Source: a virus (Duplodnaviria > Caudoviricetes). Taken from it: a stretch of DNA of 64,000 nucleotides. The position numbers were made by a program, and so were the translations under genes. How positions within the stretch are numbered: position 1 is the stretch's first letter; every line of letters begins with the position of its first letter. A model generated the notes under the pieces. It searched no databases. It saw only the letters and a list, made by a program, of their open reading frames with translations, and had not been told where the DNA came from. The stretch is from positions 136,310-200,309 of IMG/VR virus record IMGVR_UViG_3300033273_000282; one strand, 5' to 3'. This document shows positions 1-64,000 of this stretch, in pieces.

Positions 1-69
1 GCACCATCTGGTCTAAAAACTAGAGTGCTTGAGGGTACTGTTAGTGTTCTGGAGGGCGTTACACTCTAA
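1..69 (+). CDS. 3' end of a small virion structural protein (partial)
   Basis: Frame 1 reads APSGLKTRVLEGTVSVLEGVTL*; the stop overlaps the next ATG (TAATG). The C-terminus resembles the TRVxEGxxxVxxGVT ending of cyanophage structural ORFs. Confidence 0.6.
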   Translation, partial: APSGLKTRVLEGTVSVLEGVTL

Positions 70-290
70 TGGCAAGATTAAGATTCGGAGATCAGTCAGT
101 TCCTAGAGTGACCCGTGTCGCCACTGGTGGTGGCGGCGGAACAATTGGCGCACTTGCGGACATTGACTTGACCGACACATCGTTGGGTGGCTTACAGGAT
201 GGCAGCTTGCTCGTTTATGACAGCAACTCAACTAAATTCATTCCTACTACGGTTCTGAACAACATCACAGTTAACGGGGGTACCTTTTAG
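69..290 (+). CDS. small tail-fibre-associated virion protein
   Basis: 73 aa; LxDID...DGSLLVYD motif and C-terminal NGGTF shared with the next gene; overlaps both neighbours. Confidence 0.7.
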   Translation: MARLRFGDQSVPRVTRVATGGGGGTIGALADIDLTDTSLGGLQDGSLLVYDSNSTKFIPTTVLNNITVNGGTF

Positions 291-1978
291 TGGCATCGGA
301 AATTCTAATTAAAAGAAGTACAGGCACAGTTGCGCCTGGTACTATCAATTACGGTGAACTTGCCGTAACCGTCGGCTCAGGTACTCAAGGTAACCTGGGC
401 GACCGTCTTTTTGTTGGTGATAATAACTCCGCTGCTCAGGTAGTTGGTGGTAAGTATTTCACCGACATGCTGGATCAGGTACATGGTACTCTGACCGCAT
501 CTAGTGCTGTAATCGTTGACAGCAATCTCAAAGTTGATCAATTCCTGGTTGACAACATTACCCTTGATGGTAATACAATTACCACCAACGTAACCGATAG
601 TGATCTGATCCTCGGTGCTAACGGTGCTGGTAAAGTTGTCCTCCTGGATGGTCAGGAGATTGAGTTCGGTACATCTGGTGATATCGAACTGGCTTGGAAC
701 GACACCACTGGTGACGTAGAGATTCGCAGATCAGGCGGTAACGCTAATGCTGCTTTGTTGGTACAGGACGACATCCCCCTGAAGTTCGGTAGTAACAATG
801 ATGCTCGCGTTTACTACGATGAGGCGACTCTCGATAAACTGCGTTGGGCTGGCGCTGATCAAGAATTTGATCTTGGTGTCCAAGTAAAGTTTGCTGACAA
901 TACTGCTGCTACTTCTACAGCAACTGGCGCTGTCCAAGTTGTTGGTGGTGTGGGTGTTGGTGGTACAGTCTGGGCAAATGGTTTGGCTGTTGATGGTGAT
1001 GCCACCATTGGTGATACCACTTCTGATAACCTGACTGTCAACTCTGCTACTACCTTTAACGGCAATGTTATCTTTAATGGTACTAGCACCGTTAGTGGTA
1101 ACACCTCTCAGACTGGTTACATTGACATTGACCAACTGAGACTTGATGGTAACGCTCTGTCTACCACTTCTGGTACAGAACTGATCATTGACCCCTTCCC
1201 CGCTGGCGGTGATGCTGAGGGTCTGGTTATCATCAAAGGTGACCTCCAGATCGACGGTACTACAACCACTGTTAACTCGGCTTCTATGTCGGTTAACGAT
1301 CCTACTATCGAACTGGGTGATCCCACTACTGTCCTGACAGTAACTACTAATGCTCTGTCTGGTGCTACTACCCTTGAGGTAGATAAGGTAGATGGTATTG
1401 CTATCAATGATACAATTTCTGGTACTGGCATTCCTGCTGCTACCACAATTAGCAACATCTCTTCTGCTGGTTCTCCAGTAGTTCACACTCTTACTTTGAG
1501 TGCTGCTCTCACCGCAAACTGTAATGCTGGTGAGCAACTGACAGTTGTAAGGGACACCAACGACGCTCTTGATCGTGGTGTTAAACTTCACTACCATGAT
1601 GGTAGTGCTGCCAAATTTGGCTTCTTTGGTTACGATCGCAGCGGTGGTGCTGACGGTCAGGGTGCTTGGACCTTCATCGAAGATGCTACCGACGTTGGCA
1701 CCGTATTCGGTGTAAATGGTCAACGCGGTACTGTTGTACTGGGCGACTTGGAACTCGATACTGATCTTGCTGTTCAGTATGGTGGTACTGGTGGTTCTAC
1801 CTTTACTCAGTATGGTATTATCTACGGTAATGCCGCCAATCCTTTCCAAGTAACAGATGCTGCCAATATGGGAGCTCCTGGAACTGGTAGCGATGCTACT
1901 ACCTCTTACCAAATCCTGACAGTGACCTCTGCTGGGATCCCCGTCTGGACTAACGTCCTAGATGGAGGAACTTTCTAG
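290..1978 (+). CDS. tail fibre-like virion structural protein
   Basis: 562 aa, GTG start, Gly/Thr-rich; N-terminal IKRS...P...GELA motif typical of fibre N-termini; C-terminal DGGTF. Confidence 0.75.
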   Translation: MASEILIKRSTGTVAPGTINYGELAVTVGSGTQGNLGDRLFVGDNNSAAQVVGGKYFTDMLDQVHGTLTASSAVIVDSNLKVDQFLVDNITLDGNTITTNVTDSDLILGANGAGKVVLLDGQEIEFGTSGDIELAWNDTTGDVEIRRSGGNANAALLVQDDIPLKFGSNNDARVYYDEATLDKLRWAGADQEFDLGVQVKFADNTAATSTATGAVQVVGGVGVGGTVWANGLAVDGDATIGDTTSDNLTVNSATTFNGNVIFNGTSTVSGNTSQTGYIDIDQLRLDGNALSTTSGTELIIDPFPAGGDAEGLVIIKGDLQIDGTTTTVNSASMSVNDPTIELGDPTTVLTVTTNALSGATTLEVDKVDGIAINDTISGTGIPAATTISNISSAGSPVVHTLTLSAALTANCNAGEQLTVVRDTNDALDRGVKLHYHDGSAAKFGFFGYDRSGGADGQGAWTFIEDATDVGTVFGVNGQRGTVVLGDLELDTDLAVQYGGTGGSTFTQYGIIYGNAANPFQVTDAANMGAPGTGSDATTSYQILTVTSAGIPVWTNVLDGGTF

Positions 1979-1990
1979 ACCTAAATTAAC

Positions 1991-2200
1991 ATGGATGTAA
2001 ACCTTATTATTTCTACATTACAACGTAAAGTTTCTGAGTTGACCTTGAGTAACATTATGTTGGAAGCGAAAATTCTCGATTTAACTAACCAGTTAAATAG
2101 TATCAACCAAGAAAAAAACTCACCAGAGAATGCTATAAATGGCAACGAGGATCAAACTCAAAAGCTCAGTAACAGCCAGCCAGGTTCCAACGACTTCTGA
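1991..2200 (+). CDS. small coiled-coil hypothetical protein
   Basis: 69 aa with a heptad pattern (LQRKVSELTLSNIMLEAKILDL); the 3' end overlaps the next gene. Confidence 0.65.
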   Translation: MDVNLIISTLQRKVSELTLSNIMLEAKILDLTNQLNSINQEKNSPENAINGNEDQTQKLSNSQPGSNDF

Positions 2201-5200
2201 CTTAGAAGATCGTGAAGTTGGCTTAAATATTACTGACAAAAAATTATACGTCAATAACAATGGTACGATTGAGGAGGTGGCTAACGCCGAACCCAATCCT
2301 GCTAGTGTTACTACGGCGATGCTTGCCACGGACATTACTAATGGTCCTGGGGCAACTTGGTTTGTCGCTCAAAATGGTACTGATGTAACCACCCTAGGTG
2401 GTGGTGGAGCAAACGGTAAACACCCTGATACTCCATTCCTAACTGTTGCTAAGGCTTTGAGCGTTGCTCAGCCTGGTGATTCTATTGAGATTGCTGCTGG
2501 TTCATATGTAGAGACCTTTCCTCTTACCATTCCTGATGGGGTTCATGTTAGGGGTTCTGGTATTCGCCAAACAGAAATTAAACCATCTGGCGGCACAAAT
2601 GATCTGAACGCATTCGTCCTTAACGGTGATGTCACTGTTGAGGATCTTACTATTCGTGACTTTTTCTACAACAGCACGAATGACACTGGTTATGGTTTTG
2701 TATGTGCTAATAATTGGAACTCCGAGAGAAGCGCATACATTCAAAGAGTCACTATCCTCAACAAAGGTAGTGTAACTTCTGGCTCTGACCCATATGGTTT
2801 CCAGCAAGGTGATGCTGGACGTGGTGCTAAGCTGGATGGTTCTATTGCTAACAGCGCTGGTATTGAAGCTGCTGTTCTTTTCAACGAATGTACGTTCATC
2901 GTACCTAATTCCGTTGGTCTGTATCTGACTAATGGTATTCGTGTAGAGTGGCTTAACGGCTTCATCTACTTTGCTGATGAAGGTATTAAAGGTGTTCAGG
3001 GTGCCACTGGTGCGTTTGGTACTGGTAGAACACGTCTTAGACTTTCTGGTACCTCTGGTACATTTGCTGCTGGTGAAGAGATCTATCAACTGGAAGACCA
3101 ATTCCAGTCTGGTACTTATTCGAGATCTGGTACCACAGTTACCATTACCAGAAATGCTCACGGTCTGGTAAATGGTGACCGTGTATACGCTGACTTTATT
3201 ACTGGTACTGCTACTGACAATTTCTATGTCGTCGGTGGAGTTACCACAAATACATTTACTCTAACTGATAGCGCTTCTGGATCCACAAGCGGCAACGTAA
3301 CTTATAAGAAAGCCGACGCTTACGGTTTAATTACTCTTAACGATGGTAGCTACATTTACCTGAGTGGTAAGGGTGAGGGTCAATTTACAACCACCGTTGA
3401 GGGTGGTAAGACTGCTGTACCTAATGCTGATGCTCAGGCAGATAACTCTGTCAAGAAGTTTGGTACTGGATCTCTGTTACTTGATGGTACTGGCGACTAC
3501 GTTAACTATGCTTCCGAAGCTGACTTTGGTTTCGGTACTGCTAACTTCTGCGTTGAGACTTGGATCTACGCAAACGCTCTTTCTGGCACTCAGACTCTGC
3601 TTGACTTTAGAGGATCTGCTGCCGACATTGCTCCAACTCTGAGACTTAATGGTGGAACCGTTGAGTACGCTGTTGGCGGCACAACTCAGATTTCTGGTGG
3701 CTCTCTTACCACTGGTACCTGGGTACATATCGCCGTTGCTAGATTCAACGGATCTACAAAACTCTTTGTTGCTGGTAACCAAGTAGGTTCTACCTATACC
3801 GATACTAACAACTATGGTGCTGAGAAAGGACTGAAGATTGGTGCTCAGTATGACAACAGCACTAATTATAATGGTCACCTTGATGAAATCAGAGTAAGTA
3901 AGGGTACTGCTCGTTTCACTGGTAATTTTACTCCATCTTCTGCTGAGTACGGAACTGACATCTTTACAGTTCTGCTGCTCCACTTCAATGCCAATGATGG
4001 CGCTACAATCTTCATAGACTCTGGTTCTGCCATTAAGGACATCCGTTCTAATGGTGGCGACTCGGCTACTGGCATTGCTCTGGTTGACTACAACCAGTTT
4101 GGCGCTGAACTTAGATCGATTGCTTCGGCAAACGTTTATGGTAATAAGGGTGTTGTTGCTGATGGCAACGGTGTAAAACTCCTTCTTACTGCTCACAACT
4201 TTGCTTATATTGGTGCTGGACAAGACTTCACCAATGATGGTTCTCTCGCTGCTCAGAGCAACGAAGTAGAAGAACTGAATGGTGGTCGTGTCTTCTACTC
4301 CTCTACTGACCAGAAAGGTGACTTCCGTGTAGGTAACGTCTTCCTGGTTGACCAGGAAACTGGTAACGTTAATTTTAGTTCTACCTCTACCTCTCAGGAA
4401 GCCGCTAGCATCACCCTGTCTGATGTTACTGGTACTACAAATATCTTCCCAGCGTATATTGAAACTGGGAACCTGCGTCTTGCTGGCAACACGGTCTCCA
4501 CTACGAGTGGTGATATTATCTTTGATCCCGCTGGTAACCAGGACGTTATATACAATGCTGAAGTCGTCTTCACTGAAGGTGTCTACTACGATCAACCAAA
4601 ATCCGCTAACTTTAAGACTGATGTCCCTGGTAACTTAGGTTTCTATGAGGGTCAGAATCAAAGACGTGGTGGATTTAATGGTTACGGTGTACAATCTGAC
4701 ACCAACTTCTACTTAACCAAAGAACAAGTCACTACAGTTACTGTAGATACTGAAGGTGATGGATACACTGGCGGCGCGGCAACAATTGATGCCGATACTA
4801 ACCCTCCAGTAGTATGTACCGCTACCCTGACACTGGATCTTCAGGACGGTGCTCTCAAGGAGATCAACGTTACCGCAGGGGGTGACAACTATGTCTCTGA
4901 TCCTACGGTTGGGTTTAGTGCTCCACAAGATGCTGGTGGATCTACTCCTTCTGTTTCTGCTGTTCTTTTCAGCTATGGTGACGTTCAGGCAATCACTGTA
5001 GATGATGGTGGTGCTGGTTATGCTGCTGCCCCAGGTCTTGTTATTGACGCTCCTGGTGGTATCTCTTTCGATACTGAATCGGACATTTCTGGAAATGCCA
5101 TTCAGTCGGCTAACCACCCGATGCGAAATGGTGATCGCGTTGTTTATAGTCAGAATCAAGGTGCCGAAAATATCGGTCTTACCGATGGCACAACATACTT

Positions 5201-8200
5201 TGTTGTTAACGCTGTTAACGACTCGATTGGTGCTGGTGTAAGTTTCCAACTTTCTGCTACCCAAGGTGGCGCTGTTATTCCTCTGACTGCCTCTGCTTCT
5301 GGTAGTGGAGAGTCTCAAGCAATCAATGGTGTACAAGCCACCGCAACTTGTACTTTGTCGGGTGATGCTATTGCTAGCGTTACCATCACCGAACCTGGAT
5401 CTTTGTATGACAGAGGTGCTGGTGTTTCTGTCCAAGAAGATGGATCGCAGTCTCCAACAACCGCTGCTACTCTGACAGTTTATATTGGGTCTCCTCTCTC
5501 TGGATTTATCATCAATAGCAGAGGTAGTGGATATAATGCTGCTCCAACAGTAAGCTTTACCAATGCTGCCGTTGATACTTATGGTGCTGGTGCTGCTGCT
5601 ACAACTACCATTGGATTCCCACTCGCCCAAGAACCTGCTGGTCTAACTGTAACTAACGCAGGTGCTGGTTATGCCTTTGCTCCTCAGTATAAACTGAGTG
5701 GTGGCAATCCTGTTACAGAAGCAGTTCTGTCACCAACCCTCGATAAGAAGAAAGGTAATATCAGTTCAGTTGGTATCACTGGTTTTGGTGTTGGATATTC
5801 GTCTGCTCCTACCGTAACATTCTATGGTGGCGCTGGTGACGGAGCCAGACTCACTGTTAATGTTCAATCCTTAGATGGTACCATCACTAATGGTGGTACT
5901 GGATACGTTGCTGGTAAGTACCAGAGTGTAGAACTTGAATATGTTTCTGGTGGTAGTGGTGCCCCTGCTAGCAATGCTACCGCAGACTTCACTGTCGCTG
6001 GTTGGACTGGTAACGTCACCAATGCTGGTAGTGGTTATATTGACGGTCAGTATGACGGTCACGTTATGTACAACGTGCCTGCTGCTACTTATACCGTAAC
6101 GGTTATTACCAACCCTGGAGCTGCGCCACCAGATAACGTATATGTTATCAATGGTACTACCCAAGCTTCTCTTAACTTTGTTGAGGGTAATACTTATCGC
6201 TTTGATCAGTCTGATTCTTCCAACAGTGGTCATCCACTTCTCGCTGGTAGAGAAGATGGTGGAACCCTTTCTACTGATATTCTTGCCGTTAGTTATGGTA
6301 CTCCTGGTGACGCAGGTGCCTTCACTGACATTATCGTAAAGCCAGGTACTGCTGGCGAAGTCCTTGATTATATCTGTAGCAACCATTCCAACATGGGTGG
6401 CAGCGTTACCATTGGTACTGGTGCTGCTGGTAACTATGGTACTGGTCTTTCGGCAAATGTGACCGTCTCAGGCGGACAGATTACTGCTATTGAGTCTGCC
6501 GCTCAAGGTACTGACTACGCTGTTGGTGATACAGTTTCTGTCAATCCATATGCCATGGATACCAGTGGCGCTGGTAGTGGCTTTTTGTGGACTCTTGCTG
6601 CTAATGACACAACTATTAGTGTCGTAGACAACATCAGTTTGACTGGTGGTCCATACGAAGTTGGCATGATTCTGTCGGTTGACGTACAGAATGTCGGCGG
6701 CTCTGGTTCTAACTTTACCTATACTGTATCTAAAGCAGGTTTTGTAAAAGATGTTGACGTAGTTCAGGGTAGTGAAGGTTATGGATACACCGCAGGTGAA
6801 ATTCTCTATCCAAGAATTGACCCAACCACAACAGGCAATGCTTTCCAACTCACTGTAGGTAGCACAACTACAACACCCGTTTGGGAATTTACTCACGATG
6901 GTAGCATTGTAAACTCAGCATTTAATGTTGCTGGTACTAAGGACCCAACTTATGACCCAGGTACTCTGAGTCTCGGTTCTGGTGTTCCTAAGATTGTAAT
7001 GGAGACCGAGTTTGGTAACATTACAACCGACGGTAACCTCACTGTTAAGGGCAATCTTACTCTTGGCGATGATGCTGCTGTTGACACAATTACAGTTGCT
7101 GCTTCTACAACTGCTACTGGTGATACTACTCAGACTGGTGATTTCTCCCTGACAGGAGATATGACCATCGATGGTATCTTTACTCAGTCTGGTGGTGCTT
7201 CCTTCCTTGAGGAATTAACTGGTACCATTGCTGATGGTACTGCCGCTGCTCCTTCTCTGGCTCTTAACACCAGTCCCACCACTGGTTTGTTCTGGGCAGA
7301 CACTGACATCATTGGAATTTCTAATGCTGGTGTTGAGACTGGCAGAATTGGTCCTGCTGCTTATGCCGTTGGAACTAGATTCCAAGTTGGTTCTAGTTCC
7401 ATAACCGCATCTCCTCTCCTCGATGCTAACCCAGCAACTAACCTTGTAAGAATTGGTAGTTCTGCTAGTGGTCTTAGTATCAGTAGCACTGGACTCATTG
7501 AAGGTAATGGTACCGATGCTAATATTGGTATTACACTTCAACCAAAAGGTACAGGCAACGTTACTGTTGTTGGTGGTACTGATAAAGACTTTGTTCTGAA
7601 CGATGGTACTTCTCTCGAACTGTTCAAGGTTGATTTAGATAGTGGTGACGCTAATCTTAAGGGTGGTCTGACTCTTAACAGCAGACTGGAGATTAAAGAT
7701 TACACACTCACTAACCAGTCTCTCGCTACTGCGTCCTTTGGCGAAGTCGTTTCGTTTGATACCAGTGGTACAGCAACTCTGTTTACCGATGGTAGTTTCA
7801 CTAACGTCAACATTACCGCAACTGGTACTGGAAAAGGTACTGGTGGTCAGGTAGACGTTACTGTTGTCGGCGGTACTATCACTACCGTTGTTAAAGCCAT
7901 TTCTGGATCTGCTGGTAGAGACTATGTTCTCGGGGATACAATTACAATTGACCCCGCTATTATCGGTACTGATCCTGCCCAGACAATCACCATCACCGAT
8001 GTTTCTGGTGCTGGTATTGACCTGAAACCACAGGCTCGTAAGAACGTTAGAATTAACGGTACAGGTACATTTGTCGTTCCCGTTGGTGGAACAAATGATA
8101 GACCTGTCGCTGACGATCTCTACGTTGGTGGCATCAGATATAACACAACTACCTCTCAGTTTGAAGGATATAACGGCATTGACTTTGTATCTCTGGGTGG

Positions 8201-9317
8201 TGTTCGTGACGTTGACCAAGATACCTACATCCTTACTGAGGTAAGTCCTGGATCTGACGAGGATACCTTCGAGTTCTACAACGCTGGTTTTAACAGCCTG
8301 AGCATTGATGTTAATACCATCACGCTTAAGACTGCCAGAACAATGGACGTTGAGGGTACACTAACCCTTAATGGAACAACAGGTTTGGATACGCTGGATG
8401 TTCAGCGTAAGTCTACTTCTATTGTCAAAGTAAGAACAACCAAGGATCTGGAGATCACTGGTGGTTTCTATCTCAAGAACCAGTTGGCTGCTGGTACCAT
8501 TGCTAGCTTTGATGATGGTACTCTGGGTGCCTCTCCTGGATCCTTCAACAGCGCAGGTAATGTATATACTCCATCTCAAACATTTAGTGCTGTTGCTGGT
8601 GTATCTGAGTTTGCTGGATCTGGATCCACATTCGATGTTGTAACTAACGCTAGTGGTGGCATTACTAGCATCAGCATTGTTAGTGGCGGTTTTGTTTATG
8701 AGGTTGGTGAAATCATCACCATCCCAGGTGGTTTGCTTGGTGGTGGCGTTGGTTCTGATGTTACCTTCACTGTTGCTAGCATCAGCAACGCTGACGTTGC
8801 TCACGGTAAAGTTAGTGCTCTCCAGAGTGAACTTCGCTTTAACCTGAACGGCGACAAGCAATTCCTCAGCCTTGATTCTAATCTTACAGAAGCTCGACTT
8901 AAAGTCAACAGAGACTATGCCACTGGTGGGCAGAACTATCTGACAGTTCTGGACTCCACAGCAAAATTTGTTGAACTCAATGATGCCAGAGTGGAGGGTG
9001 GTGAGATTACCTCCTTCTCCACAACCGTAACTATCACCCAGTTTGAGAAGACTCAGTATAAGGGTGCTAAGACTTTGATCACTCTTGAGAGTGATGATGG
9101 TAAGGTACACATGTTTGAAGTAACAACCATCTGTGCCGCTAGTGGGACTGTGGCTCACGCTACCGTCACAAACTCCATCACATCCGACAATGATTTGATG
9201 GATGCTTCAGTATCGGTTGCTGGCAACAACGTCCAGATTTCCTTGGCAAAATCGTCGCAGGCAACCTCTTCTTCGACCTTTACAGGTAGATATACAACTA
9301 CCAAGGTCAAGGTATAA
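2139..9317 (+). CDS. giant virion structural protein (pectin-lyase-like beta-helix, LamG domain, cupredoxin-like module, xGxGY beta repeats)
   Basis: 2392 aa; WFVAQNG...PFLTVAKAL...GDSIEIAAGSY beta-helix start; LamG-like block (DFGFGTANFCVETWIY...WVHIAVAR...LDEIRVSKG) at about 3450-4000; GIRYNTTTSQFEGY fibre motif. Confidence 0.8.
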   Translation: MATRIKLKSSVTASQVPTTSDLEDREVGLNITDKKLYVNNNGTIEEVANAEPNPASVTTAMLATDITNGPGATWFVAQNGTDVTTLGGGGANGKHPDTPFLTVAKALSVAQPGDSIEIAAGSYVETFPLTIPDGVHVRGSGIRQTEIKPSGGTNDLNAFVLNGDVTVEDLTIRDFFYNSTNDTGYGFVCANNWNSERSAYIQRVTILNKGSVTSGSDPYGFQQGDAGRGAKLDGSIANSAGIEAAVLFNECTFIVPNSVGLYLTNGIRVEWLNGFIYFADEGIKGVQGATGAFGTGRTRLRLSGTSGTFAAGEEIYQLEDQFQSGTYSRSGTTVTITRNAHGLVNGDRVYADFITGTATDNFYVVGGVTTNTFTLTDSASGSTSGNVTYKKADAYGLITLNDGSYIYLSGKGEGQFTTTVEGGKTAVPNADAQADNSVKKFGTGSLLLDGTGDYVNYASEADFGFGTANFCVETWIYANALSGTQTLLDFRGSAADIAPTLRLNGGTVEYAVGGTTQISGGSLTTGTWVHIAVARFNGSTKLFVAGNQVGSTYTDTNNYGAEKGLKIGAQYDNSTNYNGHLDEIRVSKGTARFTGNFTPSSAEYGTDIFTVLLLHFNANDGATIFIDSGSAIKDIRSNGGDSATGIALVDYNQFGAELRSIASANVYGNKGVVADGNGVKLLLTAHNFAYIGAGQDFTNDGSLAAQSNEVEELNGGRVFYSSTDQKGDFRVGNVFLVDQETGNVNFSSTSTSQEAASITLSDVTGTTNIFPAYIETGNLRLAGNTVSTTSGDIIFDPAGNQDVIYNAEVVFTEGVYYDQPKSANFKTDVPGNLGFYEGQNQRRGGFNGYGVQSDTNFYLTKEQVTTVTVDTEGDGYTGGAATIDADTNPPVVCTATLTLDLQDGALKEINVTAGGDNYVSDPTVGFSAPQDAGGSTPSVSAVLFSYGDVQAITVDDGGAGYAAAPGLVIDAPGGISFDTESDISGNAIQSANHPMRNGDRVVYSQNQGAENIGLTDGTTYFVVNAVNDSIGAGVSFQLSATQGGAVIPLTASASGSGESQAINGVQATATCTLSGDAIASVTITEPGSLYDRGAGVSVQEDGSQSPTTAATLTVYIGSPLSGFIINSRGSGYNAAPTVSFTNAAVDTYGAGAAATTTIGFPLAQEPAGLTVTNAGAGYAFAPQYKLSGGNPVTEAVLSPTLDKKKGNISSVGITGFGVGYSSAPTVTFYGGAGDGARLTVNVQSLDGTITNGGTGYVAGKYQSVELEYVSGGSGAPASNATADFTVAGWTGNVTNAGSGYIDGQYDGHVMYNVPAATYTVTVITNPGAAPPDNVYVINGTTQASLNFVEGNTYRFDQSDSSNSGHPLLAGREDGGTLSTDILAVSYGTPGDAGAFTDIIVKPGTAGEVLDYICSNHSNMGGSVTIGTGAAGNYGTGLSANVTVSGGQITAIESAAQGTDYAVGDTVSVNPYAMDTSGAGSGFLWTLAANDTTISVVDNISLTGGPYEVGMILSVDVQNVGGSGSNFTYTVSKAGFVKDVDVVQGSEGYGYTAGEILYPRIDPTTTGNAFQLTVGSTTTTPVWEFTHDGSIVNSAFNVAGTKDPTYDPGTLSLGSGVPKIVMETEFGNITTDGNLTVKGNLTLGDDAAVDTITVAASTTATGDTTQTGDFSLTGDMTIDGIFTQSGGASFLEELTGTIADGTAAAPSLALNTSPTTGLFWADTDIIGISNAGVETGRIGPAAYAVGTRFQVGSSSITASPLLDANPATNLVRIGSSASGLSISSTGLIEGNGTDANIGITLQPKGTGNVTVVGGTDKDFVLNDGTSLELFKVDLDSGDANLKGGLTLNSRLEIKDYTLTNQSLATASFGEVVSFDTSGTATLFTDGSFTNVNITATGTGKGTGGQVDVTVVGGTITTVVKAISGSAGRDYVLGDTITIDPAIIGTDPAQTITITDVSGAGIDLKPQARKNVRINGTGTFVVPVGGTNDRPVADDLYVGGIRYNTTTSQFEGYNGIDFVSLGGVRDVDQDTYILTEVSPGSDEDTFEFYNAGFNSLSIDVNTITLKTARTMDVEGTLTLNGTTGLDTLDVQRKSTSIVKVRTTKDLEITGGFYLKNQLAAGTIASFDDGTLGASPGSFNSAGNVYTPSQTFSAVAGVSEFAGSGSTFDVVTNASGGITSISIVSGGFVYEVGEIITIPGGLLGGGVGSDVTFTVASISNADVAHGKVSALQSELRFNLNGDKQFLSLDSNLTEARLKVNRDYATGGQNYLTVLDSTAKFVELNDARVEGGEITSFSTTVTITQFEKTQYKGAKTLITLESDDGKVHMFEVTTICAASGTVAHATVTNSITSDNDLMDASVSVAGNNVQISLAKSSQATSSSTFTGRYTTTKVKV

Positions 9318-9320
9318 ATA
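9313..9320 (+). promoter_or_regulatory. T4-type late promoter
   Basis: Exact TATAAATA overlapping the stop codon at 9315-9317, upstream of ORFs 9341 and 9898. Confidence 0.75.
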
Positions 9321-9340
9321 ACGAAAGGTAACCTAAAACA

Positions 9341-9877
9341 ATGGCGATTAAGAACTTTTCATCGGTAGGGGGGTTTGCCGTAGGCTCAACTGAGGTGCTC
9401 AACACCGAGTTTGAACTTAAAAATATCTCAGCCATCCACATGGTTAGTGATAATTTTAGCGATGCTACAAATGACTTGTACATTGCTAAAAGGACAACCG
9501 ACCCCTCGAATACAGTTCTTCGTTTGAGCCTTGATGGTAGCACTAACATTGATACCAACACGCCAGCTTTGGGACACAATAGTGTGGCGTTTATTAAGTC
9601 TAAAATCTTTGGGCAAGAGCAAAATGACAACACCTATATCCTTGCGGGTATAGATGAGTCAGTGGTTACGGTTGATGCTAGTGGGGTCCCAACACTTCAA
9701 GCAACTTATAAAACTGTTATTCACGAGCATCTGCCTGGTACGGAAACCTGGAGTTTTACTCCAGTAGCATTCCAAATTGGTGCTGCTGCTTACTTCAGTT
9801 ATGACGTTGAGACGGTAACTAATACCTCTACTGTAAAATGGCTTGCGATGATTGAAATCACTAATGTCACAACATAA
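9341..9877 (+). CDS. putative virion structural protein
   Basis: 178 aa, beta-rich composition, between two giant structural genes and after a late promoter. Confidence 0.65.
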   Translation: MAIKNFSSVGGFAVGSTEVLNTEFELKNISAIHMVSDNFSDATNDLYIAKRTTDPSNTVLRLSLDGSTNIDTNTPALGHNSVAFIKSKIFGQEQNDNTYILAGIDESVVTVDASGVPTLQATYKTVIHEHLPGTETWSFTPVAFQIGAAAYFSYDVETVTNTSTVKWLAMIEITNVTT

Positions 9878-9897
9878 AGACTTCGGAGTATCCTTAG

Positions 9898-12800
9898 ATG
9901 AGCTTAAGCCTTAATTCTTCACAGCAAAGACTTGAGGGTAGCGGTCTAGTCCCCCAGGGTCCCTGGACTTCCGCTACTTATGGTAGAGCTAATGGTATCG
10001 TCACTGTTACTTCCGTTGCTCACAGATTAAACGATGAAGAAAGAATCTATATCAAGTTTGGCGAAGACCAACTTTTGAGAACGATTCCTGCTGGTCAGCA
10101 TGAAATCAATGTAGTTGACGACGATACATTTACCATTACTGGTACTGGGCAGAACTTTATTGAGGCTGCTACTGCTTGTTCTTATCGTCTGGTAAGATCC
10201 TTTGTACTTAACGCCACCGACTCCATGGCGTTCACCGTTGGCACTGGAGCCAACGAAGATGATGCTGTCTTCATTAACAAAGGTCCTACTGGAAACATCC
10301 GTGTTGGTATTAACAACACTAACCCTGAGTTTGACCTCGACGTTGAAGGTCAGATCAGAACCACTCGATCCATCATTTCTGATACAGCGCAAATCAGAAA
10401 CCTGGATGTTACCAACGAGTTTGTAACCAAGGGTCTGGATCTGCGTGGTCCTAACCTTATTAACTTTGAGGAAACTGATCCTACCGCTAGTGACTTCGGT
10501 ACGATCTACTATCCTACTGCTGACAACCCTCCACGTCAGACACAGAATAATAGAATTGCTACAACCAAGTTCGTATATGACGTTGCTACTGCCGATAACG
10601 GCGGTCGTGTATACGTATCTTCGGTCCCTGGTATTGGTGATGACGAGAACGATGGTCGTTCCGCCGCTAAGCCAGTTCGTACTATTAAGAAGGCAGCACA
10701 GATTGCCTACTCCCTCCAGCAGGACACTGAAGTACCTGAGTACGTGTCCATCATTGTATCGGGTGGTGACTATGTTGAAGACAACCCAATCTCGCTGCCT
10801 TACAACTGCTCGCTGATTGGTGATAACCTTCGTCGTGTTATCCTGCGTCCTCTGAACCAGGATCGCCACATGATCAAGGCGTCCAACGAGACGTATGCTG
10901 CTGGCGTTGTTTTCAGAGATCACCTCGACAACACTGGAACTCCAGACTGGACCTGGAAGTACGCTTACGTATTTGACGACAAACAGCGTCTGTACTACGA
11001 GCCTGAAATTGCTCCATTCTCCTTCTCTCCTGGTCTTGAGAACCAAGGTCGTAACCTTTTTGCTATCACCTTTGAGAACCATACTGGTGATAACACAACC
11101 CTTCTCGTCGGTTATGCCGTTGAGGGTGGTTCTTCGTCCTCTAGAGGTATCATTGAATCTGTAGTATTCACTGGTCCCAATGCTTCTCCATATTCTTCTG
11201 GTACCATTCAGGTATTGATGAGTGACGATCAGTCAACATTCCTGTTGGCTGAAAAACTATACTATGCTGACATCTACGCCAACATCGTTAAGACAGGTGC
11301 TTCCCCATCTGACTCTCTTGACGTTGCTGACCGTGAATCTCAGAGACCAGAAACTGAGGTTATCAAGCACCAGAGATATCAGCACGTTATTAGTTCTGAG
11401 ACTGAGACTCTGCGCTTTGATGGTACAGATCTTAATAATGTCATTGATACTACTGACAACAGAATTACAATCCCACTCCACAGATTGTATACTGGTGCCA
11501 AGGTAATCTATAAAGTTCAGAATGAAGACGGCGCTCCCGTTGAGGGTCTGACTGATAACACCACTTACTTTGTTCGTGTTATCAATGACAATACTATCGA
11601 GTTGTATGATACTTGGCTGGATGCTACAAGTCTCCAGACTACAACTGGTATTAGAAACCTGAGTGATGAAGGTAGTGGCGATGAGCACACCCTGTTCACA
11701 TGTAGGGTTTCGGTCAACGACGACACTATCTACTTCCCCAACCATGGTCTGTTTACGGGCAATGGTATTTACTACCGTGCTTCTAAGGCAGGCGGTATTG
11801 GTGGTCTTAATGACAACTCTCTGATCTTTGTCTATAGAGTAGACAGCCATCACTTTAAGCTTGCTAATACTCAGGCAGATGCTACCAATAAGAACATTTC
11901 TGGTGAAGATGCTCCAGTAATTCTGCCTCTGACTTCTGAGGGTATTGGTTATCAGCGCTTTGAGAAAGCAATCAACGTTGTTGACATCTCTAGCGTAACT
12001 ACTGACGTTGCTACTCAGCAAGCATACAACGGTATCATCTATGAAGTCACTGCGGCTTCTAGAGTTATTGAAGGTATTAACTTCGTTGGTCATGACTATG
12101 AAGTCGGTCAAGAAGTACAAATCTATGGTCTTCCTTACACCGCACTGAGTTTCGGTAGCGGTGCTAGTGCTACCTATACTCAAACAGCAAACCTGATTAC
12201 AGTTACGGTCTCCAATACAGACCCAACTGTAATGAACGTTCTTTGGCCAAACCTCAAGACCCTTGGTCCTGTTGGTGGTAAGGGCGTTGGTGTTCGCATG
12301 GTCTTTGACGATGCTGGTAACACTGGACATATCAATAAGTCTTTCCACATCGCCACGTATCAAGACGGTACACTGGCTCAAACCCAGTCCGATTTTAATG
12401 CTTATCTGGGCAGCCCATCTAACCTGGGCGCTGGTGTTGCTAGATATAATTCTTCTACTAATGAGGTTTACTTCCTCCTTAGAGCAGTAGACTCTGCTAC
12501 CAGAAGTGGTACAGTAACTGTCTTCGACAACCTTGGCGACTTCAATGGTCGTAAGTACGTTACTCATCGTATTGAGCGTGCTGACGGCTACTCTGTTAAG
12601 TTCGTAACTAGAGGTTCTTGCTCTAGAATTGCTACGGCTCTTGACCCATCTGGTGACCAGCAGGTTTGTTCTGCTACCAACTATGCTTTGATGTCGCTGA
12701 GGAACTCTCCTTATGCGTTCGATAAAGTAGAGTTTGGCGCTAACGTCCAAGAATCTGCTAAGCAAAGAGACGCTGCTGAGACAATCAACAATAACCTCAG

Positions 12801-15800
12801 CTTCATTGCTGAGGAATCTTACGCTTATGTTAAGTCCCAGTACAACGCTGGTACTAACACAAGTTTCTCCAGAACTGGTACATACACCTGCTCTGGCAAT
12901 GTAATGACTGTTACTTGCCCTAGAGGTTCTGCTGTATTTGCCAAGAACTCCTACGCTTTTAACTTCAGCGGTGCCACTACAGACGGTGCTTACATCGTTG
13001 ATGACTGTGAGGATCACAGAAGATTCACAATCATCCTCCCTGCTGCTAGCACGGATTCTGGTACAGTAACTATCACCATCCCTGCTCCTTGGCAGACACC
13101 AAACTCTGTTCCTCCCGTTGACAGAGCTGCTGATGGCACATCTTTGATTCTGGCTAACAAGCAACTGATTGCTCAAGAAGCAGTTGCTCGTATGTTGATT
13201 GCTAACCCAACCTTCAACATTCCAACTGGCAACCAGGCTTGTATTGATGATGCTGTTGACTTCCTGGAAGCAATGGCATACAACCTTGCTTACGGTGGTA
13301 ACGATCAGGTCTATGATGCCGCTAAGTATTATGTTGATGGCGCTCACGTTGTAGGTGAGGAAGATGAATCTGTAGAGGTCTTCAACAACGCCAGAGACAT
13401 TGCTATTCAAGTAATGCGTAACCAGACGGTTACCATCCAAGGTAGCCATGGTCTGACTCAGATTAAAGACTTTACCATCTCCCCCGACTCTGCTAACTCT
13501 GGAGTCGGTGATCGCTTCAGTGATGCTCGCAACCTGATCTACAAGAACAAAGAGTTCATTGCTGAGATCGCTGTCGGCAGATTGAATGCCAACCTCGGAT
13601 ATGAGGTTGTAGATTCCAGACACATGGATGCCCACGATCTGCTGATCGCTAACCTGGACTTCATTGCTGAAGAAGCATATGCTGTTCAGTTGGCTGCCGA
13701 TCCTAATCTGACCACCCCAACAGGTGATCCTCAGGATTGTATCGATGACGTTAGAGACATCCTTACCGCAGTTGCTTTCAACGTACAGCATGGTAGCAAC
13801 AACCAAGTCTGGGATGCTGCTAACCTGTATGTTGGTACACCTCACATTCAAGGTGAAGAAGCTAACTCTATTGCGATTATCAACCACGCAAGAGACATTG
13901 CTAAACTGGTAATCACCAACAGAACTCACACTAAAGTTGGTAGTCACGAATACACCCAGTCCTTCGATACCACCATCACCCACGATCAATCTGCTTCTGG
14001 TGGCGCTTACAGTTCTGCTGATTGCGCTAACGTCCAGAGCACCATTGATTCTCTGATGCTGATCGTTACCGATGCGATCACCAACCAGACTCTGAATGGT
14101 GTTACTAAGACTACCCCTGCTACCTTCTCCGTTCCAACTGGCAACCAGTCCTGTATTGATGACATCATCAATATTCTGGAAGTTGCTTCCTGGAACTTGG
14201 CTATGGGTGGCAACGACTTCACCTATGATGCTGCTAACCTGTACATCACAGGCAACCACGTCGTTGGCGAAGAGAACCACTCCATCTATGCTTTCCGTCA
14301 GGCAAGAGATATTGCCATCGAGTGTTTCCAGAATGAAGATGTAACTACTGGTGGATACACCCAACGCACTCAATTTAAGGATCTTACGATCACTCAGGAC
14401 ACAGGTCTTCCAATCTGTGCTAACGTAATCGCATCACTTACTGCGTTGATGAACGTTGTTGAAGTTGCTATTGATACCCAGTCTCTGTCTTCTTTTACTA
14501 GAACGGATTCTTACGCAAACAGATGTTCTGACACTGCTGCTGCCATCACCTCTCTGACTGGTGTTGTTACAGGTGCTATTGGTAGCACTGGTAACCCTGG
14601 TAGCCTGAGTGGTGTTGTTAGAACATATCCAGTTAGCGACCAACAGTGTATTGATGACGTATATCACGTACTCCGTGCTTGGATGTACGACATGCGTTAT
14701 GGCGGTAACTCCAAGACTATTGAAGCCGCACAGAAGTACATCCAAGGTACTAACGTTAACTACGTTACTAATGAAGTACCTCAAACTCGTGAGGTATATA
14801 CAAGAGCCGAGCAACTTGCTACTCTTGCTATTCGTAACCAACTCCCTCAGGGTGAGTTCTCGCAGATTGCTCCATTCCACAACGCATCTACAACAGTTGA
14901 TAGCAACCAACCCGAGTGTGGTGCTTCTATCACCTTCCTGAATGGTCTTGCTACCATTCTGGATGACGCGCTGTCAACTGCTGGAACATCACTTTCCAAT
15001 GTTACTCTCACCGAGCCAAGCACACTCCTGAAAGATGACAGTGGACTTAAGATTGTCCCAATGTTGGCTGACAACCTTGACCTACCTGTTATTGAGGCAT
15101 CGCCTTACATCCAGAACGCATCGCTGATTTCGTTCCTGGGTGCGTCTGGTGCTGAGATCGATGGTGCTAAGGTTGCTTCTCCCAACGTTCCCCGTCCTGG
15201 TGTATTCCTCGACGGTAACGGTGTTGAGCGTTCTACTTTCCCACCTCAGGGTAAGTCGATGGTTGCCAACGCCTTCACGATCATCTCGGTCAACGGCGGT
15301 GTTGGATATAACATTCTGAACGATGGTTACACCCAGCTGGTGTCGGTCTTTGTCATCTTCGGTGGAGATGGTGTTATTGTTCAGTCTGGTGGTTATGCCT
15401 CACTGACTAACTCTGCTTCTAACTTTGGTACCCGTGCTCTGAAGGCAACTGGTTACCGTTCTGAGGCTTATGAGTTTGACGTTGGTACCGTAACCCAGAT
15501 CAGAAACCAAACAGACAACAACGGTGCTCAAACTGGTCGTCAGATCATTGAGGTCGGTGGTCCTATCACCAACTTCCCTGTTGAAGACTATATCATCAAA
15601 TTTGAAGGATTTAGAAATTCTGATCCTGCTAAGGAATACTTCGTCCTTGGTACGGAACAACTGTCTGGTTCGATCGGTACTCAGATTACCGCTAACGTTA
15701 CTACTAACGACGGTCTGGGTCTTGATCTGATCAGAGAGTCCGATAGCACAAACGTGTCGTTCCAGAACGGCAACCTGGATCTGCTGAACAATGCGGTCAT

Positions 15801-18800
15801 CAAATTCCACAGACCTTCGATCTGTAACTCCTCCTCCCACACCTGGGAATATGTTGGTGCTGGTGATACCTATAACGCTCTGCCTCAAAACGGTGGTGTT
15901 GGTATTCCTGCTAACGAAGCAGTTGAAGAAGCATACGGTCAGGTCTACACCTCTGGTACTAACGAATTCGGTGACTTCAAGGTTGGTGACTTTGTTACCA
16001 TCTTCAACAGAACTGGTAGTATCAGCTTCGTTGGTACTGTTAGTATCTCCGAACTGTCTTCGATTAAGATCGTTGGTGGCTCTATCACCATTACTGGATT
16101 CTCCGACAGTGATGAACTGGGTGGTGCTTTTGCTTCTGACTCCTTGCTGCCTACACAGGCTGCTGTTAAGGACTACATCACCAACAAACTTGGTCCATAC
16201 CTGAACCAGCCATACTCAACCAACGCTGTTCCTAGCGCTCTGGTTCAGTTGACCACTAGCGGTAAGATCAACATTGAACAGATCCCCGCTCTGCGTCCTT
16301 TCAATATCACATCTGTTGCCTCTACTGCCGAGCGTCTTGCTATTGAAGATGCCAGCGCTGGTGACATCGCTATTGAAACAACTTCGACTTCTTATCAAGT
16401 TGCTCCTTCTAGCGTTGATATTGTCAATGAAGTTATCACCATTCCTTCTCACGGTCTTACCACTGGCGATATTCTGACCTACTTCCAAGGTACCTCCAAC
16501 ATTGGTAACTTGGCTGATGGTGCTAACTACTATGTAATTCAACATGCTATTGGTGCTAACACCACCGACTACATCAAACTCGCTACTTCCTTGGCTGATG
16601 CTCAGGCAGGCACTGCGAGAAACCTGACTTCTCAAGGTACTGGCACCCACGTCTTCCGTACTGAAGGTGCTGCTATTTCCTACATTCTGGAAAATGACCT
16701 TGATACAATGTATGCTGCGTTTGTTCCTAACAGCGCATACGTATTCAGCAACAACTCTCTGATTATTGGTTCTCAGTCTACTGCTCAGGTAATCGTCACC
16801 AACTACGAAGGTGGTGTCGTCAGAGACATTCTGATCGATGATCCTGGTTCTGGTTACGCTACTGCTCCTGGTATTAGCATCAGTGCTCCACCTAGCGGTA
16901 CTCAAGCAACTGCGAGTTGTACTATCACTAATGGTCAGGTAGCGTCGATCACCATTACCAACCCTGGTTCTGGTTACTACACAGCACCTACAGTTTCTTT
17001 CACAGGTGCTCCTACAGGCGGTACAACTGCTACTGCTCAGGGCAATGCTGCTAGAATTGAAGCCAGACTTTATGTTGATCTTGCTAATAATATCAAGATC
17101 TCTGACATTGACTTCATTCTTGACGAAGCAAACGTCACCGTAGCCAGCGGCGTATACACCCACGATACCTTCGATATCACAATTACTGAAACCAATCACG
17201 GATTTAGCCAAGGTGATACGGTATATCTGGAATTCACATCTGGTTCTTCGACCAGTGGTTTCTACTCTGTTGATAGTATTGTCAACGCAAACGAGTACAC
17301 GGTTGTTGCTCAGACAGCACTCCTTACCTCTGGTAACTACAACAGAAAGAGAATCGTTGACATCACCAGAGTTGTTAACACCTCTGCTTCTAACGCTCAG
17401 AACTGGACTCAGTTGTCCTCCACTAACATCGATGCTTCTAACATCGTTGCTGGTGTTATTGACCCACAGCGTTTGGCTGACACTGGTGTTGCTAACTCCT
17501 TCACCTTCCTTAGAGGTGATGCTTCCTTCCAGTATGCTGTTCAGTCGATTAAATTTACTACAGACGATGTTCTGGTTGGTGAATCTTCGATTCAGGATAA
17601 CAGCTACATTGAGAAAGTTAATATCGTTAACCCTGGTTCTGGTTATACCGTTGGTACATACCAGAACATCCCAATGGTCGGCGGTAACGTTCAGATCTCT
17701 GAGCAAGGCGTTGCTCGTGCTACCTATACCGTCGCTGACGTTGTAACTGGTGGTATTGTAGATAGCGTAAGTAACCTGTCGTTTACCCCAGGATCTTACA
17801 CCCCCAGCAGCACATTTGACGTTTCTGTTTCTACCACCGATGGCGCTGGTCTCGGTGCTCAGATCAGATTCGTAACTGATGTCAACGGTGATATCGCAGT
17901 TGATATCATTCTCGATGGTGGATCTGGATACAATGGTGGCGATACTCTTGAATTTGACGGTCCACTCTTCGGTGGTACTGTACAGCAGGGCGTAAGCGTA
18001 ACTGTATCCACGTTGACTTCCAGCACAACCCTTGGTGCTATCACTAGCGTTTCGGTTGTTACTCCTGGTACTGGATACACCTCTGACTTTACACTCACAG
18101 TTCCTAGCGAACTGGGTCAACCAGTTCAGGCAGGTAGTCTGACTGCTGTTAAGGGTACATTGTCTCGTTACTACGGTAACGCTTCGTTTGACCTTCTCAA
18201 GGCAAACAACCTTACCCCAACAACCCTCCAGGCTGGCGGTTCGGTCTTCGGTAACTATGGTATCGCCAAGTTCCGTAAGCCAGCTGCTGAGCAAGCGCTC
18301 GCTAACCAAGACCTCGGTGGTTTCGTTATTACCACTGCTGGTGAAGTTACCATTGACCAGGGTCCTGGTTCTAAACTGAACGCTGATAAACTGGATGGTA
18401 ACGAAGGTTCCTTCTACCAGAACGCTACCAACCTTATTGAGGGTATTCTTGATCCTCAGCGCCTGGCAAACACCACCTACAACATCTCGATCTCTGGTAC
18501 AGCAGACTACGCAAACACTCTGTTCTGCGAAACAACTGCTCCATCTTCCGCTAACGCTTCCCTCGTCAGCGCTGCTAACGTAGGTACCCAGCTTGCCCTG
18601 AGATCCAACTCCGTAACTGGTATTCCTACCGATGCTGGTGGAACCAGAGCGGGTATCATGACGTTCCGTCGTTCCGCAACTGGTAACTCTGTTGCTCAGT
18701 TGGCTTTCTCTGCCACCGACAACCTGTACCTGAGAGGCAACTCTGACACTGGTACTGTATATGGTCAGTGGGCGAAGATCTGGTCTTCTGAGAACGATGG

Positions 18801-20799
18801 TGCTCCCGATCCTAACGATCCTCGTCGTGGCACTCTGCCTGGTCCAGATGCCGACTACCTCGATGGTAAGCAAGGTCTCTGGTATCAAGGTGGTTACAAC
18901 ATCAATGACCAGCGTGTTGCTGGTGTCATCGGTGACACTGCTCTGCCCGAGCTGCTGGGTCGTAATAAGTATTTCGCTGACAACCTGTATCTGGTTGCTT
19001 CAAGTGAGACTTACGAACTGTATGTTCCCGACTTCTTCTGTGCTACTGGTACTGCTCCTGTTGGTAACTTGGCTAACAATGGAGTTTATACACTCTACTC
19101 CGATGAAGCCGCTGTCAATAACATCGGTACAATCACCATTCTTGCTAACGGTATTTCCGAAGTTAACGACACCACTACTGGTTCCATCTACACAACGATT
19201 AGAGGTACAATCAGTTTCGTTGGTAACTACACCAACAAAGATATCAAGGTCTTTGGTCCTAACCCTGGTACTAAGTGGACTGTTACTTCTTCCAACCTGC
19301 TGACCACTGGCGCAAGTCAAGTGTTCGCTATGAGCAACACCGCTAACGGTGCTCTGCTTGAAATTGGTAGAACTAACATCGTTGCTACCCCAACCATTGA
19401 CTTTAGATCTGGTGCTCTGGCTTCTGACTATGATGTAAGATTTGAAGTTAGCGGTGGCACCGCACAGAACGGTGAAGGTGTTATCGAACTGAAGACCAGT
19501 TCCTTCACCCTGAACGGCAACACTGTATGGCACTCTGGTAATGACGGTGTTTCCTCTCAGTTGGACGCACACTATGTTGATGGTTACATCCAGAGCTCTT
19601 CTAACACAAACAATGCTCTTGTAAGAAGAACATCAAGCGGCGACATTAACATCTCTGACGTATACGCTGATCAAGGTATCTTCGCCAACACTGGTGAATC
19701 CATCCTTCAACTTGCTGATAGCAACGGTATCAACCTCGGTAAGGCAGGCACTAACGTTCTGTCCCTCAGAGGTAGACAGAATACCAATACTGGTTACATT
19801 GAGTTTGGTAATGATTCCAAGAAACTTGGTTGGAACGGTACTCACCTGTCCTACGGTACAATCTACTTCCGTAACAACAGAATCGGTATTGGCAATGATA
19901 ACCCACAATATGATCTTCACGCCGCAGGTGATATCGTCACTGGTAGCACAAGCAGATCCGCTAATACAGTTGTTCGTGCTCTCTCGGGAGACAGCAACCA
20001 AGCAGGCTTTGAAGCGTACGGTAACAGCCAAGGTACTGGTTACCTGTACATAGGTCAGTCTACTTCTTATGGTGGTGGTATTGCCTATAACGGCGACAAC
20101 TCCCCCGCAGCGTTCGGTTCTGAACAGGGTGACGATATCACCTTCTACAGAAGAAACAACGGCACTGACACCCGTGTCATGAAGTACCGTTATAATGATT
20201 CTACCGTTCACTTCTTCGGTCAGATTCGCTCTCGCGTTGCTACTGGTACCGCTCCCGTCGATGTAGACTCCACTACAGTATGTAATAACCTGAACGCTGA
20301 CCTGCTCGATGGATACCAGGCAAACAACCTGCCTTACCTGTCCAGAGCAGTCAACACCTGGATTACTGATGCGAACGGTCAGCAGAGATTCTACTTCTCT
20401 AACAACTCTCATACATACTTCAGAACTGGTAATGACTTCTTCTTCAGAAATGATTCTGATCAGACATTCTTGTCGATGGATGAGGGTGGTAGAGTTCACT
20501 TCCACGAGCCAGGTAGCAACAGCATTCAGAGCAGCTACAGACTCCAAGTTACTGGAGATAGTGGTCTTAACATTAACGCTTCTGAAAGTCTCTCTAGTGG
20601 TCAGAAGTCTACTGTTCTCAGAGCAACTGGAGACAAGCAGTATCTTGACTCCTATGGTATAATCAAGAGAAACCGTCAGAACATTAGCGAGTCTATCACC
20701 ATCAACAACGGTGATTCTTGTGGATCCTTTGGTCCTATCACTATAAATAATAATGTGACCATTCAAGTCGCCCCAGGCGGTGCCTGGGTAATTCTCTAA
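9898..20799 (+). CDS. giant tail fibre / virion structural protein
   Basis: 3633 aa; split beta-helix, four CIDD helical domains, four L(N/D)ADxLDG-like fibre motifs; C-terminal GPITINNNVTIQVAPGGAWVIL typical of cyanophage fibre ends. Confidence 0.8.
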   Translation: MSLSLNSSQQRLEGSGLVPQGPWTSATYGRANGIVTVTSVAHRLNDEERIYIKFGEDQLLRTIPAGQHEINVVDDDTFTITGTGQNFIEAATACSYRLVRSFVLNATDSMAFTVGTGANEDDAVFINKGPTGNIRVGINNTNPEFDLDVEGQIRTTRSIISDTAQIRNLDVTNEFVTKGLDLRGPNLINFEETDPTASDFGTIYYPTADNPPRQTQNNRIATTKFVYDVATADNGGRVYVSSVPGIGDDENDGRSAAKPVRTIKKAAQIAYSLQQDTEVPEYVSIIVSGGDYVEDNPISLPYNCSLIGDNLRRVILRPLNQDRHMIKASNETYAAGVVFRDHLDNTGTPDWTWKYAYVFDDKQRLYYEPEIAPFSFSPGLENQGRNLFAITFENHTGDNTTLLVGYAVEGGSSSSRGIIESVVFTGPNASPYSSGTIQVLMSDDQSTFLLAEKLYYADIYANIVKTGASPSDSLDVADRESQRPETEVIKHQRYQHVISSETETLRFDGTDLNNVIDTTDNRITIPLHRLYTGAKVIYKVQNEDGAPVEGLTDNTTYFVRVINDNTIELYDTWLDATSLQTTTGIRNLSDEGSGDEHTLFTCRVSVNDDTIYFPNHGLFTGNGIYYRASKAGGIGGLNDNSLIFVYRVDSHHFKLANTQADATNKNISGEDAPVILPLTSEGIGYQRFEKAINVVDISSVTTDVATQQAYNGIIYEVTAASRVIEGINFVGHDYEVGQEVQIYGLPYTALSFGSGASATYTQTANLITVTVSNTDPTVMNVLWPNLKTLGPVGGKGVGVRMVFDDAGNTGHINKSFHIATYQDGTLAQTQSDFNAYLGSPSNLGAGVARYNSSTNEVYFLLRAVDSATRSGTVTVFDNLGDFNGRKYVTHRIERADGYSVKFVTRGSCSRIATALDPSGDQQVCSATNYALMSLRNSPYAFDKVEFGANVQESAKQRDAAETINNNLSFIAEESYAYVKSQYNAGTNTSFSRTGTYTCSGNVMTVTCPRGSAVFAKNSYAFNFSGATTDGAYIVDDCEDHRRFTIILPAASTDSGTVTITIPAPWQTPNSVPPVDRAADGTSLILANKQLIAQEAVARMLIANPTFNIPTGNQACIDDAVDFLEAMAYNLAYGGNDQVYDAAKYYVDGAHVVGEEDESVEVFNNARDIAIQVMRNQTVTIQGSHGLTQIKDFTISPDSANSGVGDRFSDARNLIYKNKEFIAEIAVGRLNANLGYEVVDSRHMDAHDLLIANLDFIAEEAYAVQLAADPNLTTPTGDPQDCIDDVRDILTAVAFNVQHGSNNQVWDAANLYVGTPHIQGEEANSIAIINHARDIAKLVITNRTHTKVGSHEYTQSFDTTITHDQSASGGAYSSADCANVQSTIDSLMLIVTDAITNQTLNGVTKTTPATFSVPTGNQSCIDDIINILEVASWNLAMGGNDFTYDAANLYITGNHVVGEENHSIYAFRQARDIAIECFQNEDVTTGGYTQRTQFKDLTITQDTGLPICANVIASLTALMNVVEVAIDTQSLSSFTRTDSYANRCSDTAAAITSLTGVVTGAIGSTGNPGSLSGVVRTYPVSDQQCIDDVYHVLRAWMYDMRYGGNSKTIEAAQKYIQGTNVNYVTNEVPQTREVYTRAEQLATLAIRNQLPQGEFSQIAPFHNASTTVDSNQPECGASITFLNGLATILDDALSTAGTSLSNVTLTEPSTLLKDDSGLKIVPMLADNLDLPVIEASPYIQNASLISFLGASGAEIDGAKVASPNVPRPGVFLDGNGVERSTFPPQGKSMVANAFTIISVNGGVGYNILNDGYTQLVSVFVIFGGDGVIVQSGGYASLTNSASNFGTRALKATGYRSEAYEFDVGTVTQIRNQTDNNGAQTGRQIIEVGGPITNFPVEDYIIKFEGFRNSDPAKEYFVLGTEQLSGSIGTQITANVTTNDGLGLDLIRESDSTNVSFQNGNLDLLNNAVIKFHRPSICNSSSHTWEYVGAGDTYNALPQNGGVGIPANEAVEEAYGQVYTSGTNEFGDFKVGDFVTIFNRTGSISFVGTVSISELSSIKIVGGSITITGFSDSDELGGAFASDSLLPTQAAVKDYITNKLGPYLNQPYSTNAVPSALVQLTTSGKINIEQIPALRPFNITSVASTAERLAIEDASAGDIAIETTSTSYQVAPSSVDIVNEVITIPSHGLTTGDILTYFQGTSNIGNLADGANYYVIQHAIGANTTDYIKLATSLADAQAGTARNLTSQGTGTHVFRTEGAAISYILENDLDTMYAAFVPNSAYVFSNNSLIIGSQSTAQVIVTNYEGGVVRDILIDDPGSGYATAPGISISAPPSGTQATASCTITNGQVASITITNPGSGYYTAPTVSFTGAPTGGTTATAQGNAARIEARLYVDLANNIKISDIDFILDEANVTVASGVYTHDTFDITITETNHGFSQGDTVYLEFTSGSSTSGFYSVDSIVNANEYTVVAQTALLTSGNYNRKRIVDITRVVNTSASNAQNWTQLSSTNIDASNIVAGVIDPQRLADTGVANSFTFLRGDASFQYAVQSIKFTTDDVLVGESSIQDNSYIEKVNIVNPGSGYTVGTYQNIPMVGGNVQISEQGVARATYTVADVVTGGIVDSVSNLSFTPGSYTPSSTFDVSVSTTDGAGLGAQIRFVTDVNGDIAVDIILDGGSGYNGGDTLEFDGPLFGGTVQQGVSVTVSTLTSSTTLGAITSVSVVTPGTGYTSDFTLTVPSELGQPVQAGSLTAVKGTLSRYYGNASFDLLKANNLTPTTLQAGGSVFGNYGIAKFRKPAAEQALANQDLGGFVITTAGEVTIDQGPGSKLNADKLDGNEGSFYQNATNLIEGILDPQRLANTTYNISISGTADYANTLFCETTAPSSANASLVSAANVGTQLALRSNSVTGIPTDAGGTRAGIMTFRRSATGNSVAQLAFSATDNLYLRGNSDTGTVYGQWAKIWSSENDGAPDPNDPRRGTLPGPDADYLDGKQGLWYQGGYNINDQRVAGVIGDTALPELLGRNKYFADNLYLVASSETYELYVPDFFCATGTAPVGNLANNGVYTLYSDEAAVNNIGTITILANGISEVNDTTTGSIYTTIRGTISFVGNYTNKDIKVFGPNPGTKWTVTSSNLLTTGASQVFAMSNTANGALLEIGRTNIVATPTIDFRSGALASDYDVRFEVSGGTAQNGEGVIELKTSSFTLNGNTVWHSGNDGVSSQLDAHYVDGYIQSSSNTNNALVRRTSSGDINISDVYADQGIFANTGESILQLADSNGINLGKAGTNVLSLRGRQNTNTGYIEFGNDSKKLGWNGTHLSYGTIYFRNNRIGIGNDNPQYDLHAAGDIVTGSTSRSANTVVRALSGDSNQAGFEAYGNSQGTGYLYIGQSTSYGGGIAYNGDNSPAAFGSEQGDDITFYRRNNGTDTRVMKYRYNDSTVHFFGQIRSRVATGTAPVDVDSTTVCNNLNADLLDGYQANNLPYLSRAVNTWITDANGQQRFYFSNNSHTYFRTGNDFFFRNDSDQTFLSMDEGGRVHFHEPGSNSIQSSYRLQVTGDSGLNINASESLSSGQKSTVLRATGDKQYLDSYGIIKRNRQNISESITINNGDSCGSFGPITINNNVTIQVAPGGAWVIL
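20742..20749 (+). promoter_or_regulatory. T4-type late promoter inside the 3' end of the giant fibre gene
   Basis: Exact TATAAATA about 60 bp upstream of the 20808 start. Confidence 0.6.
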
Positions 20800-20807
20800 G
20801 TAAATCT

Positions 20808-21560
20808 ATGAGTAGGTTATACGTAAATAATATCCGCGCTTACAGCGGATCAACTATTTCCATTCCTGCCACTACTGCCCTCTCTCTTGGTGGAGCCAAG
20901 ATTGACGAGAACTCTGTTCTGCCCAGTGCTTCTGGGCAGGCTAACCGAGCAGTTGGTAGTGATGGTGAGCAAGTTGTATATGACACTTACGGTGCTCAGT
21001 CGATCCAAGTGTTCCAAAGTTCTGGAACATACACTAAATCGGCTGGCGTCAATACCGTTCTTGTCAGGCTTGTAGGTGGCGGTGGTGGTGGTTCAGGTCA
21101 TGCTGAATCTGGTGGTGCTGGTGGATACGCTGAAAGAGTTTGCGATGTATCTGGAGTAAATACAGTATCCGTTGTCGTTGGACAGGGTGGTGCTGGTACT
21201 TACTACTCTGGTAGATCGAGCCAAGGTGGTTCTACTTCATTTGGTTCTTTCTGTTCTGCTACTGGTGGCGATGGCGCTAACCAGTCTTTCCAACATGCTG
21301 GTGGACTGGGGGGAATCGGTGCTGGTGGAGATGTTAATATGTACGGCGGCGGTGGATCTGCCCACGGTAGATATAACGGAGCAGGTGGATATTCCTTCTT
21401 CGGTGGTTGCGCTGCTAGAGGACACCCCCGTGGTGGCGACTATTCAAGAAACCACCAATCAAGATGTGCTCCTGGATCGGGTGGCGCTAACGGCTGGTTT
21501 CGATCCTACCTCGGACCAGATGGTAAACACGGTATGGTAGTAATCTGGGAATTTAAGTAA
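20808..21560 (+). CDS. glycine-rich adhesin-like protein 1
   Basis: 250 aa; QVFQSSGTY...LVGGGGGGSG...GGAGGY and further Gly-rich motifs; paralogous to the next two genes. Confidence 0.75.
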   Translation: MSRLYVNNIRAYSGSTISIPATTALSLGGAKIDENSVLPSASGQANRAVGSDGEQVVYDTYGAQSIQVFQSSGTYTKSAGVNTVLVRLVGGGGGGSGHAESGGAGGYAERVCDVSGVNTVSVVVGQGGAGTYYSGRSSQGGSTSFGSFCSATGGDGANQSFQHAGGLGGIGAGGDVNMYGGGGSAHGRYNGAGGYSFFGGCAARGHPRGGDYSRNHQSRCAPGSGGANGWFRSYLGPDGKHGMVVIWEFK

Positions 21561-21563
21561 ACA

Positions 21564-22325
21564 ATGTCTATTCTTAAGGTCAATGAATTGAGAGCCCAGT
21601 CGGGCAGTAACGTAACCATTCAAAGTGGTTATAGTCTTCGCCTGGGAACTAAGACACTGGATGCTTCTAGTGTTATGCCCTCGCCCTCTGGTCAGAATGG
21701 TAAAATTCTTACCAGTAATGGATCTACTAGATCATGGACTGAACATGGTGCCGTATCGATGCAGGTATGGACTTCCAATGGAACTTGGAGCAGACCATCT
21801 GGGGTAAAGAGAATTCTTGTTAGAATCTCTGGTGCTGGCGGTGCTGGCTCGGGTGTTGGTGAAGCAGGTGGTGCTGGTGGATACGCTGAAGAAATTATCG
21901 ACGTTACTGGTATCTCTTCTGTTTCTATTACTGTAGGTCAGCCTGGTTCCTGGGGTGGTACTTACTACTCAGGTGGTGCTGCTAATGGCGGTACTACTTC
22001 TTTCGGTAACTATCTCTCTGCCTCTGGTGGTAACGGTGCTAACCGTAATTACCAGCACTGTGGAGGACTTCCTGGCGTAGGCTCAGGTGGTCAACTTAAC
22101 ATCTACGGTGGCGGTGGATCTGGTCACGAGTATTGGTCTGGTTATCCTGGTGGCGGTTCCTTCTGGGGTGGCGCAGGTGCGACTGGTCACCCTCGCGGTG
22201 GTCACTATGCTTACACCCACCAATATAGAGCCGCTCCTGGTAGCGGTGGTTCTCCTGGGTATCACACTTCTCGTCGTGGTGCTAGGGGTATGGCTGGAAT
22301 CGTAGTAGTTTGGAACTTCGCATAA
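21564..22325 (+). CDS. glycine-rich adhesin-like protein 2
   Basis: 253 aa; same motif order as ORF 20808. Confidence 0.75.
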   Translation: MSILKVNELRAQSGSNVTIQSGYSLRLGTKTLDASSVMPSPSGQNGKILTSNGSTRSWTEHGAVSMQVWTSNGTWSRPSGVKRILVRISGAGGAGSGVGEAGGAGGYAEEIIDVTGISSVSITVGQPGSWGGTYYSGGAANGGTTSFGNYLSASGGNGANRNYQHCGGLPGVGSGGQLNIYGGGGSGHEYWSGYPGGGSFWGGAGATGHPRGGHYAYTHQYRAAPGSGGSPGYHTSRRGARGMAGIVVVWNFA

Positions 22326-22328
22326 ACA

Positions 22329-23084
22329 ATGTCTAATATCCGTATCAATGAACTCGACGCTGCGTCGGGAACTACTATTCTTATCCCCGATGGATACAAT
22401 CTATCCCTCGGCGGCACTACGCTGAACAAGAACTCGATTCCCCCACCACCAGCGGGGAACGCTGGTAAGTTTCTTGTTAGTGATGGAACTTCTGCGTCGT
22501 ATAAAAACATCGGTCCCGCTAGTATTCAGACTTTCTATAGCAGTTCTACTTGGACTAGACCTCCTGGGATTAACCGTGTTCTGGTCCGTGTAGTCGGCGG
22601 CGGCGGCGGTGGATCTGGACACTCAGAATCAGGCGGAGCAGGTGGCTATTCTGAAGAGGTAATCGATGTCCGTGGAATCTCGTCTGTTACTATTACTGTG
22701 GGCAATGGCTCTACGGGCGGCACTTATTATTCTGGTAATGGCGGAGGCGGTCAGACATCCTCATTCGGAAACTACCTTTCTGCGTCGGGTGGTCTCGGTG
22801 CTAACCAGTCTTACCAACATTGCGGTGGTCTTGGTGGTTTGGGCTCTGGTGGCAATTTGAATATCTACGGTGGCGGTGGTATCGGACACATGAACTACAT
22901 GGGTCATGGTGGCGGATCATTCTTTGGTTGTGGCACCATGAGCGCTCATGGTAATTGGGTACAAGGTACCCGTTCTAACCAACTTCGTGCTGCTTATGGT
23001 GCTGGTGGAACGTCTGGTTATCAGCGTTCTTATCAAGGTGCCAATGGCATGCAGGGGTGCGTTATTGTAATGGAGTTTATTTAA
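22329..23084 (+). CDS. glycine-rich adhesin-like protein 3
   Basis: 251 aa; same motif order as ORF 20808. Confidence 0.75.
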   Translation: MSNIRINELDAASGTTILIPDGYNLSLGGTTLNKNSIPPPPAGNAGKFLVSDGTSASYKNIGPASIQTFYSSSTWTRPPGINRVLVRVVGGGGGGSGHSESGGAGGYSEEVIDVRGISSVTITVGNGSTGGTYYSGNGGGGQTSSFGNYLSASGGLGANQSYQHCGGLGGLGSGGNLNIYGGGGIGHMNYMGHGGGSFFGCGTMSAHGNWVQGTRSNQLRAAYGAGGTSGYQRSYQGANGMQGCVIVMEFI

Positions 23085-23086
23085 TT

Positions 23087-23093
23087 CTAAATA
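23087..23093 (+). promoter_or_regulatory. late promoter variant (CTAAATA)
   Basis: CTAAATA in the short intergenic gap before ORF 23117; the same variant precedes g20 and the ORF after g23. Confidence 0.55.
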
Positions 23094-23116
23094 GTTACCA
23101 AGGAATCTAGAGTAAA

Positions 23117-23632
23117 ATGGCTAAAAGTTGTCTTGTAGATTACAGAGGATTTATCACCGACATCAGAGAATGCGGTGATGAATTTGAAGTATACCAAGGT
23201 CCCGATTCTCATATCCGCTGGGTCATTTGTGATGATGACAACGTGGATAATACTTGGGTCCTTTATAACGGGGAGTTTTTCCCTGGAGATCTTCGCCTGG
23301 AACGTAACCAGGATATGAAGCGTAAGGTTGCTTACGGATCGATCGAAGAGCAGTTGGACATGATGTACTGGGATCAGGTCAACGGAACGACCACCTGGAG
23401 AGATCATATTGGCTCGATCAAATCAGCGGAACCCACTCAGTCCGTTGCTGACGCTGATCCTACCTTCTACGCTGATAAGCGAGAGTTTGAGATGGGTACT
23501 GAGGATGCTCCTGCCTGGGAAACTCTTCCCGCAGTAAAGCGTCAGAAGATCACCACCTTCAAGAATGGGACAGTTTATGAAGAGGGCTGGGGTCCTGACC
23601 CTGTGACTGGCAAACCTGTTAGACTGGCTTGA
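23117..23632 (+). CDS. tail-fibre-associated (assembly/chaperone-like) protein
   Basis: 171 aa; RKVAYGSIEEQLDMMYWDQVNGTTTWRDHI motif commonly seen in ORFs next to phage fibre genes. Confidence 0.55.
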   Translation: MAKSCLVDYRGFITDIRECGDEFEVYQGPDSHIRWVICDDDNVDNTWVLYNGEFFPGDLRLERNQDMKRKVAYGSIEEQLDMMYWDQVNGTTTWRDHIGSIKSAEPTQSVADADPTFYADKREFEMGTEDAPAWETLPAVKRQKITTFKNGTVYEEGWGPDPVTGKPVRLA

Positions 23633-23649
23633 GGATATCCATCTAGATT

Positions 23650-25218
23650 ATGATTGATAAAATTTGTATTGTTGGCGGCGGCACCGCTGGATGGATTGCC
23701 GCTGCTTCTTTGATTAGATTTTTTCCTAAAAAAGAAATTACTCTGATCGAATCAGAAGAGATCCCCACCATTGGTGTGGGTGAATCTACCACCCAGTTCT
23801 TTAGAGACTGGACTCGGGAGATGTGTATCTCTGATGTCTGGATGGATGAGTGTGAAGCCACCTATAAGTACAGCGTGAAGTTTAGAAACTTCAGCGAGTA
23901 CGGTGATTTCCATTACCCATTTTTTCCTGGTAAAGAGCCACCTAACGCAAAGCTGGGACTTCTGGATTGGTTCCTTCATTACCGTGCTACTAACGGTAAT
24001 CCAGAAAAGTCCTTCTGTGAGTGGATGGTTCCTTATTGGAAAGTCATCGAAGATAATAAGGTTGTTCCTCGGGACGTTGATTACTTCAGCTACTTGGACA
24101 ATGCTGGGTATCATATGGATGCTCAGAAGTTTGCTGAGTATCTCCGTCGGGAGTTCTGTGTTCCTCGTGGCGTCAAGCACGTTAAGGGTACAGTAACTGA
24201 GATTGATCACGATGAGACTGGTATCAAACGTCTATATGTTGGCGATGTGTTCTACACTGCCGACCTCTTTATTGACTGTACTGGATTTAAGTCTCTGCTT
24301 CTGGGTGAAACTCTGGGTACCGAATGGGATGAGTTCCCCTTCCTGATCAATGATCGTGCCTGGGCAGTTCGCCTGAAGTATAAGGACAAGAAGACAGAGA
24401 TGCTCAACCATACTCTGTGTACCGCACTGGGTAATGGCTGGGTTTGGCATGTCCCCCTCAGCACTCGCTACGGCACTGGATATAACTTCAGCAGTAAGTT
24501 CATCTCTGATGAGGATGCTCTGGAGGAGTTCAAGTCGCACCTGGGCGAAGAATTTGAGGATCGTCAAATCAGTGACTTCCGTTTGATCAAGTGGAAGAAC
24601 GGTATCTCTAAGAAGATCTGGAATAAGAACGTCGTTGGTATTGGACTCTCTGCTGGCTTCATTGAACCCCTGGAATCCAATGGACTCATGAGTGCTCATA
24701 ACTTTGCCATGTATCTGTGTGATGCTCTGACAGCACATAATGGTAAGGTGAACACATTGATCAAGGATCAGTTCAACCGTCGCTGTCGTCAGAACTTCCA
24801 GAACTTTGCTTACTTTGTGGGCAACCACTTCATGTTATCCACCAGGGATGATACACCCTACTGGAAGTACATCACTCAGGATATTGATTATCTCAGTGCT
24901 CACGTTCAAGATGAGTATCGAGTGTATCCTCAGAACCAGATCTTCCTGGACATGCATGACATGAGCATCTGGAATATGAGTAACCTTGAAGGTAACGCAT
25001 ATCTTGCTGCTGGATTCAACCAGCATCCAGTTACTGAATGGCACGCTGACTACATGGAGAGGCGGCATAGCCTTGACTTAAGTCAGTGGAGGACGCTAGA
25101 ATCTGGGTACGAACTCCACCCCGATGCGGTGAGGGAGATCGATGAATTTCCAACACCAGCAGAGTTCTACTATGAGGACGTTGCTGGTATAGACATGCCC
25201 TACTACATTCATGGCTAA
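23650..25218 (+). CDS. flavin-dependent halogenase, tryptophan-halogenase (PrnA/VirX1-like) family, copy 1
   Basis: GGGTAG FAD motif, IGVGEST, ATYK (catalytic Lys position), FIDCTGF, GWVWHVP (WxWxIP variant), FIEPLESNG. Confidence 0.9.
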   Translation: MIDKICIVGGGTAGWIAAASLIRFFPKKEITLIESEEIPTIGVGESTTQFFRDWTREMCISDVWMDECEATYKYSVKFRNFSEYGDFHYPFFPGKEPPNAKLGLLDWFLHYRATNGNPEKSFCEWMVPYWKVIEDNKVVPRDVDYFSYLDNAGYHMDAQKFAEYLRREFCVPRGVKHVKGTVTEIDHDETGIKRLYVGDVFYTADLFIDCTGFKSLLLGETLGTEWDEFPFLINDRAWAVRLKYKDKKTEMLNHTLCTALGNGWVWHVPLSTRYGTGYNFSSKFISDEDALEEFKSHLGEEFEDRQISDFRLIKWKNGISKKIWNKNVVGIGLSAGFIEPLESNGLMSAHNFAMYLCDALTAHNGKVNTLIKDQFNRRCRQNFQNFAYFVGNHFMLSTRDDTPYWKYITQDIDYLSAHVQDEYRVYPQNQIFLDMHDMSIWNMSNLEGNAYLAAGFNQHPVTEWHADYMERRHSLDLSQWRTLESGYELHPDAVREIDEFPTPAEFYYEDVAGIDMPYYIHG

Positions 25219-26776
25219 AAGTATTTGTATTATTGGCGGTGGCAGTTCAGGATGGATGACTGCTGCCGCTTTTGCTGTCCGTTTTCCAGATTGGGATATC
25301 ACTCTAGTTGAAAGTGAGTGGTCTAAGGCTATTGGTGTAGGCGAATCCACCCTAGGGCATTTTAATCGGTACCTGGATTGTTTGGGTATTGAGGATAAAG
25401 ACTGGATGCCTGCGTGTAGCGCAACCTATAAAGTATCGATCCAGTTTACCAACTGGAAGAACGAAGGTGATGTCTTCCAATATCCTTTCGGGGACTTTGA
25501 CTTTTCCCGTGGAGGATTCCTAGATTGGTATCATCTTCACAACTTCTTTCCAGAAAAGTTCCCTGATACATCGTTTGCTGAGTTCTACAATCCGATCTCC
25601 TTCTTGGCTTCTGCCAATAAGATGTGTGATACGGATCAATATATTCCAAACTTTAGCAGACGCTGGAACGCCGCCTACCACTTTGACGCTGACAAGTTCG
25701 GGCAGTGGTTGCGGGAGAACCTCTGTAAGGATGTAACCCATCACAGAGGTGACATCTGTGGAGCCGTACATAAACACACGGGTGATATTGCTTACCTGCT
25801 CGATGAAGAGGGGCACCAATATCATGCTGATTATTTTATCGACTGTACTGGATTTAAGTCAGCAATCCTAGAAGGATTCATGGGAGTTCCCTTTATCTCC
25901 TTTGAGAATGATCTCCCTAATGATTCGGCAGTAGCAGCACGTATCCCCTACACTAATCGTAGGGAACAGATGAGAAATACTACCGATGGGTATGCTCTGG
26001 ATAATGGCTGGGTGTGGACTATTCCCACTTGGGATCGCATTGGTACTGGTTATGTGTACTCATCTAAGTTCTGCTCACAGGAGCAGGCAGAGAAAGAGTT
26101 CCGTGAGCATGTTAAGTGGGACGGAGAAGTTAAGCACATTAAGTTCCGTCATGGTAAGCACAAGTATGGATGGTCTAAGAATGTCATTGGTATTGGACTA
26201 TCTTATGGTTTCCTAGAGCCACTAGAATCCACAGGTCTCTTTACTACACATGAAAATATCCTAAGACTGATTGACACCTTTGAAAGAAGGAACGGCAAGA
26301 TCACTCAACTGGATATTGACGGATTTAATCACGCTGTATCATACGAACTTGAAGCAATGAAAGAGTTTGTGTACATGCATTATTATCTGTCACCTAGAGA
26401 TGACACTCCTTACTGGAGGTATTACACTGAGCGCAGTCCACTGACATATGAGGAAATGTATGATAAAGTGGTAAGGTCACCTAGACTGTACCAGGAGTTC
26501 ATACATAACTTCAATATCGCTAATGCTCCCAAAGACCTTGGAGGATTGGTCTATATCGCTGCTGGTCTTGGATACCATCCATTGACTATGACGGATAGTC
26601 TTCATACGAGAAATCGTAAAGAGTATCCTCAAGAGGAAATGGAAACCACTGTTACACAGTTTGAGAAATATAAGACCAGTCTAGAAAGGCACGTTGCTAA
26701 ACTCCCAAGTCACTATGATTACCTTGTTGAAAACATTTATGGGGTTGATAAAGAAACCCAAAAAACCTCGTGCTAG
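25211..26776 (+). CDS. flavin-dependent halogenase, tryptophan-halogenase family, copy 2
   Basis: GGGSSG, IGVGEST, ATYK, FIDCTGF, GWVWTIP, FLEPLESTG; overlaps copy 1 by 8 nt. Confidence 0.9.
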   Translation: MAKSICIIGGGSSGWMTAAAFAVRFPDWDITLVESEWSKAIGVGESTLGHFNRYLDCLGIEDKDWMPACSATYKVSIQFTNWKNEGDVFQYPFGDFDFSRGGFLDWYHLHNFFPEKFPDTSFAEFYNPISFLASANKMCDTDQYIPNFSRRWNAAYHFDADKFGQWLRENLCKDVTHHRGDICGAVHKHTGDIAYLLDEEGHQYHADYFIDCTGFKSAILEGFMGVPFISFENDLPNDSAVAARIPYTNRREQMRNTTDGYALDNGWVWTIPTWDRIGTGYVYSSKFCSQEQAEKEFREHVKWDGEVKHIKFRHGKHKYGWSKNVIGIGLSYGFLEPLESTGLFTTHENILRLIDTFERRNGKITQLDIDGFNHAVSYELEAMKEFVYMHYYLSPRDDTPYWRYYTERSPLTYEEMYDKVVRSPRLYQEFIHNFNIANAPKDLGGLVYIAAGLGYHPLTMTDSLHTRNRKEYPQEEMETTVTQFEKYKTSLERHVAKLPSHYDYLVENIYGVDKETQKTSC

Positions 26777-27545
26777 ATTCTTTAGCCTGATTCCTGGGGC
26801 GCATACTTTGTACCCTGTGGTTCGATCTGAAGAACTCGATCGGGATTGGATTAAGCAAGAGAAAGAAGACTATAGGGAACGGCAAACTAAGTGCCCTATG
26901 GCTAATATCATAAACGCGATTCCTTTTAACCAACCCCATAGTATTGGTAAGTGTCCAGCGATTAACTCTGTGATGCGAACTGGGTATGTTGTTCGTGCTC
27001 CAGCTGACTTTAAGGTCCATACTAATGGAGATGGACATACCATCCTCTTTACCACAACTGCTTTCAGTCCTCCTGGATCTGACTATGTGGTCCTTCACGA
27101 TAGTGATACGGCTAAGTGGTTGATGGATTCAACTAAGGATAATGTTATCGATCAGGTTATCAAAGTCAATACGTGTTGGAGAGTACAAGCAGATGATGAT
27201 ATTGTGTTCCTCCAGACTAAGGTTCCTTTTGTAAATGAATCTCGTTTCAGCGCTATTACTGGTATCCTTGATCCACGATCGGCTTATGAAATCAATGTTC
27301 AACTCTGGTGGCATGTGAAGGAAGGGGATGAAACTATCAAAGCAGGAACTCCCCTAGCATGTTATGTCCCTATCTCTCGCAAGCTTCTAGAAGATCTGAA
27401 TGTGGATATCGACATAGCCACTCCAGAAGATTATGTTCTAGAGAACGAGTTTCAATATACAGCCTATAATGAATTTCCTGACACGGTGAATGTTACCAGG
27501 CGTCAGTTAAAAACAAACAAGATCCTTCGCAAGTATTGGAAATGA
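26739..27545 (+). CDS. conserved hypothetical protein (CPAI...GYVVRAPAD family, possible beta-clip fold)
   Basis: The ORF track starts at 26694; the in-frame ATG at 26739 (MGLIKKP) reduces the overlap with the halogenase. C-terminal IKAGTPLA resembles a dUTPase-like beta-clip motif. Confidence 0.6.
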   Translation: MGLIKKPKKPRARFFSLIPGAHTLYPVVRSEELDRDWIKQEKEDYRERQTKCPMANIINAIPFNQPHSIGKCPAINSVMRTGYVVRAPADFKVHTNGDGHTILFTTTAFSPPGSDYVVLHDSDTAKWLMDSTKDNVIDQVIKVNTCWRVQADDDIVFLQTKVPFVNESRFSAITGILDPRSAYEINVQLWWHVKEGDETIKAGTPLACYVPISRKLLEDLNVDIDIATPEDYVLENEFQYTAYNEFPDTVNVTRRQLKTNKILRKYWK

Positions 27546-27922
27546 ACATCCCCACATTTAATACACCTGAACACCAAGAAGAGTTTGAACTCGTCTTTGC
27601 TGAAAAAGCAGTAGAGTATGTCAAACTCATGAATGTTGTGAGAGAACTGATGTATGGTACTGGTAATGGTAACTATGCTAATCTCCCTGGATCATGCCTA
27701 GAAATAGTCAATGACATCACACGTTCTCTACTCTATGATTGTGAAACTCAATTCAAAGAGTATCACCCAGAGTATAAGACTGATGAAGATGAGATCTTCA
27801 TTCCACGTAAGTCATTCAAAGAAAATGTAACTGAAGCACTGCTAGAAGCAAACCAGAAGTTCTGGAATAGTGGTGATGAACCTACCGAACTACAGTGCGT
27901 TGATCATCTTACTGACGAGTAA
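27542..27922 (+). CDS. acidic hypothetical protein
   Basis: ATGA overlap with the upstream stop; 126 aa, Glu-rich. Confidence 0.65.
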   Translation: MNIPTFNTPEHQEEFELVFAEKAVEYVKLMNVVRELMYGTGNGNYANLPGSCLEIVNDITRSLLYDCETQFKEYHPEYKTDEDEIFIPRKSFKENVTEALLEANQKFWNSGDEPTELQCVDHLTDE

Positions 27923-28527
27923 TGACTATCCATCCTTTGTTCTCGGTTCCAGTATTCAAGGGGCATCTTTGCCCCACCGAATATCAAGAAGCCGAGTTTG
28001 ATGATATCCTCAACAGGATGTTTTTGGATTGTAAGTTGGGTGACTTTACTGGGGAGACTGGGTTGTCTACCGCACCCAACGGTATGAACCTTCATAAGAT
28101 CTCAGAGTTGAAATGGTTCTGGGAGAGAATTGATTATGCTGTGCGAGACTACTGGGTAAACATCCTTGGATATAGGAGGATGTCTTACGTTGAGTGTCAG
28201 CACTCTTGGGCAAACAAACACTTTTCTAATGACAGCACCGCAGAGCACAGTCATAGAGATGGTTGGAATGGTAGATGTCAGGTCTCTGGCGTATACTACT
28301 TTAAGAAGCCAAAAGGATCTTCTAACATCCACTTCTGTAATCCAAACGATTATATTTTAAGGATGACTCCATACGAGCACATGACAGGCATAGATACTAT
28401 ATCTACTGAAGTGACAGCAGAGCAGTACGATTTTATTCTCTTCCCCTCCTGGGTTAGACATAGAGTCCCACCAAGCAATGCTTCTCAGAGGATCGCTATA
28501 TCATTTAATTACCTTGGTTATGATTGA
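27922..28527 (+). CDS. Fe(II)/2OG oxygenase (TIGR02466-like)
   Basis: SWAN...EHSH...SGVYY...LFPSWVRHRV...RIAISFN: HxH...H triad plus the 2OG-binding Arg. Confidence 0.8.
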   Translation: MTIHPLFSVPVFKGHLCPTEYQEAEFDDILNRMFLDCKLGDFTGETGLSTAPNGMNLHKISELKWFWERIDYAVRDYWVNILGYRRMSYVECQHSWANKHFSNDSTAEHSHRDGWNGRCQVSGVYYFKKPKGSSNIHFCNPNDYILRMTPYEHMTGIDTISTEVTAEQYDFILFPSWVRHRVPPSNASQRIAISFNYLGYD

Positions 28528-29302
28528 AGACTTTAAGATTCTTCCAGTCCCTAAACACTTAGCACTCTTTGTCAAGCCATTTGATGAGTGGAACTGGACT
28601 TATCACGGGTACTACTGGCGTATCCGTGATATGTTCTATGAACTAGATAAGTTTATTGAAGTCCTTAAGTGCTATCCCATTGAGGATATGAACAATGCTG
28701 ATAGTGCGGACGATCCGAACCCTTTCGCGCAAACGTCGATACCTTATTGGATATTTGCCCCCATAGCGGAGCAGATCAGAAACTTCATCATTGTCAATCA
28801 CTTCAAGCAAGAAGTATCTTTCTCGCTACACGATGAGCGTCTCTCTGAGTGGGGTAACGTATACTCTAAGAAACACTCTAGACCTGTTGGGTGTTGGCAA
28901 ATGCCCCATCGAGATTTTGGTACCGATGAAGGATTCATTGGCAACCTCTGGCTTTCTCACCACGAACCAAATGAAACAGGAACCGCGTTCTTTGACTATA
29001 AAGGAACGATTGATGAGGGACGGTACGATTTCCAAATCGATCCAAATCACCACAGGTATAAAGAGTGGCATAATTGGCACGGAAGCGGAGCCGATCACGA
29101 CGACCGATGGATCAACTTCGACTCAAATAAGCAACGGCATTGGGGTTTCATTAAGAGAGGTTTCGCAGCAGCTGAATATGGAACTATGACACTTTACGAT
29201 GCGAACGCTATCCACTCACCGTACATCCCTGATAGTGTAGAATGGCGTTGGAGCCATTGCTTCGGATTCAAGTATACTCCTTTACGAAATGTTCTTAGAT
29301 GA
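28520..29302 (+). CDS. putative Fe(II)/2OG oxygenase
   Basis: PHRD...NLWLS...GTAFF...LYDANAIHSP...WR: HxD...H pattern; start refined from 28478 to the ATG at 28520. Confidence 0.65.
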   Translation: MIEDFKILPVPKHLALFVKPFDEWNWTYHGYYWRIRDMFYELDKFIEVLKCYPIEDMNNADSADDPNPFAQTSIPYWIFAPIAEQIRNFIIVNHFKQEVSFSLHDERLSEWGNVYSKKHSRPVGCWQMPHRDFGTDEGFIGNLWLSHHEPNETGTAFFDYKGTIDEGRYDFQIDPNHHRYKEWHNWHGSGADHDDRWINFDSNKQRHWGFIKRGFAAAEYGTMTLYDANAIHSPYIPDSVEWRWSHCFGFKYTPLRNVLR

Positions 29303-29852
29303 AATCTTCCCTACCCCAATATGGGGAGCGGATCTCAATCTTGATGTGGATAGCATCATGTATTGGGCATACCGCCAGAAAGAAGAAGATGAAGGTAGGA
29401 TCATATCTAATGTTGGTGGGTGGCAATCAAATGATTACAGAAATTTTTCTGGAACTCCACTCCTCCCCCTGACGGAGGCAATTTCTAAGCTTGCTATTCA
29501 AGCCAGCGAAGACCTGGGTATACCAGAACCTGCTGATGCTATTGTTAACTTGTGGGTTAACATCAATCCTAGACTTTCATATAATCAAGTTCATGTACAC
29601 CCTGAGTGTAAACTGTCTGGTGTCTTCTATGTGAAAGCAGAGAAGGATTGTGGTAATCTTTGTTTTACTAGAGGATCTAATGACTTTGCTCTAGGAACGG
29701 TTGCTCCGAATCAAACTAGATATAGTAGTGCTGAATATGAGTACACGCCTAAACCAAATCGCTTGATTATTTTCCCAGCGTGGGTGATGCATCATGTGAA
29801 AGCTAATCTATCCTATTCTGATAGGATATCTTTGTCATTTAATTTACGATGA
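29289..29852 (+). CDS. Fe(II)/2OG oxygenase (TIGR02466-like)
   Basis: WVNIN...HVH...LSGVFYV...FPAWVMHHV...RISLSFN. Confidence 0.85.
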   Translation: MFLDEIFPTPIWGADLNLDVDSIMYWAYRQKEEDEGRIISNVGGWQSNDYRNFSGTPLLPLTEAISKLAIQASEDLGIPEPADAIVNLWVNINPRLSYNQVHVHPECKLSGVFYVKAEKDCGNLCFTRGSNDFALGTVAPNQTRYSSAEYEYTPKPNRLIIFPAWVMHHVKANLSYSDRISLSFNLR

Positions 29853-30463
29853 AAGAGTTTAAGAATTTTCTACCAGTATCTCAAGCACTTGAGATTCATG
29901 ACATCCTTACTTCTAGTATCTTCCCATGGTACTGGCTTGATGATGTAACTGTTTCTCCTGAGGAGAGAGATGAGGTTCCAGCATATTACAGGTCTCAACC
30001 TGGAATGCATCATACTCCTTTTGTTGATGGTCGCGCTAGTGAGTGGTACGATAAGTTTAGTTTCATCTATCACTACATTCTGGATGCGATGGAACTGGAT
30101 TATAAGGAATGGCAACTGGCTCGGATTCGATGTGGATTAAACTTCCCCACCTTTAGGGATGAGCACATGCTCCACAACCAGCCACACATTGATTACCCAG
30201 AGACTCAAGTGGGGGATCACTTCACCTGTCTGTATTATGTGAATGATTCGGACGGTCCTACAGTTGTGTTCAACGAAACCGAAGAGTCTGATAAGTACAC
30301 AATTAAGTATCAGTGTCATCCAGAAAAGAATAAACTCTTTGTCTTTAATGGTAAGCACTATCACGCATCCTCATGTCCCAAGCATCATGATGCTAGAATG
30401 GCATTGACAATTAACCTTTGTAGCAGAACTCGAAATGTGGAACAGTTTCTTCGCGGCGTCTAA
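29849..30463 (+). CDS. Fe(II)/2OG oxygenase
   Basis: PHID...YYVNDSDGPT...FNGKHYHASSCP...RMALTIN. Confidence 0.8.
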   Translation: MKEFKNFLPVSQALEIHDILTSSIFPWYWLDDVTVSPEERDEVPAYYRSQPGMHHTPFVDGRASEWYDKFSFIYHYILDAMELDYKEWQLARIRCGLNFPTFRDEHMLHNQPHIDYPETQVGDHFTCLYYVNDSDGPTVVFNETEESDKYTIKYQCHPEKNKLFVFNGKHYHASSCPKHHDARMALTINLCSRTRNVEQFLRGV

Positions 30464-31118
30464 TTTATTAGGCAAAGATCAAGCGGCTTACGTTCCAGAT
30501 TTTCTCAAGTCTCCTGAGAAGTATTGTTCTTGGGAGACTGTAGAGGATGCCTTACATAGATCCGATATGTATTGGGAACTCATCAATCCCAATGGGGGCA
30601 AAGATGATGTCGGTGAGTATAAACCAGCATGGGCTAGAACACCAGACCAAGACAAAAGGCACATTCATGATCACATCATGAGTGGTAAAAGTTTTGTTAT
30701 CTTGTCTTATAGTAGAGCGAACGCTAGAGTTAGATCTCTATGTGCTGAGATAGAAAGGCACTTCAATGTGAATACTGACATCCATGTATATGGAGCGAGA
30801 GATTCTGCTAATTCTTTCAAGTGTCATTATGATCACTTTGCCAATTTCATCATCCAATGCGAGGGTGAAACTGATTGGGTAGTCTATAAGAACAGGGCTA
30901 CCTCTCTATGGGAAGCAAAGAATGATAAACCTGTAGATGAATCAAATTATGAAGTTGACTGGAAGGGGGTTCTCAAACCTGGAGATATGCTGTATATTCC
31001 AGATAGGGCGTGGCATAAAGCCACACCAACTTCCAGAAGACTGTCAATGAGCATCCCATGTATGCCCACTGTGATACCCTCTAATTTCTATGACCGAACT
31101 CATTATAAAATCACATAG
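30435..31118 (+). CDS. JmjC/cupin-4 (YcfD/ROXA-like) oxygenase
   Basis: SFKCHYDHFANFIIQCEGETDW...LKPGDMLYIPDRAWHKA: HxD...H JmjC signature. Confidence 0.8.
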   Translation: MWNSFFAASNLLGKDQAAYVPDFLKSPEKYCSWETVEDALHRSDMYWELINPNGGKDDVGEYKPAWARTPDQDKRHIHDHIMSGKSFVILSYSRANARVRSLCAEIERHFNVNTDIHVYGARDSANSFKCHYDHFANFIIQCEGETDWVVYKNRATSLWEAKNDKPVDESNYEVDWKGVLKPGDMLYIPDRAWHKATPTSRRLSMSIPCMPTVIPSNFYDRTHYKIT

Positions 31119-31722
31119 AAAACCATTTGTCAAACTGGTTAGGCAAATGGTATCTCCTAATGTTATTGATCTTCTTGCTACCGAGTTTAGGCTTATGCGA
31201 GATGCTCTAAAAGCAATGGGAAACAATGAGGGTTACAATGACCCTACTGTCCCAAACACATTTTCTTGGTACTCTCCCCTTTGTTTCGAGTCTCTAAGTT
31301 TGGTTCTCCAACCAAAAGTCGAGAGGATCTTAGAAGAGAAATTGTATCCGACCTATTCTTATGGTCGCATATATACTGAAGGTAGCGAGCTTGTTCGGCA
31401 CGTTGACCGAAGAAGTTCTGAAGTAGCAGTAAACGTCAACATCGCAAGGGATGAGGAGCACCTATCGTTCCTCTACTTTGAATGGGAAGGCAATCTAAGA
31501 AAGGTTGACCTTGAGCCAGGAGATGTGGTAATATATTCAGGATCACTCATTCCCCACTGGCGTGAGAAGTATACTGGTCGAGAGCAAATGAATGCTTTCA
31601 TGCAGTATGTCTTTGCTAATGGTCACTACAGTGATCTAAAGTATGATACCCGTCCCTATCTTGCTACTCCATATGAGCTGACAGAAGGACACATTAAAGA
31701 TGAAGTGAAAAACTATGTCTGA
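31090..31722 (+). CDS. putative Fe(II)/2OG oxygenase (prolyl-hydroxylase-like)
   Basis: PTYSYGRIY...LVRHVDR...EPGDVVIYSG...HWRE: HxD...H pattern. Confidence 0.7.
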   Translation: MTELIIKSHRKPFVKLVRQMVSPNVIDLLATEFRLMRDALKAMGNNEGYNDPTVPNTFSWYSPLCFESLSLVLQPKVERILEEKLYPTYSYGRIYTEGSELVRHVDRRSSEVAVNVNIARDEEHLSFLYFEWEGNLRKVDLEPGDVVIYSGSLIPHWREKYTGREQMNAFMQYVFANGHYSDLKYDTRPYLATPYELTEGHIKDEVKNYV

Positions 31723-31984
31723 AGAAACAACAACCGAAGGTCTCTTGGATTTTACGGAGGTGTGGGATGACTTTGTTGAGCAGCTTCTCGCTTGCCGTAA
31801 AGAGGTTAAAGAGCGTGAAGATGAACTCGAAAAAAATTCTGCTCTTCTAACTCGTGTAGACCTCAGCGAACTCAATGAAGTTCGTAACAAGTGCCTTAAG
31901 CTTGAAGGTGCTTGTGAAGCCCTTGACCTTGTACGCACCAGAGTTATGGGTGAAGAATCCAAAATCCAAAGGAGTGAAGCATGA
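31715..31984 (+). CDS. small coiled-coil protein A
   Basis: 89 aa, heptads, LKLEGACEAL motif; overlap-coupled to both neighbours. Confidence 0.65.
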   Translation: MSEETTTEGLLDFTEVWDDFVEQLLACRKEVKEREDELEKNSALLTRVDLSELNEVRNKCLKLEGACEALDLVRTRVMGEESKIQRSEA

Positions 31985-32184
31985 CTATTGAAGAAATGAT
32001 TAAAGATTTTGAAGAGCAGCGCGGTAAAATCCGTGGTGAAATCTCTGAGATCGAAGACGCACTGAAAGCCAGACAAGAACAACTCTTGCGTCTTGGTGGC
32101 GCAATCGAAGGTCTCCGTCTGGCTGAAAAGAATCTAGACGCCGCACCCGTTGCTACGGGTAACGTAGAGGTTGCCGCTGACTAA
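31981..32184 (+). CDS. small coiled-coil protein B
   Basis: 67 aa, LRLGGAIEGL motif similar to protein A. Confidence 0.65.
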   Translation: MTIEEMIKDFEEQRGKIRGEISEIEDALKARQEQLLRLGGAIEGLRLAEKNLDAAPVATGNVEVAAD

Positions 32185-32456
32185 AGCAGTGCCTTGCTGC
32201 TGAGCATATCATGCTTCTCATCGAATTCAAATCTTTGAGGAGCATGAGTCCTATCACCAGCAACGATTAGGTAATATCTTTTACCGTAAATATTTTTGGT
32301 AATACCGATGGATCTGATTTCTCTTCCATCATATTTACCACCAACTTCGTAGGGGACAGTCTCTGGAGTACCGTCAAACTGTGGTTTGATACGGGACCAA
32401 AGATGTTCCCTTTCTCTGTATTCGCCAGTAATTGGCTTTCTATCTCTTAACGACAT
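32181..32456 (-). CDS. hypothetical protein (only credible minus-strand gene)
   Basis: Fills the gap between 32184 and 32504; the start is likely MSLRDRK (32456) rather than 32510, which would overlap the next gene; stop overlaps the convergent stop of ORF 31981. Confidence 0.6.
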   Translation of the reverse strand: MSLRDRKPITGEYREREHLWSRIKPQFDGTPETVPYEVGGKYDGREIRSIGITKNIYGKRYYLIVAGDRTHAPQRFEFDEKHDMLSSKALL

Positions 32457-32461
32457 TAGGG

Positions 32462-32469
32462 TATAAATA
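32462..32469 (+). promoter_or_regulatory. T4-type late promoter
   Basis: Exact TATAAATA 35 bp before the S8 gene. Confidence 0.75.
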
Positions 32470-32503
32470 CAAAAGAGGATAACACTGACCTGGACAGGCG
32501 TAC

Positions 32504-35500
32504 ATGGCAACCCTATTAGTTAAGGTCGCAGACTCATTTGACGTTAACGATGTAAAGGATACTCTCCTTAGTCAGCATGATTATTTAGAGTTTGTAAAGA
32601 CACTTAGATCATTCCGTACCATCAGATTCAGCGTGGCAGACGAGAATGCTACTGCCGAGAATTTAGAAAGCGTACGTCTAACCGAGGGTCTCCAAGGAGC
32701 CACCTGGGACAGAGAGTTTCGTGTCACCGATTATGATGACGGTGGCGAAGTATTGAATGTAGAGTATGTAGGTGATGAAGTTGAAGAAACTGATGCTCAA
32801 CTTCAAGACACCAAGAATACCAGAATTCTTTCTACTGGTTCTGGTGGTACTATCTACGTTCGTGTTCAGAACTTTCCTGCTGGTCCAAGATATACATTCT
32901 CAACTATCAGCGGTGGTCCTTTCAGCAGGATCAGTACCTTTACTGGCTTCCTCCAAGGCGGTACATATACTTTTGACCAGTCAGACTCCTCAAACGCAGG
33001 TCATCCTCTTAGACTCTCTATTACTCCAGACGGCACTTGGACTGCTGGTGGCGTTATTTACTCTACGGGTGTAACTGCTGCTGGTACTCCTGGACAGTCT
33101 GGTGCGTACACTAGAATTGTAATTAGTTCTAGTACACCTTCTGTTCTCTATTGGTATAACACCAACTCTTCCAACTACGGCAACTATAACGATAGTCCTG
33201 CTCGTTTTGGTAAGTTATGTGTTCATGACTTTTGGCATCTTGACAGAATTACAAAACAGAATCGTTCTTACATGAACGGTGTCTACAATAGCCCAGAGGA
33301 AGGCGACGGATGCGACCTCTACGTTATTGATACTGGTGTTCGTGGTTCTTCTAGACCCACTGGTAACAACGCTGCGCTCCACCCAGAACTGTATGATCCC
33401 GACAACATCACCGACCTGAACGGTACTTCGGAGCAACAGTCTTATCGTGTATATGAAGTAACTGGATTCCAATCTGGTTATACCGTTGGTGGTAGTGCTA
33501 ACTCTAACGAAGATGACCAGGGTCATGGTACCAACTGTGCTATCTGTGCCGCTGGTATTAAAGCAGGTGTGGCTCGAAAGACAAAGATCTATGCCCTGAA
33601 GGCTTTCAACAGCGGTGGTAGTGGATCTCTTTCCGACATCATTGATGCTTATCAGGCAGTCCTTGATCACAACGATTCAGGTCACCCCAACTACAAGGGC
33701 AACACAAGACCTGCTGTCATCAACGCTTCCTTTGGTCCCACAACTCCAAGCGGCGCTTTCCCTTACGTTGAGATTAACGAGAGCGGACAAGATGCTGGCT
33801 TCGATCTGGAACTCTATGACGAAGTTGAAAAAATAATCGTTGATAATAACATTATCCTTGTCAGATCTGCTGGTAATGGATTTATCGACGCCTCTTCTAA
33901 CTTCGCTGGTCCTCTCCAGACAAGATATGTTGCTGGCGCTAGATCCTCTGGTTTCTCTGACAATGATGTAAACTATCAGGACGTTAATATCAAGAGCATC
34001 GCGGTTGGTGCTTCTGATTACAACGACCGTTGGGCAGACTTCTCCAACTATGGTTCTGGTACAACCACAGTTGCTCCTGGTGCTCACCTAACAATCCCAA
34101 GATACGACTGGACCGCTAACACTCCATACACCAGCACTGGTAACTATGGAAATATCAGTGGTACTTCGTTCTCTAGTCCCATCGTTGCTGGCATCATGTG
34201 TCAGTGGGTAACCTCTAATAACTATACTCTGGGAACTAGTGATGTACCTGGACTGGCTAAAACGTTCATCCGTACATCAGGTCCTGTTAGTGACATTTCC
34301 GCCGTTAGCAGTTCGGCATATCCAATCAACACTGCTACTGAATACAAACTACCATCTGATCCATTTGCTACAACGGCATCTAGCACTGCGCTGAAGATTT
34401 CTTTCCCACCAGCACAGTCTTCGGTATTCCTCAACAACATTAACAAGTATATCCAGTTCAGAGTTGGCGCTTCTTCTCTGACTGTTGGTGGTGTTAATAT
34501 CAAGGATGAATCCTATCAGTGGCACCAGATTACAGCACAGGATCCTGTAAACAATACGATCACCATCACCCTTCAGAACGCTGCTACTGGCACAGCGTCT
34601 GGTGGTGGATCAAATAATTTCATGTGTATCATTTCGGATACCCATGAATTTACCGATGGACCTGAGTTCAGCAATGTTACTCTCTATGCTGAACTTGATT
34701 CCGAGGAGGCTACTCATAGTGGTAGAGCCATCAACAACATCCCCGTACACACAGGGGTTGACTTTGATGCGTCTAGCACTAATGACGTGATCTCCAAAGT
34801 AATGGGTATGTTCAACCCATTCATTCCTAAAACAATCTCTTGGTATACTAGCGCGGGAGATCTTACTAGCGGTCAAGGATATGACAACGGAGATTCCGTC
34901 AACGTACAACTTGGCATCCAAACTATTGTTTCATATGCTAGTGAGCCATTTACTGCTAGAGAATATAGTCTGACTGGTGATGACATCAGCAGCACTGGAT
35001 TGACATTCAGCACTAGCTCTGGTGTTCTCTCTGGTACAGTAACTTCTAGTTATCAGGATCTCACATTCAATATCACAGTCACCGAAGTAAAGAGCGGTGA
35101 GTCTCGTAGTTATTCCTTCCAGACAAACGGAACGGGTGTTCTTGTATTCGTTACATCTCAGCCCGTTGACCAAGTTATAGAAGCTGGTGCTGGGACTAAC
35201 GCTACGTTCGGTCCCCTTGGAGGATACTCTTCTGATGGTTCTACTGTTACTTATCAGTGGCAGATTTCCACAGACAATGGAAGCAACTGGTCCAACATCA
35301 GTGCGTTGGCTGGACACTCTGGAGAAACTACCGAAACTCTGACTGTTGATGATGATTTCGCATTCAACGGTTATCAATATCGTTGTATTCTAGACTCCAA
35401 CACTGCGGTACAGACAACAACAACTAATGTTGCTAACCTAAGTCTGTACAGAGTTATCACAGTATCGACAGACCCACAACCACAAAGCGTTGTGGCTCCT

Positions 35501-37645
35501 GCTGCTGCTACCTTTACTATCGTGGCAGCGACTGCTGATAACGCAACTCTCGCTTATCAGTGGAAAAGATCTACCTCTCTGAACGGTACTTACTCCGACA
35601 TCGGTGGTGCTACTGCTCCCGCATATACAACACCAGCAACTACATACGCTAACGATAACAGTACATTCTTCAAGTGTAATATCACCGTTGATGGTTCATC
35701 TTCTGTTCTATCTACAGCAGCAGAACTGACAGTCACTAGAACTATCGTTATCATCACTCAACCTGCTAACGATACTGGTTCTGTTGGTGGTACTAGAACA
35801 TTTAGCGTTGTTGCTAATACATCTGATAATGTTCCTGGTGATCTTACTTATCAATGGCAGTTGTCCATTGATGATGGATCTAACTGGTCTAACATTACTG
35901 GTGCTACATCTGACAGTTATACAACTGGAACACTCACGGCTTCCGATGATGACTATCGTTTCAGAGTTCTGATTGCTGCTGCTGGTGCCCCAACAGTAAC
36001 TTCCGATGCTGCGATCCTTCAGGTTGAAACTGTATCGATTGCGATCACACTCAACCCAACCCCACAAACAGTTAACGAGGGGCAGACTGCTACGTTCACC
36101 GCTGATGGTAACGCAGTCAACAATAGCATCAATGCTCTGGTAAGTTCTTCGTTTGGTATTAGTCAATGGGATTCTCCTGCTGGCGGTGGTAACCAATTTG
36201 AAGATCCAGAACAGCAGTTGCTCTGGGATAAGACCTGGGCTAAGATTGCTTCCGATCATACTCCATCTGTTACTTTCCAATGGCAAAGAACTGACGATCA
36301 AGGAGTCAACTGGAGTGACATCAATGGAGCAACATCAAATAGTTACACTACACCTAATCTGACATACGCTGATGATCATGATGATCGTTATCGTTGTAAG
36401 ATTGATGCCGTAGGCGCAGAAGCTCCTGCCTTTACAAGTGCTGCTCTGCTGACTGTCTTCAGAACACACTCTGTACAAACTGAGCCATCCAACCAGACTG
36501 GCAATGAAGGAGGCACGGCAACCTTTACCGTTGTCGGACAAACATCCAGTGGAACACAGACTTTCCAATGGCAGAGATCTGATGACACAGTTAACTATAG
36601 TGACATCCCAGGTGCTACAAGTTCGTCCTACACCACGCCAAATCTGGTGTTCGCTAATGACAACGAATCTAGATATCGTTGCGTACTTTCTCTGGTCGGT
36701 TCTCAAGCGCCAGTAACTTCTACCTATGCTGTACTGACTGTTAACAGGGTCATCACAATTGATACCCAACCAACAGGTCAGGCAGTCATTGAAGGCAACA
36801 GAGCCACATTTACTATTGCTGCTTCTATCACATCTGGTACGGTTAACTACCAGTGGCAGATTTCCACAGACAATGGTTCTAACTGGAATAATATTTCTGG
36901 TGCTAATAGCACAAGTTATGAGACAGAGGTTCTTCCATTCCCAACTCTGAACAGAAAGTATCGTTGTGTACTTAGTAATAGTAATGCTATTACAGTCACA
37001 TCTGATGCTGCTGCTCTGACTGTTAATGAAGCGGAGTTTGTTGATCCTCCAACTAGCGTCAATGTCAATGTTGATGCTGATACTGGTTTGACATTCAACA
37101 GACAACCAACGTTTAATGCTTCGGCTTTCAACTCACAGTATGCTGGATCTACTCATGCTGCTAGCTTCTGGCAGATCAAGAGAGTTGCTGACAACGTTAT
37201 CATCTATGATACTTCATCAGTTACTGTTCCTGATCTTTCCCAGGGTGATCCTGTCAACCTGACATCCTTTACAGTACCAGTCGCAGTTCTGGACTTTGAT
37301 ACTTTGTATCAAGTTGCTGTTAAATATAAGGATAACGCAGGACTGACTTCTCCTTACTCTATCCCAATTCAGTTCCAAACTCCTAAGGTAGATCAACCAG
37401 AGATTCAAACTATTACTCCAGCGTTCAACCCAACTATCAACGTTATTACTCCTGCGATTAAAACTGGGTATCAGCATGTAACTTCTGATTGGCAGTTCTC
37501 TCAGTCCGATCAGTTCATTGACATTATTCACCAGTCTCTCGGTAACTCTACTAACCTTCTGTCTTATACTCTGCCAGGAGACGTAGTTGTACTGCCACTG
37601 ACAACATATTATGTTCGTGTTCGCTTCAATGTAGATGTAGTGTAA
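32504..37645 (+). CDS. subtilisin-family (S8) serine protease with six Ig-like repeats, putative virion protein
   Basis: YVIDTG (Asp276), GHGTNCA (His341), SAGNG (oxyanion Asn), GTSFSSPIVAG (Ser555); QP...YQWQ...W.DI.GAT...Y...YRC Ig repeats from about 35140 to 37030. Confidence 0.88.
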   Translation: MATLLVKVADSFDVNDVKDTLLSQHDYLEFVKTLRSFRTIRFSVADENATAENLESVRLTEGLQGATWDREFRVTDYDDGGEVLNVEYVGDEVEETDAQLQDTKNTRILSTGSGGTIYVRVQNFPAGPRYTFSTISGGPFSRISTFTGFLQGGTYTFDQSDSSNAGHPLRLSITPDGTWTAGGVIYSTGVTAAGTPGQSGAYTRIVISSSTPSVLYWYNTNSSNYGNYNDSPARFGKLCVHDFWHLDRITKQNRSYMNGVYNSPEEGDGCDLYVIDTGVRGSSRPTGNNAALHPELYDPDNITDLNGTSEQQSYRVYEVTGFQSGYTVGGSANSNEDDQGHGTNCAICAAGIKAGVARKTKIYALKAFNSGGSGSLSDIIDAYQAVLDHNDSGHPNYKGNTRPAVINASFGPTTPSGAFPYVEINESGQDAGFDLELYDEVEKIIVDNNIILVRSAGNGFIDASSNFAGPLQTRYVAGARSSGFSDNDVNYQDVNIKSIAVGASDYNDRWADFSNYGSGTTTVAPGAHLTIPRYDWTANTPYTSTGNYGNISGTSFSSPIVAGIMCQWVTSNNYTLGTSDVPGLAKTFIRTSGPVSDISAVSSSAYPINTATEYKLPSDPFATTASSTALKISFPPAQSSVFLNNINKYIQFRVGASSLTVGGVNIKDESYQWHQITAQDPVNNTITITLQNAATGTASGGGSNNFMCIISDTHEFTDGPEFSNVTLYAELDSEEATHSGRAINNIPVHTGVDFDASSTNDVISKVMGMFNPFIPKTISWYTSAGDLTSGQGYDNGDSVNVQLGIQTIVSYASEPFTAREYSLTGDDISSTGLTFSTSSGVLSGTVTSSYQDLTFNITVTEVKSGESRSYSFQTNGTGVLVFVTSQPVDQVIEAGAGTNATFGPLGGYSSDGSTVTYQWQISTDNGSNWSNISALAGHSGETTETLTVDDDFAFNGYQYRCILDSNTAVQTTTTNVANLSLYRVITVSTDPQPQSVVAPAAATFTIVAATADNATLAYQWKRSTSLNGTYSDIGGATAPAYTTPATTYANDNSTFFKCNITVDGSSSVLSTAAELTVTRTIVIITQPANDTGSVGGTRTFSVVANTSDNVPGDLTYQWQLSIDDGSNWSNITGATSDSYTTGTLTASDDDYRFRVLIAAAGAPTVTSDAAILQVETVSIAITLNPTPQTVNEGQTATFTADGNAVNNSINALVSSSFGISQWDSPAGGGNQFEDPEQQLLWDKTWAKIASDHTPSVTFQWQRTDDQGVNWSDINGATSNSYTTPNLTYADDHDDRYRCKIDAVGAEAPAFTSAALLTVFRTHSVQTEPSNQTGNEGGTATFTVVGQTSSGTQTFQWQRSDDTVNYSDIPGATSSSYTTPNLVFANDNESRYRCVLSLVGSQAPVTSTYAVLTVNRVITIDTQPTGQAVIEGNRATFTIAASITSGTVNYQWQISTDNGSNWNNISGANSTSYETEVLPFPTLNRKYRCVLSNSNAITVTSDAAALTVNEAEFVDPPTSVNVNVDADTGLTFNRQPTFNASAFNSQYAGSTHAASFWQIKRVADNVIIYDTSSVTVPDLSQGDPVNLTSFTVPVAVLDFDTLYQVAVKYKDNAGLTSPYSIPIQFQTPKVDQPEIQTITPAFNPTINVITPAIKTGYQHVTSDWQFSQSDQFIDIIHQSLGNSTNLLSYTLPGDVVVLPLTTYYVRVRFNVDVV
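35140..37030 (+). repeat. six tandem Ig-like (I-set type) repeats in the S8 protein
   Basis: Recurring (Y/F)QW(Q/K) and (Y/F)(R/K)C motifs at roughly 90-100 aa spacing; a 26-bp exact DNA repeat at 35255-35280 and 36851-36876. Confidence 0.8.
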
Positions 37646-38455
37646 ATGGCTAAACCAGGAACCAGACAACAACTTATCGATTATGCTCTGAGAAAACTGG
37701 GTGCCCCAGTTCTGGAGATTAACGTCGATGACGATCAGATCGATGATCTGGTGGATGATGCTATCCAGATGTACAACGAAAGAATGTACGATGGATATAT
37801 CAAAACCTATCTGAAGTATCAATTCGATCAGGCAACTATTGATGCCATGAAAACCAACAGCACCACAACGGTGACTCAAGTTGGTGGTAAGGCAACTGAC
37901 TTCTTAGAAGCCAATAACTATATTACAGTTCCCGATTACGTTACCAGCGTCATCAAAATCTTTGACTTTACGTCGAAGAATACTACAAACCTTTTTGATG
38001 TCCGCTATCAGTGGAGACTCAATGATCTGTGGGATCTTACACAGACTGAGATCTTGACCTATGAGATGGTCAACCGTAGATTGGAAGATATCTACTTCCT
38101 GCTGGAAGGGCAAAAACAAGTTAGATTTGACATGAGAGGTCAACGTCTATTCATGGATATTGACTTCCAAGAGGATGTGGCAGCAGGAGATCACTTGGTC
38201 TTTGAATGCTACAGAGCTCTGGACCCAGCAGATCATGCTGGTATCTTTAACGATCTCTGGCTCAAGAGATATGTCACTGCTCTGATTAAGAGGCAGTGGG
38301 GTCAGAACCTGATCAAGTTCCAAGGTGCTCAACTCCCTGGTGGTATCACTCTGAATGGGAGAGAATTGTTTGATGATGGGAACAATGAGGTGAACAAACT
38401 AGAAGATGAAATGCTCAGTCGTTATGAAATGCCACCCCTGGATATGATCGGATGA
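37646..38455 (+). CDS. g13: neck protein gp13
   Basis: LIDYALRKLGAPVLEINVDDDQ...WLKRYVTALIKRQWGQNLIKF...LPGGITLNG. Confidence 0.92.
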   Translation: MAKPGTRQQLIDYALRKLGAPVLEINVDDDQIDDLVDDAIQMYNERMYDGYIKTYLKYQFDQATIDAMKTNSTTTVTQVGGKATDFLEANNYITVPDYVTSVIKIFDFTSKNTTNLFDVRYQWRLNDLWDLTQTEILTYEMVNRRLEDIYFLLEGQKQVRFDMRGQRLFMDIDFQEDVAAGDHLVFECYRALDPADHAGIFNDLWLKRYVTALIKRQWGQNLIKFQGAQLPGGITLNGRELFDDGNNEVNKLEDEMLSRYEMPPLDMIG

Positions 38456-39783
38456 GAAACGTTTTCTTCACTCACGGAACTCGTAACGAACAGTTTCTCC
38501 AACAAGGACTGGTCGAAGAGTACATCAAAATGTTTGGGATGGATATACTTTACATCCCAAGACAACTTACTCAAAAAGATGGCGTCTTTAATGAAGAGGT
38601 GTCATCTGAGTTTGATGACTCGTATCTTATCGAGGCTTACTTGGAGAACGCCGAAGGCTTCCAAGGTGGTGGAGATCTGTTGACTAAATTTGGGATCAGG
38701 CAGAACGATGAGATAACAATGGTTATTTCTCAGCAAAGATTCTCTGATCTTATCTCTCAGTTCCTTCTTCTGGATACTGATGTAGAACTTGGGGAGAGAC
38801 CACAGGAAGGAGATCTTATTTACTTCCCACTGGCAGGCAACTATTTTGAGATCAAGTTTGTAGAACACGAAGAGCCATTCTACCAACTTGGCAAGAACTA
38901 TACTTACAAACTTAAGTGCGAACTGTTCGAGTACAGCGACGAGCAGGGAGACATCTTCATTGGAGACGAAGATCTCGTCGATACTGGATACACTATCAAA
39001 TACTACTACCTTACTTCTCAAGGTGTCAGTGCTATTGGTGTACCAACACTTCTTAATGGAGGAATCTCTTCGCCAGTTCTCACTGAAGAAGGTAAGAACT
39101 ATAACTACACTCCAACTGTCACAGTGAATGGTGATGGCACTGGAGCCACAGTTCGTGCTGATATGATTACAGTTTCCGTTCAGGGTTCCACACCACTGAA
39201 GGATGCTGTACTGAAACCAACTGTGGTACAAGGTAAACTTACCAAGTTGGAAATTGTAGATGGTGGCGAAGGATATGATGCTGCTAGATCTAGTATCGCA
39301 TTCTCAACCCCACCTTTCGGTGGACTTACACCCGTCGCCAAACCAACGTTTGATACCAATGGTAAACTGGTCAATGTTGAAATTACAAACCAAGGTAAGG
39401 GTTATACTTCTGTATCCAAACTGGTAGTAGAGAATCCTGGCACTGGATACACCACAGCATCACTCGCTATCCAACCAGTATCTCCTGGACTTACTGGTCA
39501 ATTCAAGATTGGTGAAAGTGTCACTGGTGGTAGCACTGGCAACCAAGCAGTTCTCGCAGATTGGGATTCTAAGGAAGGTTGGCTTAAACTCAAAGCACCT
39601 ACTGGAGACTTTAGAATCGATGAAACACTCATGGGTTCTACCTCTGGTGCTCAGATTGTAATCAACTCCTTTGATCCAATCGATTCTACAGATGATAAAT
39701 ATTATGATAATGTTGAGTTTGAACTTGAAGCAGACGACATTTTAGACTTTACTGAGTCTAACCCATTCGGCATAGCAACATAA
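38452..39783 (+). CDS. g14: neck protein gp14 (with inserted beta-repeat region)
   Basis: IKMFGMDILYIPR...KFGI...RPQEGDLIYFP...FEIKFVEHEEPFYQLGK...FDFTESNPFG-like end. Confidence 0.9.
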   Translation: MRNVFFTHGTRNEQFLQQGLVEEYIKMFGMDILYIPRQLTQKDGVFNEEVSSEFDDSYLIEAYLENAEGFQGGGDLLTKFGIRQNDEITMVISQQRFSDLISQFLLLDTDVELGERPQEGDLIYFPLAGNYFEIKFVEHEEPFYQLGKNYTYKLKCELFEYSDEQGDIFIGDEDLVDTGYTIKYYYLTSQGVSAIGVPTLLNGGISSPVLTEEGKNYNYTPTVTVNGDGTGATVRADMITVSVQGSTPLKDAVLKPTVVQGKLTKLEIVDGGEGYDAARSSIAFSTPPFGGLTPVAKPTFDTNGKLVNVEITNQGKGYTSVSKLVVENPGTGYTTASLAIQPVSPGLTGQFKIGESVTGGSTGNQAVLADWDSKEGWLKLKAPTGDFRIDETLMGSTSGAQIVINSFDPIDSTDDKYYDNVEFELEADDILDFTESNPFGIAT

Positions 39784-39784
39784 G

Positions 39785-40792
39785 ATGTTAAACACTGGAT
39801 ACACTTATAACAAGATCATCCGTAAGTGCGTTATCGCTTTCGGTACGATGTTCAATAATATCGAGGTTCGCAAAGAAAACCCCGATGGATCAACGTACCA
39901 GAAAATGAAAGTGCCTCTGGCTTATGGACCTAAGCAGAAGTTTCTTGCCAGAATTGAACAGCAGCCAGATCTTAACAAGAAAGTTTCCATCACTCTGCCA
40001 CGCATCTCCTTTGAGATTACTGGCATTAACTATGATGGCACTCGAAAGTTAAGTCCGATCACCTTAAACCTTAAGGCGGATGGTAACAATGCGGTTAGAA
40101 AGGTATACACCCCAGTACCATATAACATCGAGTTTAGTCTTTCTGTTTTATCCAAGACTAACGATGAGGCTCTGGAAATCATGGAGCAAATCCTCCCATT
40201 CTTCCAACCCTCTTATAACGTTACGATCAAACTTATTGAAGACCTCAATGAGTTCCGTGATGTGCCTATCGTTCTTAATGGCATATCATACTCTGATGAA
40301 TACGAAGGTGACTTTACTCAGAGAAAACTTACAACGATTGACTTCACGTTTTCGATGAAGACATATCTGTTTGGTCCTTCTCAGACTGGCGCACCCATTA
40401 AGAAAGCTTCTGTGGATCTCAAGATGGGAACCAACAGAGAGTTGGCACCACGCAGAGTTACCTATCAAGTTACTCCTGCCGCAATCAGAGATGGAGATCT
40501 CGACGGCACTTCTACTCTCATGGCTGATCTTACTAAGACAGCAACCACAATTGAAGTACAAGACTCCTCTGTATTCACTATCGGTGAATTCATCGAAGTT
40601 GACAATGAAGTGATGAAGGTTGCCACACTTGTAAATGCTACAAGCATTACAGTTGTCCGTGGTCAGAAAGGAACCAGTAAAGCACAGCATTTGGCTGGTG
40701 CTTCTATCGATCTGATCAACTCTGCTGACGACGCATTGCTTGAAGCGGGTGATGACTTTGGTTTCAATGAACTGACGAGTTTCTATGGATAA
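39785..40792 (+). CDS. g15: tail terminator / sheath stabiliser gp15
   Basis: IIRKCVIAFGTMFNNI...KVPLAYGPKQKFLAR...TLPRISFE...PVPYN...EQILPFFQP. Confidence 0.92.
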   Translation: MLNTGYTYNKIIRKCVIAFGTMFNNIEVRKENPDGSTYQKMKVPLAYGPKQKFLARIEQQPDLNKKVSITLPRISFEITGINYDGTRKLSPITLNLKADGNNAVRKVYTPVPYNIEFSLSVLSKTNDEALEIMEQILPFFQPSYNVTIKLIEDLNEFRDVPIVLNGISYSDEYEGDFTQRKLTTIDFTFSMKTYLFGPSQTGAPIKKASVDLKMGTNRELAPRRVTYQVTPAAIRDGDLDGTSTLMADLTKTATTIEVQDSSVFTIGEFIEVDNEVMKVATLVNATSITVVRGQKGTSKAQHLAGASIDLINSADDALLEAGDDFGFNELTSFYG

Positions 40793-41189
40793 GTTTGACG
40801 GGTTAGATAAGGCGTTTGAAACTGTGAGTGAACTCTCCACAGTTAGTGAACCCAAGAAACCACCTGCTCCAATTGAAAAGGATCAGGTACAAGATGATCA
40901 TGAATATAGCAGAGCAAACCTTTATCAACTGATCGAAAAAGGTCAGGAAGCAATCAATGGTGCTCTAGATGTAGCAATGTCATCTGACCATCCCAGAGCA
41001 TATGAGGTGGCAGGTCAACTTATTAAGCATGTCGGTGATGTTACCGATAAGTTGATGGCTCTTCAGAAGGCAACTAAGGATGTCAAAGAAGAAAAGAAGA
41101 AGGGTCCAACCAATGTTACAAACGCACTGTTTGTTGGATCAACAGCAGACCTTCAAAAAATGTTGAAGGATGCTTCTAAAAAACAATAA
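40785..41189 (+). CDS. g16: terminase small subunit gp16
   Basis: DHEYSRANLY...HPRAYEVAGQLIK...NALFVGSTADLQKML. Confidence 0.92.
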   Translation: MDKFDGLDKAFETVSELSTVSEPKKPPAPIEKDQVQDDHEYSRANLYQLIEKGQEAINGALDVAMSSDHPRAYEVAGQLIKHVGDVTDKLMALQKATKDVKEEKKKGPTNVTNALFVGSTADLQKMLKDASKKQ

Positions 41190-41192
41190 ATA
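41185..41192 (+). promoter_or_regulatory. late promoter (AATAAATA)
   Basis: Overlaps the g16 stop, upstream of ORF 41215. Confidence 0.6.
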
Positions 41193-41214
41193 GAAAGAAG
41201 GTATTAGTAGTCCA

Positions 41215-41475
41215 ATGATTGTAAAACCACTGTCAGTCGCTGAAGACATTCAGGCAGCTGCTAGTGTCAACGCTACTATTCTTGCTGCTCCTCTGGTGCT
41301 GTGTACGAATAGTTCCGCCACAGCAGCTGCTGCGGTGACCGTTGTTGCCACTGGCTTTGTTGCTTACATTCCACCAGCGAGTTCGCTAGTTATTGAAAAA
41401 CCAACAGCATCTGCTTTGGATGCCACTGGCGCGGCTGCCTCCGTATGGGCAACTGCTGTAGCATATAAAAACTGA
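41215..41475 (+). CDS. small Ala-rich putative virion protein
   Basis: 86 aa, VIEKP motif, follows a late promoter. Confidence 0.6.
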   Translation: MIVKPLSVAEDIQAAASVNATILAAPLVLCTNSSATAAAAVTVVATGFVAYIPPASSLVIEKPTASALDATGAAASVWATAVAYKN

Positions 41476-41729
41476 TGGCAAATAGAATCAACGAATACGG
41501 AAAGTATTATCTCGCTGAAGTATTATGGCGAGGTAAACCTTATCGTCTTCAGTTGTTCTTTCCCTACCTAAACAAACCACAACGAGGTGATATCCAGAAA
41601 CAGGCAGACAAGGTTTACCCTGGATGCCGTGTTTATTCTTACTCTGAGTCAGAGTACAAGATTAAGCAAATACCTCTGTTTTTAGCGTTAGAGTCTGAGC
41701 GTGCTAATGTAGACGGGACTCTCCTCTGA
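41475..41729 (+). CDS. hypothetical protein
   Basis: 84 aa, 1-nt overlap with the upstream stop. Confidence 0.6.
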   Translation: MANRINEYGKYYLAEVLWRGKPYRLQLFFPYLNKPQRGDIQKQADKVYPGCRVYSYSESEYKIKQIPLFLALESERANVDGTLL

Positions 41730-41731
41730 TT

Positions 41732-42052
41732 ATGACAATCTCCCCAACTACCTGGCTACTTTTAGTTCTATTGTTCTGTGTAGCGTACGCTGGTTGGGAA
41801 GGTACCATGCGTTTGATTACGTACATTGAATTAGAAATCAAGTACGGATATGTGAAATTGCGTATGTACTTTATGGAAAAACGTCTTAGACGGGAGCTTC
41901 AGAAAACAATTACGCAAATGGAAAAAGAGTATGGAATTAAACTCGGAGAGGGAAGTCTCGGACCTGTCGCTCAAAAGAGTCGATTGTCCGAAGTGCGGAG
42001 CGATGTGGATCAACGGTCAACACATCTGGGCGACGGGCAAGATAGGGGATGA
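41732..42052 (+). CDS. hypothetical protein with N-terminal hydrophobic segment
   Basis: TWLLLVLLFCVAYAG hydrophobic stretch; the 3' part overlaps ORF 41931 by 122 nt. Confidence 0.55.
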   Translation: MTISPTTWLLLVLLFCVAYAGWEGTMRLITYIELEIKYGYVKLRMYFMEKRLRRELQKTITQMEKEYGIKLGEGSLGPVAQKSRLSEVRSDVDQRSTHLGDGQDRG

Positions 42053-42197
42053 GCTTGACTTAGCTGGTCTTGTGTGTAATAATTTAGGAGATAGTACCTG
42101 TATCAATCCATGCGTAGGTATGGATGGTGGCGATACCTGGAATAAACGCAGGGAATTCCTAGAAACATACGAACCAGAGGTCAAAGAAGATGAGTGA
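41931..42197 (+). CDS. Cys-rich hypothetical protein (CPKC...C...C..PC)
   Basis: CPKCGAMWINGQHIW...DLAGLVCN...CINPC, a motif I recognise from cyanophage g16-g17 inserts. Confidence 0.65.
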   Translation: MELNSEREVSDLSLKRVDCPKCGAMWINGQHIWATGKIGDELDLAGLVCNNLGDSTCINPCVGMDGGDTWNKRREFLETYEPEVKEDE

Positions 42198-42462
42198 AGT
42201 TCCAGAAGATCGCATCACGCTCCTTGAAGATCTTCGAGATGAAGCACTAGATAATCCTGATTGGTACCGCAGTTATGTTGCGGAGCATCCTCCTATTTCG
42301 GAGGCTCCCATCACGTTTGATTCTTTGCTTGGAAAATTCTGCGTTGTCTTTGATGGTCATACGATGTTCTTCAATGAGTTTGACGCAGCAGAGGACTGGT
42401 ACCAGCTAAATACCCATAGAAAGCATGTAGCCAGCACAGCAGATGTCTCTGACAATTCGTAA
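42190..42462 (+). CDS. hypothetical protein
   Basis: 90 aa, overlap-coupled to both neighbours. Confidence 0.55.
   Translation: MSEVPEDRITLLEDLRDEALDNPDWYRSYVAEHPPISEAPITFDSLLGKFCVVFDGHTMFFNEFDAAEDWYQLNTHRKHVASTADVSDNS
42406..42412 (+). promoter_or_regulatory. late promoter variant (CTAAATA)
   Basis: About 30 bp upstream of the fibre gene at 42443. Confidence 0.5.
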
Positions 42463-45400
42463 GTTACCTGAGGAAGCCGCAAATCTCCTCAGACCACCAT
42501 CAAGTATTTTCCCTGCTCAGATTGGGGACGTTGTTCTGGAAGCGACTTCCAACACCGTCCTTACGATGAAGTTGAAGGGAAGTGATGGTGTTGTCAGAAA
42601 CTTTGACGTTGGTGGTGGTGCTTCCTCCATCGGTACTGAATATGATATTAGGATGGTTTCCACAACTGGTGGAGCCATTTTTAGATTGACATCATCGTAC
42701 TCTGTTCTTGATGATATCACCTTTGCGGAGACTGCTAACCAAGTTAGAGTCTACTATACTAACGATGACACCGTTACGTTTGGTCTTGCGAATGATGTAA
42801 CCATTCCAAACGATCTGGTAGTCACAGGTAATCTTACAGTCAATGGCTCGACCACGACTGTGAATTCGACGACTGTCACAATTGATGACAAGACATTTGA
42901 ACTAGGTTCTACCTCTAGCCCGACTGATGCTGGAGCCGATGGTGGCGGGATTGTTCTTAAAGGAACCACAGATAAAAGTATTCTTTGGTCTAACGTCAAT
43001 GACGCTTGGACCTTCAATCAGCACATCTATCCTGATGTGGATAGCACTTGGGACTTGGGTTCCAACCTAATCCGCTACGCTAATGTATACGCTGATGCTG
43101 CTAACATCACAGCTATCACAGGAGCACTAACAGGAAATGCGGATACTGCCACGGCGCTTCAAACATCTCGCAATATCAGTGGCGTATCTTTCGATGGCAC
43201 TGCTGATATCACGCTTGTCACGGACAACGTACAAGAAAGCGGCACCCCGACCAACATCTATTTCACAGATGCCAGAGCTCGTGCTGCCGTATCGGCAACC
43301 GATGCTGGTGGTGACGGATCGTTCGCCTACGACTCGGGTACAGGTATCTTTACATACACTGGTCCCAGCGCAGCAGAAACCCGTGCTCATTTCTCGGGTG
43401 GCACTGGAGTCACTATCAACTCTGGAGTAGTTGCTATCGGTCAAGCCGTTGCGACAACTGATAGCGTAACCTTTGCTAGTATCAGTGGTCCTCTGACTGG
43501 TAATGCTTCTACCGCAACGGCTCTTCAGACTGCCAGAACAATCAACGGTATCTCTTTCAATGGTACCGCCAATATCACTCTGGATCTAGATGACATTGCG
43601 GAAGCCCAAGCATCCCCAACTAATCTTTTCTTCACTAACGAAAGAGTTGATGACCGCGTAGCGGTTCTCCTTCAAGGTGGCACGGGCATCAATAAAACCT
43701 ACGATGATGCCAACGATCAACTGACATTCTCTGTTGATTTCTCTGAGTTTGATTCCGATTCTATTGTAGAAGGTAGCACAAATGTCTTCTTCACCAATGC
43801 TAGAGCTCGTAGCGCAATCTCGCTCGTAGACAATGGCGGAGACGGTTCTCTTACTTACAATTCTACTTCTGGTCAGTTTACTTATACTGGTCCCAGCGCT
43901 GCCGAAGTCCGTGCCCACATTTCTGTCACTGATCTTGGTGGTGATGGATCTCTCGCTTATGATTCTGCTACTGGCGTCATCACCTATACTGGTGGCTCAG
44001 CTGCTGAGACACGTCAACACCTTAGTGGTGGAACTGGCGTCACGTATTCATCTGTTAGTGGTGAGATTTCAATCGGTCAGGACGTTGCTACCAACTCCAA
44101 CGTAACCTTCGCTAACATTACATCTGGTGGTTCTGGTCCTAGATCTCTGCTTCTCCAGAATACAGACAACGTTGGTACAGTAGATACTGCTGCGAACATT
44201 ACATTTAAGCATAGTGGTATTGACTTTACCTCCGATTCTATTGTTGCTGATGGCAATGATCTGGGTCACATCGACTTTAGAAACAACGGTGGCTCTATTG
44301 TTGCTCAGTTTGGTTTCCGTAAGCGCAACACCGCAACATCCAAGGTTGCCTTTGAGATCGATACAAACAACGACGGAACTCCAGAGTTTGAAGTTTCCGA
44401 TAGCAACATCAACTTCTCGTCCACTAACATCGGCATTACAGCAGGTGCTGGATATACAGTAACCACTGAGAATTCCACAGTTGATTACTCTGATGATGCT
44501 GATGGATATGGTCCTAACTTTATCCTCAGAAGAAACAGCACATCTGCTGCTGTTGATGACCAACTCGGTACTATCCAGTTCATTGGTAGAGACGCTGCCA
44601 ACACTGTGGATCTGGAGTACGGAAGAATTAAGACTGACATTCACCTGACTGCTGCTGGCTCTGAGAGGGGTCTGATGAGACTTCAGGCAATGGATGCTGG
44701 TTCTCTGTTTGACACCTTAGTCCTCAGAGGTCAACTGGTCGGTCTGGGTATTGATGAGCCTGCTGGTCAACTCCACATCAAAGGTAGTGACACGACTGAC
44801 CAGGTTATTATTGAGAACACAACCAACTCTTCTACTACCGCCCCTGACCTTGTTCTCTACAAGTCGGGTACTATCAGTATAGGACACCAGCCTGGTCGTA
44901 TTGACTTCCGTGGCAGAAACGCTGCCGACAACGCCAACGTTAACTACGGTGGTATCTTCGCTGAGGTTGAGTCTACCACCAATGGTCAAGAAGGTGGTGC
45001 CATTAAGTTCCTCACCTCTCAGTTTGGTACTCTCACCGAAGCCGCTCGATTCAACTCCAGTGGTAACCTCGTTCTTCAGGCAGAAAAGGGTATTGATTTC
45101 AGTAACCAGACTGCTCTCCTTGGCGTTTCTTACCAAGTTCTTGATCATTATGAAGAGGGTTCTTACGACTGTACCCCATACTTTGCTAACACAAATAGAG
45201 CAGGTATGTCGAACACCTCTACTGGATACTACACCAAGATTGGTAGAATGGTTCATGTGCATGCCAAGATGGTCGTTAACATCCTGGATAACACATTGAT
45301 TGGTGGTGAACTGAGATTCCCACTTCCATTCCAACCATCTGTATCTTGTAGTAACAATGCTGTTCAGCGTGTGATCATGGAGAATGATTCGGGTCACTTC

Positions 45401-45595
45401 CTGAATACTGCTCAAGCAATCTTCCTTGACGACTCTAGAGATATGATTGTTACTCATGCTGGCTCTCAGAATCAGTACGTTCTTCTCCAAGGTTTGAACG
45501 CTGACTATCAGAGAGGATCCCTAATTACTTCCAGCAACTGTGCCATTGGTCTTGGTACTGTATTCATTGACTTTACTTATAGAGCCGCTGCTTAA
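42443..45595 (+). CDS. tail fibre-like protein with internal repeats
   Basis: 1050 aa; three GGDGS..Y....G..TYTG.SAAE repeats, two LTGNA.TATALQT.R.I.G.SF.GTA.ITL repeats, LTVNGSTTTVNS motif; C-terminal GYYTKIGRMVHV fibre-tip motif. Confidence 0.78.
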   Translation: MSLTIRKLPEEAANLLRPPSSIFPAQIGDVVLEATSNTVLTMKLKGSDGVVRNFDVGGGASSIGTEYDIRMVSTTGGAIFRLTSSYSVLDDITFAETANQVRVYYTNDDTVTFGLANDVTIPNDLVVTGNLTVNGSTTTVNSTTVTIDDKTFELGSTSSPTDAGADGGGIVLKGTTDKSILWSNVNDAWTFNQHIYPDVDSTWDLGSNLIRYANVYADAANITAITGALTGNADTATALQTSRNISGVSFDGTADITLVTDNVQESGTPTNIYFTDARARAAVSATDAGGDGSFAYDSGTGIFTYTGPSAAETRAHFSGGTGVTINSGVVAIGQAVATTDSVTFASISGPLTGNASTATALQTARTINGISFNGTANITLDLDDIAEAQASPTNLFFTNERVDDRVAVLLQGGTGINKTYDDANDQLTFSVDFSEFDSDSIVEGSTNVFFTNARARSAISLVDNGGDGSLTYNSTSGQFTYTGPSAAEVRAHISVTDLGGDGSLAYDSATGVITYTGGSAAETRQHLSGGTGVTYSSVSGEISIGQDVATNSNVTFANITSGGSGPRSLLLQNTDNVGTVDTAANITFKHSGIDFTSDSIVADGNDLGHIDFRNNGGSIVAQFGFRKRNTATSKVAFEIDTNNDGTPEFEVSDSNINFSSTNIGITAGAGYTVTTENSTVDYSDDADGYGPNFILRRNSTSAAVDDQLGTIQFIGRDAANTVDLEYGRIKTDIHLTAAGSERGLMRLQAMDAGSLFDTLVLRGQLVGLGIDEPAGQLHIKGSDTTDQVIIENTTNSSTTAPDLVLYKSGTISIGHQPGRIDFRGRNAADNANVNYGGIFAEVESTTNGQEGGAIKFLTSQFGTLTEAARFNSSGNLVLQAEKGIDFSNQTALLGVSYQVLDHYEEGSYDCTPYFANTNRAGMSNTSTGYYTKIGRMVHVHAKMVVNILDNTLIGGELRFPLPFQPSVSCSNNAVQRVIMENDSGHFLNTAQAIFLDDSRDMIVTHAGSQNQYVLLQGLNADYQRGSLITSSNCAIGLGTVFIDFTYRAAA

Positions 45596-47277
45596 TGTCG
45601 TCTGATCATTATCTTGGTAATCCCAACCTAAAGAAGGTTGGGACTCCCATTGAGTTTACTAAAGAACAAATTGAAGAGTATCTGAAGTGTAAGGATGATC
45701 CCGTATACTTTTCGATGAACTATGTCAAGATTATCTCTCTTGACGAGGGCGTCGTGCCGTTTAAGATGTGGGATTTCCAGAAAGATCTCATCAAGAAGTT
45801 TCACCACAATAGATTTAATATCGCAAAGTTGCCGCGACAGACTGGTAAGTCTACTACCTGTGTGTCGTATCTACTTCACTATGCCCTGTTTAACGACAAC
45901 GTAAACATCGGTATCCTGGCAAACAAACTGTCTACTGCCCGCGACCTGTTGGGAAGATTACAGTTGGCTTACGAACAGTTGCCATTGTGGATGCAACAGG
46001 GTATAGTGGTATATAACAAAGGATCGATGGAGCTTGAGAATGGCAGTAAGATACTGGCAGCTTCTACATCTGCGTCTGCTATCCGAGGCATGTCGTTTAA
46101 CATCATCTTCCTCGATGAGTTTGCGTTCATTCCAAACCATATTGCGGAGCAATTCTTTGCCTCTGTTTATCCTACTATTACTTCTGGTAAAAGCACAAAA
46201 GTCATCATCATCTCCACCCCAAATGGAATGAACCACTTTTACAAGTTGTGGGTGGACGCACAGAAAGGTAGAAACGGATATACTTGGACTGAGGTTCACT
46301 GGTCACTTGTACCAGGAAGAGATGCGGAGTGGAAGAAGACCACTATCGCTAACACATCAGAACGACAGTTCACTCAGGAATTTGAGTGTGAGTTCTTAGG
46401 ATCGGTTGATACACTGATCCATGCTTCTAAATTAAGAACGCTAGTTTACGATGACCCACTGACTAGCCATAAGGGATTGGATGTATATCAGAATCCTGTA
46501 GAGGGTCATGACTATATTATATGTGTGGATGTGTCCCGTGGATTGTCACAGGACTACAGTGCCTTTGTAGTTATTGATATTACGCAAGCTCCGTGGTGTC
46601 TGGTTGCTAAGTATAGGGACCATGACATCAGACCGATGTTGCTACCCAACGTTATTCAGAGAGTTGCTAGCAATTACAACAAAGCGTACGTATTGGTAGA
46701 GGTCAATGATATTGGTGAGGCAGTGGCTTCCATGCTTCATTATGACATTGAATATGAGAATGTATTGATGTGCGCTATGCGTGGGCGTGCTGGTCAGATT
46801 GTTGGACATGGATTCTCTGGTGGTAAGACCCAGATGGGTGTCAAGATGTCCAAGACTGTCAAGGCTCAGGGTTGCTCTAACCTTAAGACTCTGATTGAAG
46901 ATGATAAACTTCTAGTCAAAGACTACAACATCGTATCCGAACTTACTACCTTCATTCAAAACAAACAATCATTTGAGGCAGACGAAGGATATAACGATGA
47001 CCTAGTGATGTGCCTGGTTATTTTTGCTTGGCTTGTACAGCAAGAATACTTCAAAGAAATGACGGATCAAGATATCCGTAAGCGCATCTACGAAGAACAG
47101 AAGAATCAAATTGAGCAAGACATGGCACCCTTTGGATTTATTCTAAATGGTATTGATGACGAAGATCAAATTATTGATTCGGAAGGTAACGTATGGTCGG
47201 CTGATATGTCTGATGAGAGTGCTAGATATCATCTAGATGAATACGGTGACAGATCGTTTATGTGGGAGTTCCGTTAA
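45595..47277 (+). CDS. g17: terminase large subunit gp17
   Basis: YLGNPNLKK, PRQTGKST Walker A, IFLDEFAF Walker B, IISTPNG, DVSRG, NDDLVM; no intein-sized insertion. Confidence 0.97.
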   Translation: MSSDHYLGNPNLKKVGTPIEFTKEQIEEYLKCKDDPVYFSMNYVKIISLDEGVVPFKMWDFQKDLIKKFHHNRFNIAKLPRQTGKSTTCVSYLLHYALFNDNVNIGILANKLSTARDLLGRLQLAYEQLPLWMQQGIVVYNKGSMELENGSKILAASTSASAIRGMSFNIIFLDEFAFIPNHIAEQFFASVYPTITSGKSTKVIIISTPNGMNHFYKLWVDAQKGRNGYTWTEVHWSLVPGRDAEWKKTTIANTSERQFTQEFECEFLGSVDTLIHASKLRTLVYDDPLTSHKGLDVYQNPVEGHDYIICVDVSRGLSQDYSAFVVIDITQAPWCLVAKYRDHDIRPMLLPNVIQRVASNYNKAYVLVEVNDIGEAVASMLHYDIEYENVLMCAMRGRAGQIVGHGFSGGKTQMGVKMSKTVKAQGCSNLKTLIEDDKLLVKDYNIVSELTTFIQNKQSFEADEGYNDDLVMCLVIFAWLVQQEYFKEMTDQDIRKRIYEEQKNQIEQDMAPFGFILNGIDDEDQIIDSEGNVWSADMSDESARYHLDEYGDRSFMWEFR

Positions 47278-47289
47278 GACTGTGATTTT

Positions 47290-47297
47290 AATAAATA
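47290..47297 (+). promoter_or_regulatory. late promoter (AATAAATA)
   Basis: Intergenic, upstream of g18. Confidence 0.7.
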
Positions 47298-47337
47298 ATT
47301 TTAGACAAATTGAAATCATTCATCAGGAGTACCACGC

Positions 47338-49326
47338 ATGGCTAGCACGCTTCTCTCGCCAGGAGTAGCGATCCAAGAAAGAGATTTAACTCTTGGATCC
47401 GTCGAGACTGTAGAAACTAATGTGGGCGCTATCGTTGGCGCTTTCCAGAGGGGACCTGTAGGTGTCCCCACAAGAGTTACTTCAGAAGCCGACCTCCTCA
47501 ACCTCTTCGGTCAACCTAACGATTCCAACGCTGGTACTTGGTGGGTTGCTTCTAGTTTCCTGTCGTATGGCGGCGTCCTGGACGTTGTTCGTGCTGCTGG
47601 TGCTGCTCTGCTTAACGCTAAAGTCGGTGGCAGTGGTATCCTGATTCGTAACGATGATGATTACGAAGGCAACTACTGGTTCCCAACTGGCGCTAATACA
47701 AACACCTGGGAATTCGCCGCTAAAGAATCTGGTACTTATGGTAACTCCCTGAGAGTTGCTATCATCGACCGTGGTGCTGATCAGAATATCTACTTGGCTA
47801 CCACTCCAGTAACGGCGATCAATGCTGGCGATTTGGTCACCAATGCTGCTGCTACCAAGACTGCTTACGTTCACTCCTGGGACTCTACCACTCGTAGACT
47901 GTCCCTGATCTGGGCAACTGGTGGTCGTTGGACTGTTAGCGCTGGTGGTGGTGACGAACTGGATGATGGCACCAACCCTGATGTAAGCATCTCCTCCGAG
48001 AAGAACTGGTACGATGAGCAAGAAGTCTTCACAGGTCTTCGCTGGAATCAGCTCGCTGGTAGACCTGGCACTTCTCTTTATGTTGGTGACCGTGGTGGTG
48101 CTTATGACGAAGTTCACATCGTAGTTTACGATGCTGATGGCGGCGTCACTGGTACTCCTCTGACAGTTCTTGAGAAGTTCCTCTATGGTTCTAAGGCTAA
48201 CGACGCTAAGACCACTGAAGGTTCCAACAACTACTACGCTACCAACATCTTTGATGGTTCGTCCTACGTTTACTGGGGCAAGCATGAAGAGTCAGTTTGG
48301 GATGTAAGCGCTAACGCTTTCACCACTACTGACGGCAACGTCGGGGCTGGTGCTGGTACTACCTTCGACGTTATCGGTAAGGTAAATTACACCCTGTCTG
48401 GTGGATATGACGCTTACAACCTGACAGACGCTGAAGTCCTGACTGGTTACGATACACTGTCTGACACTGAGACAGTTAACATCGACTACCTGCTGATGGG
48501 CGACTCTGGTTCTAACAGAACCGCCTCCCTTGCTAAGGCAGCAAGAGTTCTTCAAATCGCTTCTTCCAGAAAAGATTGTATCGGTTTCGTCTCCTCTCAC
48601 AAAGGAGATGTTGTTGGAGTTCCCGACAGCGCAACCGCAACAAACAACATGATCGCATACTTCGATCAACTTCAGTCCACATCCTACGGTGTGTTTGACG
48701 CTGGTTGGAAGTATCTGTACGATCGCTTTAATGATAAGTATCGCTGGGTACCATGTAACGGTGACGTTGCTGGTCTCTGTGCTGCTACTACAGCAAACGG
48801 TGATCCTTGGTTCTCGCCCGCTGGTCTGAACCGTGGAGCCATCCGTAATGCTATCAAGCTTGCTTATTCTCCTAAGAGATCTGAGCGCGATGCCCTTTAT
48901 CAGGCACGCATCAACCCCATCACCAGCCTGCCTGGTCAGGGTATCGTTCTCTTCGGTGATAAGACTGCTCTCGCTTCACCATCTGCTTTTGATCGCATCA
49001 ATGTCCGTCGTCTCTTCCTCGTCGTTGAGAAGACAATCGGCAATGCTGCGAAGGGAGTCCTGTTTGAACTGAACGACGAGTTCACCAGAAACAACTTCAA
49101 CAATGTTGTTGAACCATTCCTCCGCGAGATTCAAGCTCGCCGTGGTATGACTGATTTCCTGGTAGTTTGTGATGGATCAAACAACACACCATCTGTGATT
49201 GATGCTAACGAGTTTGTCGCTGAGATCTACATCAAGCCCGCACGCTCGATTAACTTCATCACACTGACCTTCGTTGCTACACGCACAGGTGTTAGCTTCG
49301 AGGAAGTAGTCCCCCGCAGAGTTTAA
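47338..49326 (+). CDS. g18: tail sheath protein gp18
   Basis: LSPGVAIQERD...PWFSPAGLNRG...INVRRLFL...KPARSINFITL. Confidence 0.97.
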   Translation: MASTLLSPGVAIQERDLTLGSVETVETNVGAIVGAFQRGPVGVPTRVTSEADLLNLFGQPNDSNAGTWWVASSFLSYGGVLDVVRAAGAALLNAKVGGSGILIRNDDDYEGNYWFPTGANTNTWEFAAKESGTYGNSLRVAIIDRGADQNIYLATTPVTAINAGDLVTNAAATKTAYVHSWDSTTRRLSLIWATGGRWTVSAGGGDELDDGTNPDVSISSEKNWYDEQEVFTGLRWNQLAGRPGTSLYVGDRGGAYDEVHIVVYDADGGVTGTPLTVLEKFLYGSKANDAKTTEGSNNYYATNIFDGSSYVYWGKHEESVWDVSANAFTTTDGNVGAGAGTTFDVIGKVNYTLSGGYDAYNLTDAEVLTGYDTLSDTETVNIDYLLMGDSGSNRTASLAKAARVLQIASSRKDCIGFVSSHKGDVVGVPDSATATNNMIAYFDQLQSTSYGVFDAGWKYLYDRFNDKYRWVPCNGDVAGLCAATTANGDPWFSPAGLNRGAIRNAIKLAYSPKRSERDALYQARINPITSLPGQGIVLFGDKTALASPSAFDRINVRRLFLVVEKTIGNAAKGVLFELNDEFTRNNFNNVVEPFLREIQARRGMTDFLVVCDGSNNTPSVIDANEFVAEIYIKPARSINFITLTFVATRTGVSFEEVVPRRV

Positions 49327-49346
49327 TTAAAGGAGAGTAAATCAAA

Positions 49347-49958
49347 ATGGCTGAAGTATCCGCACTAGGCGTACTTAATTTTCAAACAAAAATCAGGGGC
49401 GGCGTACGCCCCAACCTGTTCTCGGTCGATCACGATTGGCCAAACGGTCTGGCAAAGCCCGACGAGGATATGGTATCGCTCTTCTGTAAGAGTGCTGCCC
49501 TCCCCGCAACTTCGGTAGGTACAGTTGAACTCCCCTTCCGTGGTCGTGTCATCAAAGTTCCTGGCGACAGAACTTATGAGTCCTGGACTGCTACCTTCTA
49601 CATGGACGACGCATTCAGACTGCGTGGTGCATATGAGAAGTGGATCGAACTGACCAACGCTGTTGATGCTAACGTTTCGCAATCGTCCATCGACAATGTT
49701 CTGAGAACTGTTACCATCACTCAGTTGGATAAGTTCAACAATCCTTCCGAGAAAGGTTTCACAAAGATCCGTGGCTATACACTGGTCAAGGCATTCCCTG
49801 TCAGCGTATCTCAAGTTTCGGTTGCTTACGATAACAACGACTCTTATGAAGAGTTCGATGTTGAGTTTGCTTACCAATTCTTCGAGACTAGCGAGGAGAA
49901 TGGTGGTGGTGGAAACGAGCAAAAAGCCAAAGTTTCGGTCAACCAAAAATCCAACTAA
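49347..49958 (+). CDS. g19: tail tube protein gp19
   Basis: GVRPNLF...FRGRVIKVPGDRTYESWT...EEFDVEFAYQ. Confidence 0.95.
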   Translation: MAEVSALGVLNFQTKIRGGVRPNLFSVDHDWPNGLAKPDEDMVSLFCKSAALPATSVGTVELPFRGRVIKVPGDRTYESWTATFYMDDAFRLRGAYEKWIELTNAVDANVSQSSIDNVLRTVTITQLDKFNNPSEKGFTKIRGYTLVKAFPVSVSQVSVAYDNNDSYEEFDVEFAYQFFETSEENGGGGNEQKAKVSVNQKSN

Positions 49959-49961
49959 ATA
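49955..49961 (+). promoter_or_regulatory. late promoter variant (CTAAATA)
   Basis: Overlaps the g19 stop, upstream of g20. Confidence 0.6.
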
Positions 49962-49989
49962 GTCAGGTAGGAATCGTCCACACTATACA

Positions 49990-51618
49990 ATGGCAGAGCT
50001 TTTTGGTTTTTCATTCAAGAAGAGGGAGCAGGCTAAGCGTAGCGCACCTTCTCCCATTGCCCCTTCATCAGAAGACGGAGCCACTAGCTTTATCGCAGGC
50101 GGTTACTATGGTCAGTACGTAGATCTTGACGGCAACTTCAAGACTGAGTATGACATGGTTACTAAGTATCGCCAGATGGCGATGCACCCTGAGGTAGACT
50201 CTGCCATTGAGGACATTCTACAGGAAGCTATCGTTACAGATTTGAACGATACTCCTGTTCAAATCAATCTTGACAACTTGGATGTATCCGAGAGTGTCAA
50301 GACTATGATGCGTAATGAATTCGATTACGTAAAAACTCTTCTAGGTTTTGATACGAAAGCCCATGAGATGTTCCGTAGATGGTACATCGATGGGCGTTTG
50401 TATTATCATAAGGTAATTGATTTGAACAAGCCTCAGGATGGTATCCTGGAGCTGCGCTACATTGATCCCCAAAAGATCAAAAAGGTTCGTCAGATTCAGA
50501 AGAATCCGAAGAACACTGAAGAGTTCATGACGTTGGACTTCGGTAAGATCGACGAATACTTCATCTACAATCCAAAAGGTCTTAACAATACCTCTGCGAA
50601 TTCTGGTATCAAGATTGCTAAAGACGCTATCGCGTATGTAACGTCTGGCATCATGGATACCAATAGAAATATCGTATTGTCTTATCTCCATAAGGCAGTG
50701 AAGGTACTCAATCAACTTCAAATGATTGAGGACTCTTTGGTTATCTACCGTATCTCACGCGCACCCGAGCGTAGAATTTTCTACATCGATGTGGGCAACC
50801 TACCTAAGGTCAAGGCGGAACAGTACCTTAGGGAAGTGATGGGTCGCTATCGCAACAAGCTTGTGTACGATGCCAACACAGGTGAGATTCGTGACGATAG
50901 AAAATACATGTCCATGTTGGAAGACTTCTGGCTTCCAAGACGCGAGGGAGGGCGCGGGACAGAAATTACCACTCTTCCTGGCGGGCAAAACCTCGGAGAA
51001 CTGACTGACATTCAGTATTTCCAAACTAAACTCTACAAGGCTCTTAACGTTCCTGCTGGTAGACTCGATTCCAATACCAGTTTCAATCTTGGCAGATCCT
51101 CTGAGATCATGCGCGATGAACTCAAGTTCACCAAGTTTGTAGGAAGGCTGCGTAAGAAGTTTAGCGAACTGTTTCAAGACGTTCTTAAGACTCAACTGAT
51201 CCTCAAGGGTGTTATCACTCCTGAAGATTGGGAGGACATGAAGGAGCATGTACAGTATGACTACTTATATGACAATCACTTCACAGAACTTAAGAATATT
51301 GAAATGTTAAATGAGAAGCTGAGCGTCATTGCTCAGATGGAGCCCTACATGGGTCGCTACTTCTCTACGGAATATGTTCGTACTGAGATCCTCAAACAGA
51401 CTGAGCCTCAGATGAGAGAACTTGATGCTCAAATGGCTGACGACATTAGTCAGGGTCGTATCATCGATCCTCTCGATCAAGTCGCCATGGATACTCAAGC
51501 GATGGAAGACGAACAGCAGAACGCGGAACTTGATCAGGAGATGAAAAAGGCTCAGATCCAACAGGCAAAGAATCCACCTAAACCTGCCGCAAGTTCAAAT
51601 TCCAAAACAAATAAATAA
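49990..51618 (+). CDS. g20: portal protein gp20
   Basis: RRWYIDGR...RAPERRIFYIDVGNLPK...EDFWLPRREGGRGTEITTLPGG. Confidence 0.97.
   Translation: MAELFGFSFKKREQAKRSAPSPIAPSSEDGATSFIAGGYYGQYVDLDGNFKTEYDMVTKYRQMAMHPEVDSAIEDILQEAIVTDLNDTPVQINLDNLDVSESVKTMMRNEFDYVKTLLGFDTKAHEMFRRWYIDGRLYYHKVIDLNKPQDGILELRYIDPQKIKKVRQIQKNPKNTEEFMTLDFGKIDEYFIYNPKGLNNTSANSGIKIAKDAIAYVTSGIMDTNRNIVLSYLHKAVKVLNQLQMIEDSLVIYRISRAPERRIFYIDVGNLPKVKAEQYLREVMGRYRNKLVYDANTGEIRDDRKYMSMLEDFWLPRREGGRGTEITTLPGGQNLGELTDIQYFQTKLYKALNVPAGRLDSNTSFNLGRSSEIMRDELKFTKFVGRLRKKFSELFQDVLKTQLILKGVITPEDWEDMKEHVQYDYLYDNHFTELKNIEMLNEKLSVIAQMEPYMGRYFSTEYVRTEILKQTEPQMRELDAQMADDISQGRIIDPLDQVAMDTQAMEDEQQNAELDQEMKKAQIQQAKNPPKPAASSNSKTNK
51610..51617 (+). 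promoter_or_regulatory. late promoter (AATAAATA)
   Basis: At the g20 3' end, upstream of ORF 51638. Confidence 0.6.
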
Positions 51619-51637
51619 AATATAGTCAAGATTTATT

Positions 51638-51904
51638 ATGTCTACACAAGAACGAGATATCGTTGATTTGCTCTGGGACAATGACCAAGCGGACGCTCTG
51701 GTAAAACTGAAGGACATGCTGAGTGTGAAAGCTGCTATGGCAGTAGACGCATCTAAGCAAGATGTGGCAACAGCAATGTTCCCACATGTTCCCGAAGAAG
51801 GAGATGTAGAGCCCGACAGGGAAGAGATCGAAAACCCAGAAGCTACCGCTGAAACTGAAGAACCCGAAGTAGAAAACGATGAAACTGATCACGGAACAGA
51901 TTGA
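51638..51904 (+). CDS. acidic prohead-core-like protein (position of T4 g67/g68)
   Basis: 88 aa, very acidic C-terminal half, between g20 and g21; the assignment rests on position. Confidence 0.55.
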   Translation: MSTQERDIVDLLWDNDQADALVKLKDMLSVKAAMAVDASKQDVATAMFPHVPEEGDVEPDREEIENPEATAETEEPEVENDETDHGTD

Positions 51905-52526
51905 AGACCTTGAGATTCTTACCGAAGAAACCGACGGTAAGAAGAATACCTATATCAAGGGAATCTTTCTTCAAACGGAAATCACTAACCGCAACGGTCG
52001 TATGTACAAGTACGACACGCTTCAGCGTGAGGTGAATAAGTACAACGAAGAGTTTATCAAGCGTGGTCGCGCTCTTGGTGAGTTGGGACATCCCGATGGT
52101 CCAACTATCAATCTTGACAGAGTAAGCCACAAGATTGTGGAACTTATCCCTGAAGGTACTAACTTCATTGGTAAGGCTAAGTTACTCGATACACCTATGG
52201 GTAAAATTGCCCAGTCCCTCCTGGACGAAGGTGTACAACTGGGAGTCTCTTCTAGAGGTCTCGGTTCAATCAAGCGTGAAGGAACAGTCAACGTTGTTGC
52301 TGATGACTTCATTCTTGCGACTGCTGCGGATATCGTAGCAGATCCTTCCGCCCCAGATGCTTTCGTCGAAGGCATTTATGAGGGACGTGAGTGGGTTTAT
52401 GCTGAAGGTAGATTCAGAGAATCTTCCATGGAAGATGTTAAGCGTAAGCTTGACAACGCACCAAACCCCTTAGAACTTCAAGAAGCGAAGATCGCCGCGT
52501 TCTCCGCGTTCTTAAGAAGTCTCTAA
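51879..52526 (+). CDS. g21: prohead protease gp21
   Basis: NRNGRMY...RALGELGHP...LGVSSRGLGS...DIVADPSAPDA. Confidence 0.95.
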   Translation: MKLITEQIEDLEILTEETDGKKNTYIKGIFLQTEITNRNGRMYKYDTLQREVNKYNEEFIKRGRALGELGHPDGPTINLDRVSHKIVELIPEGTNFIGKAKLLDTPMGKIAQSLLDEGVQLGVSSRGLGSIKREGTVNVVADDFILATAADIVADPSAPDAFVEGIYEGREWVYAEGRFRESSMEDVKRKLDNAPNPLELQEAKIAAFSAFLRSL

Positions 52527-52528
52527 TT

Positions 52529-52536
52529 TATAAATA
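52529..52536 (+). promoter_or_regulatory. T4-type late promoter
   Basis: Exact TATAAATA upstream of g22. Confidence 0.75.
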
Positions 52537-52580
52537 AACATATAGCAAATTACCGCAGTCTTTATTCGTAGGAGCAAACA

Positions 52581-53672
52581 ATGTCCACAATCGATGAAAA
52601 ATTCGAGAAACTCATCGCGGAGAAGAAAGCTCAGACCACCGCTGAAGCGGTAGTCGAAGAGGTTGAAACCGTTGATGAAGTTTCCGAGGAAGCCGCTACT
52701 GGTGATAGCGCAATCAAGAAAGGTGCTGTCCCCCAACAGAAATCCGATCTGAAAAATGATGGGAAAGAAGTTGCCAAGAATAGCAAAGAGAAACCAGAAG
52801 GTACTGAAAACCCTGGTGCGAAGGCTGCTGCTCCTGTAACTGCTACTAAAGACTCCACCCTGAAGACCCACCCTAGCGCAGCTTCTAGCGCTATGCCTGG
52901 TGCTCTGTCTGCGAAGATCTTCGACTCTGTTGAGACCGAGGGTGAGGTAGTTAGCGAAGAAGAGATCAGCGAGGACATTGCCGCCATTCTGGCTGGTGCT
53001 GATCTTTCCGAAGAATTCCAAGATAAAGCAAAGACTGTCTTTGAAGCCGCTGTTAGCGCAAAGGTTTCTGAGCAAGTAGTTGCTATTAAGGAATCGACCG
53101 AAGCGAAGATTGCTGAAGAGATTGAAGCAATCAAAGAAGATTTCGCTGGTCGTGTTGAGAACTTCCTGAACTACGCTTGTGACGAGTGGATGTCGGAGAA
53201 TGAACTTGCTATTGAGCAAGGTCTCCGTGCCGAAATCACAGAAGGGTTCATGGATGGACTCCGCAAACTGTTTATCGAAAGCAACATCAACGTTCCTACC
53301 GAGAAGCTGGATCTGGTTGCTGAGATGAGCGAAAAGCTTGATGAGATGGAGACCCGACTGAATGAACAAGTCGAGCGCAACGTCGAACTTCACGAGAGTG
53401 TAAGTAAGTATCGTAAAAATGAGATTTTGAATGAACTGACCCGTGGTCTCGCTGAGACCCAAAAGGATAAGTTCTCTTCCCTCGCAGAAGCAGTTGAGTT
53501 CCGTACTGAAGAGTCGTATCGTGAGAAGCTGGTTCAGATTAAAGAGTCCTACTTCGGTGCTCCCAAAGTGGAAGCCGTAGAAGAGATTGTTCCTGAAGAA
53601 TCTGCTGCCCCTACAGAAGCAATTAGTGAAAGCATGAGCGCATACGTTGCTGCTCTCGCTAAGCGTCTGTGA
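52581..53672 (+). CDS. g22: prohead scaffold protein gp22
   Basis: LSEEFQDKAKTVFEAAV...YLNY-like FLNYACDEWM.EN...KESYF; acidic coiled coil directly before g23. Confidence 0.92.
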   Translation: MSTIDEKFEKLIAEKKAQTTAEAVVEEVETVDEVSEEAATGDSAIKKGAVPQQKSDLKNDGKEVAKNSKEKPEGTENPGAKAAAPVTATKDSTLKTHPSAASSAMPGALSAKIFDSVETEGEVVSEEEISEDIAAILAGADLSEEFQDKAKTVFEAAVSAKVSEQVVAIKESTEAKIAEEIEAIKEDFAGRVENFLNYACDEWMSENELAIEQGLRAEITEGFMDGLRKLFIESNINVPTEKLDLVAEMSEKLDEMETRLNEQVERNVELHESVSKYRKNEILNELTRGLAETQKDKFSSLAEAVEFRTEESYREKLVQIKESYFGAPKVEAVEEIVPEESAAPTEAISESMSAYVAALAKRL

Positions 53673-53710
53673 CCACACTGTTAACCCAATTCTAAACTCC
53701 CGAGATTCCC

Positions 53711-55078
53711 ATGTTTAACACCGAATCTCTCCAAGAGAAGTGGGCTCCAGTCCTTAGTCATGATGGTCTTCCTGAAATCAAGGATAACTATCGTAAGGCT
53801 GTAACCGCACAACTCCTGGAGAACCAAGAGCGCTTCATGCGCGAAGAGCGTGCCATCCTTACCGAGGCACCTACTAACGTTGGTCCTATCAACACCCCCA
53901 CCACTGGTGCTGGTGCTGTCGCAGGTTTCGATCCCATTCTGATCAGCCTGATCCGCCGCGCAATGCCTAAGCTGATTGCTTATGACATCGCTGGCGTTCA
54001 GCCTATGAATGGTCCTACTGGTCTGATTTTCGCAATGCGTTCGCGCTATGTGAACCAGACAGGTAATGAAGCATTCTTCAATGAGCCCGACGCTCAGTTC
54101 TCTGGTACCGATGGTGCTACACCTCCTACCGCTACCACCGAGAACAACCCTGCGCTCATCAACGACGCAACTGGCGGCGGTACCACCGAGACCAACTATG
54201 ATCTCGCATCCTCCAAGTTCTCCACCTCTGAGATGGAAGCTCTGGGTGATAGCGCTTCGACTGCCTTCATGGAGATGGCATTCAGCATCGATCGTATTGC
54301 CGTTGAGGCAAAAGGTCGTGCTCTGAGAGCCGATTACTCCGTTGAACTGGCTCAAGACCTCAAGGCTATTCATGGTCTTGACGCTGAGTCGGAGCTGGCA
54401 AACATCCTCTCCACCGAGATCCTGGCTGAAATCAACCGTGAGGTTGTCCGTACCGTTTATCGTGGTGCTAAGCCTGGTGCTCAAGTCAACACCGCTAACG
54501 CTGGTGTATTTGACCTGGATGTTGACAGCAACGGTCGTTGGTCTGTTGAGAAATTCAAAGGTCTGCTGTTCCAAATCGAGCGCGATGCTAACGCTATCGC
54601 CCTGGAAACTCGTCGCGGAAAGGGCAACGTTCTGATCTGCTCCTCTGACGTTGCTTCTGCTCTCGCTATGGCGGGTGTTCTGGACTACAGCAGCGGCATC
54701 AACCAAGCCGTTGGTGGTCTGGGCGAAATCGACGACACTGGTAACACCTATGTCGGTACCCTGAACGGTCGTATCAAGGTCTACATCGATCCTTATTCGG
54801 CTAACGTTTCCGCTGACCAATACTACGTCATCGGTTACAAGGGTAGCAACGCCTATGATGCTGGTCTGTTCTATTGCCCATACGTACCTCTCCAGATGTA
54901 CAGAGCAATCGGTCAGGATACCTTCCAGCCCCGCATTGGCTTCAAGACCCGCTACGGCATGGTCCTGAACCCATTTGCTAAGGGTCTGACCGCACTGAGC
55001 GATTCCGATCCTCAGGCTGCTGGTAACCTGAATGCGAACGCCTACTATCGTCGCGTACGTATCAAGAACCTTATGTGA
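53711..55078 (+). CDS. g23: major capsid protein gp23
   Basis: LIRRAMP...GVQPMNGPTGLIFAMR...DLKAIHGLDAE...FYCPYVPLQ...FQPRIGFKTRYG. Confidence 0.98.
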   Translation: MFNTESLQEKWAPVLSHDGLPEIKDNYRKAVTAQLLENQERFMREERAILTEAPTNVGPINTPTTGAGAVAGFDPILISLIRRAMPKLIAYDIAGVQPMNGPTGLIFAMRSRYVNQTGNEAFFNEPDAQFSGTDGATPPTATTENNPALINDATGGGTTETNYDLASSKFSTSEMEALGDSASTAFMEMAFSIDRIAVEAKGRALRADYSVELAQDLKAIHGLDAESELANILSTEILAEINREVVRTVYRGAKPGAQVNTANAGVFDLDVDSNGRWSVEKFKGLLFQIERDANAIALETRRGKGNVLICSSDVASALAMAGVLDYSSGINQAVGGLGEIDDTGNTYVGTLNGRIKVYIDPYSANVSADQYYVIGYKGSNAYDAGLFYCPYVPLQMYRAIGQDTFQPRIGFKTRYGMVLNPFAKGLTALSDSDPQAAGNLNANAYYRRVRIKNLM

Positions 55079-55100
55079 TCCATTCGCAAAGGAAGTAAGG

Positions 55101-55127
55101 GAGGGACCTTCGGGTCCCTCTTTTTTT
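55101..55127 (+). terminator. Rho-independent terminator after g23
   Basis: GAGGGACC-TTCG-GGTCCCTC: 8-bp stem with a UUCG tetraloop followed by T7. Confidence 0.92.
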
Positions 55128-55129
55128 AG

Positions 55130-55136
55130 CTAAATA
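55130..55136 (+). promoter_or_regulatory. late promoter variant (CTAAATA)
   Basis: Immediately after the terminator, upstream of ORF 55157 and g3. Confidence 0.6.
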
Positions 55137-55156
55137 TAACAGCACGTATTTTTATT

Positions 55157-55324
55157 ATGCCTAGAGGAACTATGTCCAAGGTTGATATCTATGCTCGTGT
55201 CATCAAACTAAAGAACCAGTTGAGTCAGAATGAGTATGGTACTCAGTGGACTCACGATGAAAAGATGGCTGCCCACGGAGCTCTGAACACAGTGCTTGAC
55301 ATGATTAACGAGTACAGTCAATGA
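55157..55324 (+). CDS. small hypothetical protein (not in the ORF track)
   Basis: My translation is MPRGTMSKVDIYARVIKLKNQLSQNEYGTQWTHDEKMAAHGALNTVLDMINEYSQ* (55 aa); ATGA overlap with g3. Confidence 0.65.
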   Translation: MPRGTMSKVDIYARVIKLKNQLSQNEYGTQWTHDEKMAAHGALNTVLDMINEYSQ

Positions 55325-55875
55325 GCAAAAAGCGCCTATTCAGTCCTGACAATAAGAACTTTCTTGCTCCAGTTGGATTTAAGTTTATCTTGGACCGAGC
55401 CAAGAATGTAGAATACTTCTGTCAGTCCGTAAATATCCCTGACATCAATATCAACACTAGAGTGTTTGATACCAGGGTGAAGCAGTATGAGGTACCAGGC
55501 GACAAACTCCAGTATGGAGATCTCCAGTTGACCTTCATGATCAATGAGGATCTAGACAACTACTATGAGATCTACAACTGGCTCAAAGGTCTTACTAACC
55601 CAGAGCATGAGAGGCAGTGGTACGAATACATAGAGTCTATTGAAGAAGAAGGTAGAAGCACTGCCTTCCAAAAAATTACCACAGATGCTAGACTGTTGGT
55701 ATTGGACAGCAACTATAATACCACTGCCACTGCGATCTTTACTAACTGTTTCCCCACACAACTGGGTGGTATCAGATTCAGTTCCGATCAAAGTGACATT
55801 GATTATGTAACTGCTGACGTAACCTTTAAGTACACTCTCCTAGAGTTTATTGACAAAGACGGCAAGCGCTTATGA
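55321..55875 (+). CDS. g3: tail tube terminator / completion protein gp3
   Basis: NFLAPVGFKF...VPGDKLQYGDL...INEDLDNYYEIYNW...F..CFP..L...F...Y. Confidence 0.88.
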   Translation: MSKKRLFSPDNKNFLAPVGFKFILDRAKNVEYFCQSVNIPDININTRVFDTRVKQYEVPGDKLQYGDLQLTFMINEDLDNYYEIYNWLKGLTNPEHERQWYEYIESIEEEGRSTAFQKITTDARLLVLDSNYNTTATAIFTNCFPTQLGGIRFSSDQSDIDYVTADVTFKYTLLEFIDKDGKRL

Positions 55876-56285
55876 ATCTTGAATTGATTGAGTCCATGTG
55901 GGCAAAGGACTCAGAACTAGATGATGAAAAATTAGATCATGACTCTCTGGCGATCCCTCGCCGCCACGCTAAATACCTACAGTTACTCAATCAAGTTACT
56001 CTGCTGAGAGATCAGCACGAGTTAAAGATGAAGTCACTTTACCGTGACCTTTGGGAGTATTACACTGGTAAATCCGAGAAGCCATTCCACATCAAACTGC
56101 TGAAGCAGGACGTTGGAATCTATATTGACTCTGATGAGAGTTGGCAGAAAGCACAACTCAAACTACGTTACTACAATCAAATGGTAGATGCTCTCAAGAG
56201 CATTCTCACGGCAATTAACAATCAGTCGTTCCAAATTAAAAACGCGATTGAGTTTGCCAAGTTGTTGAAAGGGTATGAAGTCTAA
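55872..56285 (+). CDS. uvsY: recombination mediator UvsY
   Basis: IPRRHAKYL...WEYYTGK...YIDSD...FQIKNAIEF. Confidence 0.88.
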   Translation: MNLELIESMWAKDSELDDEKLDHDSLAIPRRHAKYLQLLNQVTLLRDQHELKMKSLYRDLWEYYTGKSEKPFHIKLLKQDVGIYIDSDESWQKAQLKLRYYNQMVDALKSILTAINNQSFQIKNAIEFAKLLKGYEV

Positions 56286-57747
56286 CGTTGTCATTCAGAA
56301 GAAGAATGAAGTCTATCTGAAGATTGAATGCGAACCGCATGTACAATATGAACTAGCGGATGAGTTTACCTTTGAGGTACCCCAAGCTAAGTTCATGTCA
56401 ACGTACAAGAAAAGATTTTGGGATGGGAAAATCAAATTATTCTCCCCAGCTACGGGTGAGATTTATGCTGGTCTTCTCCCTTATATTACTCATTTCTGCC
56501 GCGAACGCGGGTACGAATACTCATATAAAGACAACAACTTCTACGGGTTTCCTGAGGAAGTTGATGAGTTCGTTACTCCAGAAGCAGTCGGAGAATTTGT
56601 CAAGGGACTGGGACTTCCCCATAGAGTAAGGGACTATCAGTATAAAGCGATCTATGAAGCCATGAGACATAAGAGGAAACTCTTACTATCTCCCACTGCT
56701 TCTGGTAAGTCACTGATGATCTACTCTCTTGTCAGATTCTTTGAGAAGAAAGATCTTAAGACATTGATTGTCGTCCCCACTACATCTCTTGTGGAGCAGA
56801 TGTACAAGGACTTTGAGGAATATGGATGGAACGCTAGTCACTATTGCCACAAGGTTTATGGCGGCGAGTCGCCCATCTCCAAGAAGGATGTAGTGATTAC
56901 GACTTGGCAGTCAATCTACAAATTACCTAAGAACTACTTTAATGATTTTGGTGCTGTCATTGGTGATGAGGCACACTTGTTCAAAGCCAAGTCATTGACT
57001 AATATCATGAACAAACTTCATGACTGTAAGTATAGGATAGGATTTACTGGTACTCTAGATGGATGTGCCACTAACAAACTTGTCCTAGAAGGAGTCTTTG
57101 GTGTTTGTAACAAAGTAACCAAAACTGAAAATCTTATCCGAGAAGGACACCTCTCCGAGTTTGAGATCAAGGTTCTTCTGCTCAAGCATGACAAACAAAC
57201 GTTTGCCAGTTACCAGGATGAGATGGAGTACATAGTAAGCCATGAAGGTCGCAATAGATTCATTAGGAATCTCGTCGTGGACCTGGAAGGTAATACTCTT
57301 GTGCTGTTCAACTATGTCGAGAAGCATGGGATGCCACTTTTCGACTTGATAAATAGTAAGGTCGGGGATACTAGAAATGTATTCCTAGTACACGGAGGGG
57401 TAGAGACTGAAGACCGCGAGAAAATTAGACAGATCGCAGAGACTACTTCGGATTCTATTATTGTTGCTTCTTATGGCACCTTTTCTACAGGCATCAACAT
57501 TCGTAATCTACACAATGTAGTCTTTGCCTCTCCCTCTAAATCACGAGTAAGAAATCTACAGTCAATCGGTCGTGTGCTCCGCAAGGGAGCCAACAAAAGA
57601 AAGGCTGTCCTATACGATCTAGCAGACGACATCTCCAATGGTGGTCGTCGCAACCATACTTTGAATCACCTCATTGAGAGAGTGAAAATCTATAACGAAG
57701 AATCGTTTAGTTATGAATTTATTGATGTTAACCTACGAACAAAATAA
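56275..57747 (+). CDS. uvsW: DNA helicase UvsW
   Basis: RDYQ, SPTASGKS (Walker A), GDEAH, GFTGT, ASYGTFSTGINI, LQSIGRVLR. Confidence 0.96.
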   Translation: MKSNVVIQKKNEVYLKIECEPHVQYELADEFTFEVPQAKFMSTYKKRFWDGKIKLFSPATGEIYAGLLPYITHFCRERGYEYSYKDNNFYGFPEEVDEFVTPEAVGEFVKGLGLPHRVRDYQYKAIYEAMRHKRKLLLSPTASGKSLMIYSLVRFFEKKDLKTLIVVPTTSLVEQMYKDFEEYGWNASHYCHKVYGGESPISKKDVVITTWQSIYKLPKNYFNDFGAVIGDEAHLFKAKSLTNIMNKLHDCKYRIGFTGTLDGCATNKLVLEGVFGVCNKVTKTENLIREGHLSEFEIKVLLLKHDKQTFASYQDEMEYIVSHEGRNRFIRNLVVDLEGNTLVLFNYVEKHGMPLFDLINSKVGDTRNVFLVHGGVETEDREKIRQIAETTSDSIIVASYGTFSTGINIRNLHNVVFASPSKSRVRNLQSIGRVLRKGANKRKAVLYDLADDISNGGRRNHTLNHLIERVKIYNEESFSYEFIDVNLRTK

Positions 57748-57748
57748 A

Positions 57749-58144
57749 ATGGAAGAAGAATTCCTAGCTGCGATCAAGATGATCAGCGGTGAAGAAGTTC
57801 TTTCGATGGTCACCCCATTTTTTGATGAGAGTGGAGAATACCTTATCCTAGAAAACCCTATCGTAGTAGAAGAAGTACAGATTGCTAACAAGACTGGTGC
57901 CAAGGTAAGCCCTTGGATGAAGTTCTCAAGAGAAGATGTGTTTCTCCTACCTAAGGATAAAATTATTACTGTCGTTGAATGTGATCAAGAAGTAGCCATC
58001 TTCTACGAGATGTCTCTCCAAAAGATTGATCCCGAAAGAACACATAACGCTCCTAGCGCTGACCGTGCTATGGGTAAAATAAGTACAGTAGAGGAAGCCA
58101 GAGTAATACTTGAAGGTCTCTACAATAGAAAAGATAAGCTATAG
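57749..58144 (+). CDS. conserved hypothetical protein (Sm-like fold possible)
   Basis: AIKMISGEEV...LENP...PWMKFS; start refined from 57713 to MEEEF at 57749. Confidence 0.65.
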   Translation: MEEEFLAAIKMISGEEVLSMVTPFFDESGEYLILENPIVVEEVQIANKTGAKVSPWMKFSREDVFLLPKDKIITVVECDQEVAIFYEMSLQKIDPERTHNAPSADRAMGKISTVEEARVILEGLYNRKDKL

Positions 58145-58202
58145 CTGATCTTTGAACCCGCTACACTGTAGAGTCTACATGGATATTTGAGTCTTGTCAA
58201 GC

Positions 58203-58231
58203 TTGACTTGGGAACCACGACACGGTATAGT
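58203..58231 (+). promoter_or_regulatory. sigma70-type (early) promoter for g55-g47-g46
   Basis: TTGACT (58203-58208), 17-bp spacer, TATAGT (58226-58231). Confidence 0.75.
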
Positions 58232-58253
58232 AAGGAGACATAAGAAAAACCTT

Positions 58254-58715
58254 ATGAAGAAAAAATCAGAACACTATGTTAATAACAAAGAGTTCCTAGA
58301 GGCACTCATCGAATTCAAGCAGCAGTGTAAAATTGCTGAGGAGAACGGTGATGCTCGTCCTCAAATTAGTAACTACATTGGCGAGTGTTTTCTGAAAATC
58401 GCAACCCATCTTTCCTACAAGCCTAACTTCGTGAACTACATGTTCAGAGAAGATATGATTTGTGATGGGATTGAAAACTGTGTACAGTATATTCAAAACT
58501 TTGATCCATCTAAGTCCAGTAATCCTTTCGCTTACTTCACTCAGATTATCTACTACGCATTTCTCAGAAGAATTCAGAAAGAAAAACGCCAACTAGAAAT
58601 TAAAACTAAGATTGTTCAACGGTCTAGTTTTAACGAAGTGTTTTACAGTGAGGATTGGGATTCATATTCCGACTACAATACGATTAAGGAAAACGCTGAG
58701 ATTCGTACTAAGTGA
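58254..58715 (+). CDS. g55: late-transcription sigma factor gp55
   Basis: HYVNNKEF...YIGECFLKIATHLSYKPNF...DGIENC...NPFAYFTQIIYYAFLRRIQKEK; start at MKKKSEH. Confidence 0.95.
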   Translation: MKKKSEHYVNNKEFLEALIEFKQQCKIAEENGDARPQISNYIGECFLKIATHLSYKPNFVNYMFREDMICDGIENCVQYIQNFDPSKSSNPFAYFTQIIYYAFLRRIQKEKRQLEIKTKIVQRSSFNEVFYSEDWDSYSDYNTIKENAEIRTK

Positions 58716-59749
58716 AAGTAGCCATTATTACTGATCAGCACTTCGGTGCTAGGAAGTCGAGTAGAATTTTTCACGACTTCTTTTTGAAATTCTACAACAA
58801 TGTTTTCTTCCCAACCCTAGAGAAAGAAGGTATCACTACGCTCATTGATCTTGGTGATACTTTTGACAATAGGAGAAATGTAGACTTATGGTCTATAGAA
58901 TGGGCGCGAAAAAATTATTATGATCGTCTAGAAGAAATGGGCGTTACCGTCCATGCTGTTGTGGGTAACCACACGGCTTACTTCAAAGATACTAACGAGA
59001 TCAACACACTTGATAACGTGTTGGGGCAGTATTCTAATGTCATGGTTTATTCTGAACCAGAAGATGTTATTGTCGGCGGTCAGAAAGTAACCTTTATACC
59101 ATGGATTAACCAAAACAATGCTGAGAAAACTTTCAAACTTCTTAAAGATACAACTAGCAAGTGCGCGATGGGGCACCTTGAGCTCAACGGATTCGAGGCT
59201 CATCGCGGACACATCATGGAGAAGGGTCTGGGGTGCGAACTATTTGAGAAGTTCTCTCAGGTCTTTTCAGGTCACTACCATCACAGATCTTCCAGAGGAA
59301 ACATCCACTACCTAGGGAACCCATACCAACTCTACTGGAACGACTACCAAGACACCAGGGGGTTCCACATTTGGGATTCGCAATCCCTGGGACTAGAGTT
59401 TGTCCCCAACCCATATGAAATCTATGACAAGATCTTCTACAACCAGAAGAAGATTCCCAAGAAATTAGATAAGTACCAGGGCAAGATCGTCAAGGTCATT
59501 GTTGAAGACAAGACTGACGCGGCAAAGTTTGATTACTTTATCAGCCAACTCTATGTTGCTGGTGTCCACGAGGTAAAGATCATTGAGGATTCTTTGTTCG
59601 ATGCCGAGTTGGATGGTGACATAGATATAGAGAAGGAAGATACTCTTACCATTCTAGAGAAGTATGTGGATGACATGTCATACCACGATAAGAATGGTCT
59701 CAAAGATATTATGAAGTCCCTCTATGTAGAAGCCCTGGAGTTGGTTTAA
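58712..59749 (+). CDS. g47: recombination endonuclease subunit gp47 (Mre11/SbcD-like)
   Basis: TDQHFG, DLGDTFDNR, GNH, GHLE, SGHYH metallophosphoesterase motifs; GTG start. Confidence 0.95.
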   Translation: MKVAIITDQHFGARKSSRIFHDFFLKFYNNVFFPTLEKEGITTLIDLGDTFDNRRNVDLWSIEWARKNYYDRLEEMGVTVHAVVGNHTAYFKDTNEINTLDNVLGQYSNVMVYSEPEDVIVGGQKVTFIPWINQNNAEKTFKLLKDTTSKCAMGHLELNGFEAHRGHIMEKGLGCELFEKFSQVFSGHYHHRSSRGNIHYLGNPYQLYWNDYQDTRGFHIWDSQSLGLEFVPNPYEIYDKIFYNQKKIPKKLDKYQGKIVKVIVEDKTDAAKFDYFISQLYVAGVHEVKIIEDSLFDAELDGDIDIEKEDTLTILEKYVDDMSYHDKNGLKDIMKSLYVEALELV

Positions 59750-60006
59750 TGTTCGTGCTGGCACTTAAAGGTAAAGAAACTGAAGGTGCCTACTCGGTCG
59801 AAAACCAATTCGGACAAAAGTGCCTCTACCTCTTTGTTGACAAAGACGATGCGATGCGCTATAGTCTATTATTGGAGGCTGACGACTACCCAGAAATGTC
59901 GGTAGTTGAGGTCGAAGACGCAGATGCCATTGGCACCTGTAAAGAACACGGTTACCCTTACTATGTGATCACTCCTGACCAGATAGTAATCCCTCCTGAT
60001 TTTTAA
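59749..60006 (+). CDS. hypothetical protein
   Basis: 85 aa between g47 and g46, TAATG-coupled. Confidence 0.7.
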   Translation: MFVLALKGKETEGAYSVENQFGQKCLYLFVDKDDAMRYSLLLEADDYPEMSVVEVEDADAIGTCKEHGYPYYVITPDQIVIPPDF

Positions 60007-60022
60007 TTTGTCTATCTAAATC

Positions 60023-61744
60023 ATGATTGTATTTCAGACTATCCGTTGGAAGAACTTTCTTTCTACGGGTAACTCATTTACTGAGATTGATCTGAATAGT
60101 AACCCTTCTACTTTGATCGTAGGCTCCAACGGAGCAGGCAAGTCCACTATGCTGGACGCTATCTGCTTTGCTCTGTTTAACAAACCTTTCCGTAAGATAA
60201 ACAAACCCCAACTGGTCAACGCAATCAATGAAAAAGATTGTGTTGTGGAGGTAGAGTTTAAGGTAGGTGCGACCGACTGGAAAGTTGTTCGCGGTCAGAA
60301 ACCAAATGTTTTTGAGGTATACCGTAACGGTGTTGCTCTCAACCAAGAAGCATCGGCTAAAGACCAGCAGACATGGTTGGAACAGTCTATACTGAAACTG
60401 AACTACAAGTCATTCACTCAGGTGGTGATCCTTGGGTCATCAACGTTTGTTCCATTCATGCAACTTGCTCCTGCCCACCGCAGAGAGGTTATTGAAGATC
60501 TTCTGGATATCAGAATCTTCTCTTCCATGAACACTATCCTTAAGGAACGTGTTCGGGGTCTCAAAGACTCTATCCGCGACAGTGATTACCAGTTTGAACT
60601 GGCTAAGGAAAGAGTAGAGATTCAGCAACGATTTATTACTGATCTCAAAGAGCAAAGTCACCAGTCCAATGTTCAACGTCGGACTCAGATCAATGATCTC
60701 AATGCTGAGATTAAAGATATGGAGCTGAAAATTGAATCATGGTCTACGGAACTTGATGAGTTGAATGAGAGGGTAGCATCTTTTGGTAAGTGTGAGGAAC
60801 AGCTTAAAGAGTTGATCGCATACCGCACTAGGTTCACTGACAAGAATAAAAAACTGAACAGCGATCATAAGTTCTTTGATAAGAATGATAGCTGTCCCAC
60901 TTGTAAGCAGAGTATCACCGAAGAACTTAGAACCGAAAAGAAAGACTCTATCCTCTCTCAACTGTTGGAATTGGAAAAGGCTAATGCTGATCTCGAATCT
61001 AAAATCTCAGACATCAATCATAAGTTGACTGAGAAGAATGCCATTCTCCAAGAGATCTCTGTTATCAACTCAGAGGTTACCTCTAAGAATAAAGAGATCT
61101 CTTGGAAGCAATCCGCAATCAAAAAGATTGAGGAGAACATTCAGAGAGCAGATGGTGGCGGGGAGAATGTCAAGCGAGAGCAAGACAAACTCAAGAAACT
61201 CATCAAAGATGGGTTAGGAGTAGAGAAAGAAATATCTACCAAAAAGAAAGAACTTGCTAATCACGAAGTTGTGGTTAGCCTTCTCAAAGACAGTGGTATC
61301 AAAAGTCAGATCATTAAAAAGTATCTGCCTGTCATGAACCAGTTGATCAATCGTTACCTCAAAGAGTTAGACTTCTATGTCTCCTTTGAACTTAACGAGA
61401 ACTTTGAGGAGACTATCAAGTCACGGCACAGAGATGACTTCTCATATGCTTCCTTCTCTGAAGGTGAAAAGATGAGAATCGACTTGGCTCTGTTGTTCAC
61501 TTGGCGTACTATTGCTAAGATGAAGAACAGCGCATGTACTAACCTACTGTGCCTGGACGAGATCTTTGATAGCAGTCTTGACAATGCTGGTACCGATGAC
61601 TTTATTAAAATTCTTAAGTCCTTTGCGGACAACTCAAATGTCTTTGTGATTTCTCACAAGCCAGACATTTTACAAGATAAGTTTTCTCGGGTACTGCGTG
61701 TTGAGAAGAAGTTAAACTTCTCTACTGTTATAGAGGATCAATAA
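60023..61744 (+). CDS. g46: recombination ATPase subunit gp46 (Rad50/SbcC-like)
   Basis: GSNGAGKST Walker A, CPTC zinc hook, FSEGEKMRIDLAL signature, LDEIFD Walker B. Confidence 0.96.
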   Translation: MIVFQTIRWKNFLSTGNSFTEIDLNSNPSTLIVGSNGAGKSTMLDAICFALFNKPFRKINKPQLVNAINEKDCVVEVEFKVGATDWKVVRGQKPNVFEVYRNGVALNQEASAKDQQTWLEQSILKLNYKSFTQVVILGSSTFVPFMQLAPAHRREVIEDLLDIRIFSSMNTILKERVRGLKDSIRDSDYQFELAKERVEIQQRFITDLKEQSHQSNVQRRTQINDLNAEIKDMELKIESWSTELDELNERVASFGKCEEQLKELIAYRTRFTDKNKKLNSDHKFFDKNDSCPTCKQSITEELRTEKKDSILSQLLELEKANADLESKISDINHKLTEKNAILQEISVINSEVTSKNKEISWKQSAIKKIEENIQRADGGGENVKREQDKLKKLIKDGLGVEKEISTKKKELANHEVVVSLLKDSGIKSQIIKKYLPVMNQLINRYLKELDFYVSFELNENFEETIKSRHRDDFSYASFSEGEKMRIDLALLFTWRTIAKMKNSACTNLLCLDEIFDSSLDNAGTDDFIKILKSFADNSNVFVISHKPDILQDKFSRVLRVEKKLNFSTVIEDQ

Positions 61745-61747
61745 ATA
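61740..61747 (+). promoter_or_regulatory. late promoter (AATAAATA)
   Basis: Overlaps the g46 stop, upstream of ORF 61766. Confidence 0.55.
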
Positions 61748-61765
61748 CCTCTATATTGTTTTGTT

Positions 61766-61957
61766 ATGTACAAACCATACTCACCTGAATGGCACAGGTA
61801 TAGATACCTGAAAGAAGCCATCGACACATATCTAGATGATGGTGTCGATCCTACGAACATCGTGGATGATATTAAAACCATTCTCCACAATCGTTCTGAA
61901 TTAGCCTATTTGGAATTTACTAGGATCAATCAACTAGAACATTACTTATCGGAATAG
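61766..61957 (+). CDS. hypothetical protein
   Basis: 63 aa, YKPYSPEWHRYRYL motif. Confidence 0.6.
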   Translation: MYKPYSPEWHRYRYLKEAIDTYLDDGVDPTNIVDDIKTILHNRSELAYLEFTRINQLEHYLSE

Positions 61958-61961
61958 TAAT

Positions 61962-62279
61962 ATGCTTTCTACTGCGTACCGCAAACGCCTAGAAGGAATC
62001 TGCCAAAAGATTGCTCTGGGCGAACAAGTTGATCTATCTGATATGATCTGGGCAGAGAAACTAGGTAAGGCAAACACAACTGCTCGTGAGTGGTTGAAGA
62101 AAGCACGCCGACAAGCTGCTAATCCAGATATGCAAGAGGGCAGTATGGATGATTTTATGAATAGGATGGGACTAGGCGACCCCGACCCATCCAATCATTG
62201 TACGGGGTTCTCTGGAGCAGACGAAATTATCGACTGGTTCAAACAAGACAAACCTGATGATTGGAGACAACGTGACTGA
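61962..62279 (+). CDS. conserved hypothetical protein
   Basis: MLSTAYRKRLEGIC...DMIWAEKL...LDDF-like MDDFMNRMGLGDPDP...DWRQRD, a family I recognise from marine cyanophages. Confidence 0.7.
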   Translation: MLSTAYRKRLEGICQKIALGEQVDLSDMIWAEKLGKANTTAREWLKKARRQAANPDMQEGSMDDFMNRMGLGDPDPSNHCTGFSGADEIIDWFKQDKPDDWRQRD

Positions 62280-62427
62280 AAGACAATGGCAAGAGGTTGA
62301 AGCGATCGTTCGCAAGGAACAATCTCGATCTGTGAACAACCACCCCCGCTACAGGGAGTTGGGTGCTATACTAGAAGAACTCTACGACCTGGGACATGCA
62401 AGTACCGAACTGGAGACACCACAGTAA
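62272..62427 (+). CDS. small hypothetical protein (not in the ORF track)
   Basis: GTG start overlapping the upstream stop; MTERQWQEVEAIVRKEQ...ETPQ* (51 aa). Confidence 0.5.
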   Translation: MTERQWQEVEAIVRKEQSRSVNNHPRYRELGAILEELYDLGHASTELETPQ

Positions 62428-62566
62428 GAAGGAGCAGAAGCGCCACCTCAAGCCGCAAGCGATGCGGGCGAGGAAGGAAGCCCTGCGCCACTTCAAAAAG
62501 TGTCACACCAAGACCTCCGACAAGCGTCGGGGGTCTTATTATAGGTACATATCGGAGGAACAATGA
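62396..62566 (+). CDS. small highly basic protein (not in the ORF track)
   Basis: MQVPNWRHHSKKEQKRHLKPQAMRARKEALRHFKKCHTKTSDKRRGSYYRYISEEQ* (56 aa); ATGA overlap with the next gene. Confidence 0.6.
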   Translation: MQVPNWRHHSKKEQKRHLKPQAMRARKEALRHFKKCHTKTSDKRRGSYYRYISEEQ

Positions 62567-64000
62567 TCGAAGTCAAAGGACAGCTCGCTAAACTCCTCGC
62601 TCAGGAAGACCTGATCGTTGAGCACCGCAACGTTGAGACTGCTCAGTTCAACGTGGACACTCGCGTCCTCACTCTACCCAACTGGAAGAAAGCCAGTGAG
62701 CAAGTCACTGACCTTCTGATCTCGCATGAGGTGGGTCATGCTTTGTACACTCCCGTTGAGCGGTATCACTACACCTGCCCTCACTCCTACATCAATGTGG
62801 TTGAAGACATCCGCATTGAGAAGTTGATGAAGCGTCGTTACGCAGGTCTCCACAAGACTTTCTATCGTGGTTATCAGCAGTTTGCTAACGATGATTTCTT
62901 TGAGATTGGCGACCGCGATGTTGATGAGATGAATATCATCGATCGTCTGAATCTCTTCTACAAGATTGGTAACTTTATTGATATTTCTTTCTCTCCTGTT
63001 GAGCAAGGGTTTGTTGAGCAGGGTAACAACCTTGAGACCTTCCAAGATGTAATCGATTTAGCAGAATCAATCTATAAATACTACAGGGAAGAGGAGGATC
63101 GTCCTTCTCAGACTCCCACCGAAAACCTGCCACAGCAGCAATCGGGTCAGGCATCTTCCCATACGCCCACTCAGGCGAATCAAGATTTAGAAGAAGGGGA
63201 AGGAGAATCGACTGACGAATCTCAGAGTCAAGATACAGAATCCACTCGCCAGGAGACTTCTTCTAGTCAGGGTGGCACTGAGCATGATGAAGATCATGAA
63301 GCCATTACAGATTCTCTCCTTCGAGAGAAGCTTCAGAACTTAGTCGATTCCTCTTCTCCAGAAATCCATTACGTTGAGCGCCCTGTCTTTGAGATGGACA
63401 AGGTAGTCATCGACTACACCAAGTTGAATAATTATGTTGACCGCTGGCTTGAAGATACTGGCAACAACATTCTAGACAATCCAATTGTTCAGGAGCAGTG
63501 GAGGAACTTCAAGAAAGACTCCGCTCGTGAAGTCAACTATTTGGTAAAAGAGTTTGAGTGTAAGAAAGCCGCTAGTGCTTATGCTCGCTCCCATACTTCT
63601 CGAACTGGTGTTCTTGATACCAACAAGCTTCACACCTACAAGTTCAACGATGACATCTTCCGTAAGATCAACATCGTTCCTGATGGTAAGAACCACGGAC
63701 TGATCTTCAATCTTGATTGGTCTGGTTCCATGCAAGACGTGCTGCTGGATACCGTTAAGCAGTTGCTTTGCCTGACTACGTTCTGCCGTAAGGTCGGTAT
63801 TCCCTACGAGGTGTACATCTTCACGAACGAGTGGTATAATAGTGACACTACTACTTTCGCTCCTGTGAAAGCAGGTACCCTTGTCGCTGCTGGGTTCGCT
63901 CTGGTGAACGTTCTGTCCAGTCGAGCCAAGACTAAGGAGCAAGATCTTCTTGCTGCTCGTCTCTATGCTTATGCTTACGCATTCGCCCGCCGTCACTACG
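62563..64000 (+). CDS. HExxH metallopeptidase-like / VWA (CobT-like) protein, runs off the window
   Basis: Not in the track because it has no stop in the window; GGAGGA RBS; MIEVKGQLAKLLAQEDL...SHEVGHALYTP and later LIFNLDWSGSM (MIDAS DxSxS). Confidence 0.8.
   Translation, partial: MIEVKGQLAKLLAQEDLIVEHRNVETAQFNVDTRVLTLPNWKKASEQVTDLLISHEVGHALYTPVERYHYTCPHSYINVVEDIRIEKLMKRRYAGLHKTFYRGYQQFANDDFFEIGDRDVDEMNIIDRLNLFYKIGNFIDISFSPVEQGFVEQGNNLETFQDVIDLAESIYKYYREEEDRPSQTPTENLPQQQSGQASSHTPTQANQDLEEGEGESTDESQSQDTESTRQETSSSQGGTEHDEDHEAITDSLLREKLQNLVDSSSPEIHYVERPVFEMDKVVIDYTKLNNYVDRWLEDTGNNILDNPIVQEQWRNFKKDSAREVNYLVKEFECKKAASAYARSHTSRTGVLDTNKLHTYKFNDDIFRKINIVPDGKNHGLIFNLDWSGSMQDVLLDTVKQLLCLTTFCRKVGIPYEVYIFTNEWYNSDTTTFAPVKAGTLVAAGFALVNVLSSRAKTKEQDLLAARLYAYAYAFARRHY

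What the first reader, a model, noticed from the sequence alone, without database searches (positions are those of the whole stretch)
13240..14710. Virion repeats match the phycobiliprotein chromophore-binding helix pattern
Four repeats start at Cys1115, 1281, 1419 and 1584 (CIDD). Repeat 1, CIDDAVDFLEAMAYNLAYGGN, aligns without gaps to the alpha-phycocyanin Cys84 segment as I recall it ([21 protein letters not shown]), with identity at C1, D4, L9, Y14, L16, G19 and G20. Established: T4-like cyanophages often carry bilin genes (ho1, pebS, pcyA, cpeT) whose purpose is debated. Inference: these domains have a globin/phycobiliprotein-like fold and could carry a bilin on the virion or mimic phycobiliproteins. 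Caveats: the Arg of CxRD is Asp here, and the Cys could instead form disulfides.
Basis: partly seen in the sequence, partly recalled or inferred. Interest (0 to 1): 0.72.

Follow-up and report, generated by a model that had tools for sequence, protein, structure and literature searches.

The report
Phycobiliprotein-like domains in cyanophage fibre protein
A giant tail or baseplate fibre protein of an uncultured marine cyanobacterial virus carries four tandem domains that are true relatives of its host's light-harvesting phycobiliproteins and keep their pigment-attachment residues, so the virus particle may carry pigment, which nobody has tested.

Summary
CIDD starts at Cys1115, 1281, 1419 and 1584 of a 3,633-aa ORF (window 9898-20799, +).

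The fold inference is also confirmed.
- A profile of 63 domain copies hits only phycobiliproteins (PBPs) among solved structures (best E 6e-6).
- hhalign against 16 real PBPs gives 93.5% probability over 127 columns.
- AlphaFold models superpose on PBP beta chains (Z 11.9 for one domain; Z 16-17, rmsd 2.1 A over 138 residues, for domain 2 plus the next helix).

Each domain is a PBP beta-like globin core without the N-terminal X-Y hairpin. The Cys82/Asp85/Tyr117-type pocket triad is near-invariant across more than 500 copies. Three of the four domains also carry a Cys at the beta-Cys153 position, the site served by T-type lyases.

The genome encodes cpeT but neither ho1 nor a bilin reductase. 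In 17 isolate genomes, all 12 with cpeT have the domain. Bilin-synthesis genes show no such link.

The domain was found only in T4-like cyanophages (348 of 50,697 phage records).

Bilin attachment is untested. All four copies here have Asp where PBPs have the conserved Arg.

This scan has reported the same domain family on other cyanophage DNA. I found no paper describing it.

The parts
9898..20799 (+). Giant ORF P0001 (3,633 aa), a tail-fibre-like virion protein
   Evidence: phrog_5342 'tail fiber protein', 2311 bits. It lies between a gp7-like baseplate wedge gene and three tail-fibre-assembly-like genes. Virion location is inferred from homology and context, not shown.
13111..13602 (+). PBP-like domain 1 (aa 1072-1235). 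Triad Cys1115/Asp1118/Tyr1145. The closing helix (about aa 1206-1232) has no Cys.
   Evidence: Model pLDDT 91.7. VIA Z 11.9 to phycoerythrin beta 5aqd_M, rmsd 2.6 A over 123 residues. Foldseek top 50 are all PBPs. Pfam PF00502 stretch at 1082-1136.
13603..14085 (+). PBP-like domain 2 (aa 1236-1396). Triad Cys1281/Asp1284/Tyr1311. Cys1376 caps helix H.
   Evidence: Model residues 177-336 superpose on PBP beta residues 30-177: Z 16-17, rmsd 2.0-2.2 A over about 138 residues. hhalign puts Cys1281 on beta-Cys82 and Cys1376 on beta-Cys153.
14023..14487 (+). PBP-like domain 3 (aa 1376-1530). Triad Cys1419/Asp1422/Tyr1449. Cys1507 caps its helix H. Its first helix is the helix H of domain 2.
   Evidence: Domain HMM score 201 bits. 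Helix pattern in the four-domain model. Triad kept in 36 of 37 aligned homologous regions.
14524..14988 (+). PBP-like domain 4 (aa 1543-1697). Triad Cys1584/Asp1587/Tyr1614. Cys1543 caps its first helix and Cys1674 caps its helix H.
   Evidence: Domain HMM score 177 bits. Helices. This is the most divergent copy (25% identity to domain 1).
13240..13242 (+). Cys1115 codon, equivalent to PBP Cys82/84. The same position is at 13738-13740 (Cys1281), 14152-14154 (Cys1419) and 14647-14649 (Cys1584).
   Evidence: Cys is present in 99% of 552 copies.
14023..14025 (+). Cys1376 codon, equivalent to PBP beta-Cys153. Like positions are at 14416-14418 (Cys1507) and 14917-14919 (Cys1674). Cys1543 (14524-14526) caps the first helix of domain 4.
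   Evidence: hhalign. Gapless count from the VIA ranges. A weak HMMER sub-alignment in the same register. The Cys is invariant in the 36 extended units of A4.
2139..9317 (+). Context: gp7-like baseplate wedge protein (2,392 aa). It has no PBP-like domain.
   Evidence: phrog_32294, 2071 bits. The six-frame genome scan found no match here.
9341..9877 (+). Context: small virion structural protein (178 aa)
   Evidence: phrog_5449, E 2.3e-41.
20808..23084 (+). Context: three tandem paralogous genes of about 250 aa, tail-fibre-assembly-like
   Evidence: phrog_863, E 1e-51 to 1e-56 for each.

Best explanation
Shown: residues about 1072-1697 of this fibre protein are four tandem, diverged copies of a phycobiliprotein beta-type globin domain (helices A/B, E, F, G, H). 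They lack the X-Y hairpin that PBPs use to pair alpha with beta. The domain belongs to a large family (about 1,500 sequence clusters) found only in giant structural proteins of T4-like cyanophages. Inferred: the ancestor was captured from a host PBP beta gene and kept its ligand pocket, because the three pocket residues (Cys82, Asp85 and Tyr117 equivalents) are near-invariant while the rest of the domain has drifted to about 28% identity. My best reading is that the domains are loaded with host bilin while virions assemble in the infected cell. The Cys82-like sites would be served by host S/U-type lyases or by autocatalysis, as in ApcE. The Cys153-like sites (Cys1376, 1507, 1674) would be served by the phage's own T-type lyase CpeT. 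That would give cpeT a phage substrate. The pigment could act as a light sensor on the fibre. No step from bilin attachment onward is shown.
For: Homology:
- Pfam PF00502 scores 30.4 bits (cut-off 22.2) on aa 1050-1720.
- The A1 profile hits only PBPs among its 60 best PDB matches, best E 6e-6, with Cys on Cys82/84.
- A profile of CxDD copies alone still gives 21 PBPs among 22 hits.
- hhalign against 16 real PBPs: 93.5%, E 2.3e-7, 127 columns spanning helices A to H.

Fold:
- VIA Z 11.9 for one domain and Z 16-17 for domain 2 plus helix H, against Z 5-8 for ordinary globins.

Pocket:
- Cys and Asp(+3) are present in 99% of 552 copies.
- Cys/Asp/Tyr are invariant in domains 1 and 2 and present in 36 of 37 for domain 3, across 37 homologous regions.
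- The Tyr aligns with PBP Tyr117. PMC8717448 names Cys, Asp and this Tyr as the PBP ligand residues.
- 45% of copies have no second Cys, so an intradomain disulfide cannot explain the conservation.

Second site:
- An invariant Cys caps helix H and aligns with beta-Cys153.

Link to cpeT:
- This genome has cpeT.
- All 12 cpeT-positive genomes among 17 isolates have the domain, and all 3 genomes without the domain lack cpeT. Fisher one-sided p = 0.015 by hand.
- In S-PM2, Syn1 and S-RSM4, cpeT lies 0.7-1.5 kb upstream of the giant domain-bearing gene on the same strand.

Host range:
- The domain is restricted to cyanophages, 348 of 50,697 phage records.
Against: - All four copies here read CIDD. 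The Arg that binds a bilin propionate in PBPs is Asp, as in 72% of family copies. This subtype is the more distant one from PBPs (E 0.0095 against 6e-6).
- The genome has no ho1 or bilin reductase.
- Across 17 phages, bilin-synthesis genes do not track the domain: reductase in 5 of 14 genomes with it and 2 of 3 without.
- Two domain-bearing phages, S-ShM2 and P-SSM7, lack cpeT.
- The three genomes without the domain, and the three with cpeT next to the giant gene, may each be one lineage. The association is not corrected for phylogeny.
- I found no report of coloured or fluorescent cyanophage particles.
- The S-PM2/Syn1 homologue (T4-GC 734) is not flagged as detected in the virion proteomics table of PMC3037559.
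- I had no model coordinates, so the size of the pocket was not examined.
Confidence: 0.45

Rival explanations
1. Pigment-free building block. A captured PBP domain became a rigid helical module that lengthens fibre and baseplate proteins. The conserved Cys, Asp and Tyr serve folding, packing between neighbouring domains or trimer contacts, and no bilin is bound.
For: - Copy number varies from 2 to 34 per protein, as expected of a spacer module.
- The module occurs in both gp7-like and fibre-like proteins.
- The X-Y hairpin and the Asp13/Arg91 pair are lost.
- Arg is replaced by Asp in 72% of copies, including all four here.
- The helix after each domain seems to be shared with the next domain, which suggests an interlocked rod.
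- Bilin-synthesis genes are not linked to the domain.
Against: - A purely structural role does not predict 99% retention of exactly the three residues that contact bilin in PBPs while the rest drifts to 28% identity.
- It does not predict an unpaired Cys in a protein exposed to oxic seawater.
- It does not predict the restriction to cyanophages or the tie to cpeT.
Confidence: 0.35
2. The pocket is kept for something other than bilin. The invariant Cys-x-Asp-Asp, GGN, Tyr-Asp-Ala-Ala and Gly-Glu-Glu motifs of the CxDD subtype would bind a metal ion or another ligand. Alternatively the Cys would form interchain or interdomain disulfides after lysis that lock the fibre.
For: - The CxDD subtype has its own invariant acidic residues: C44, D46, D47, G62 and N64 are invariant, and D69 is at 90% or more.
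- The Arg-to-Asp change would repel bilin propionates (established PBP chemistry, from my own knowledge).
- Many domains carry two or more Cys.
Against: - 45% of copies have a single Cys.
- A Cys/Asp/Tyr triad is not a usual calcium or magnesium site.
- The same genome keeps canonical CARD, CKRD and CRRD copies in two other giant proteins, so the two subtypes coexist and probably share one role.
- This reading does not explain the link to cpeT.
Confidence: 0.15
3. Chance resemblance of an ordinary helical repeat to PBPs, with no common ancestry.
For: - Single repeats score below the Pfam cut-off: 15.4 and 13.0 bits for repeats 1 and 2, and nothing for repeats 3 and 4.
- The Pfam model finds nothing in a six-frame scan of the genome.
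- Helical bundles often reach middling Z-scores (note).
Against: - Independent sequence and structure tests all rank PBPs first, and almost only PBPs.
- hhalign covers helices A to H in one register, with both Cys aligned.
- Z 16-17 at rmsd 2.1 A is far above ordinary globins.
- Most family members carry precomputed PF00502 hits.
Confidence: 0.02

Closest known systems
Phycobiliprotein beta subunits (CpcB, CpeB, cryptophyte PE/PC beta; Pfam PF00502)
   Same: - Globin-like core, helices A to H: Z 16-17, rmsd about 2.1 A.
- Cys at position 82, Asp at 85, Tyr at 117, Gly at 100.
- A second Cys at the N-cap of helix H, equivalent to beta-153.
   Different: - No X-Y hairpin, and no Asp13/Arg91 pair for alpha-beta pairing.
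- Arg84 is Asp here.
- The B-E loop is shorter.
- The domains sit as tandem copies inside a 3,633-aa virion protein, not as a free subunit of about 170 aa.
- About 20% identity.
- No evidence of discs, rods or energy transfer.
ApcE (core-membrane linker) phycobiliprotein domain
   Same: A PBP-type domain embedded in a very large multidomain protein (VIA Z 10.7 to 4xxi_A; Z 9.2-9.4 to whole ApcE chains). ApcE attaches its bilin without a lyase (my own knowledge), which is a precedent for self-loading.
   Different: ApcE has one PBP domain followed by linker repeats, keeps the N-terminal helices and sits in the phycobilisome core. The phage protein has arrays of truncated domains in a virion component.
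Photoglobin / photocobilin globin domain (PMC8717448; PDB 8j2y, 8j2w)
   Same: A PBP-related globin that lacks the X-Y hairpin, keeps the pocket Asp and sometimes the Cys, and serves as a light-sensor module. VIA Z 10.5 and 8.4.
   Different: Photoglobins are single domains fused to B12-binding and signalling domains in diverse bacteria. The phage domain scores higher against true PBPs, has the beta-153 Cys and shows no signalling partner.
BBAGs, the bilin-biosynthesis-associated globins of heterotrophic bacteria (PMC10151467)
   Same: Bilin-binding globins related to PBPs but outside the phycobilisome.
   Different: BBAGs are small stand-alone proteins encoded beside bilin reductase genes. 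The phage domains have almost no stand-alone form and no reductase in this genome. I did not compare them directly.

Membership tests
Phycobiliprotein (Pfam PF00502) | Significant sequence or profile similarity to the family | tested here: met
   30.4 bits against a 22.2 cut-off on aa 1050-1720. The whole protein scores 22.1, just under the cut-off. Profile against PDB: E 6e-6. hhalign: 93.5%, E 2.3e-7.
Phycobiliprotein (Pfam PF00502) | Globin-like core of helices A, B, E, F, G, H | tested here: met
   VIA Z 11.9 and Z 16-17, rmsd 2.0-2.2 A over about 138 residues covering chain residues 30-177. These are predicted models, not solved structures.
Phycobiliprotein (Pfam PF00502) | N-terminal X-Y helix hairpin and the Asp13/Arg91 pair that build the alpha-beta monomer | tested here: not met
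   Low-rmsd superpositions start at chain residue about 30. hhalign starts at template column 38. Arg91, invariant in real PBPs, aligns with Thr in domain 2.
Phycobiliprotein (Pfam PF00502) | Attachment Cys at position 82/84 on helix E | tested here: met
   All four domains, aligned. Present in 99% of 552 copies.
Phycobiliprotein (Pfam PF00502) | Arg two residues after the Cys (CxRD), partner of a bilin propionate | tested here: not met
   Asp in all four domains. Arg in 23% of family copies and in two other giant proteins of this genome.
Phycobiliprotein (Pfam PF00502) | Asp three residues after the Cys, and Tyr117 on helix F, lining the pocket | tested here: met
   Asp is present in 99% of copies. 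The Tyr is invariant in A4 and aligns with the PBP Tyr.
Phycobiliprotein beta subunit | Second attachment Cys at beta-153/155 before helix H, the site of T-type lyases | tested here: met
   Cys1376, 1507 and 1674 in three of the four domains. Alignment, geometry. About 40% of family copies have it.
Phycobiliprotein (Pfam PF00502) | Covalently bound bilin | not testable with these tools
   Needs virion or recombinant protein chemistry.
Phycobiliprotein (Pfam PF00502) | Assembly into (alpha-beta)3 discs and phycobilisome rods | not tested
   Unlikely, given the missing X-Y hairpin. No oligomer prediction was run.
Photoglobin / photocobilin | Fusion to, or neighbourhood with, B12-binding and signalling domains | tested here: not met
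   Pfam finds no such domain in P0001. The neighbours are structural genes.

The most novel reading that the evidence does not exclude
The virus particle carries a bilin photoreceptor. The PBP-like domains of the fibre and baseplate proteins are loaded with host bilin, partly by the phage's own CpeT, and light absorbed by them changes fibre conformation. This would be why phages such as S-PM2, P-HM1 and P-HM2 adsorb only in the light. It would be the first photoreceptor built into a virion, and it would give phage cpeT a function.
Probability: 0.2. Interest if true: 0.95.

Novelty: new variant of a known kind. Interest (0 to 1): 0.8.

Why it matters
Two questions about marine cyanophages have stood open for some 15 years. 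The first is why most T4-like cyanophages carry cpeT, a lyase without its operon partners and without a shown host substrate (PMC3037559). The second is why some of them adsorb only in the light, independently of host photosynthesis (PMC6628666, citing Jia et al. 2010).

A phage-encoded, virion-destined protein with intact PBP attachment sites, including the T-type lyase site, makes both questions directly testable with existing isolates.

It is also a clear case of a host light-harvesting fold recruited as a repeated module of virion architecture. It adds a large, X-Y-less branch of about 1,500 sequence clusters to the phycobiliprotein superfamily.

Tried and rejected
- Complex prediction of phage CpeT (A5) with the extended domain (A4) gave no answer: score 0.00, controls not run. 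It counts neither for nor against binding.
- Pfam on single repeats: repeats 1 and 2 score 15.4 and 13.0 bits, below the cut-off, and repeats 3 and 4 give nothing. The Pfam model also found nothing in a six-frame scan of the genome. A family profile was needed.
- Search for stand-alone forms of 62-247 aa: only 12 hits, mostly singleton fragments.
- Co-occurrence with ho1 and bilin reductases: none. This rejects the idea that phage bilin-synthesis genes exist to load these domains.
- Intradomain disulfide as the reason for the conserved Cys: rejected, since 230 of 516 copies have a single Cys.
- Virion proteomics: the supplement of PMC3037559 lists the S-PM2/Syn1 homologue (T4-GC 734) without a detection flag. 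Virion location of this subfamily therefore rests on annotation and context.
- Literature: five targeted full-text searches, plus two on cpeT (29, 84) and one on light-dependent adsorption (49), found no paper describing these domains. Gasper et al. 2017 on phage CpeT is not held, so what I say of it is from memory.
- Model coordinates are not returned by the tools, so pocket volume and Cys-Cys distances could not be measured.
Full report
**What is there.** The finding lies in one ORF, window 9898-20799 (+), 3,633 aa (P0001). The window is the last 64 kb of a 200,309-bp virus record rated complete. It is an uncultured T4-like cyanomyovirus. Its neck and sheath genes are at most about 70% identical in DNA to any isolate, and the closest isolates are P-HM1, P-HM2 and MED4-213. 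Its psbA is 92-94% identical in protein to those of Synechococcus and Cyanobium.

**Gene context.** P0001 matches phrog_5342 'tail fiber protein' at 2311 bits. Upstream lie a gp7-like baseplate wedge gene (2139-9317) and a small structural gene (9341-9877). Downstream lie three paralogous tail-fibre-assembly-like genes. A place in the virion is inferred from this context, not shown.

**Homology by sequence.**
- Pfam PF00502 (Phycobilisome) scores 22.1 bits on the whole protein, against a cut-off of 22.2. It scores 30.4 bits (E 4.5e-7) on aa 1050-1720.
- phmmer of that region against all solved chains returns only two hits, both cryptophyte PBP beta chains, with Cys1115 on Cys82.
- Of 208 homologues found, all of 2,000-6,400 aa, most carry a precomputed PF00502 hit. 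Each holds 2 to 15 copies of the domain.
- A profile of 63 diverse copies (A1) hits only PBPs among its 60 best PDB matches. The best E is 6e-6, over helices B to E.
- A profile built only from the window's own CxDD subtype (A2) is weaker, with best E 0.0095, but 21 of its 22 hits are PBPs.
- I took 16 real PBP genes from a marine Synechococcus and an Anabaena genome. hhalign of the extended phage unit (A4) against them gives 93.5% probability, E 2.3e-7, over 127 columns. It runs from helix A/B to the end of helix H.

**Homology by structure.**
- The AlphaFold model of aa 1072-1201 has pLDDT 91.7.
- Foldseek's 50 best PDB matches are all PBPs or PBP-like fluorescent proteins, at probability 1.00 but E about 0.02.
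- VIA against 48,161 chains ranks phycoerythrin beta first: Z 11.9, rmsd 2.6 A over 123 residues. Allophycocyanin subunits (Z 10.8 and 10.4), the ApcE bilin domain (10.7) and photocobilin (10.5) come next. Ordinary globins score Z 5-8.
- In the four-domain model (pLDDT 76.5), residues 177-336 are domain 2 plus the helix that starts at Cys1376. They superpose on PBP beta residues 30-177 with Z 16-17 and rmsd 2.0-2.2 A over about 138 residues.
- The unit is therefore a full A-to-H globin core without the X-Y hairpin. The helix after each domain acts as its helix H. The repeat alignment shows that the same helix also stands where the next domain's first helix should be. An interlocked rod is my inference from this.

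**The pocket residues.**
- Of 552 copies, 99% keep the Cys and 99% keep the Asp three residues later. The motif reads CxDD in 72% and CxRD in 23%.
- A Tyr on helix F is invariant in A4 and aligns with PBP Tyr117.
- PMC8717448 names Cys, Asp and this Tyr as the ligand residues of the phycocyanin family.
- Across 37 homologous regions the Cys/Asp/Tyr triad is invariant in domains 1 and 2 and present in 36 of 37 for domain 3.
- In 230 of 516 copies this Cys is the only Cys within -42..+115. An intradomain disulfide therefore cannot explain its conservation.

**A second site.**
- About 40% of copies have a Cys 85-100 residues further on, at the N-cap of helix H. In P0001 these are Cys1376, 1507 and 1674.
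- hhalign puts Cys1376 on beta-Cys153.
- A gapless count from the VIA ranges gives the same residue.
- A weak HMMER sub-alignment, 0.8 bits and not significant alone, has the same register.
- Beta-153 is the site served by T-type lyases (PMC10452541).

**What differs from PBPs.** The X-Y hairpin is absent. Asp13 and Arg91 are invariant in my PBP alignment and, from my own knowledge, form the alpha-beta contact. The phage alignment starts after Asp13, and Arg91 aligns with Thr. The Arg of CxRD is Asp in all four copies here. The same genome has two more giant proteins with such domains, outside the window. One is 4,449 aa with about seven copies, including a CARD. The other is 3,796 aa with two copies, CKRD and CRRD.

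**Distribution.**
- tblastn of the array against 50,697 phage records hits 348, all Synechococcus, Prochlorococcus or 'cyanophage' myoviruses plus one marine single-cell virus.
- An exhaustive profile search finds 1,495 sequence clusters at E up to 0.001. The best 150 are all proteins of 730-7,903 aa with 4-34 matched stretches.
- Stand-alone forms are nearly absent.
- BFVD names the matches only 'tail protein', 'structural protein' and the like.

**Link to bilin genes.** This genome has cpeT (144-aa ORF, 61 bits in all) but neither ho1 nor a bilin reductase. I searched 17 isolate genomes.

| Gene | In the 14 genomes with the domain | In the 3 genomes without it |
|---|---|---|
| cpeT | 12 (missing in S-ShM2 and P-SSM7) | 0 |
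| Bilin reductase | 5 | 2 |
| Heme oxygenase | 2 | 2 |

- The three genomes without the domain are P-SSM2, S-SM2 and S-SSM7.
- Fisher one-sided p for cpeT is 10/680 = 0.015, computed by hand and not corrected for phylogeny.
- The link is therefore to the lyase, not to pigment synthesis.
- In S-PM2, Syn1 and S-RSM4, cpeT lies 0.7-1.5 kb upstream of the giant domain-bearing gene on the same strand, and that gene is followed by gp12. These three phages may be one lineage.

**Light-dependent adsorption (a lead only).** P-HM1 and P-HM2 do not adsorb in the dark. S-PM2 adsorption needs light but not host photosynthesis. P-SSM2 and the podovirus P-SSP7 adsorb in the dark (PMC6628666). The first three carry the domain. 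P-SSM2 and P-SSP7 do not. Five phages are an anecdote.

**Reading.** Homology and fold are settled. Whether bilin is bound is open. I put 0.45 on bilin loading, with host lyases or autocatalysis at the Cys82-like sites and phage CpeT at the Cys153-like sites. I put 0.35 on a pigment-free structural module and 0.15 on another ligand or cross-link. The Arg-to-Asp change in every copy of this protein is the main reason for caution.

**Prior notes and literature.** Searches of the held literature found no description of these domains. Earlier notes of this scan report the same family in at least eight other genomes and on this same stretch. I treated those as leads and tested the claims myself.

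Noticed in passing
window 23650-25218 and 25211-26776 (+): Two adjacent genes of about 520 aa each match tryptophan halogenase (phrog_2928, E 6e-133 and 3e-150). This is a tandem prnA-like pair directly after the fibre gene cluster.
   Followed up: no
window 20808-23084 (+): Three tandem paralogues of about 250 aa match the C-terminal part of a 'tail fiber assembly' family (phrog_863). They may be alternative fibre tips or chaperones for P0001.
   Followed up: no
window 32504-37645 (+): A 1,713-aa protein has a subtilase (Peptidase_S8) domain at aa 274-574, E 6e-25. This is unusual inside a structural gene block.
   Followed up: no
own genome G000:C1:35022-46409 (+), outside the window: A 3,796-aa protein has two canonical PBP-like domains (CKRD, CRRD). 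Downstream of them are seven copies of a different repeat with the motif F-x-C-x-x-D ... Y-P-R, spaced about 75-115 aa apart. That repeat is unexplained.
   Followed up: no
own genome G000:C1:114041-127387 (+), outside the window: A 4,449-aa protein has about seven PBP-like domains in two blocks, one with a canonical CARD motif. The phage thus has about 13 such domains in three giant proteins.
   Followed up: partly
L001:532-1110 (+), own genome, just upstream of cpeT: A 192-aa ORF lies directly before cpeT. In S-PM2 and Syn1 a 2OG-Fe(II) oxygenase gene lies between cpeT and the giant PBP-domain gene. I did not test whether this ORF is of that family.
   Followed up: no
L020 (S-PM2 record AJ630128, 165928-177267): The record lists 16 tRNA features inside the coding sequence of the giant gene S-PM2p218. 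This looks like a coordinate error in the record's annotation rather than biology.
   Followed up: no

Follow-up and report, generated by a model that had tools for sequence, protein, structure and literature searches.

The data support the view that, in the genome of a T4-like cyanomyovirus (a marine cyanophage), genes for two flavin-dependent halogenases and six Fe/2OG or JmjC dioxygenases are joined to a tail-fibre tip cassette both physically and, judged by promoter placement, transcriptionally. The observations comprise gene identities, folds, catalytic motifs, gene order, overlaps, conservation of the linkage and placement of promoter motifs. We regard it as plausible, with a confidence somewhat short of even, that the enzymes modify the co-expressed fibre proteins, which would be their putative substrates; the tight fibre-gene linkage leads in this way to a testable guess at the substrates of viral halogenases. 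According to the ORF calls in the window (i.e., the whole 64-kb stretch of DNA analysed), every gene of the block 20808-32184 lies on the plus strand. The block opens with three Gly-rich paralogues and a 171-aa ORF; its remaining genes encode two flavin halogenases, a DUF6065 protein, six dioxygenases and the products of three small ORFs; this content and order, as given in the preliminary description, were confirmed by ORF calls, Pfam and PHROGs.

Fibre-tip proteins and the putative chaperone

Directly upstream of the cassette, and considered here as context only, is the gene of a giant tail-fibre protein (9898..20799, +; 3633 aa), the first 800 aa of which match phrog_5342 'tail fiber protein' (E 2e-122), while its C-terminal ~80 aa match the equally placed fibre genes of S-RIM44 and Sf-FP1. 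It is followed by the genes of Gly-rich fibre-tip proteins 1 (20808..21560, +; 250 aa; PF21722, E 1e-6; phrog_863), 2 (21564..22325, +; 253 aa; Gly_rich_2/phrog_863) and 3 (22329..23084, +; 251 aa; PF21722, E 2e-7; Gly_rich_2/phrog_863), with 52% identity between proteins 1 and 2. The best PDB match of the AF2 model of protein 2 (pLDDT 87) was the Pam3 fibre 7YPX_A (Z 21.0, rmsd 2.6, 184 residues); the model also matched the Bxb1 tail tip (Z 14.4) and the ALK/LTK glycine-rich domain (Z 8-10). By their predicted fold, with TNF-like plus glycine-rich domains, the Gly-rich proteins are fibre proteins, and the match to Pam3 gp24 bears out their earlier designation as adhesin or fibre proteins. A tblastn search with protein 3 returned only 20 phage records, with a halogenase in every one. 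Three His, one Tyr and two Glu are invariant in the family and represent candidate target residues. In Syn9 the Gly-rich proteins are gp38 and gp39. The 'Tyr/Trp/His-rich loops' previously ascribed to the adhesins are a roughly right description, Y, W, H and F together accounting for 18-22% of the non-Gly residues of the C-terminal domain.

In the related loci the 171-aa ORF (23117..23632, +; phrog_1787) is invariably single-copy and separates the fibre genes from the halogenase. Its model comprises five strands (residues 1-56) and then helices (65-113), the same plan as the N-terminal beta-sandwich and C-terminal helical domain of Pam3 gp25. In the structure search its top PDB matches, 7ypx_a (Z 4.2, 52 aa) and 5YVQ_B, were weak; gp25 and Mu Tfa came out as the top, yet weak, matches, and Caudo_TAP and Phage_tail_APC were among the Atlas structural neighbours. 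Judging from the modelled architecture and from position, with a weak fold match, this ORF probably encodes a tail-fibre assembly chaperone of the Pam3 gp25/Mu Tfa type.

Halogenases, dioxygenases and accessory ORFs

Halogenase 1 (23650..25218, +; 522 aa; PF04820, E 7e-92) belongs to the Syn9 gp41 paralogue clade, being 46% identical to gp41, and halogenase 2 (25211..26776, +; 521 aa; PF04820, E 2e-104) is an orthologue of VirX1 and Syn9 gp42, with a match to the VirX1 structure (PDB 6QGM) at E 7.5e-137. The GxGxxG motif, the catalytic Lys, WxWx[IV]P and the Glu of EPLES are all present in both.

Three of the six dioxygenases were recognized by Pfam and three by the conserved metal motif. The former are two 2OG-FeII_Oxy_5 (PF13759) enzymes, one of 201 aa (27922..28527, +; E 2e-14; H109-x-H111...H180...R190) and one of 187 aa (29289..29852, +; E 5e-22; H102-x-H104...H168...R179), the latter with PDB matches to the uncharacterised proteins 3BVC and 2RG4, and a minimal JmjC dioxygenase of 227 aa (30435..31118, +; PF08007 (JmjC_2), E 5e-19; H131-x-D133...H194). 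By sequence the JmjC enzyme falls in the MINA53/NO66/YcfD clade as the counterpart of Syn9 gp49, itself assigned to the MINA clade (Iyer et al., 2010), and its closest solved structures are YxbC, NO66 and MINA53. The characterised members of this clade hydroxylate His or Arg of ribosomal proteins.

The other three enzymes carry PHROG labels that we reject as wrong, given the metal motifs conserved across relatives: 28478..29302 (+; 274 aa; phrog_1644, 'minor coat protein'; Syn9 gp46 counterpart; H144-x-D146...H246...R257), which also has a weak DUF6445 match; 29849..30463 (+; 204 aa; phrog_274, 'DNA endonuclease V'; Syn9 gp51/gp53 counterpart), with H113-x-D115...H172...R183 conserved in 17 homologues; and 31090..31722 (+; 210 aa; phrog_2954, 'ferrochelatase'; Syn9 gp54 counterpart; H104-x-D106...H156). 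Their Syn9 counterparts fall inside the array of ten tandem dioxygenases described in that phage, of which gp52 and gp54 were named 2OGFeDOs (Iyer et al., 2010). The dioxygenase complement of the array differs widely among relatives, and four further PF13759 genes are scattered outside the block in the same genome.

Four accessory ORFs (26694-27545, 27536-27922, 31715-31984 and 31981-32184) complete the block. The gp43-family/DUF6065 protein (26694..27545, +; called at 283 aa but probably starting at 26715 or 26739; phrog_7084, E 6e-52) matches Atlas clusters called Gp43 family with PF19541, possesses a conserved C87 and probably corresponds to what Iyer et al. describe as a 'dUTPase-fold protein with conserved Cys'. 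The 128-aa ORF (27536..27922, +; phrog_10289) is missing from this junction in the close relatives L006 and L007 and is 88% identical to S-M1 and QB2 at the nucleotide level; on sequence comparison it appears as a recent insertion outside the conserved set. Two paralogous small helical proteins of 89 and 67 aa (31715..32184, +; phrog_20247 and phrog_580), which end the operon, share the pattern F..Q...L.G/A..E.L and show no conserved Trp, Tyr or His across the 102 and 74 related loci, respectively, in which they occur. No NRPS, PKS, ATP-grasp, carrier protein, transporter or aromatic-bearing precursor peptide was found within the block.

The unbroken overlap of neighbouring enzyme genes reported earlier was verified at all junctions from 25211 to 32184 (1 to 83 nt as called), and translational coupling is suggested because these genes overlap. 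The 3' boundary is set by a convergent gene (32181..32510, -; 109 aa; phrog_26228, E 7e-23), the stop of which overlaps that of the 67-aa ORF.

Promoter motifs and conservation of the linkage

An exact match to the T4-type late-promoter motif, TATAAATA (20742..20749, +), sits within the 3' end of the giant fibre ORF, the first Gly-rich gene starting 59-66 nt downstream. The variant TCTAAATA (23086..23093, +), which precedes the ATG at 23117 by 31 nt, probably serves as a second late promoter; many relatives possess a perfect NATAAATA at its position, and in Syn9, Sf-FP1, S-CREM1 and the relative L021 the corresponding site, at -31 to -34, is occupied by GATAAATA or TATAAATA. Thus, of the late promoters proposed previously, the one at 20742 proved to be exact, and the one at 23087 is a one-mismatch variant at 23086-23093. 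The next late promoter, TATAAATA (32462..32469, +), stands 35-42 nt before the gene of a 1713-aa subtilase/Ig fibre-like protein. The window contains 11 copies of ATAAATA, all on the plus strand. Across the 81 related loci, a copy of this heptamer 10-90 nt upstream marks the first Gly-rich gene in 39 (48%) and the chaperone-like gene in 41 (51%, median -31), with corresponding values of 14% for the first halogenase, 0-2% for the dioxygenases and 1.4% for the background, i.e., it is enriched ~35-fold before fibre and chaperone-like genes. Sigma70-like sites (25 found vs 26.3 expected) and terminator-like hairpins (14 vs 9.5 +/- 3.1) were at chance level. Since roughly every second of the 81 loci has the motif ahead of its fibre and chaperone-like genes, and the dioxygenases almost never have it, the block is likely a late operon; we infer co-transcription, and late timing from motif placement only.

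All 58 testable Gly-fibre viral contigs (16/16 clusters) carry the 171-aa ORF followed by a halogenase within 2.5 kb, and fibre genes lie upstream of the halogenase in 39/53 testable halogenase contigs (26/38 clusters); no fibre gene lies within 10 kb of the halogenase in 12/38 clusters. The linkage of halogenase/2OG genes to fibre genes in related phages, put forward in the preliminary description as a test of its proposal, holds very strongly. The order fibre, Gly-rich gene, 171-aa ORF, halogenase, dioxygenases is shared by Syn9, S-RIM44, Sf-FP1, S-CREM1, P-TIM40, P-RSM6, S-WAM1, S-SZBM1 and two metagenome lineages, in two downstream contexts (neck genes or helicase); the genes downstream of the fibre/chaperone-like/halogenase junction turn over, the junction itself being constant. 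In Sf-CH11, halogenase and 2OG genes occupy the same site, interspersed among further genes of adhesin type (GspG-C, LamG), whereas in S-B64 the Gly-rich fibre and halogenase are both present, yet tens of kb apart. In the halogenase tree, all 14 halogenases of the halogenase 1 clade come from loci with Gly-rich and chaperone-like genes, and 35/37 members of the halogenase 2 clade are fibre-linked. The tree points to an old linkage, passed on mainly by vertical inheritance, which could thus be maintained as a stable operon even if the genes had no function in common.

Possible substrates of the enzymes

In the reading that we favour, the region would be a late-expressed tail-fibre tip cassette, in which the promoter at 20742 would transcribe three paralogous receptor-binding fibre proteins of the Pam3 gp24 type, and the weaker promoter at 23086 would drive a single tightly overlapping operon headed by the probable chaperone, continuing with no promoters or gaps through two VirX1-type halogenases, the DUF6065 protein and six dioxygenases to the pair of small helical proteins, where it would stop against the convergent gene at 32181. 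The halogenases, with reduced flavin presumably supplied by a host reductase, and at least part of the dioxygenases would act on side chains of the Gly-rich proteins at Tyr, Trp, His and Arg-type positions while the chaperone holds these proteins, before the trimer matures, and would change the chemistry of the receptor-binding tip. Neither the block genes nor the conserved small ORFs offer an apparent alternative substrate. The active site of VirX1 is large and accessible and takes bulky substrates; activity of the enzyme is demonstrated on small molecules only, and this counts against fibre modification, as do the separation in S-B64, the 12/38 clusters without fibre and the extra PF13759 genes. 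The known peptide substrates of flavin-dependent halogenases are of RiPP type, and we know of no such enzyme acting on a folded structural protein. The related fibres in Pam3 and Bxb1 were likewise counted against modification.

The enzymes might instead be auxiliary genes in a hyperplastic slot behind a strong late promoter, inherited with the fibre cassette and serving, e.g., 2-oxoglutarate/succinate balance, modification of nucleic acids or host proteins, or oxidative-stress chemistry. We hold this to be somewhat unlikely: the plentiful scattered 2OG oxygenase genes of cyanomyoviruses (here the four additional PF13759 genes), the roles in 2OG/nitrogen signalling and DNA repair put forward in earlier papers, the variable content of the array, the mainly vertical inheritance and the arrangement in S-B64 agree with it, but the junction is constant in 58/58 contigs despite downstream turnover and is retained in two genomic contexts, gene overlap suggests translational coupling, and a halogenase has no obvious role in 2OG balance. 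Unlikely, too, in our judgement is secondary-metabolite synthesis, in which a free amino acid, or else a small molecule from the host, would be successively halogenated and hydroxylated to a bioactive organohalogen, adjacency to the fibre being incidental. This proposal was made by analogy with cephamycin and other multi-dioxygenase pathways, with bacterial homologues adjoining TonB receptors and SapC (Iyer et al., 2010), and is in line with the many small aromatics halogenated by VirX1 in vitro and with a more distant S-SSM7-type halogenase in a sugar/carbamoyltransferase cluster, read as metabolite synthesis. Against it stand the obligate tie to one fibre family (58/58 contigs), the late-type promoters common to the fibre chaperone and the lack, in the block and its relatives, of any enzyme that would form a scaffold, of a carrier protein, of an exporter and of a precursor peptide in which an aromatic residue is conserved; besides, an antibiotic made minutes before lysis would bring a lytic phage little gain.

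Highly improbable, in our opinion, is late modification of the receptor on the host, or of this receptor's precursor in the cytoplasm, sparing progeny from debris and infected cells, and therefore co-evolving with the receptor-binding protein. It accords only with the tight tie of the enzymes to a receptor-binding fibre gene and with late-promoter placement. Receptor-blocking genes beside receptor-binding genes occur in other phages (e.g., T5 llp), but we know of no precedent for halogenases in this role, an informal look at the enzymes revealed no signal peptides or membrane segments, and the need for six different dioxygenases is left unexplained.

The cassette can be set beside two described systems. 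The enzyme set itself has been known since 2010 from Syn9, of which the preliminary description was unaware; there the gp40-gp54 cluster was interpreted as serving secondary-metabolite synthesis (Iyer et al., 2010). In Pam3, the receptor-binding tail fibre gp24, whose fold the Gly-rich proteins share, is followed directly by the chaperone gene gp25, just as the 171-aa ORF follows the Gly-rich genes, and fibre assembly in that phage was described with the chaperone alone.

Genome setting and transcription of the halogenase block

The source record, IMGVR_UViG_3300033273_000282, has a length of 200,309 bp and is complete according to CheckV, the window representing its last 64 kb. Genes of the neck proteins gp13 and gp14, sheath stabiliser, large terminase, tail sheath, portal and major head protein were found in the window, and this structural gene set, located nearly entirely on the plus strand, identifies the genome as that of a T4-like cyanomyovirus. 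Its closest cultured relatives at the protein level are Synechococcus and Prochlorococcus myoviruses, and the only DNA match to deposited phages is a single stretch of 333 bp.

The block under study (20808-32184, plus strand) is preceded by a large fibre gene (3633 aa, phrog_5342) and begins with three Gly-rich paralogues of 250, 253 and 251 aa (PF21722, phrog_863). These are followed by an ORF of 171 aa (23117-23632, phrog_1787), by two halogenases of 522 and 521 aa (PF04820; 23650-25218 and 25211-26776, hereafter halogenases 1 and 2), by a gp43/DUF6065 protein of 283 aa and by a 128-aa ORF (27536-27922, phrog_10289), while six dioxygenases and then two small ORFs occupy the 3' part. Each junction between 25211 and 32184 is overlapping, and a convergent minus-strand gene of 109 aa (32181-32510; phrog_26228, E 7e-23) closes the block at 32181. 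Thus, every gene listed for the block in the preliminary description is present. The GC drop over the dioxygenase array, considered as a possible seam, was rejected as such, since GC3 is continuous and Gly codons raise the GC content of the fibre genes.

Several smaller genes of the region deserve mention. The 128-aa ORF is missing at the same junction in the closest relatives (loci L006 and L007), has homologues elsewhere in the genomes of S-WAM1 and S-SZBM1, and shows 88% DNA identity with a stretch in Synechococcus phages S-M1 and QB2, which was the sole megablast match across the 11.4-kb region; it resembles a small mobile gene newly inserted into the operon. The ORFs of 89 and 67 aa (31715-32184) resemble each other, sharing an F..Q...L.G/A..E.L pattern, and look like paralogues; both belong regularly to the operon, being conserved in 102 and 74 related loci. 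The 109-aa gene, one of the few minus-strand genes in the window, separates the enzyme operon from the next late gene, its 5' end overlapping the start of a subtilase gene, so that the late promoter of the latter at 32462 falls within it. This next gene (32504-37645), located immediately upstream of gp13, encodes a protein of 1713 aa with fibre-like matches in PHROGs and a Peptidase_S8 domain (E 6e-25); it possesses its own TATAAATA promoter motif and is absent at the same site in S-RIM44 and Sf-FP1. The protein may be a virion-displayed subtilase.

Five copies of the TATAAATA motif are present in the window, where 1.7 would be expected, and ATAAATA occurs 11 times, always on the plus strand and mostly 25-65 nt upstream of start codons, preceding the sheath, neck-region, subtilase-fibre and other structural genes. 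Of the two late promoters initially proposed to feed the block, the one at 20742, upstream of the first Gly-rich gene, is an exact TATAAATA, whereas the other proved to be a one-mismatch TCTAAATA at 23086, 31 nt before the 171-aa ORF, and is a weak promoter candidate on its own. At homologous positions in 81 related loci ATAAATA is about 35-fold enriched: within the interval 10-90 nt upstream it was found for the first Gly-rich gene in 48% and for the 171-aa ORF in 51% (median -31), compared with 14% for the first halogenase, 0-2% for the dioxygenases and 1.4% for random windows. The comparative picture is that of two putative late promoters, one for the fibres and another for the operon led by the 171-aa ORF, the enzymes presumably being transcribed by read-through. 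Sigma70-like sites and terminator-like hairpins were no more frequent than in shuffled sequence, and both an 11/12 sigma70-type match at 29557 and a 12-bp hairpin at 28601 lie within coding sequence. None of the RNA sequencing runs searched contains this sequence. From the motifs we infer late timing of the block; their placement upstream of the fibre and chaperone-like genes makes late expression probable, in agreement with the preliminary description.

Halogenases and dioxygenases

Both halogenases score far above the PF04820 gathering cut-off of 21 (309 and 350 bits) and possess the flavin-binding GxGxxG at residues 9-14 (GGGTAG and GGGSSG), as well as the WxWxIP motif, in the form of WVWHVP (a Val variant) and WVWTIP, respectively. 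The catalytic Lys of ATYK (K74) is invariant among 22 halogenases, and so is the Glu of EPLES. Halogenase 2 matched the VirX1 structure (PDB 6QGM) with an E value of 7.5e-137 over residues 3-511, and in the maximum-likelihood tree it appeared in a clade of 37 sequences together with Syn9 gp42 (SH-aLRT 96); judged by its sequence, it is the VirX1 orthologue. Halogenase 1 fell within the clade of the Syn9 gp41 paralogues. According to a review, VirX1 of phage Syn10 (6QGM) is trimeric, prefers halides in the order I > Br > Cl and has a large, open active site accepting bulky substrates. No PF01613 flavin reductase was revealed in the whole 200-kb genome, and consequently the halogenases would need a host reductase under every reading of their function. 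In the related loci L033, L036, L041, L047, L051, L056, L071 and L080 the array ends with one or two extra halogenases on the opposite strand, which belong to separate deep clades; owing to these terminal genes, the dioxygenase array is bracketed by halogenases in many related contigs. This second set is absent from the window.

Of the six dioxygenases only three score above the Pfam thresholds, the remaining ones being labelled in PHROGs as 'minor coat protein', 'DNA endonuclease V' and 'ferrochelatase'. In alignments with homologues from related phages all three of the latter retain the HxD...H triad, two of them with an Arg about 11 residues further on, and their Syn9 counterparts fall within the dioxygenase array of Iyer et al. 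(2010). Fe(II)/2OG enzymes are marked by an HxD/E...H triad, with Arg or Lys about 10 residues past the distal His; the triad is present in four ORFs (28478, 29849, 30435 and 31090). Both PF13759 (2OG-FeII_Oxy_5) members, 27922-28527 and 29289-29852, contain instead HxH...H...R, at least 90% conserved across relatives, which points to a possible three-His iron site. Four more PF13759 genes are located beyond the window in the same genome (at about 48.0, 84.0, 85.8 and 102.0 kb), and hence not every oxygenase of this phage is fibre-linked.

The JmjC protein (PF08007, 68.6 bits at a cut-off of 22) has YxbC, NO66 and MINA53 as the nearest PDB entries. It shares the JmjC_2 Pfam match and the HxD...H triad with YcfD/RoxA, NO66 and MINA53, the characterised enzymes of this type all hydroxylating protein side chains (Iyer et al., 2010, PMC2938197). 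Unlike them, it is too short, at 227 aa, for the extra domains, and the similarity is limited to E values of about 1e-7. The JmjC match extends to residue 208, no dimerisation or winged-helix domain follows it, and the solved ROX chains that it matched comprise 406-489 aa.

Gly-rich fibre genes and their linkage to halogenases

The second Gly-rich protein, modelled with AlphaFold (pLDDT 87), displayed the highest similarity to gp24, a tail fibre of the cyanomyophage Pam3 from freshwater (Z 21.0, rmsd 2.6, 184 residues aligned, model residues 62-253; Foldseek E 6e-8), matching both its TNF-like and its glycine-rich distal domains, the latter an extended lattice of Gly-rich loops. Other fold matches were a tail-tip protein of the mycobacteriophage Bxb1 (Z 14.4) and the glycine-rich domains of ALK/LTK (Z 8-10), and at the sequence level the family has no matches in PDB. 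On the basis of the modelled fold, we assign the Gly-rich proteins with good confidence to tail fibres. Residues 1-60 of the model comprise strand and coil and no helix of an N-terminal docking bundle, so the attachment point at the baseplate probably differs from that of Pam3. Membership in the T-even gp38 adhesins was considered and rejected, as neither Pfam (no match to PF05268, the S16 gp38 family) nor the fold searches (6F45 outside the best 50 in both) support it directly; the resemblance of gp24 to S16 gp38 noted in the Pam3 paper (PMC9608196) provides only an indirect tie. In the C-terminal domain of the Gly-rich fibre, Tyr, Trp, His and Phe make up 18-22% of non-Gly positions. Alignments A1 and A2 of the family (43 sequences, down to 48% identity) revealed as invariant three His (in QH, GGGGxxH and GHP contexts), one Tyr and two Glu, which could represent a metal site or modification targets.

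In Pam3 the gene after gp24 encodes the chaperone gp25, consisting of a five-strand beta-sandwich (1-55) and a C-terminal helical trimerisation domain (64-162), which covers the distal fibre loops and departs before maturation (PMC9608196). The 171-aa ORF was modelled with five strands over residues 1-56 and helices over residues 65-113, and in two independent fold searches its best matches were gp25 (7ypx_a) and the Mu fibre chaperone (5YVQ_B), both of them weak (Z 4.2 over 52 residues; Foldseek E 0.55); tail-fibre assembly families are also present among its Atlas structural neighbours. We therefore regard the 171-aa ORF with moderate confidence as a predicted fibre chaperone.

The gene order of fibre, Gly-rich proteins, 171-aa ORF, halogenase(s), gp43-like protein and dioxygenase array recurs in Syn9, S-RIM44, Sf-FP1, S-CREM1, P-TIM40, P-RSM6, S-WAM1 and S-SZBM1, as well as in two metagenomic lineages, and from fibre to dioxygenases it is kept whether neck genes or small ORFs and a helicase lie downstream. 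By tblastn the Gly-rich protein was detected in 20 phage records only, and all 20 encode a halogenase. Viral contigs were searched with alignments, a single-protein query having retrieved close relatives only. Among the 80 contigs best matching the halogenase profile, 53 had enough upstream sequence; 39 of these, representing 26 of 38 clusters at 70% identity, carry the halogenase directly behind the Gly-rich genes and the 171-aa ORF on the same strand. From the fibre side, 78 contigs with a Gly-rich fibre were collected, 58 of them with at least 3 kb downstream, and in all 58 (16 of 16 clusters) the 171-aa ORF and then a halogenase follow within 2.5 kb. The co-occurrence of the enzymes with fibre genes in related phages, which the preliminary description had named as a test of its reading, is thereby borne out. 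Beyond the junction of fibre, 171-aa ORF and halogenase, the dioxygenase content varies freely.

In the maximum-likelihood tree of 106 halogenases two old paralogue clades were recognised, and fibre linkage was observed for 14 of 14 members in the clade of halogenase 1 and Syn9 gp41 and for 35 of 37 in the clade of halogenase 2 and Syn9 gp42 (VirX1). Since both clades are nearly entirely fibre-linked, the linkage is ancient and mostly inherited, rather than repeatedly reinvented; independent gains were accordingly rejected as its main source. In the viral contigs that were sampled, the VirX1 clade is bound to a single family of Gly-rich receptor-binding fibres and its probable chaperone. Exceptions are S-B64, where the Gly-rich fibre gene and the halogenase lie tens of kb apart, and the distant halogenases of S-MbCM6, P-SSM2 and S-SSM7, which are located among photosynthesis, nucleotide or sugar genes in phages with no Gly-rich fibre gene. 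Sf-CH11 (locus L015, PV340848.1 102892-109054) carries a variant cassette at the same genomic site, in the order giant structural protein, GspG-C protein, two 2OG genes, halogenase, two 2OG genes, LamG-like jellyroll and neck genes; no Gly-rich fibre gene was found in its genome.

Possible substrates and comparison with known systems

In the reading that we prefer, and which is quite possible, the Gly-rich fibre proteins would be the substrate, their side chains being modified by the halogenases and some of the dioxygenases expressed along with them. This reading is favoured by the obligate tie of the halogenase to the pair of fibre and chaperone, by the promoter common to the chaperone-like gene and the enzymes, by the open active site of VirX1 together with the protein substrates of the JmjC clade, and by a fibre domain rich in Tyr, Trp, His and Phe with its invariant His, Tyr and Glu. 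It is also favoured by the absence from the block of a scaffold, carrier, exporter or aromatic-bearing precursor: searches of 20808-32184 with Pfam and PHROGs detected no NRPS, PKS, ATP-grasp, precursor peptide or exporter. The published reading, in which the enzymes make a secondary metabolite (halogenated and hydroxylated ones were proposed as the product of the Syn9 cluster; Iyer et al., 2010, PMC2938197), appears unlikely for the block, where the scaffold-forming enzyme, precursor peptide and exporter were not found. The 89-aa and 67-aa ORFs, conserved as they are, were rejected as RiPP-like precursors, having no conserved Trp, Tyr or His. Should the fibres be modified, the chaperone-bound fibre before trimerisation would be a plausible point of access. 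Counted against fibre modification are the inherited character of the linkage, the existence of exceptions, the four PF13759 genes elsewhere in the genome, and the fact that no flavin halogenase is known to act on a structural protein. Alternatively, the enzymes may be auxiliary genes hitch-hiking on a late operon, which we consider rather unlikely, and receptor masking is highly improbable.

Expressed more fully, fibre modification would mean that the phage halogenates and hydroxylates its own receptor-binding fibre tips in the course of chaperone-assisted assembly, and that VirX1-type viral halogenases, like part of the 2OG-oxygenase arrays of cyanophages, would have their natural role in this, a proposal that we put forward tentatively. 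If this is true, enzymatic halogenation would be seen for the first time in a virion protein, or indeed in a structural protein of any kind, and phages would have a new means of tuning or diversifying the recognition of their hosts. The linkage, the promoter placement and the absent scaffold genes make the natural role of viral halogenases testable on cultured phages: modified fibres would manifest a new kind of virion chemistry, bearing on host range in the most abundant marine phototrophs, and with unmodified fibres the metabolite reading would gain. As to the enzyme kit for adhesins and fibres suggested in the preliminary description, its genetic linkage and probable late expression hold, and a protein substrate is plausible.

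Reports of tryptophan-halogenase genes in cyanophage genomes go back to 2005, 2OG oxygenases in arrays are no less well known from these phages, and VirX1 is in use as a biocatalyst. MibH is a flavin halogenase acting on peptide Trp, and the collagen-modifying hydroxylases of mimivirus and chlorovirus are viral enzymes that act on the viruses' own Gly-rich structural proteins; unlike these systems, the block contains no leader peptide, RiPP machinery or collagen GXY repeats. In the accessible literature we found no report on the natural substrate or role of VirX1-type phage halogenases, and no link between these enzymes and tail fibres. Other papers proposed for such genes antibiotic protection, 2-oxoglutarate/nitrogen signalling or DNA repair, and a 2021 survey read a related cluster of jumbo cyanophages as metabolite or capsule decoration.

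Compared with VirX1, halogenase 2 is a full-length match keeping GxGxxG, the catalytic Lys, WxWxIP and the Glu, at an identity of only about 43%. With Pam3 gp24/gp25 (PDB 7YPX/7YFW; Wei et al., 2022, PMC9608196) the block shares a chaperone-like gene directly downstream of the fibre gene, its product having a predicted beta-sandwich and helical plan, but it has three tandem Gly-rich paralogues versus one gp24, with no match at the sequence level, and the Pam3 fibre is described as assembled with the chaperone alone. The enzyme gene neighbourhood as such is already known from Syn9 (gp40-gp54), for which Iyer, Abhiman, de Souza and Aravind (2010, PMC2938197) described ten tandem dioxygenases of at least five families, including a MINA/NO66-type JmjC protein (gp49) and the 2OGFeDOs gp52 and gp54, together with two tryptophan halogenases and a dUTPase-fold protein with conserved Cys; that description did not tie the cluster to Gly-rich fibre genes, a chaperone or late promoters. 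The block reproduces the same families in the same order as the Syn9/Syn10 neighbourhood, including a small ORF and one MINA/NO66-type JmjC protein, at a protein identity to Syn9 of 30-46% gene by gene. It differs in possessing six dioxygenases instead of ten, and in being followed by the subtilase-fibre and neck genes, whereas small ORFs and a helicase follow the Syn9 cluster.
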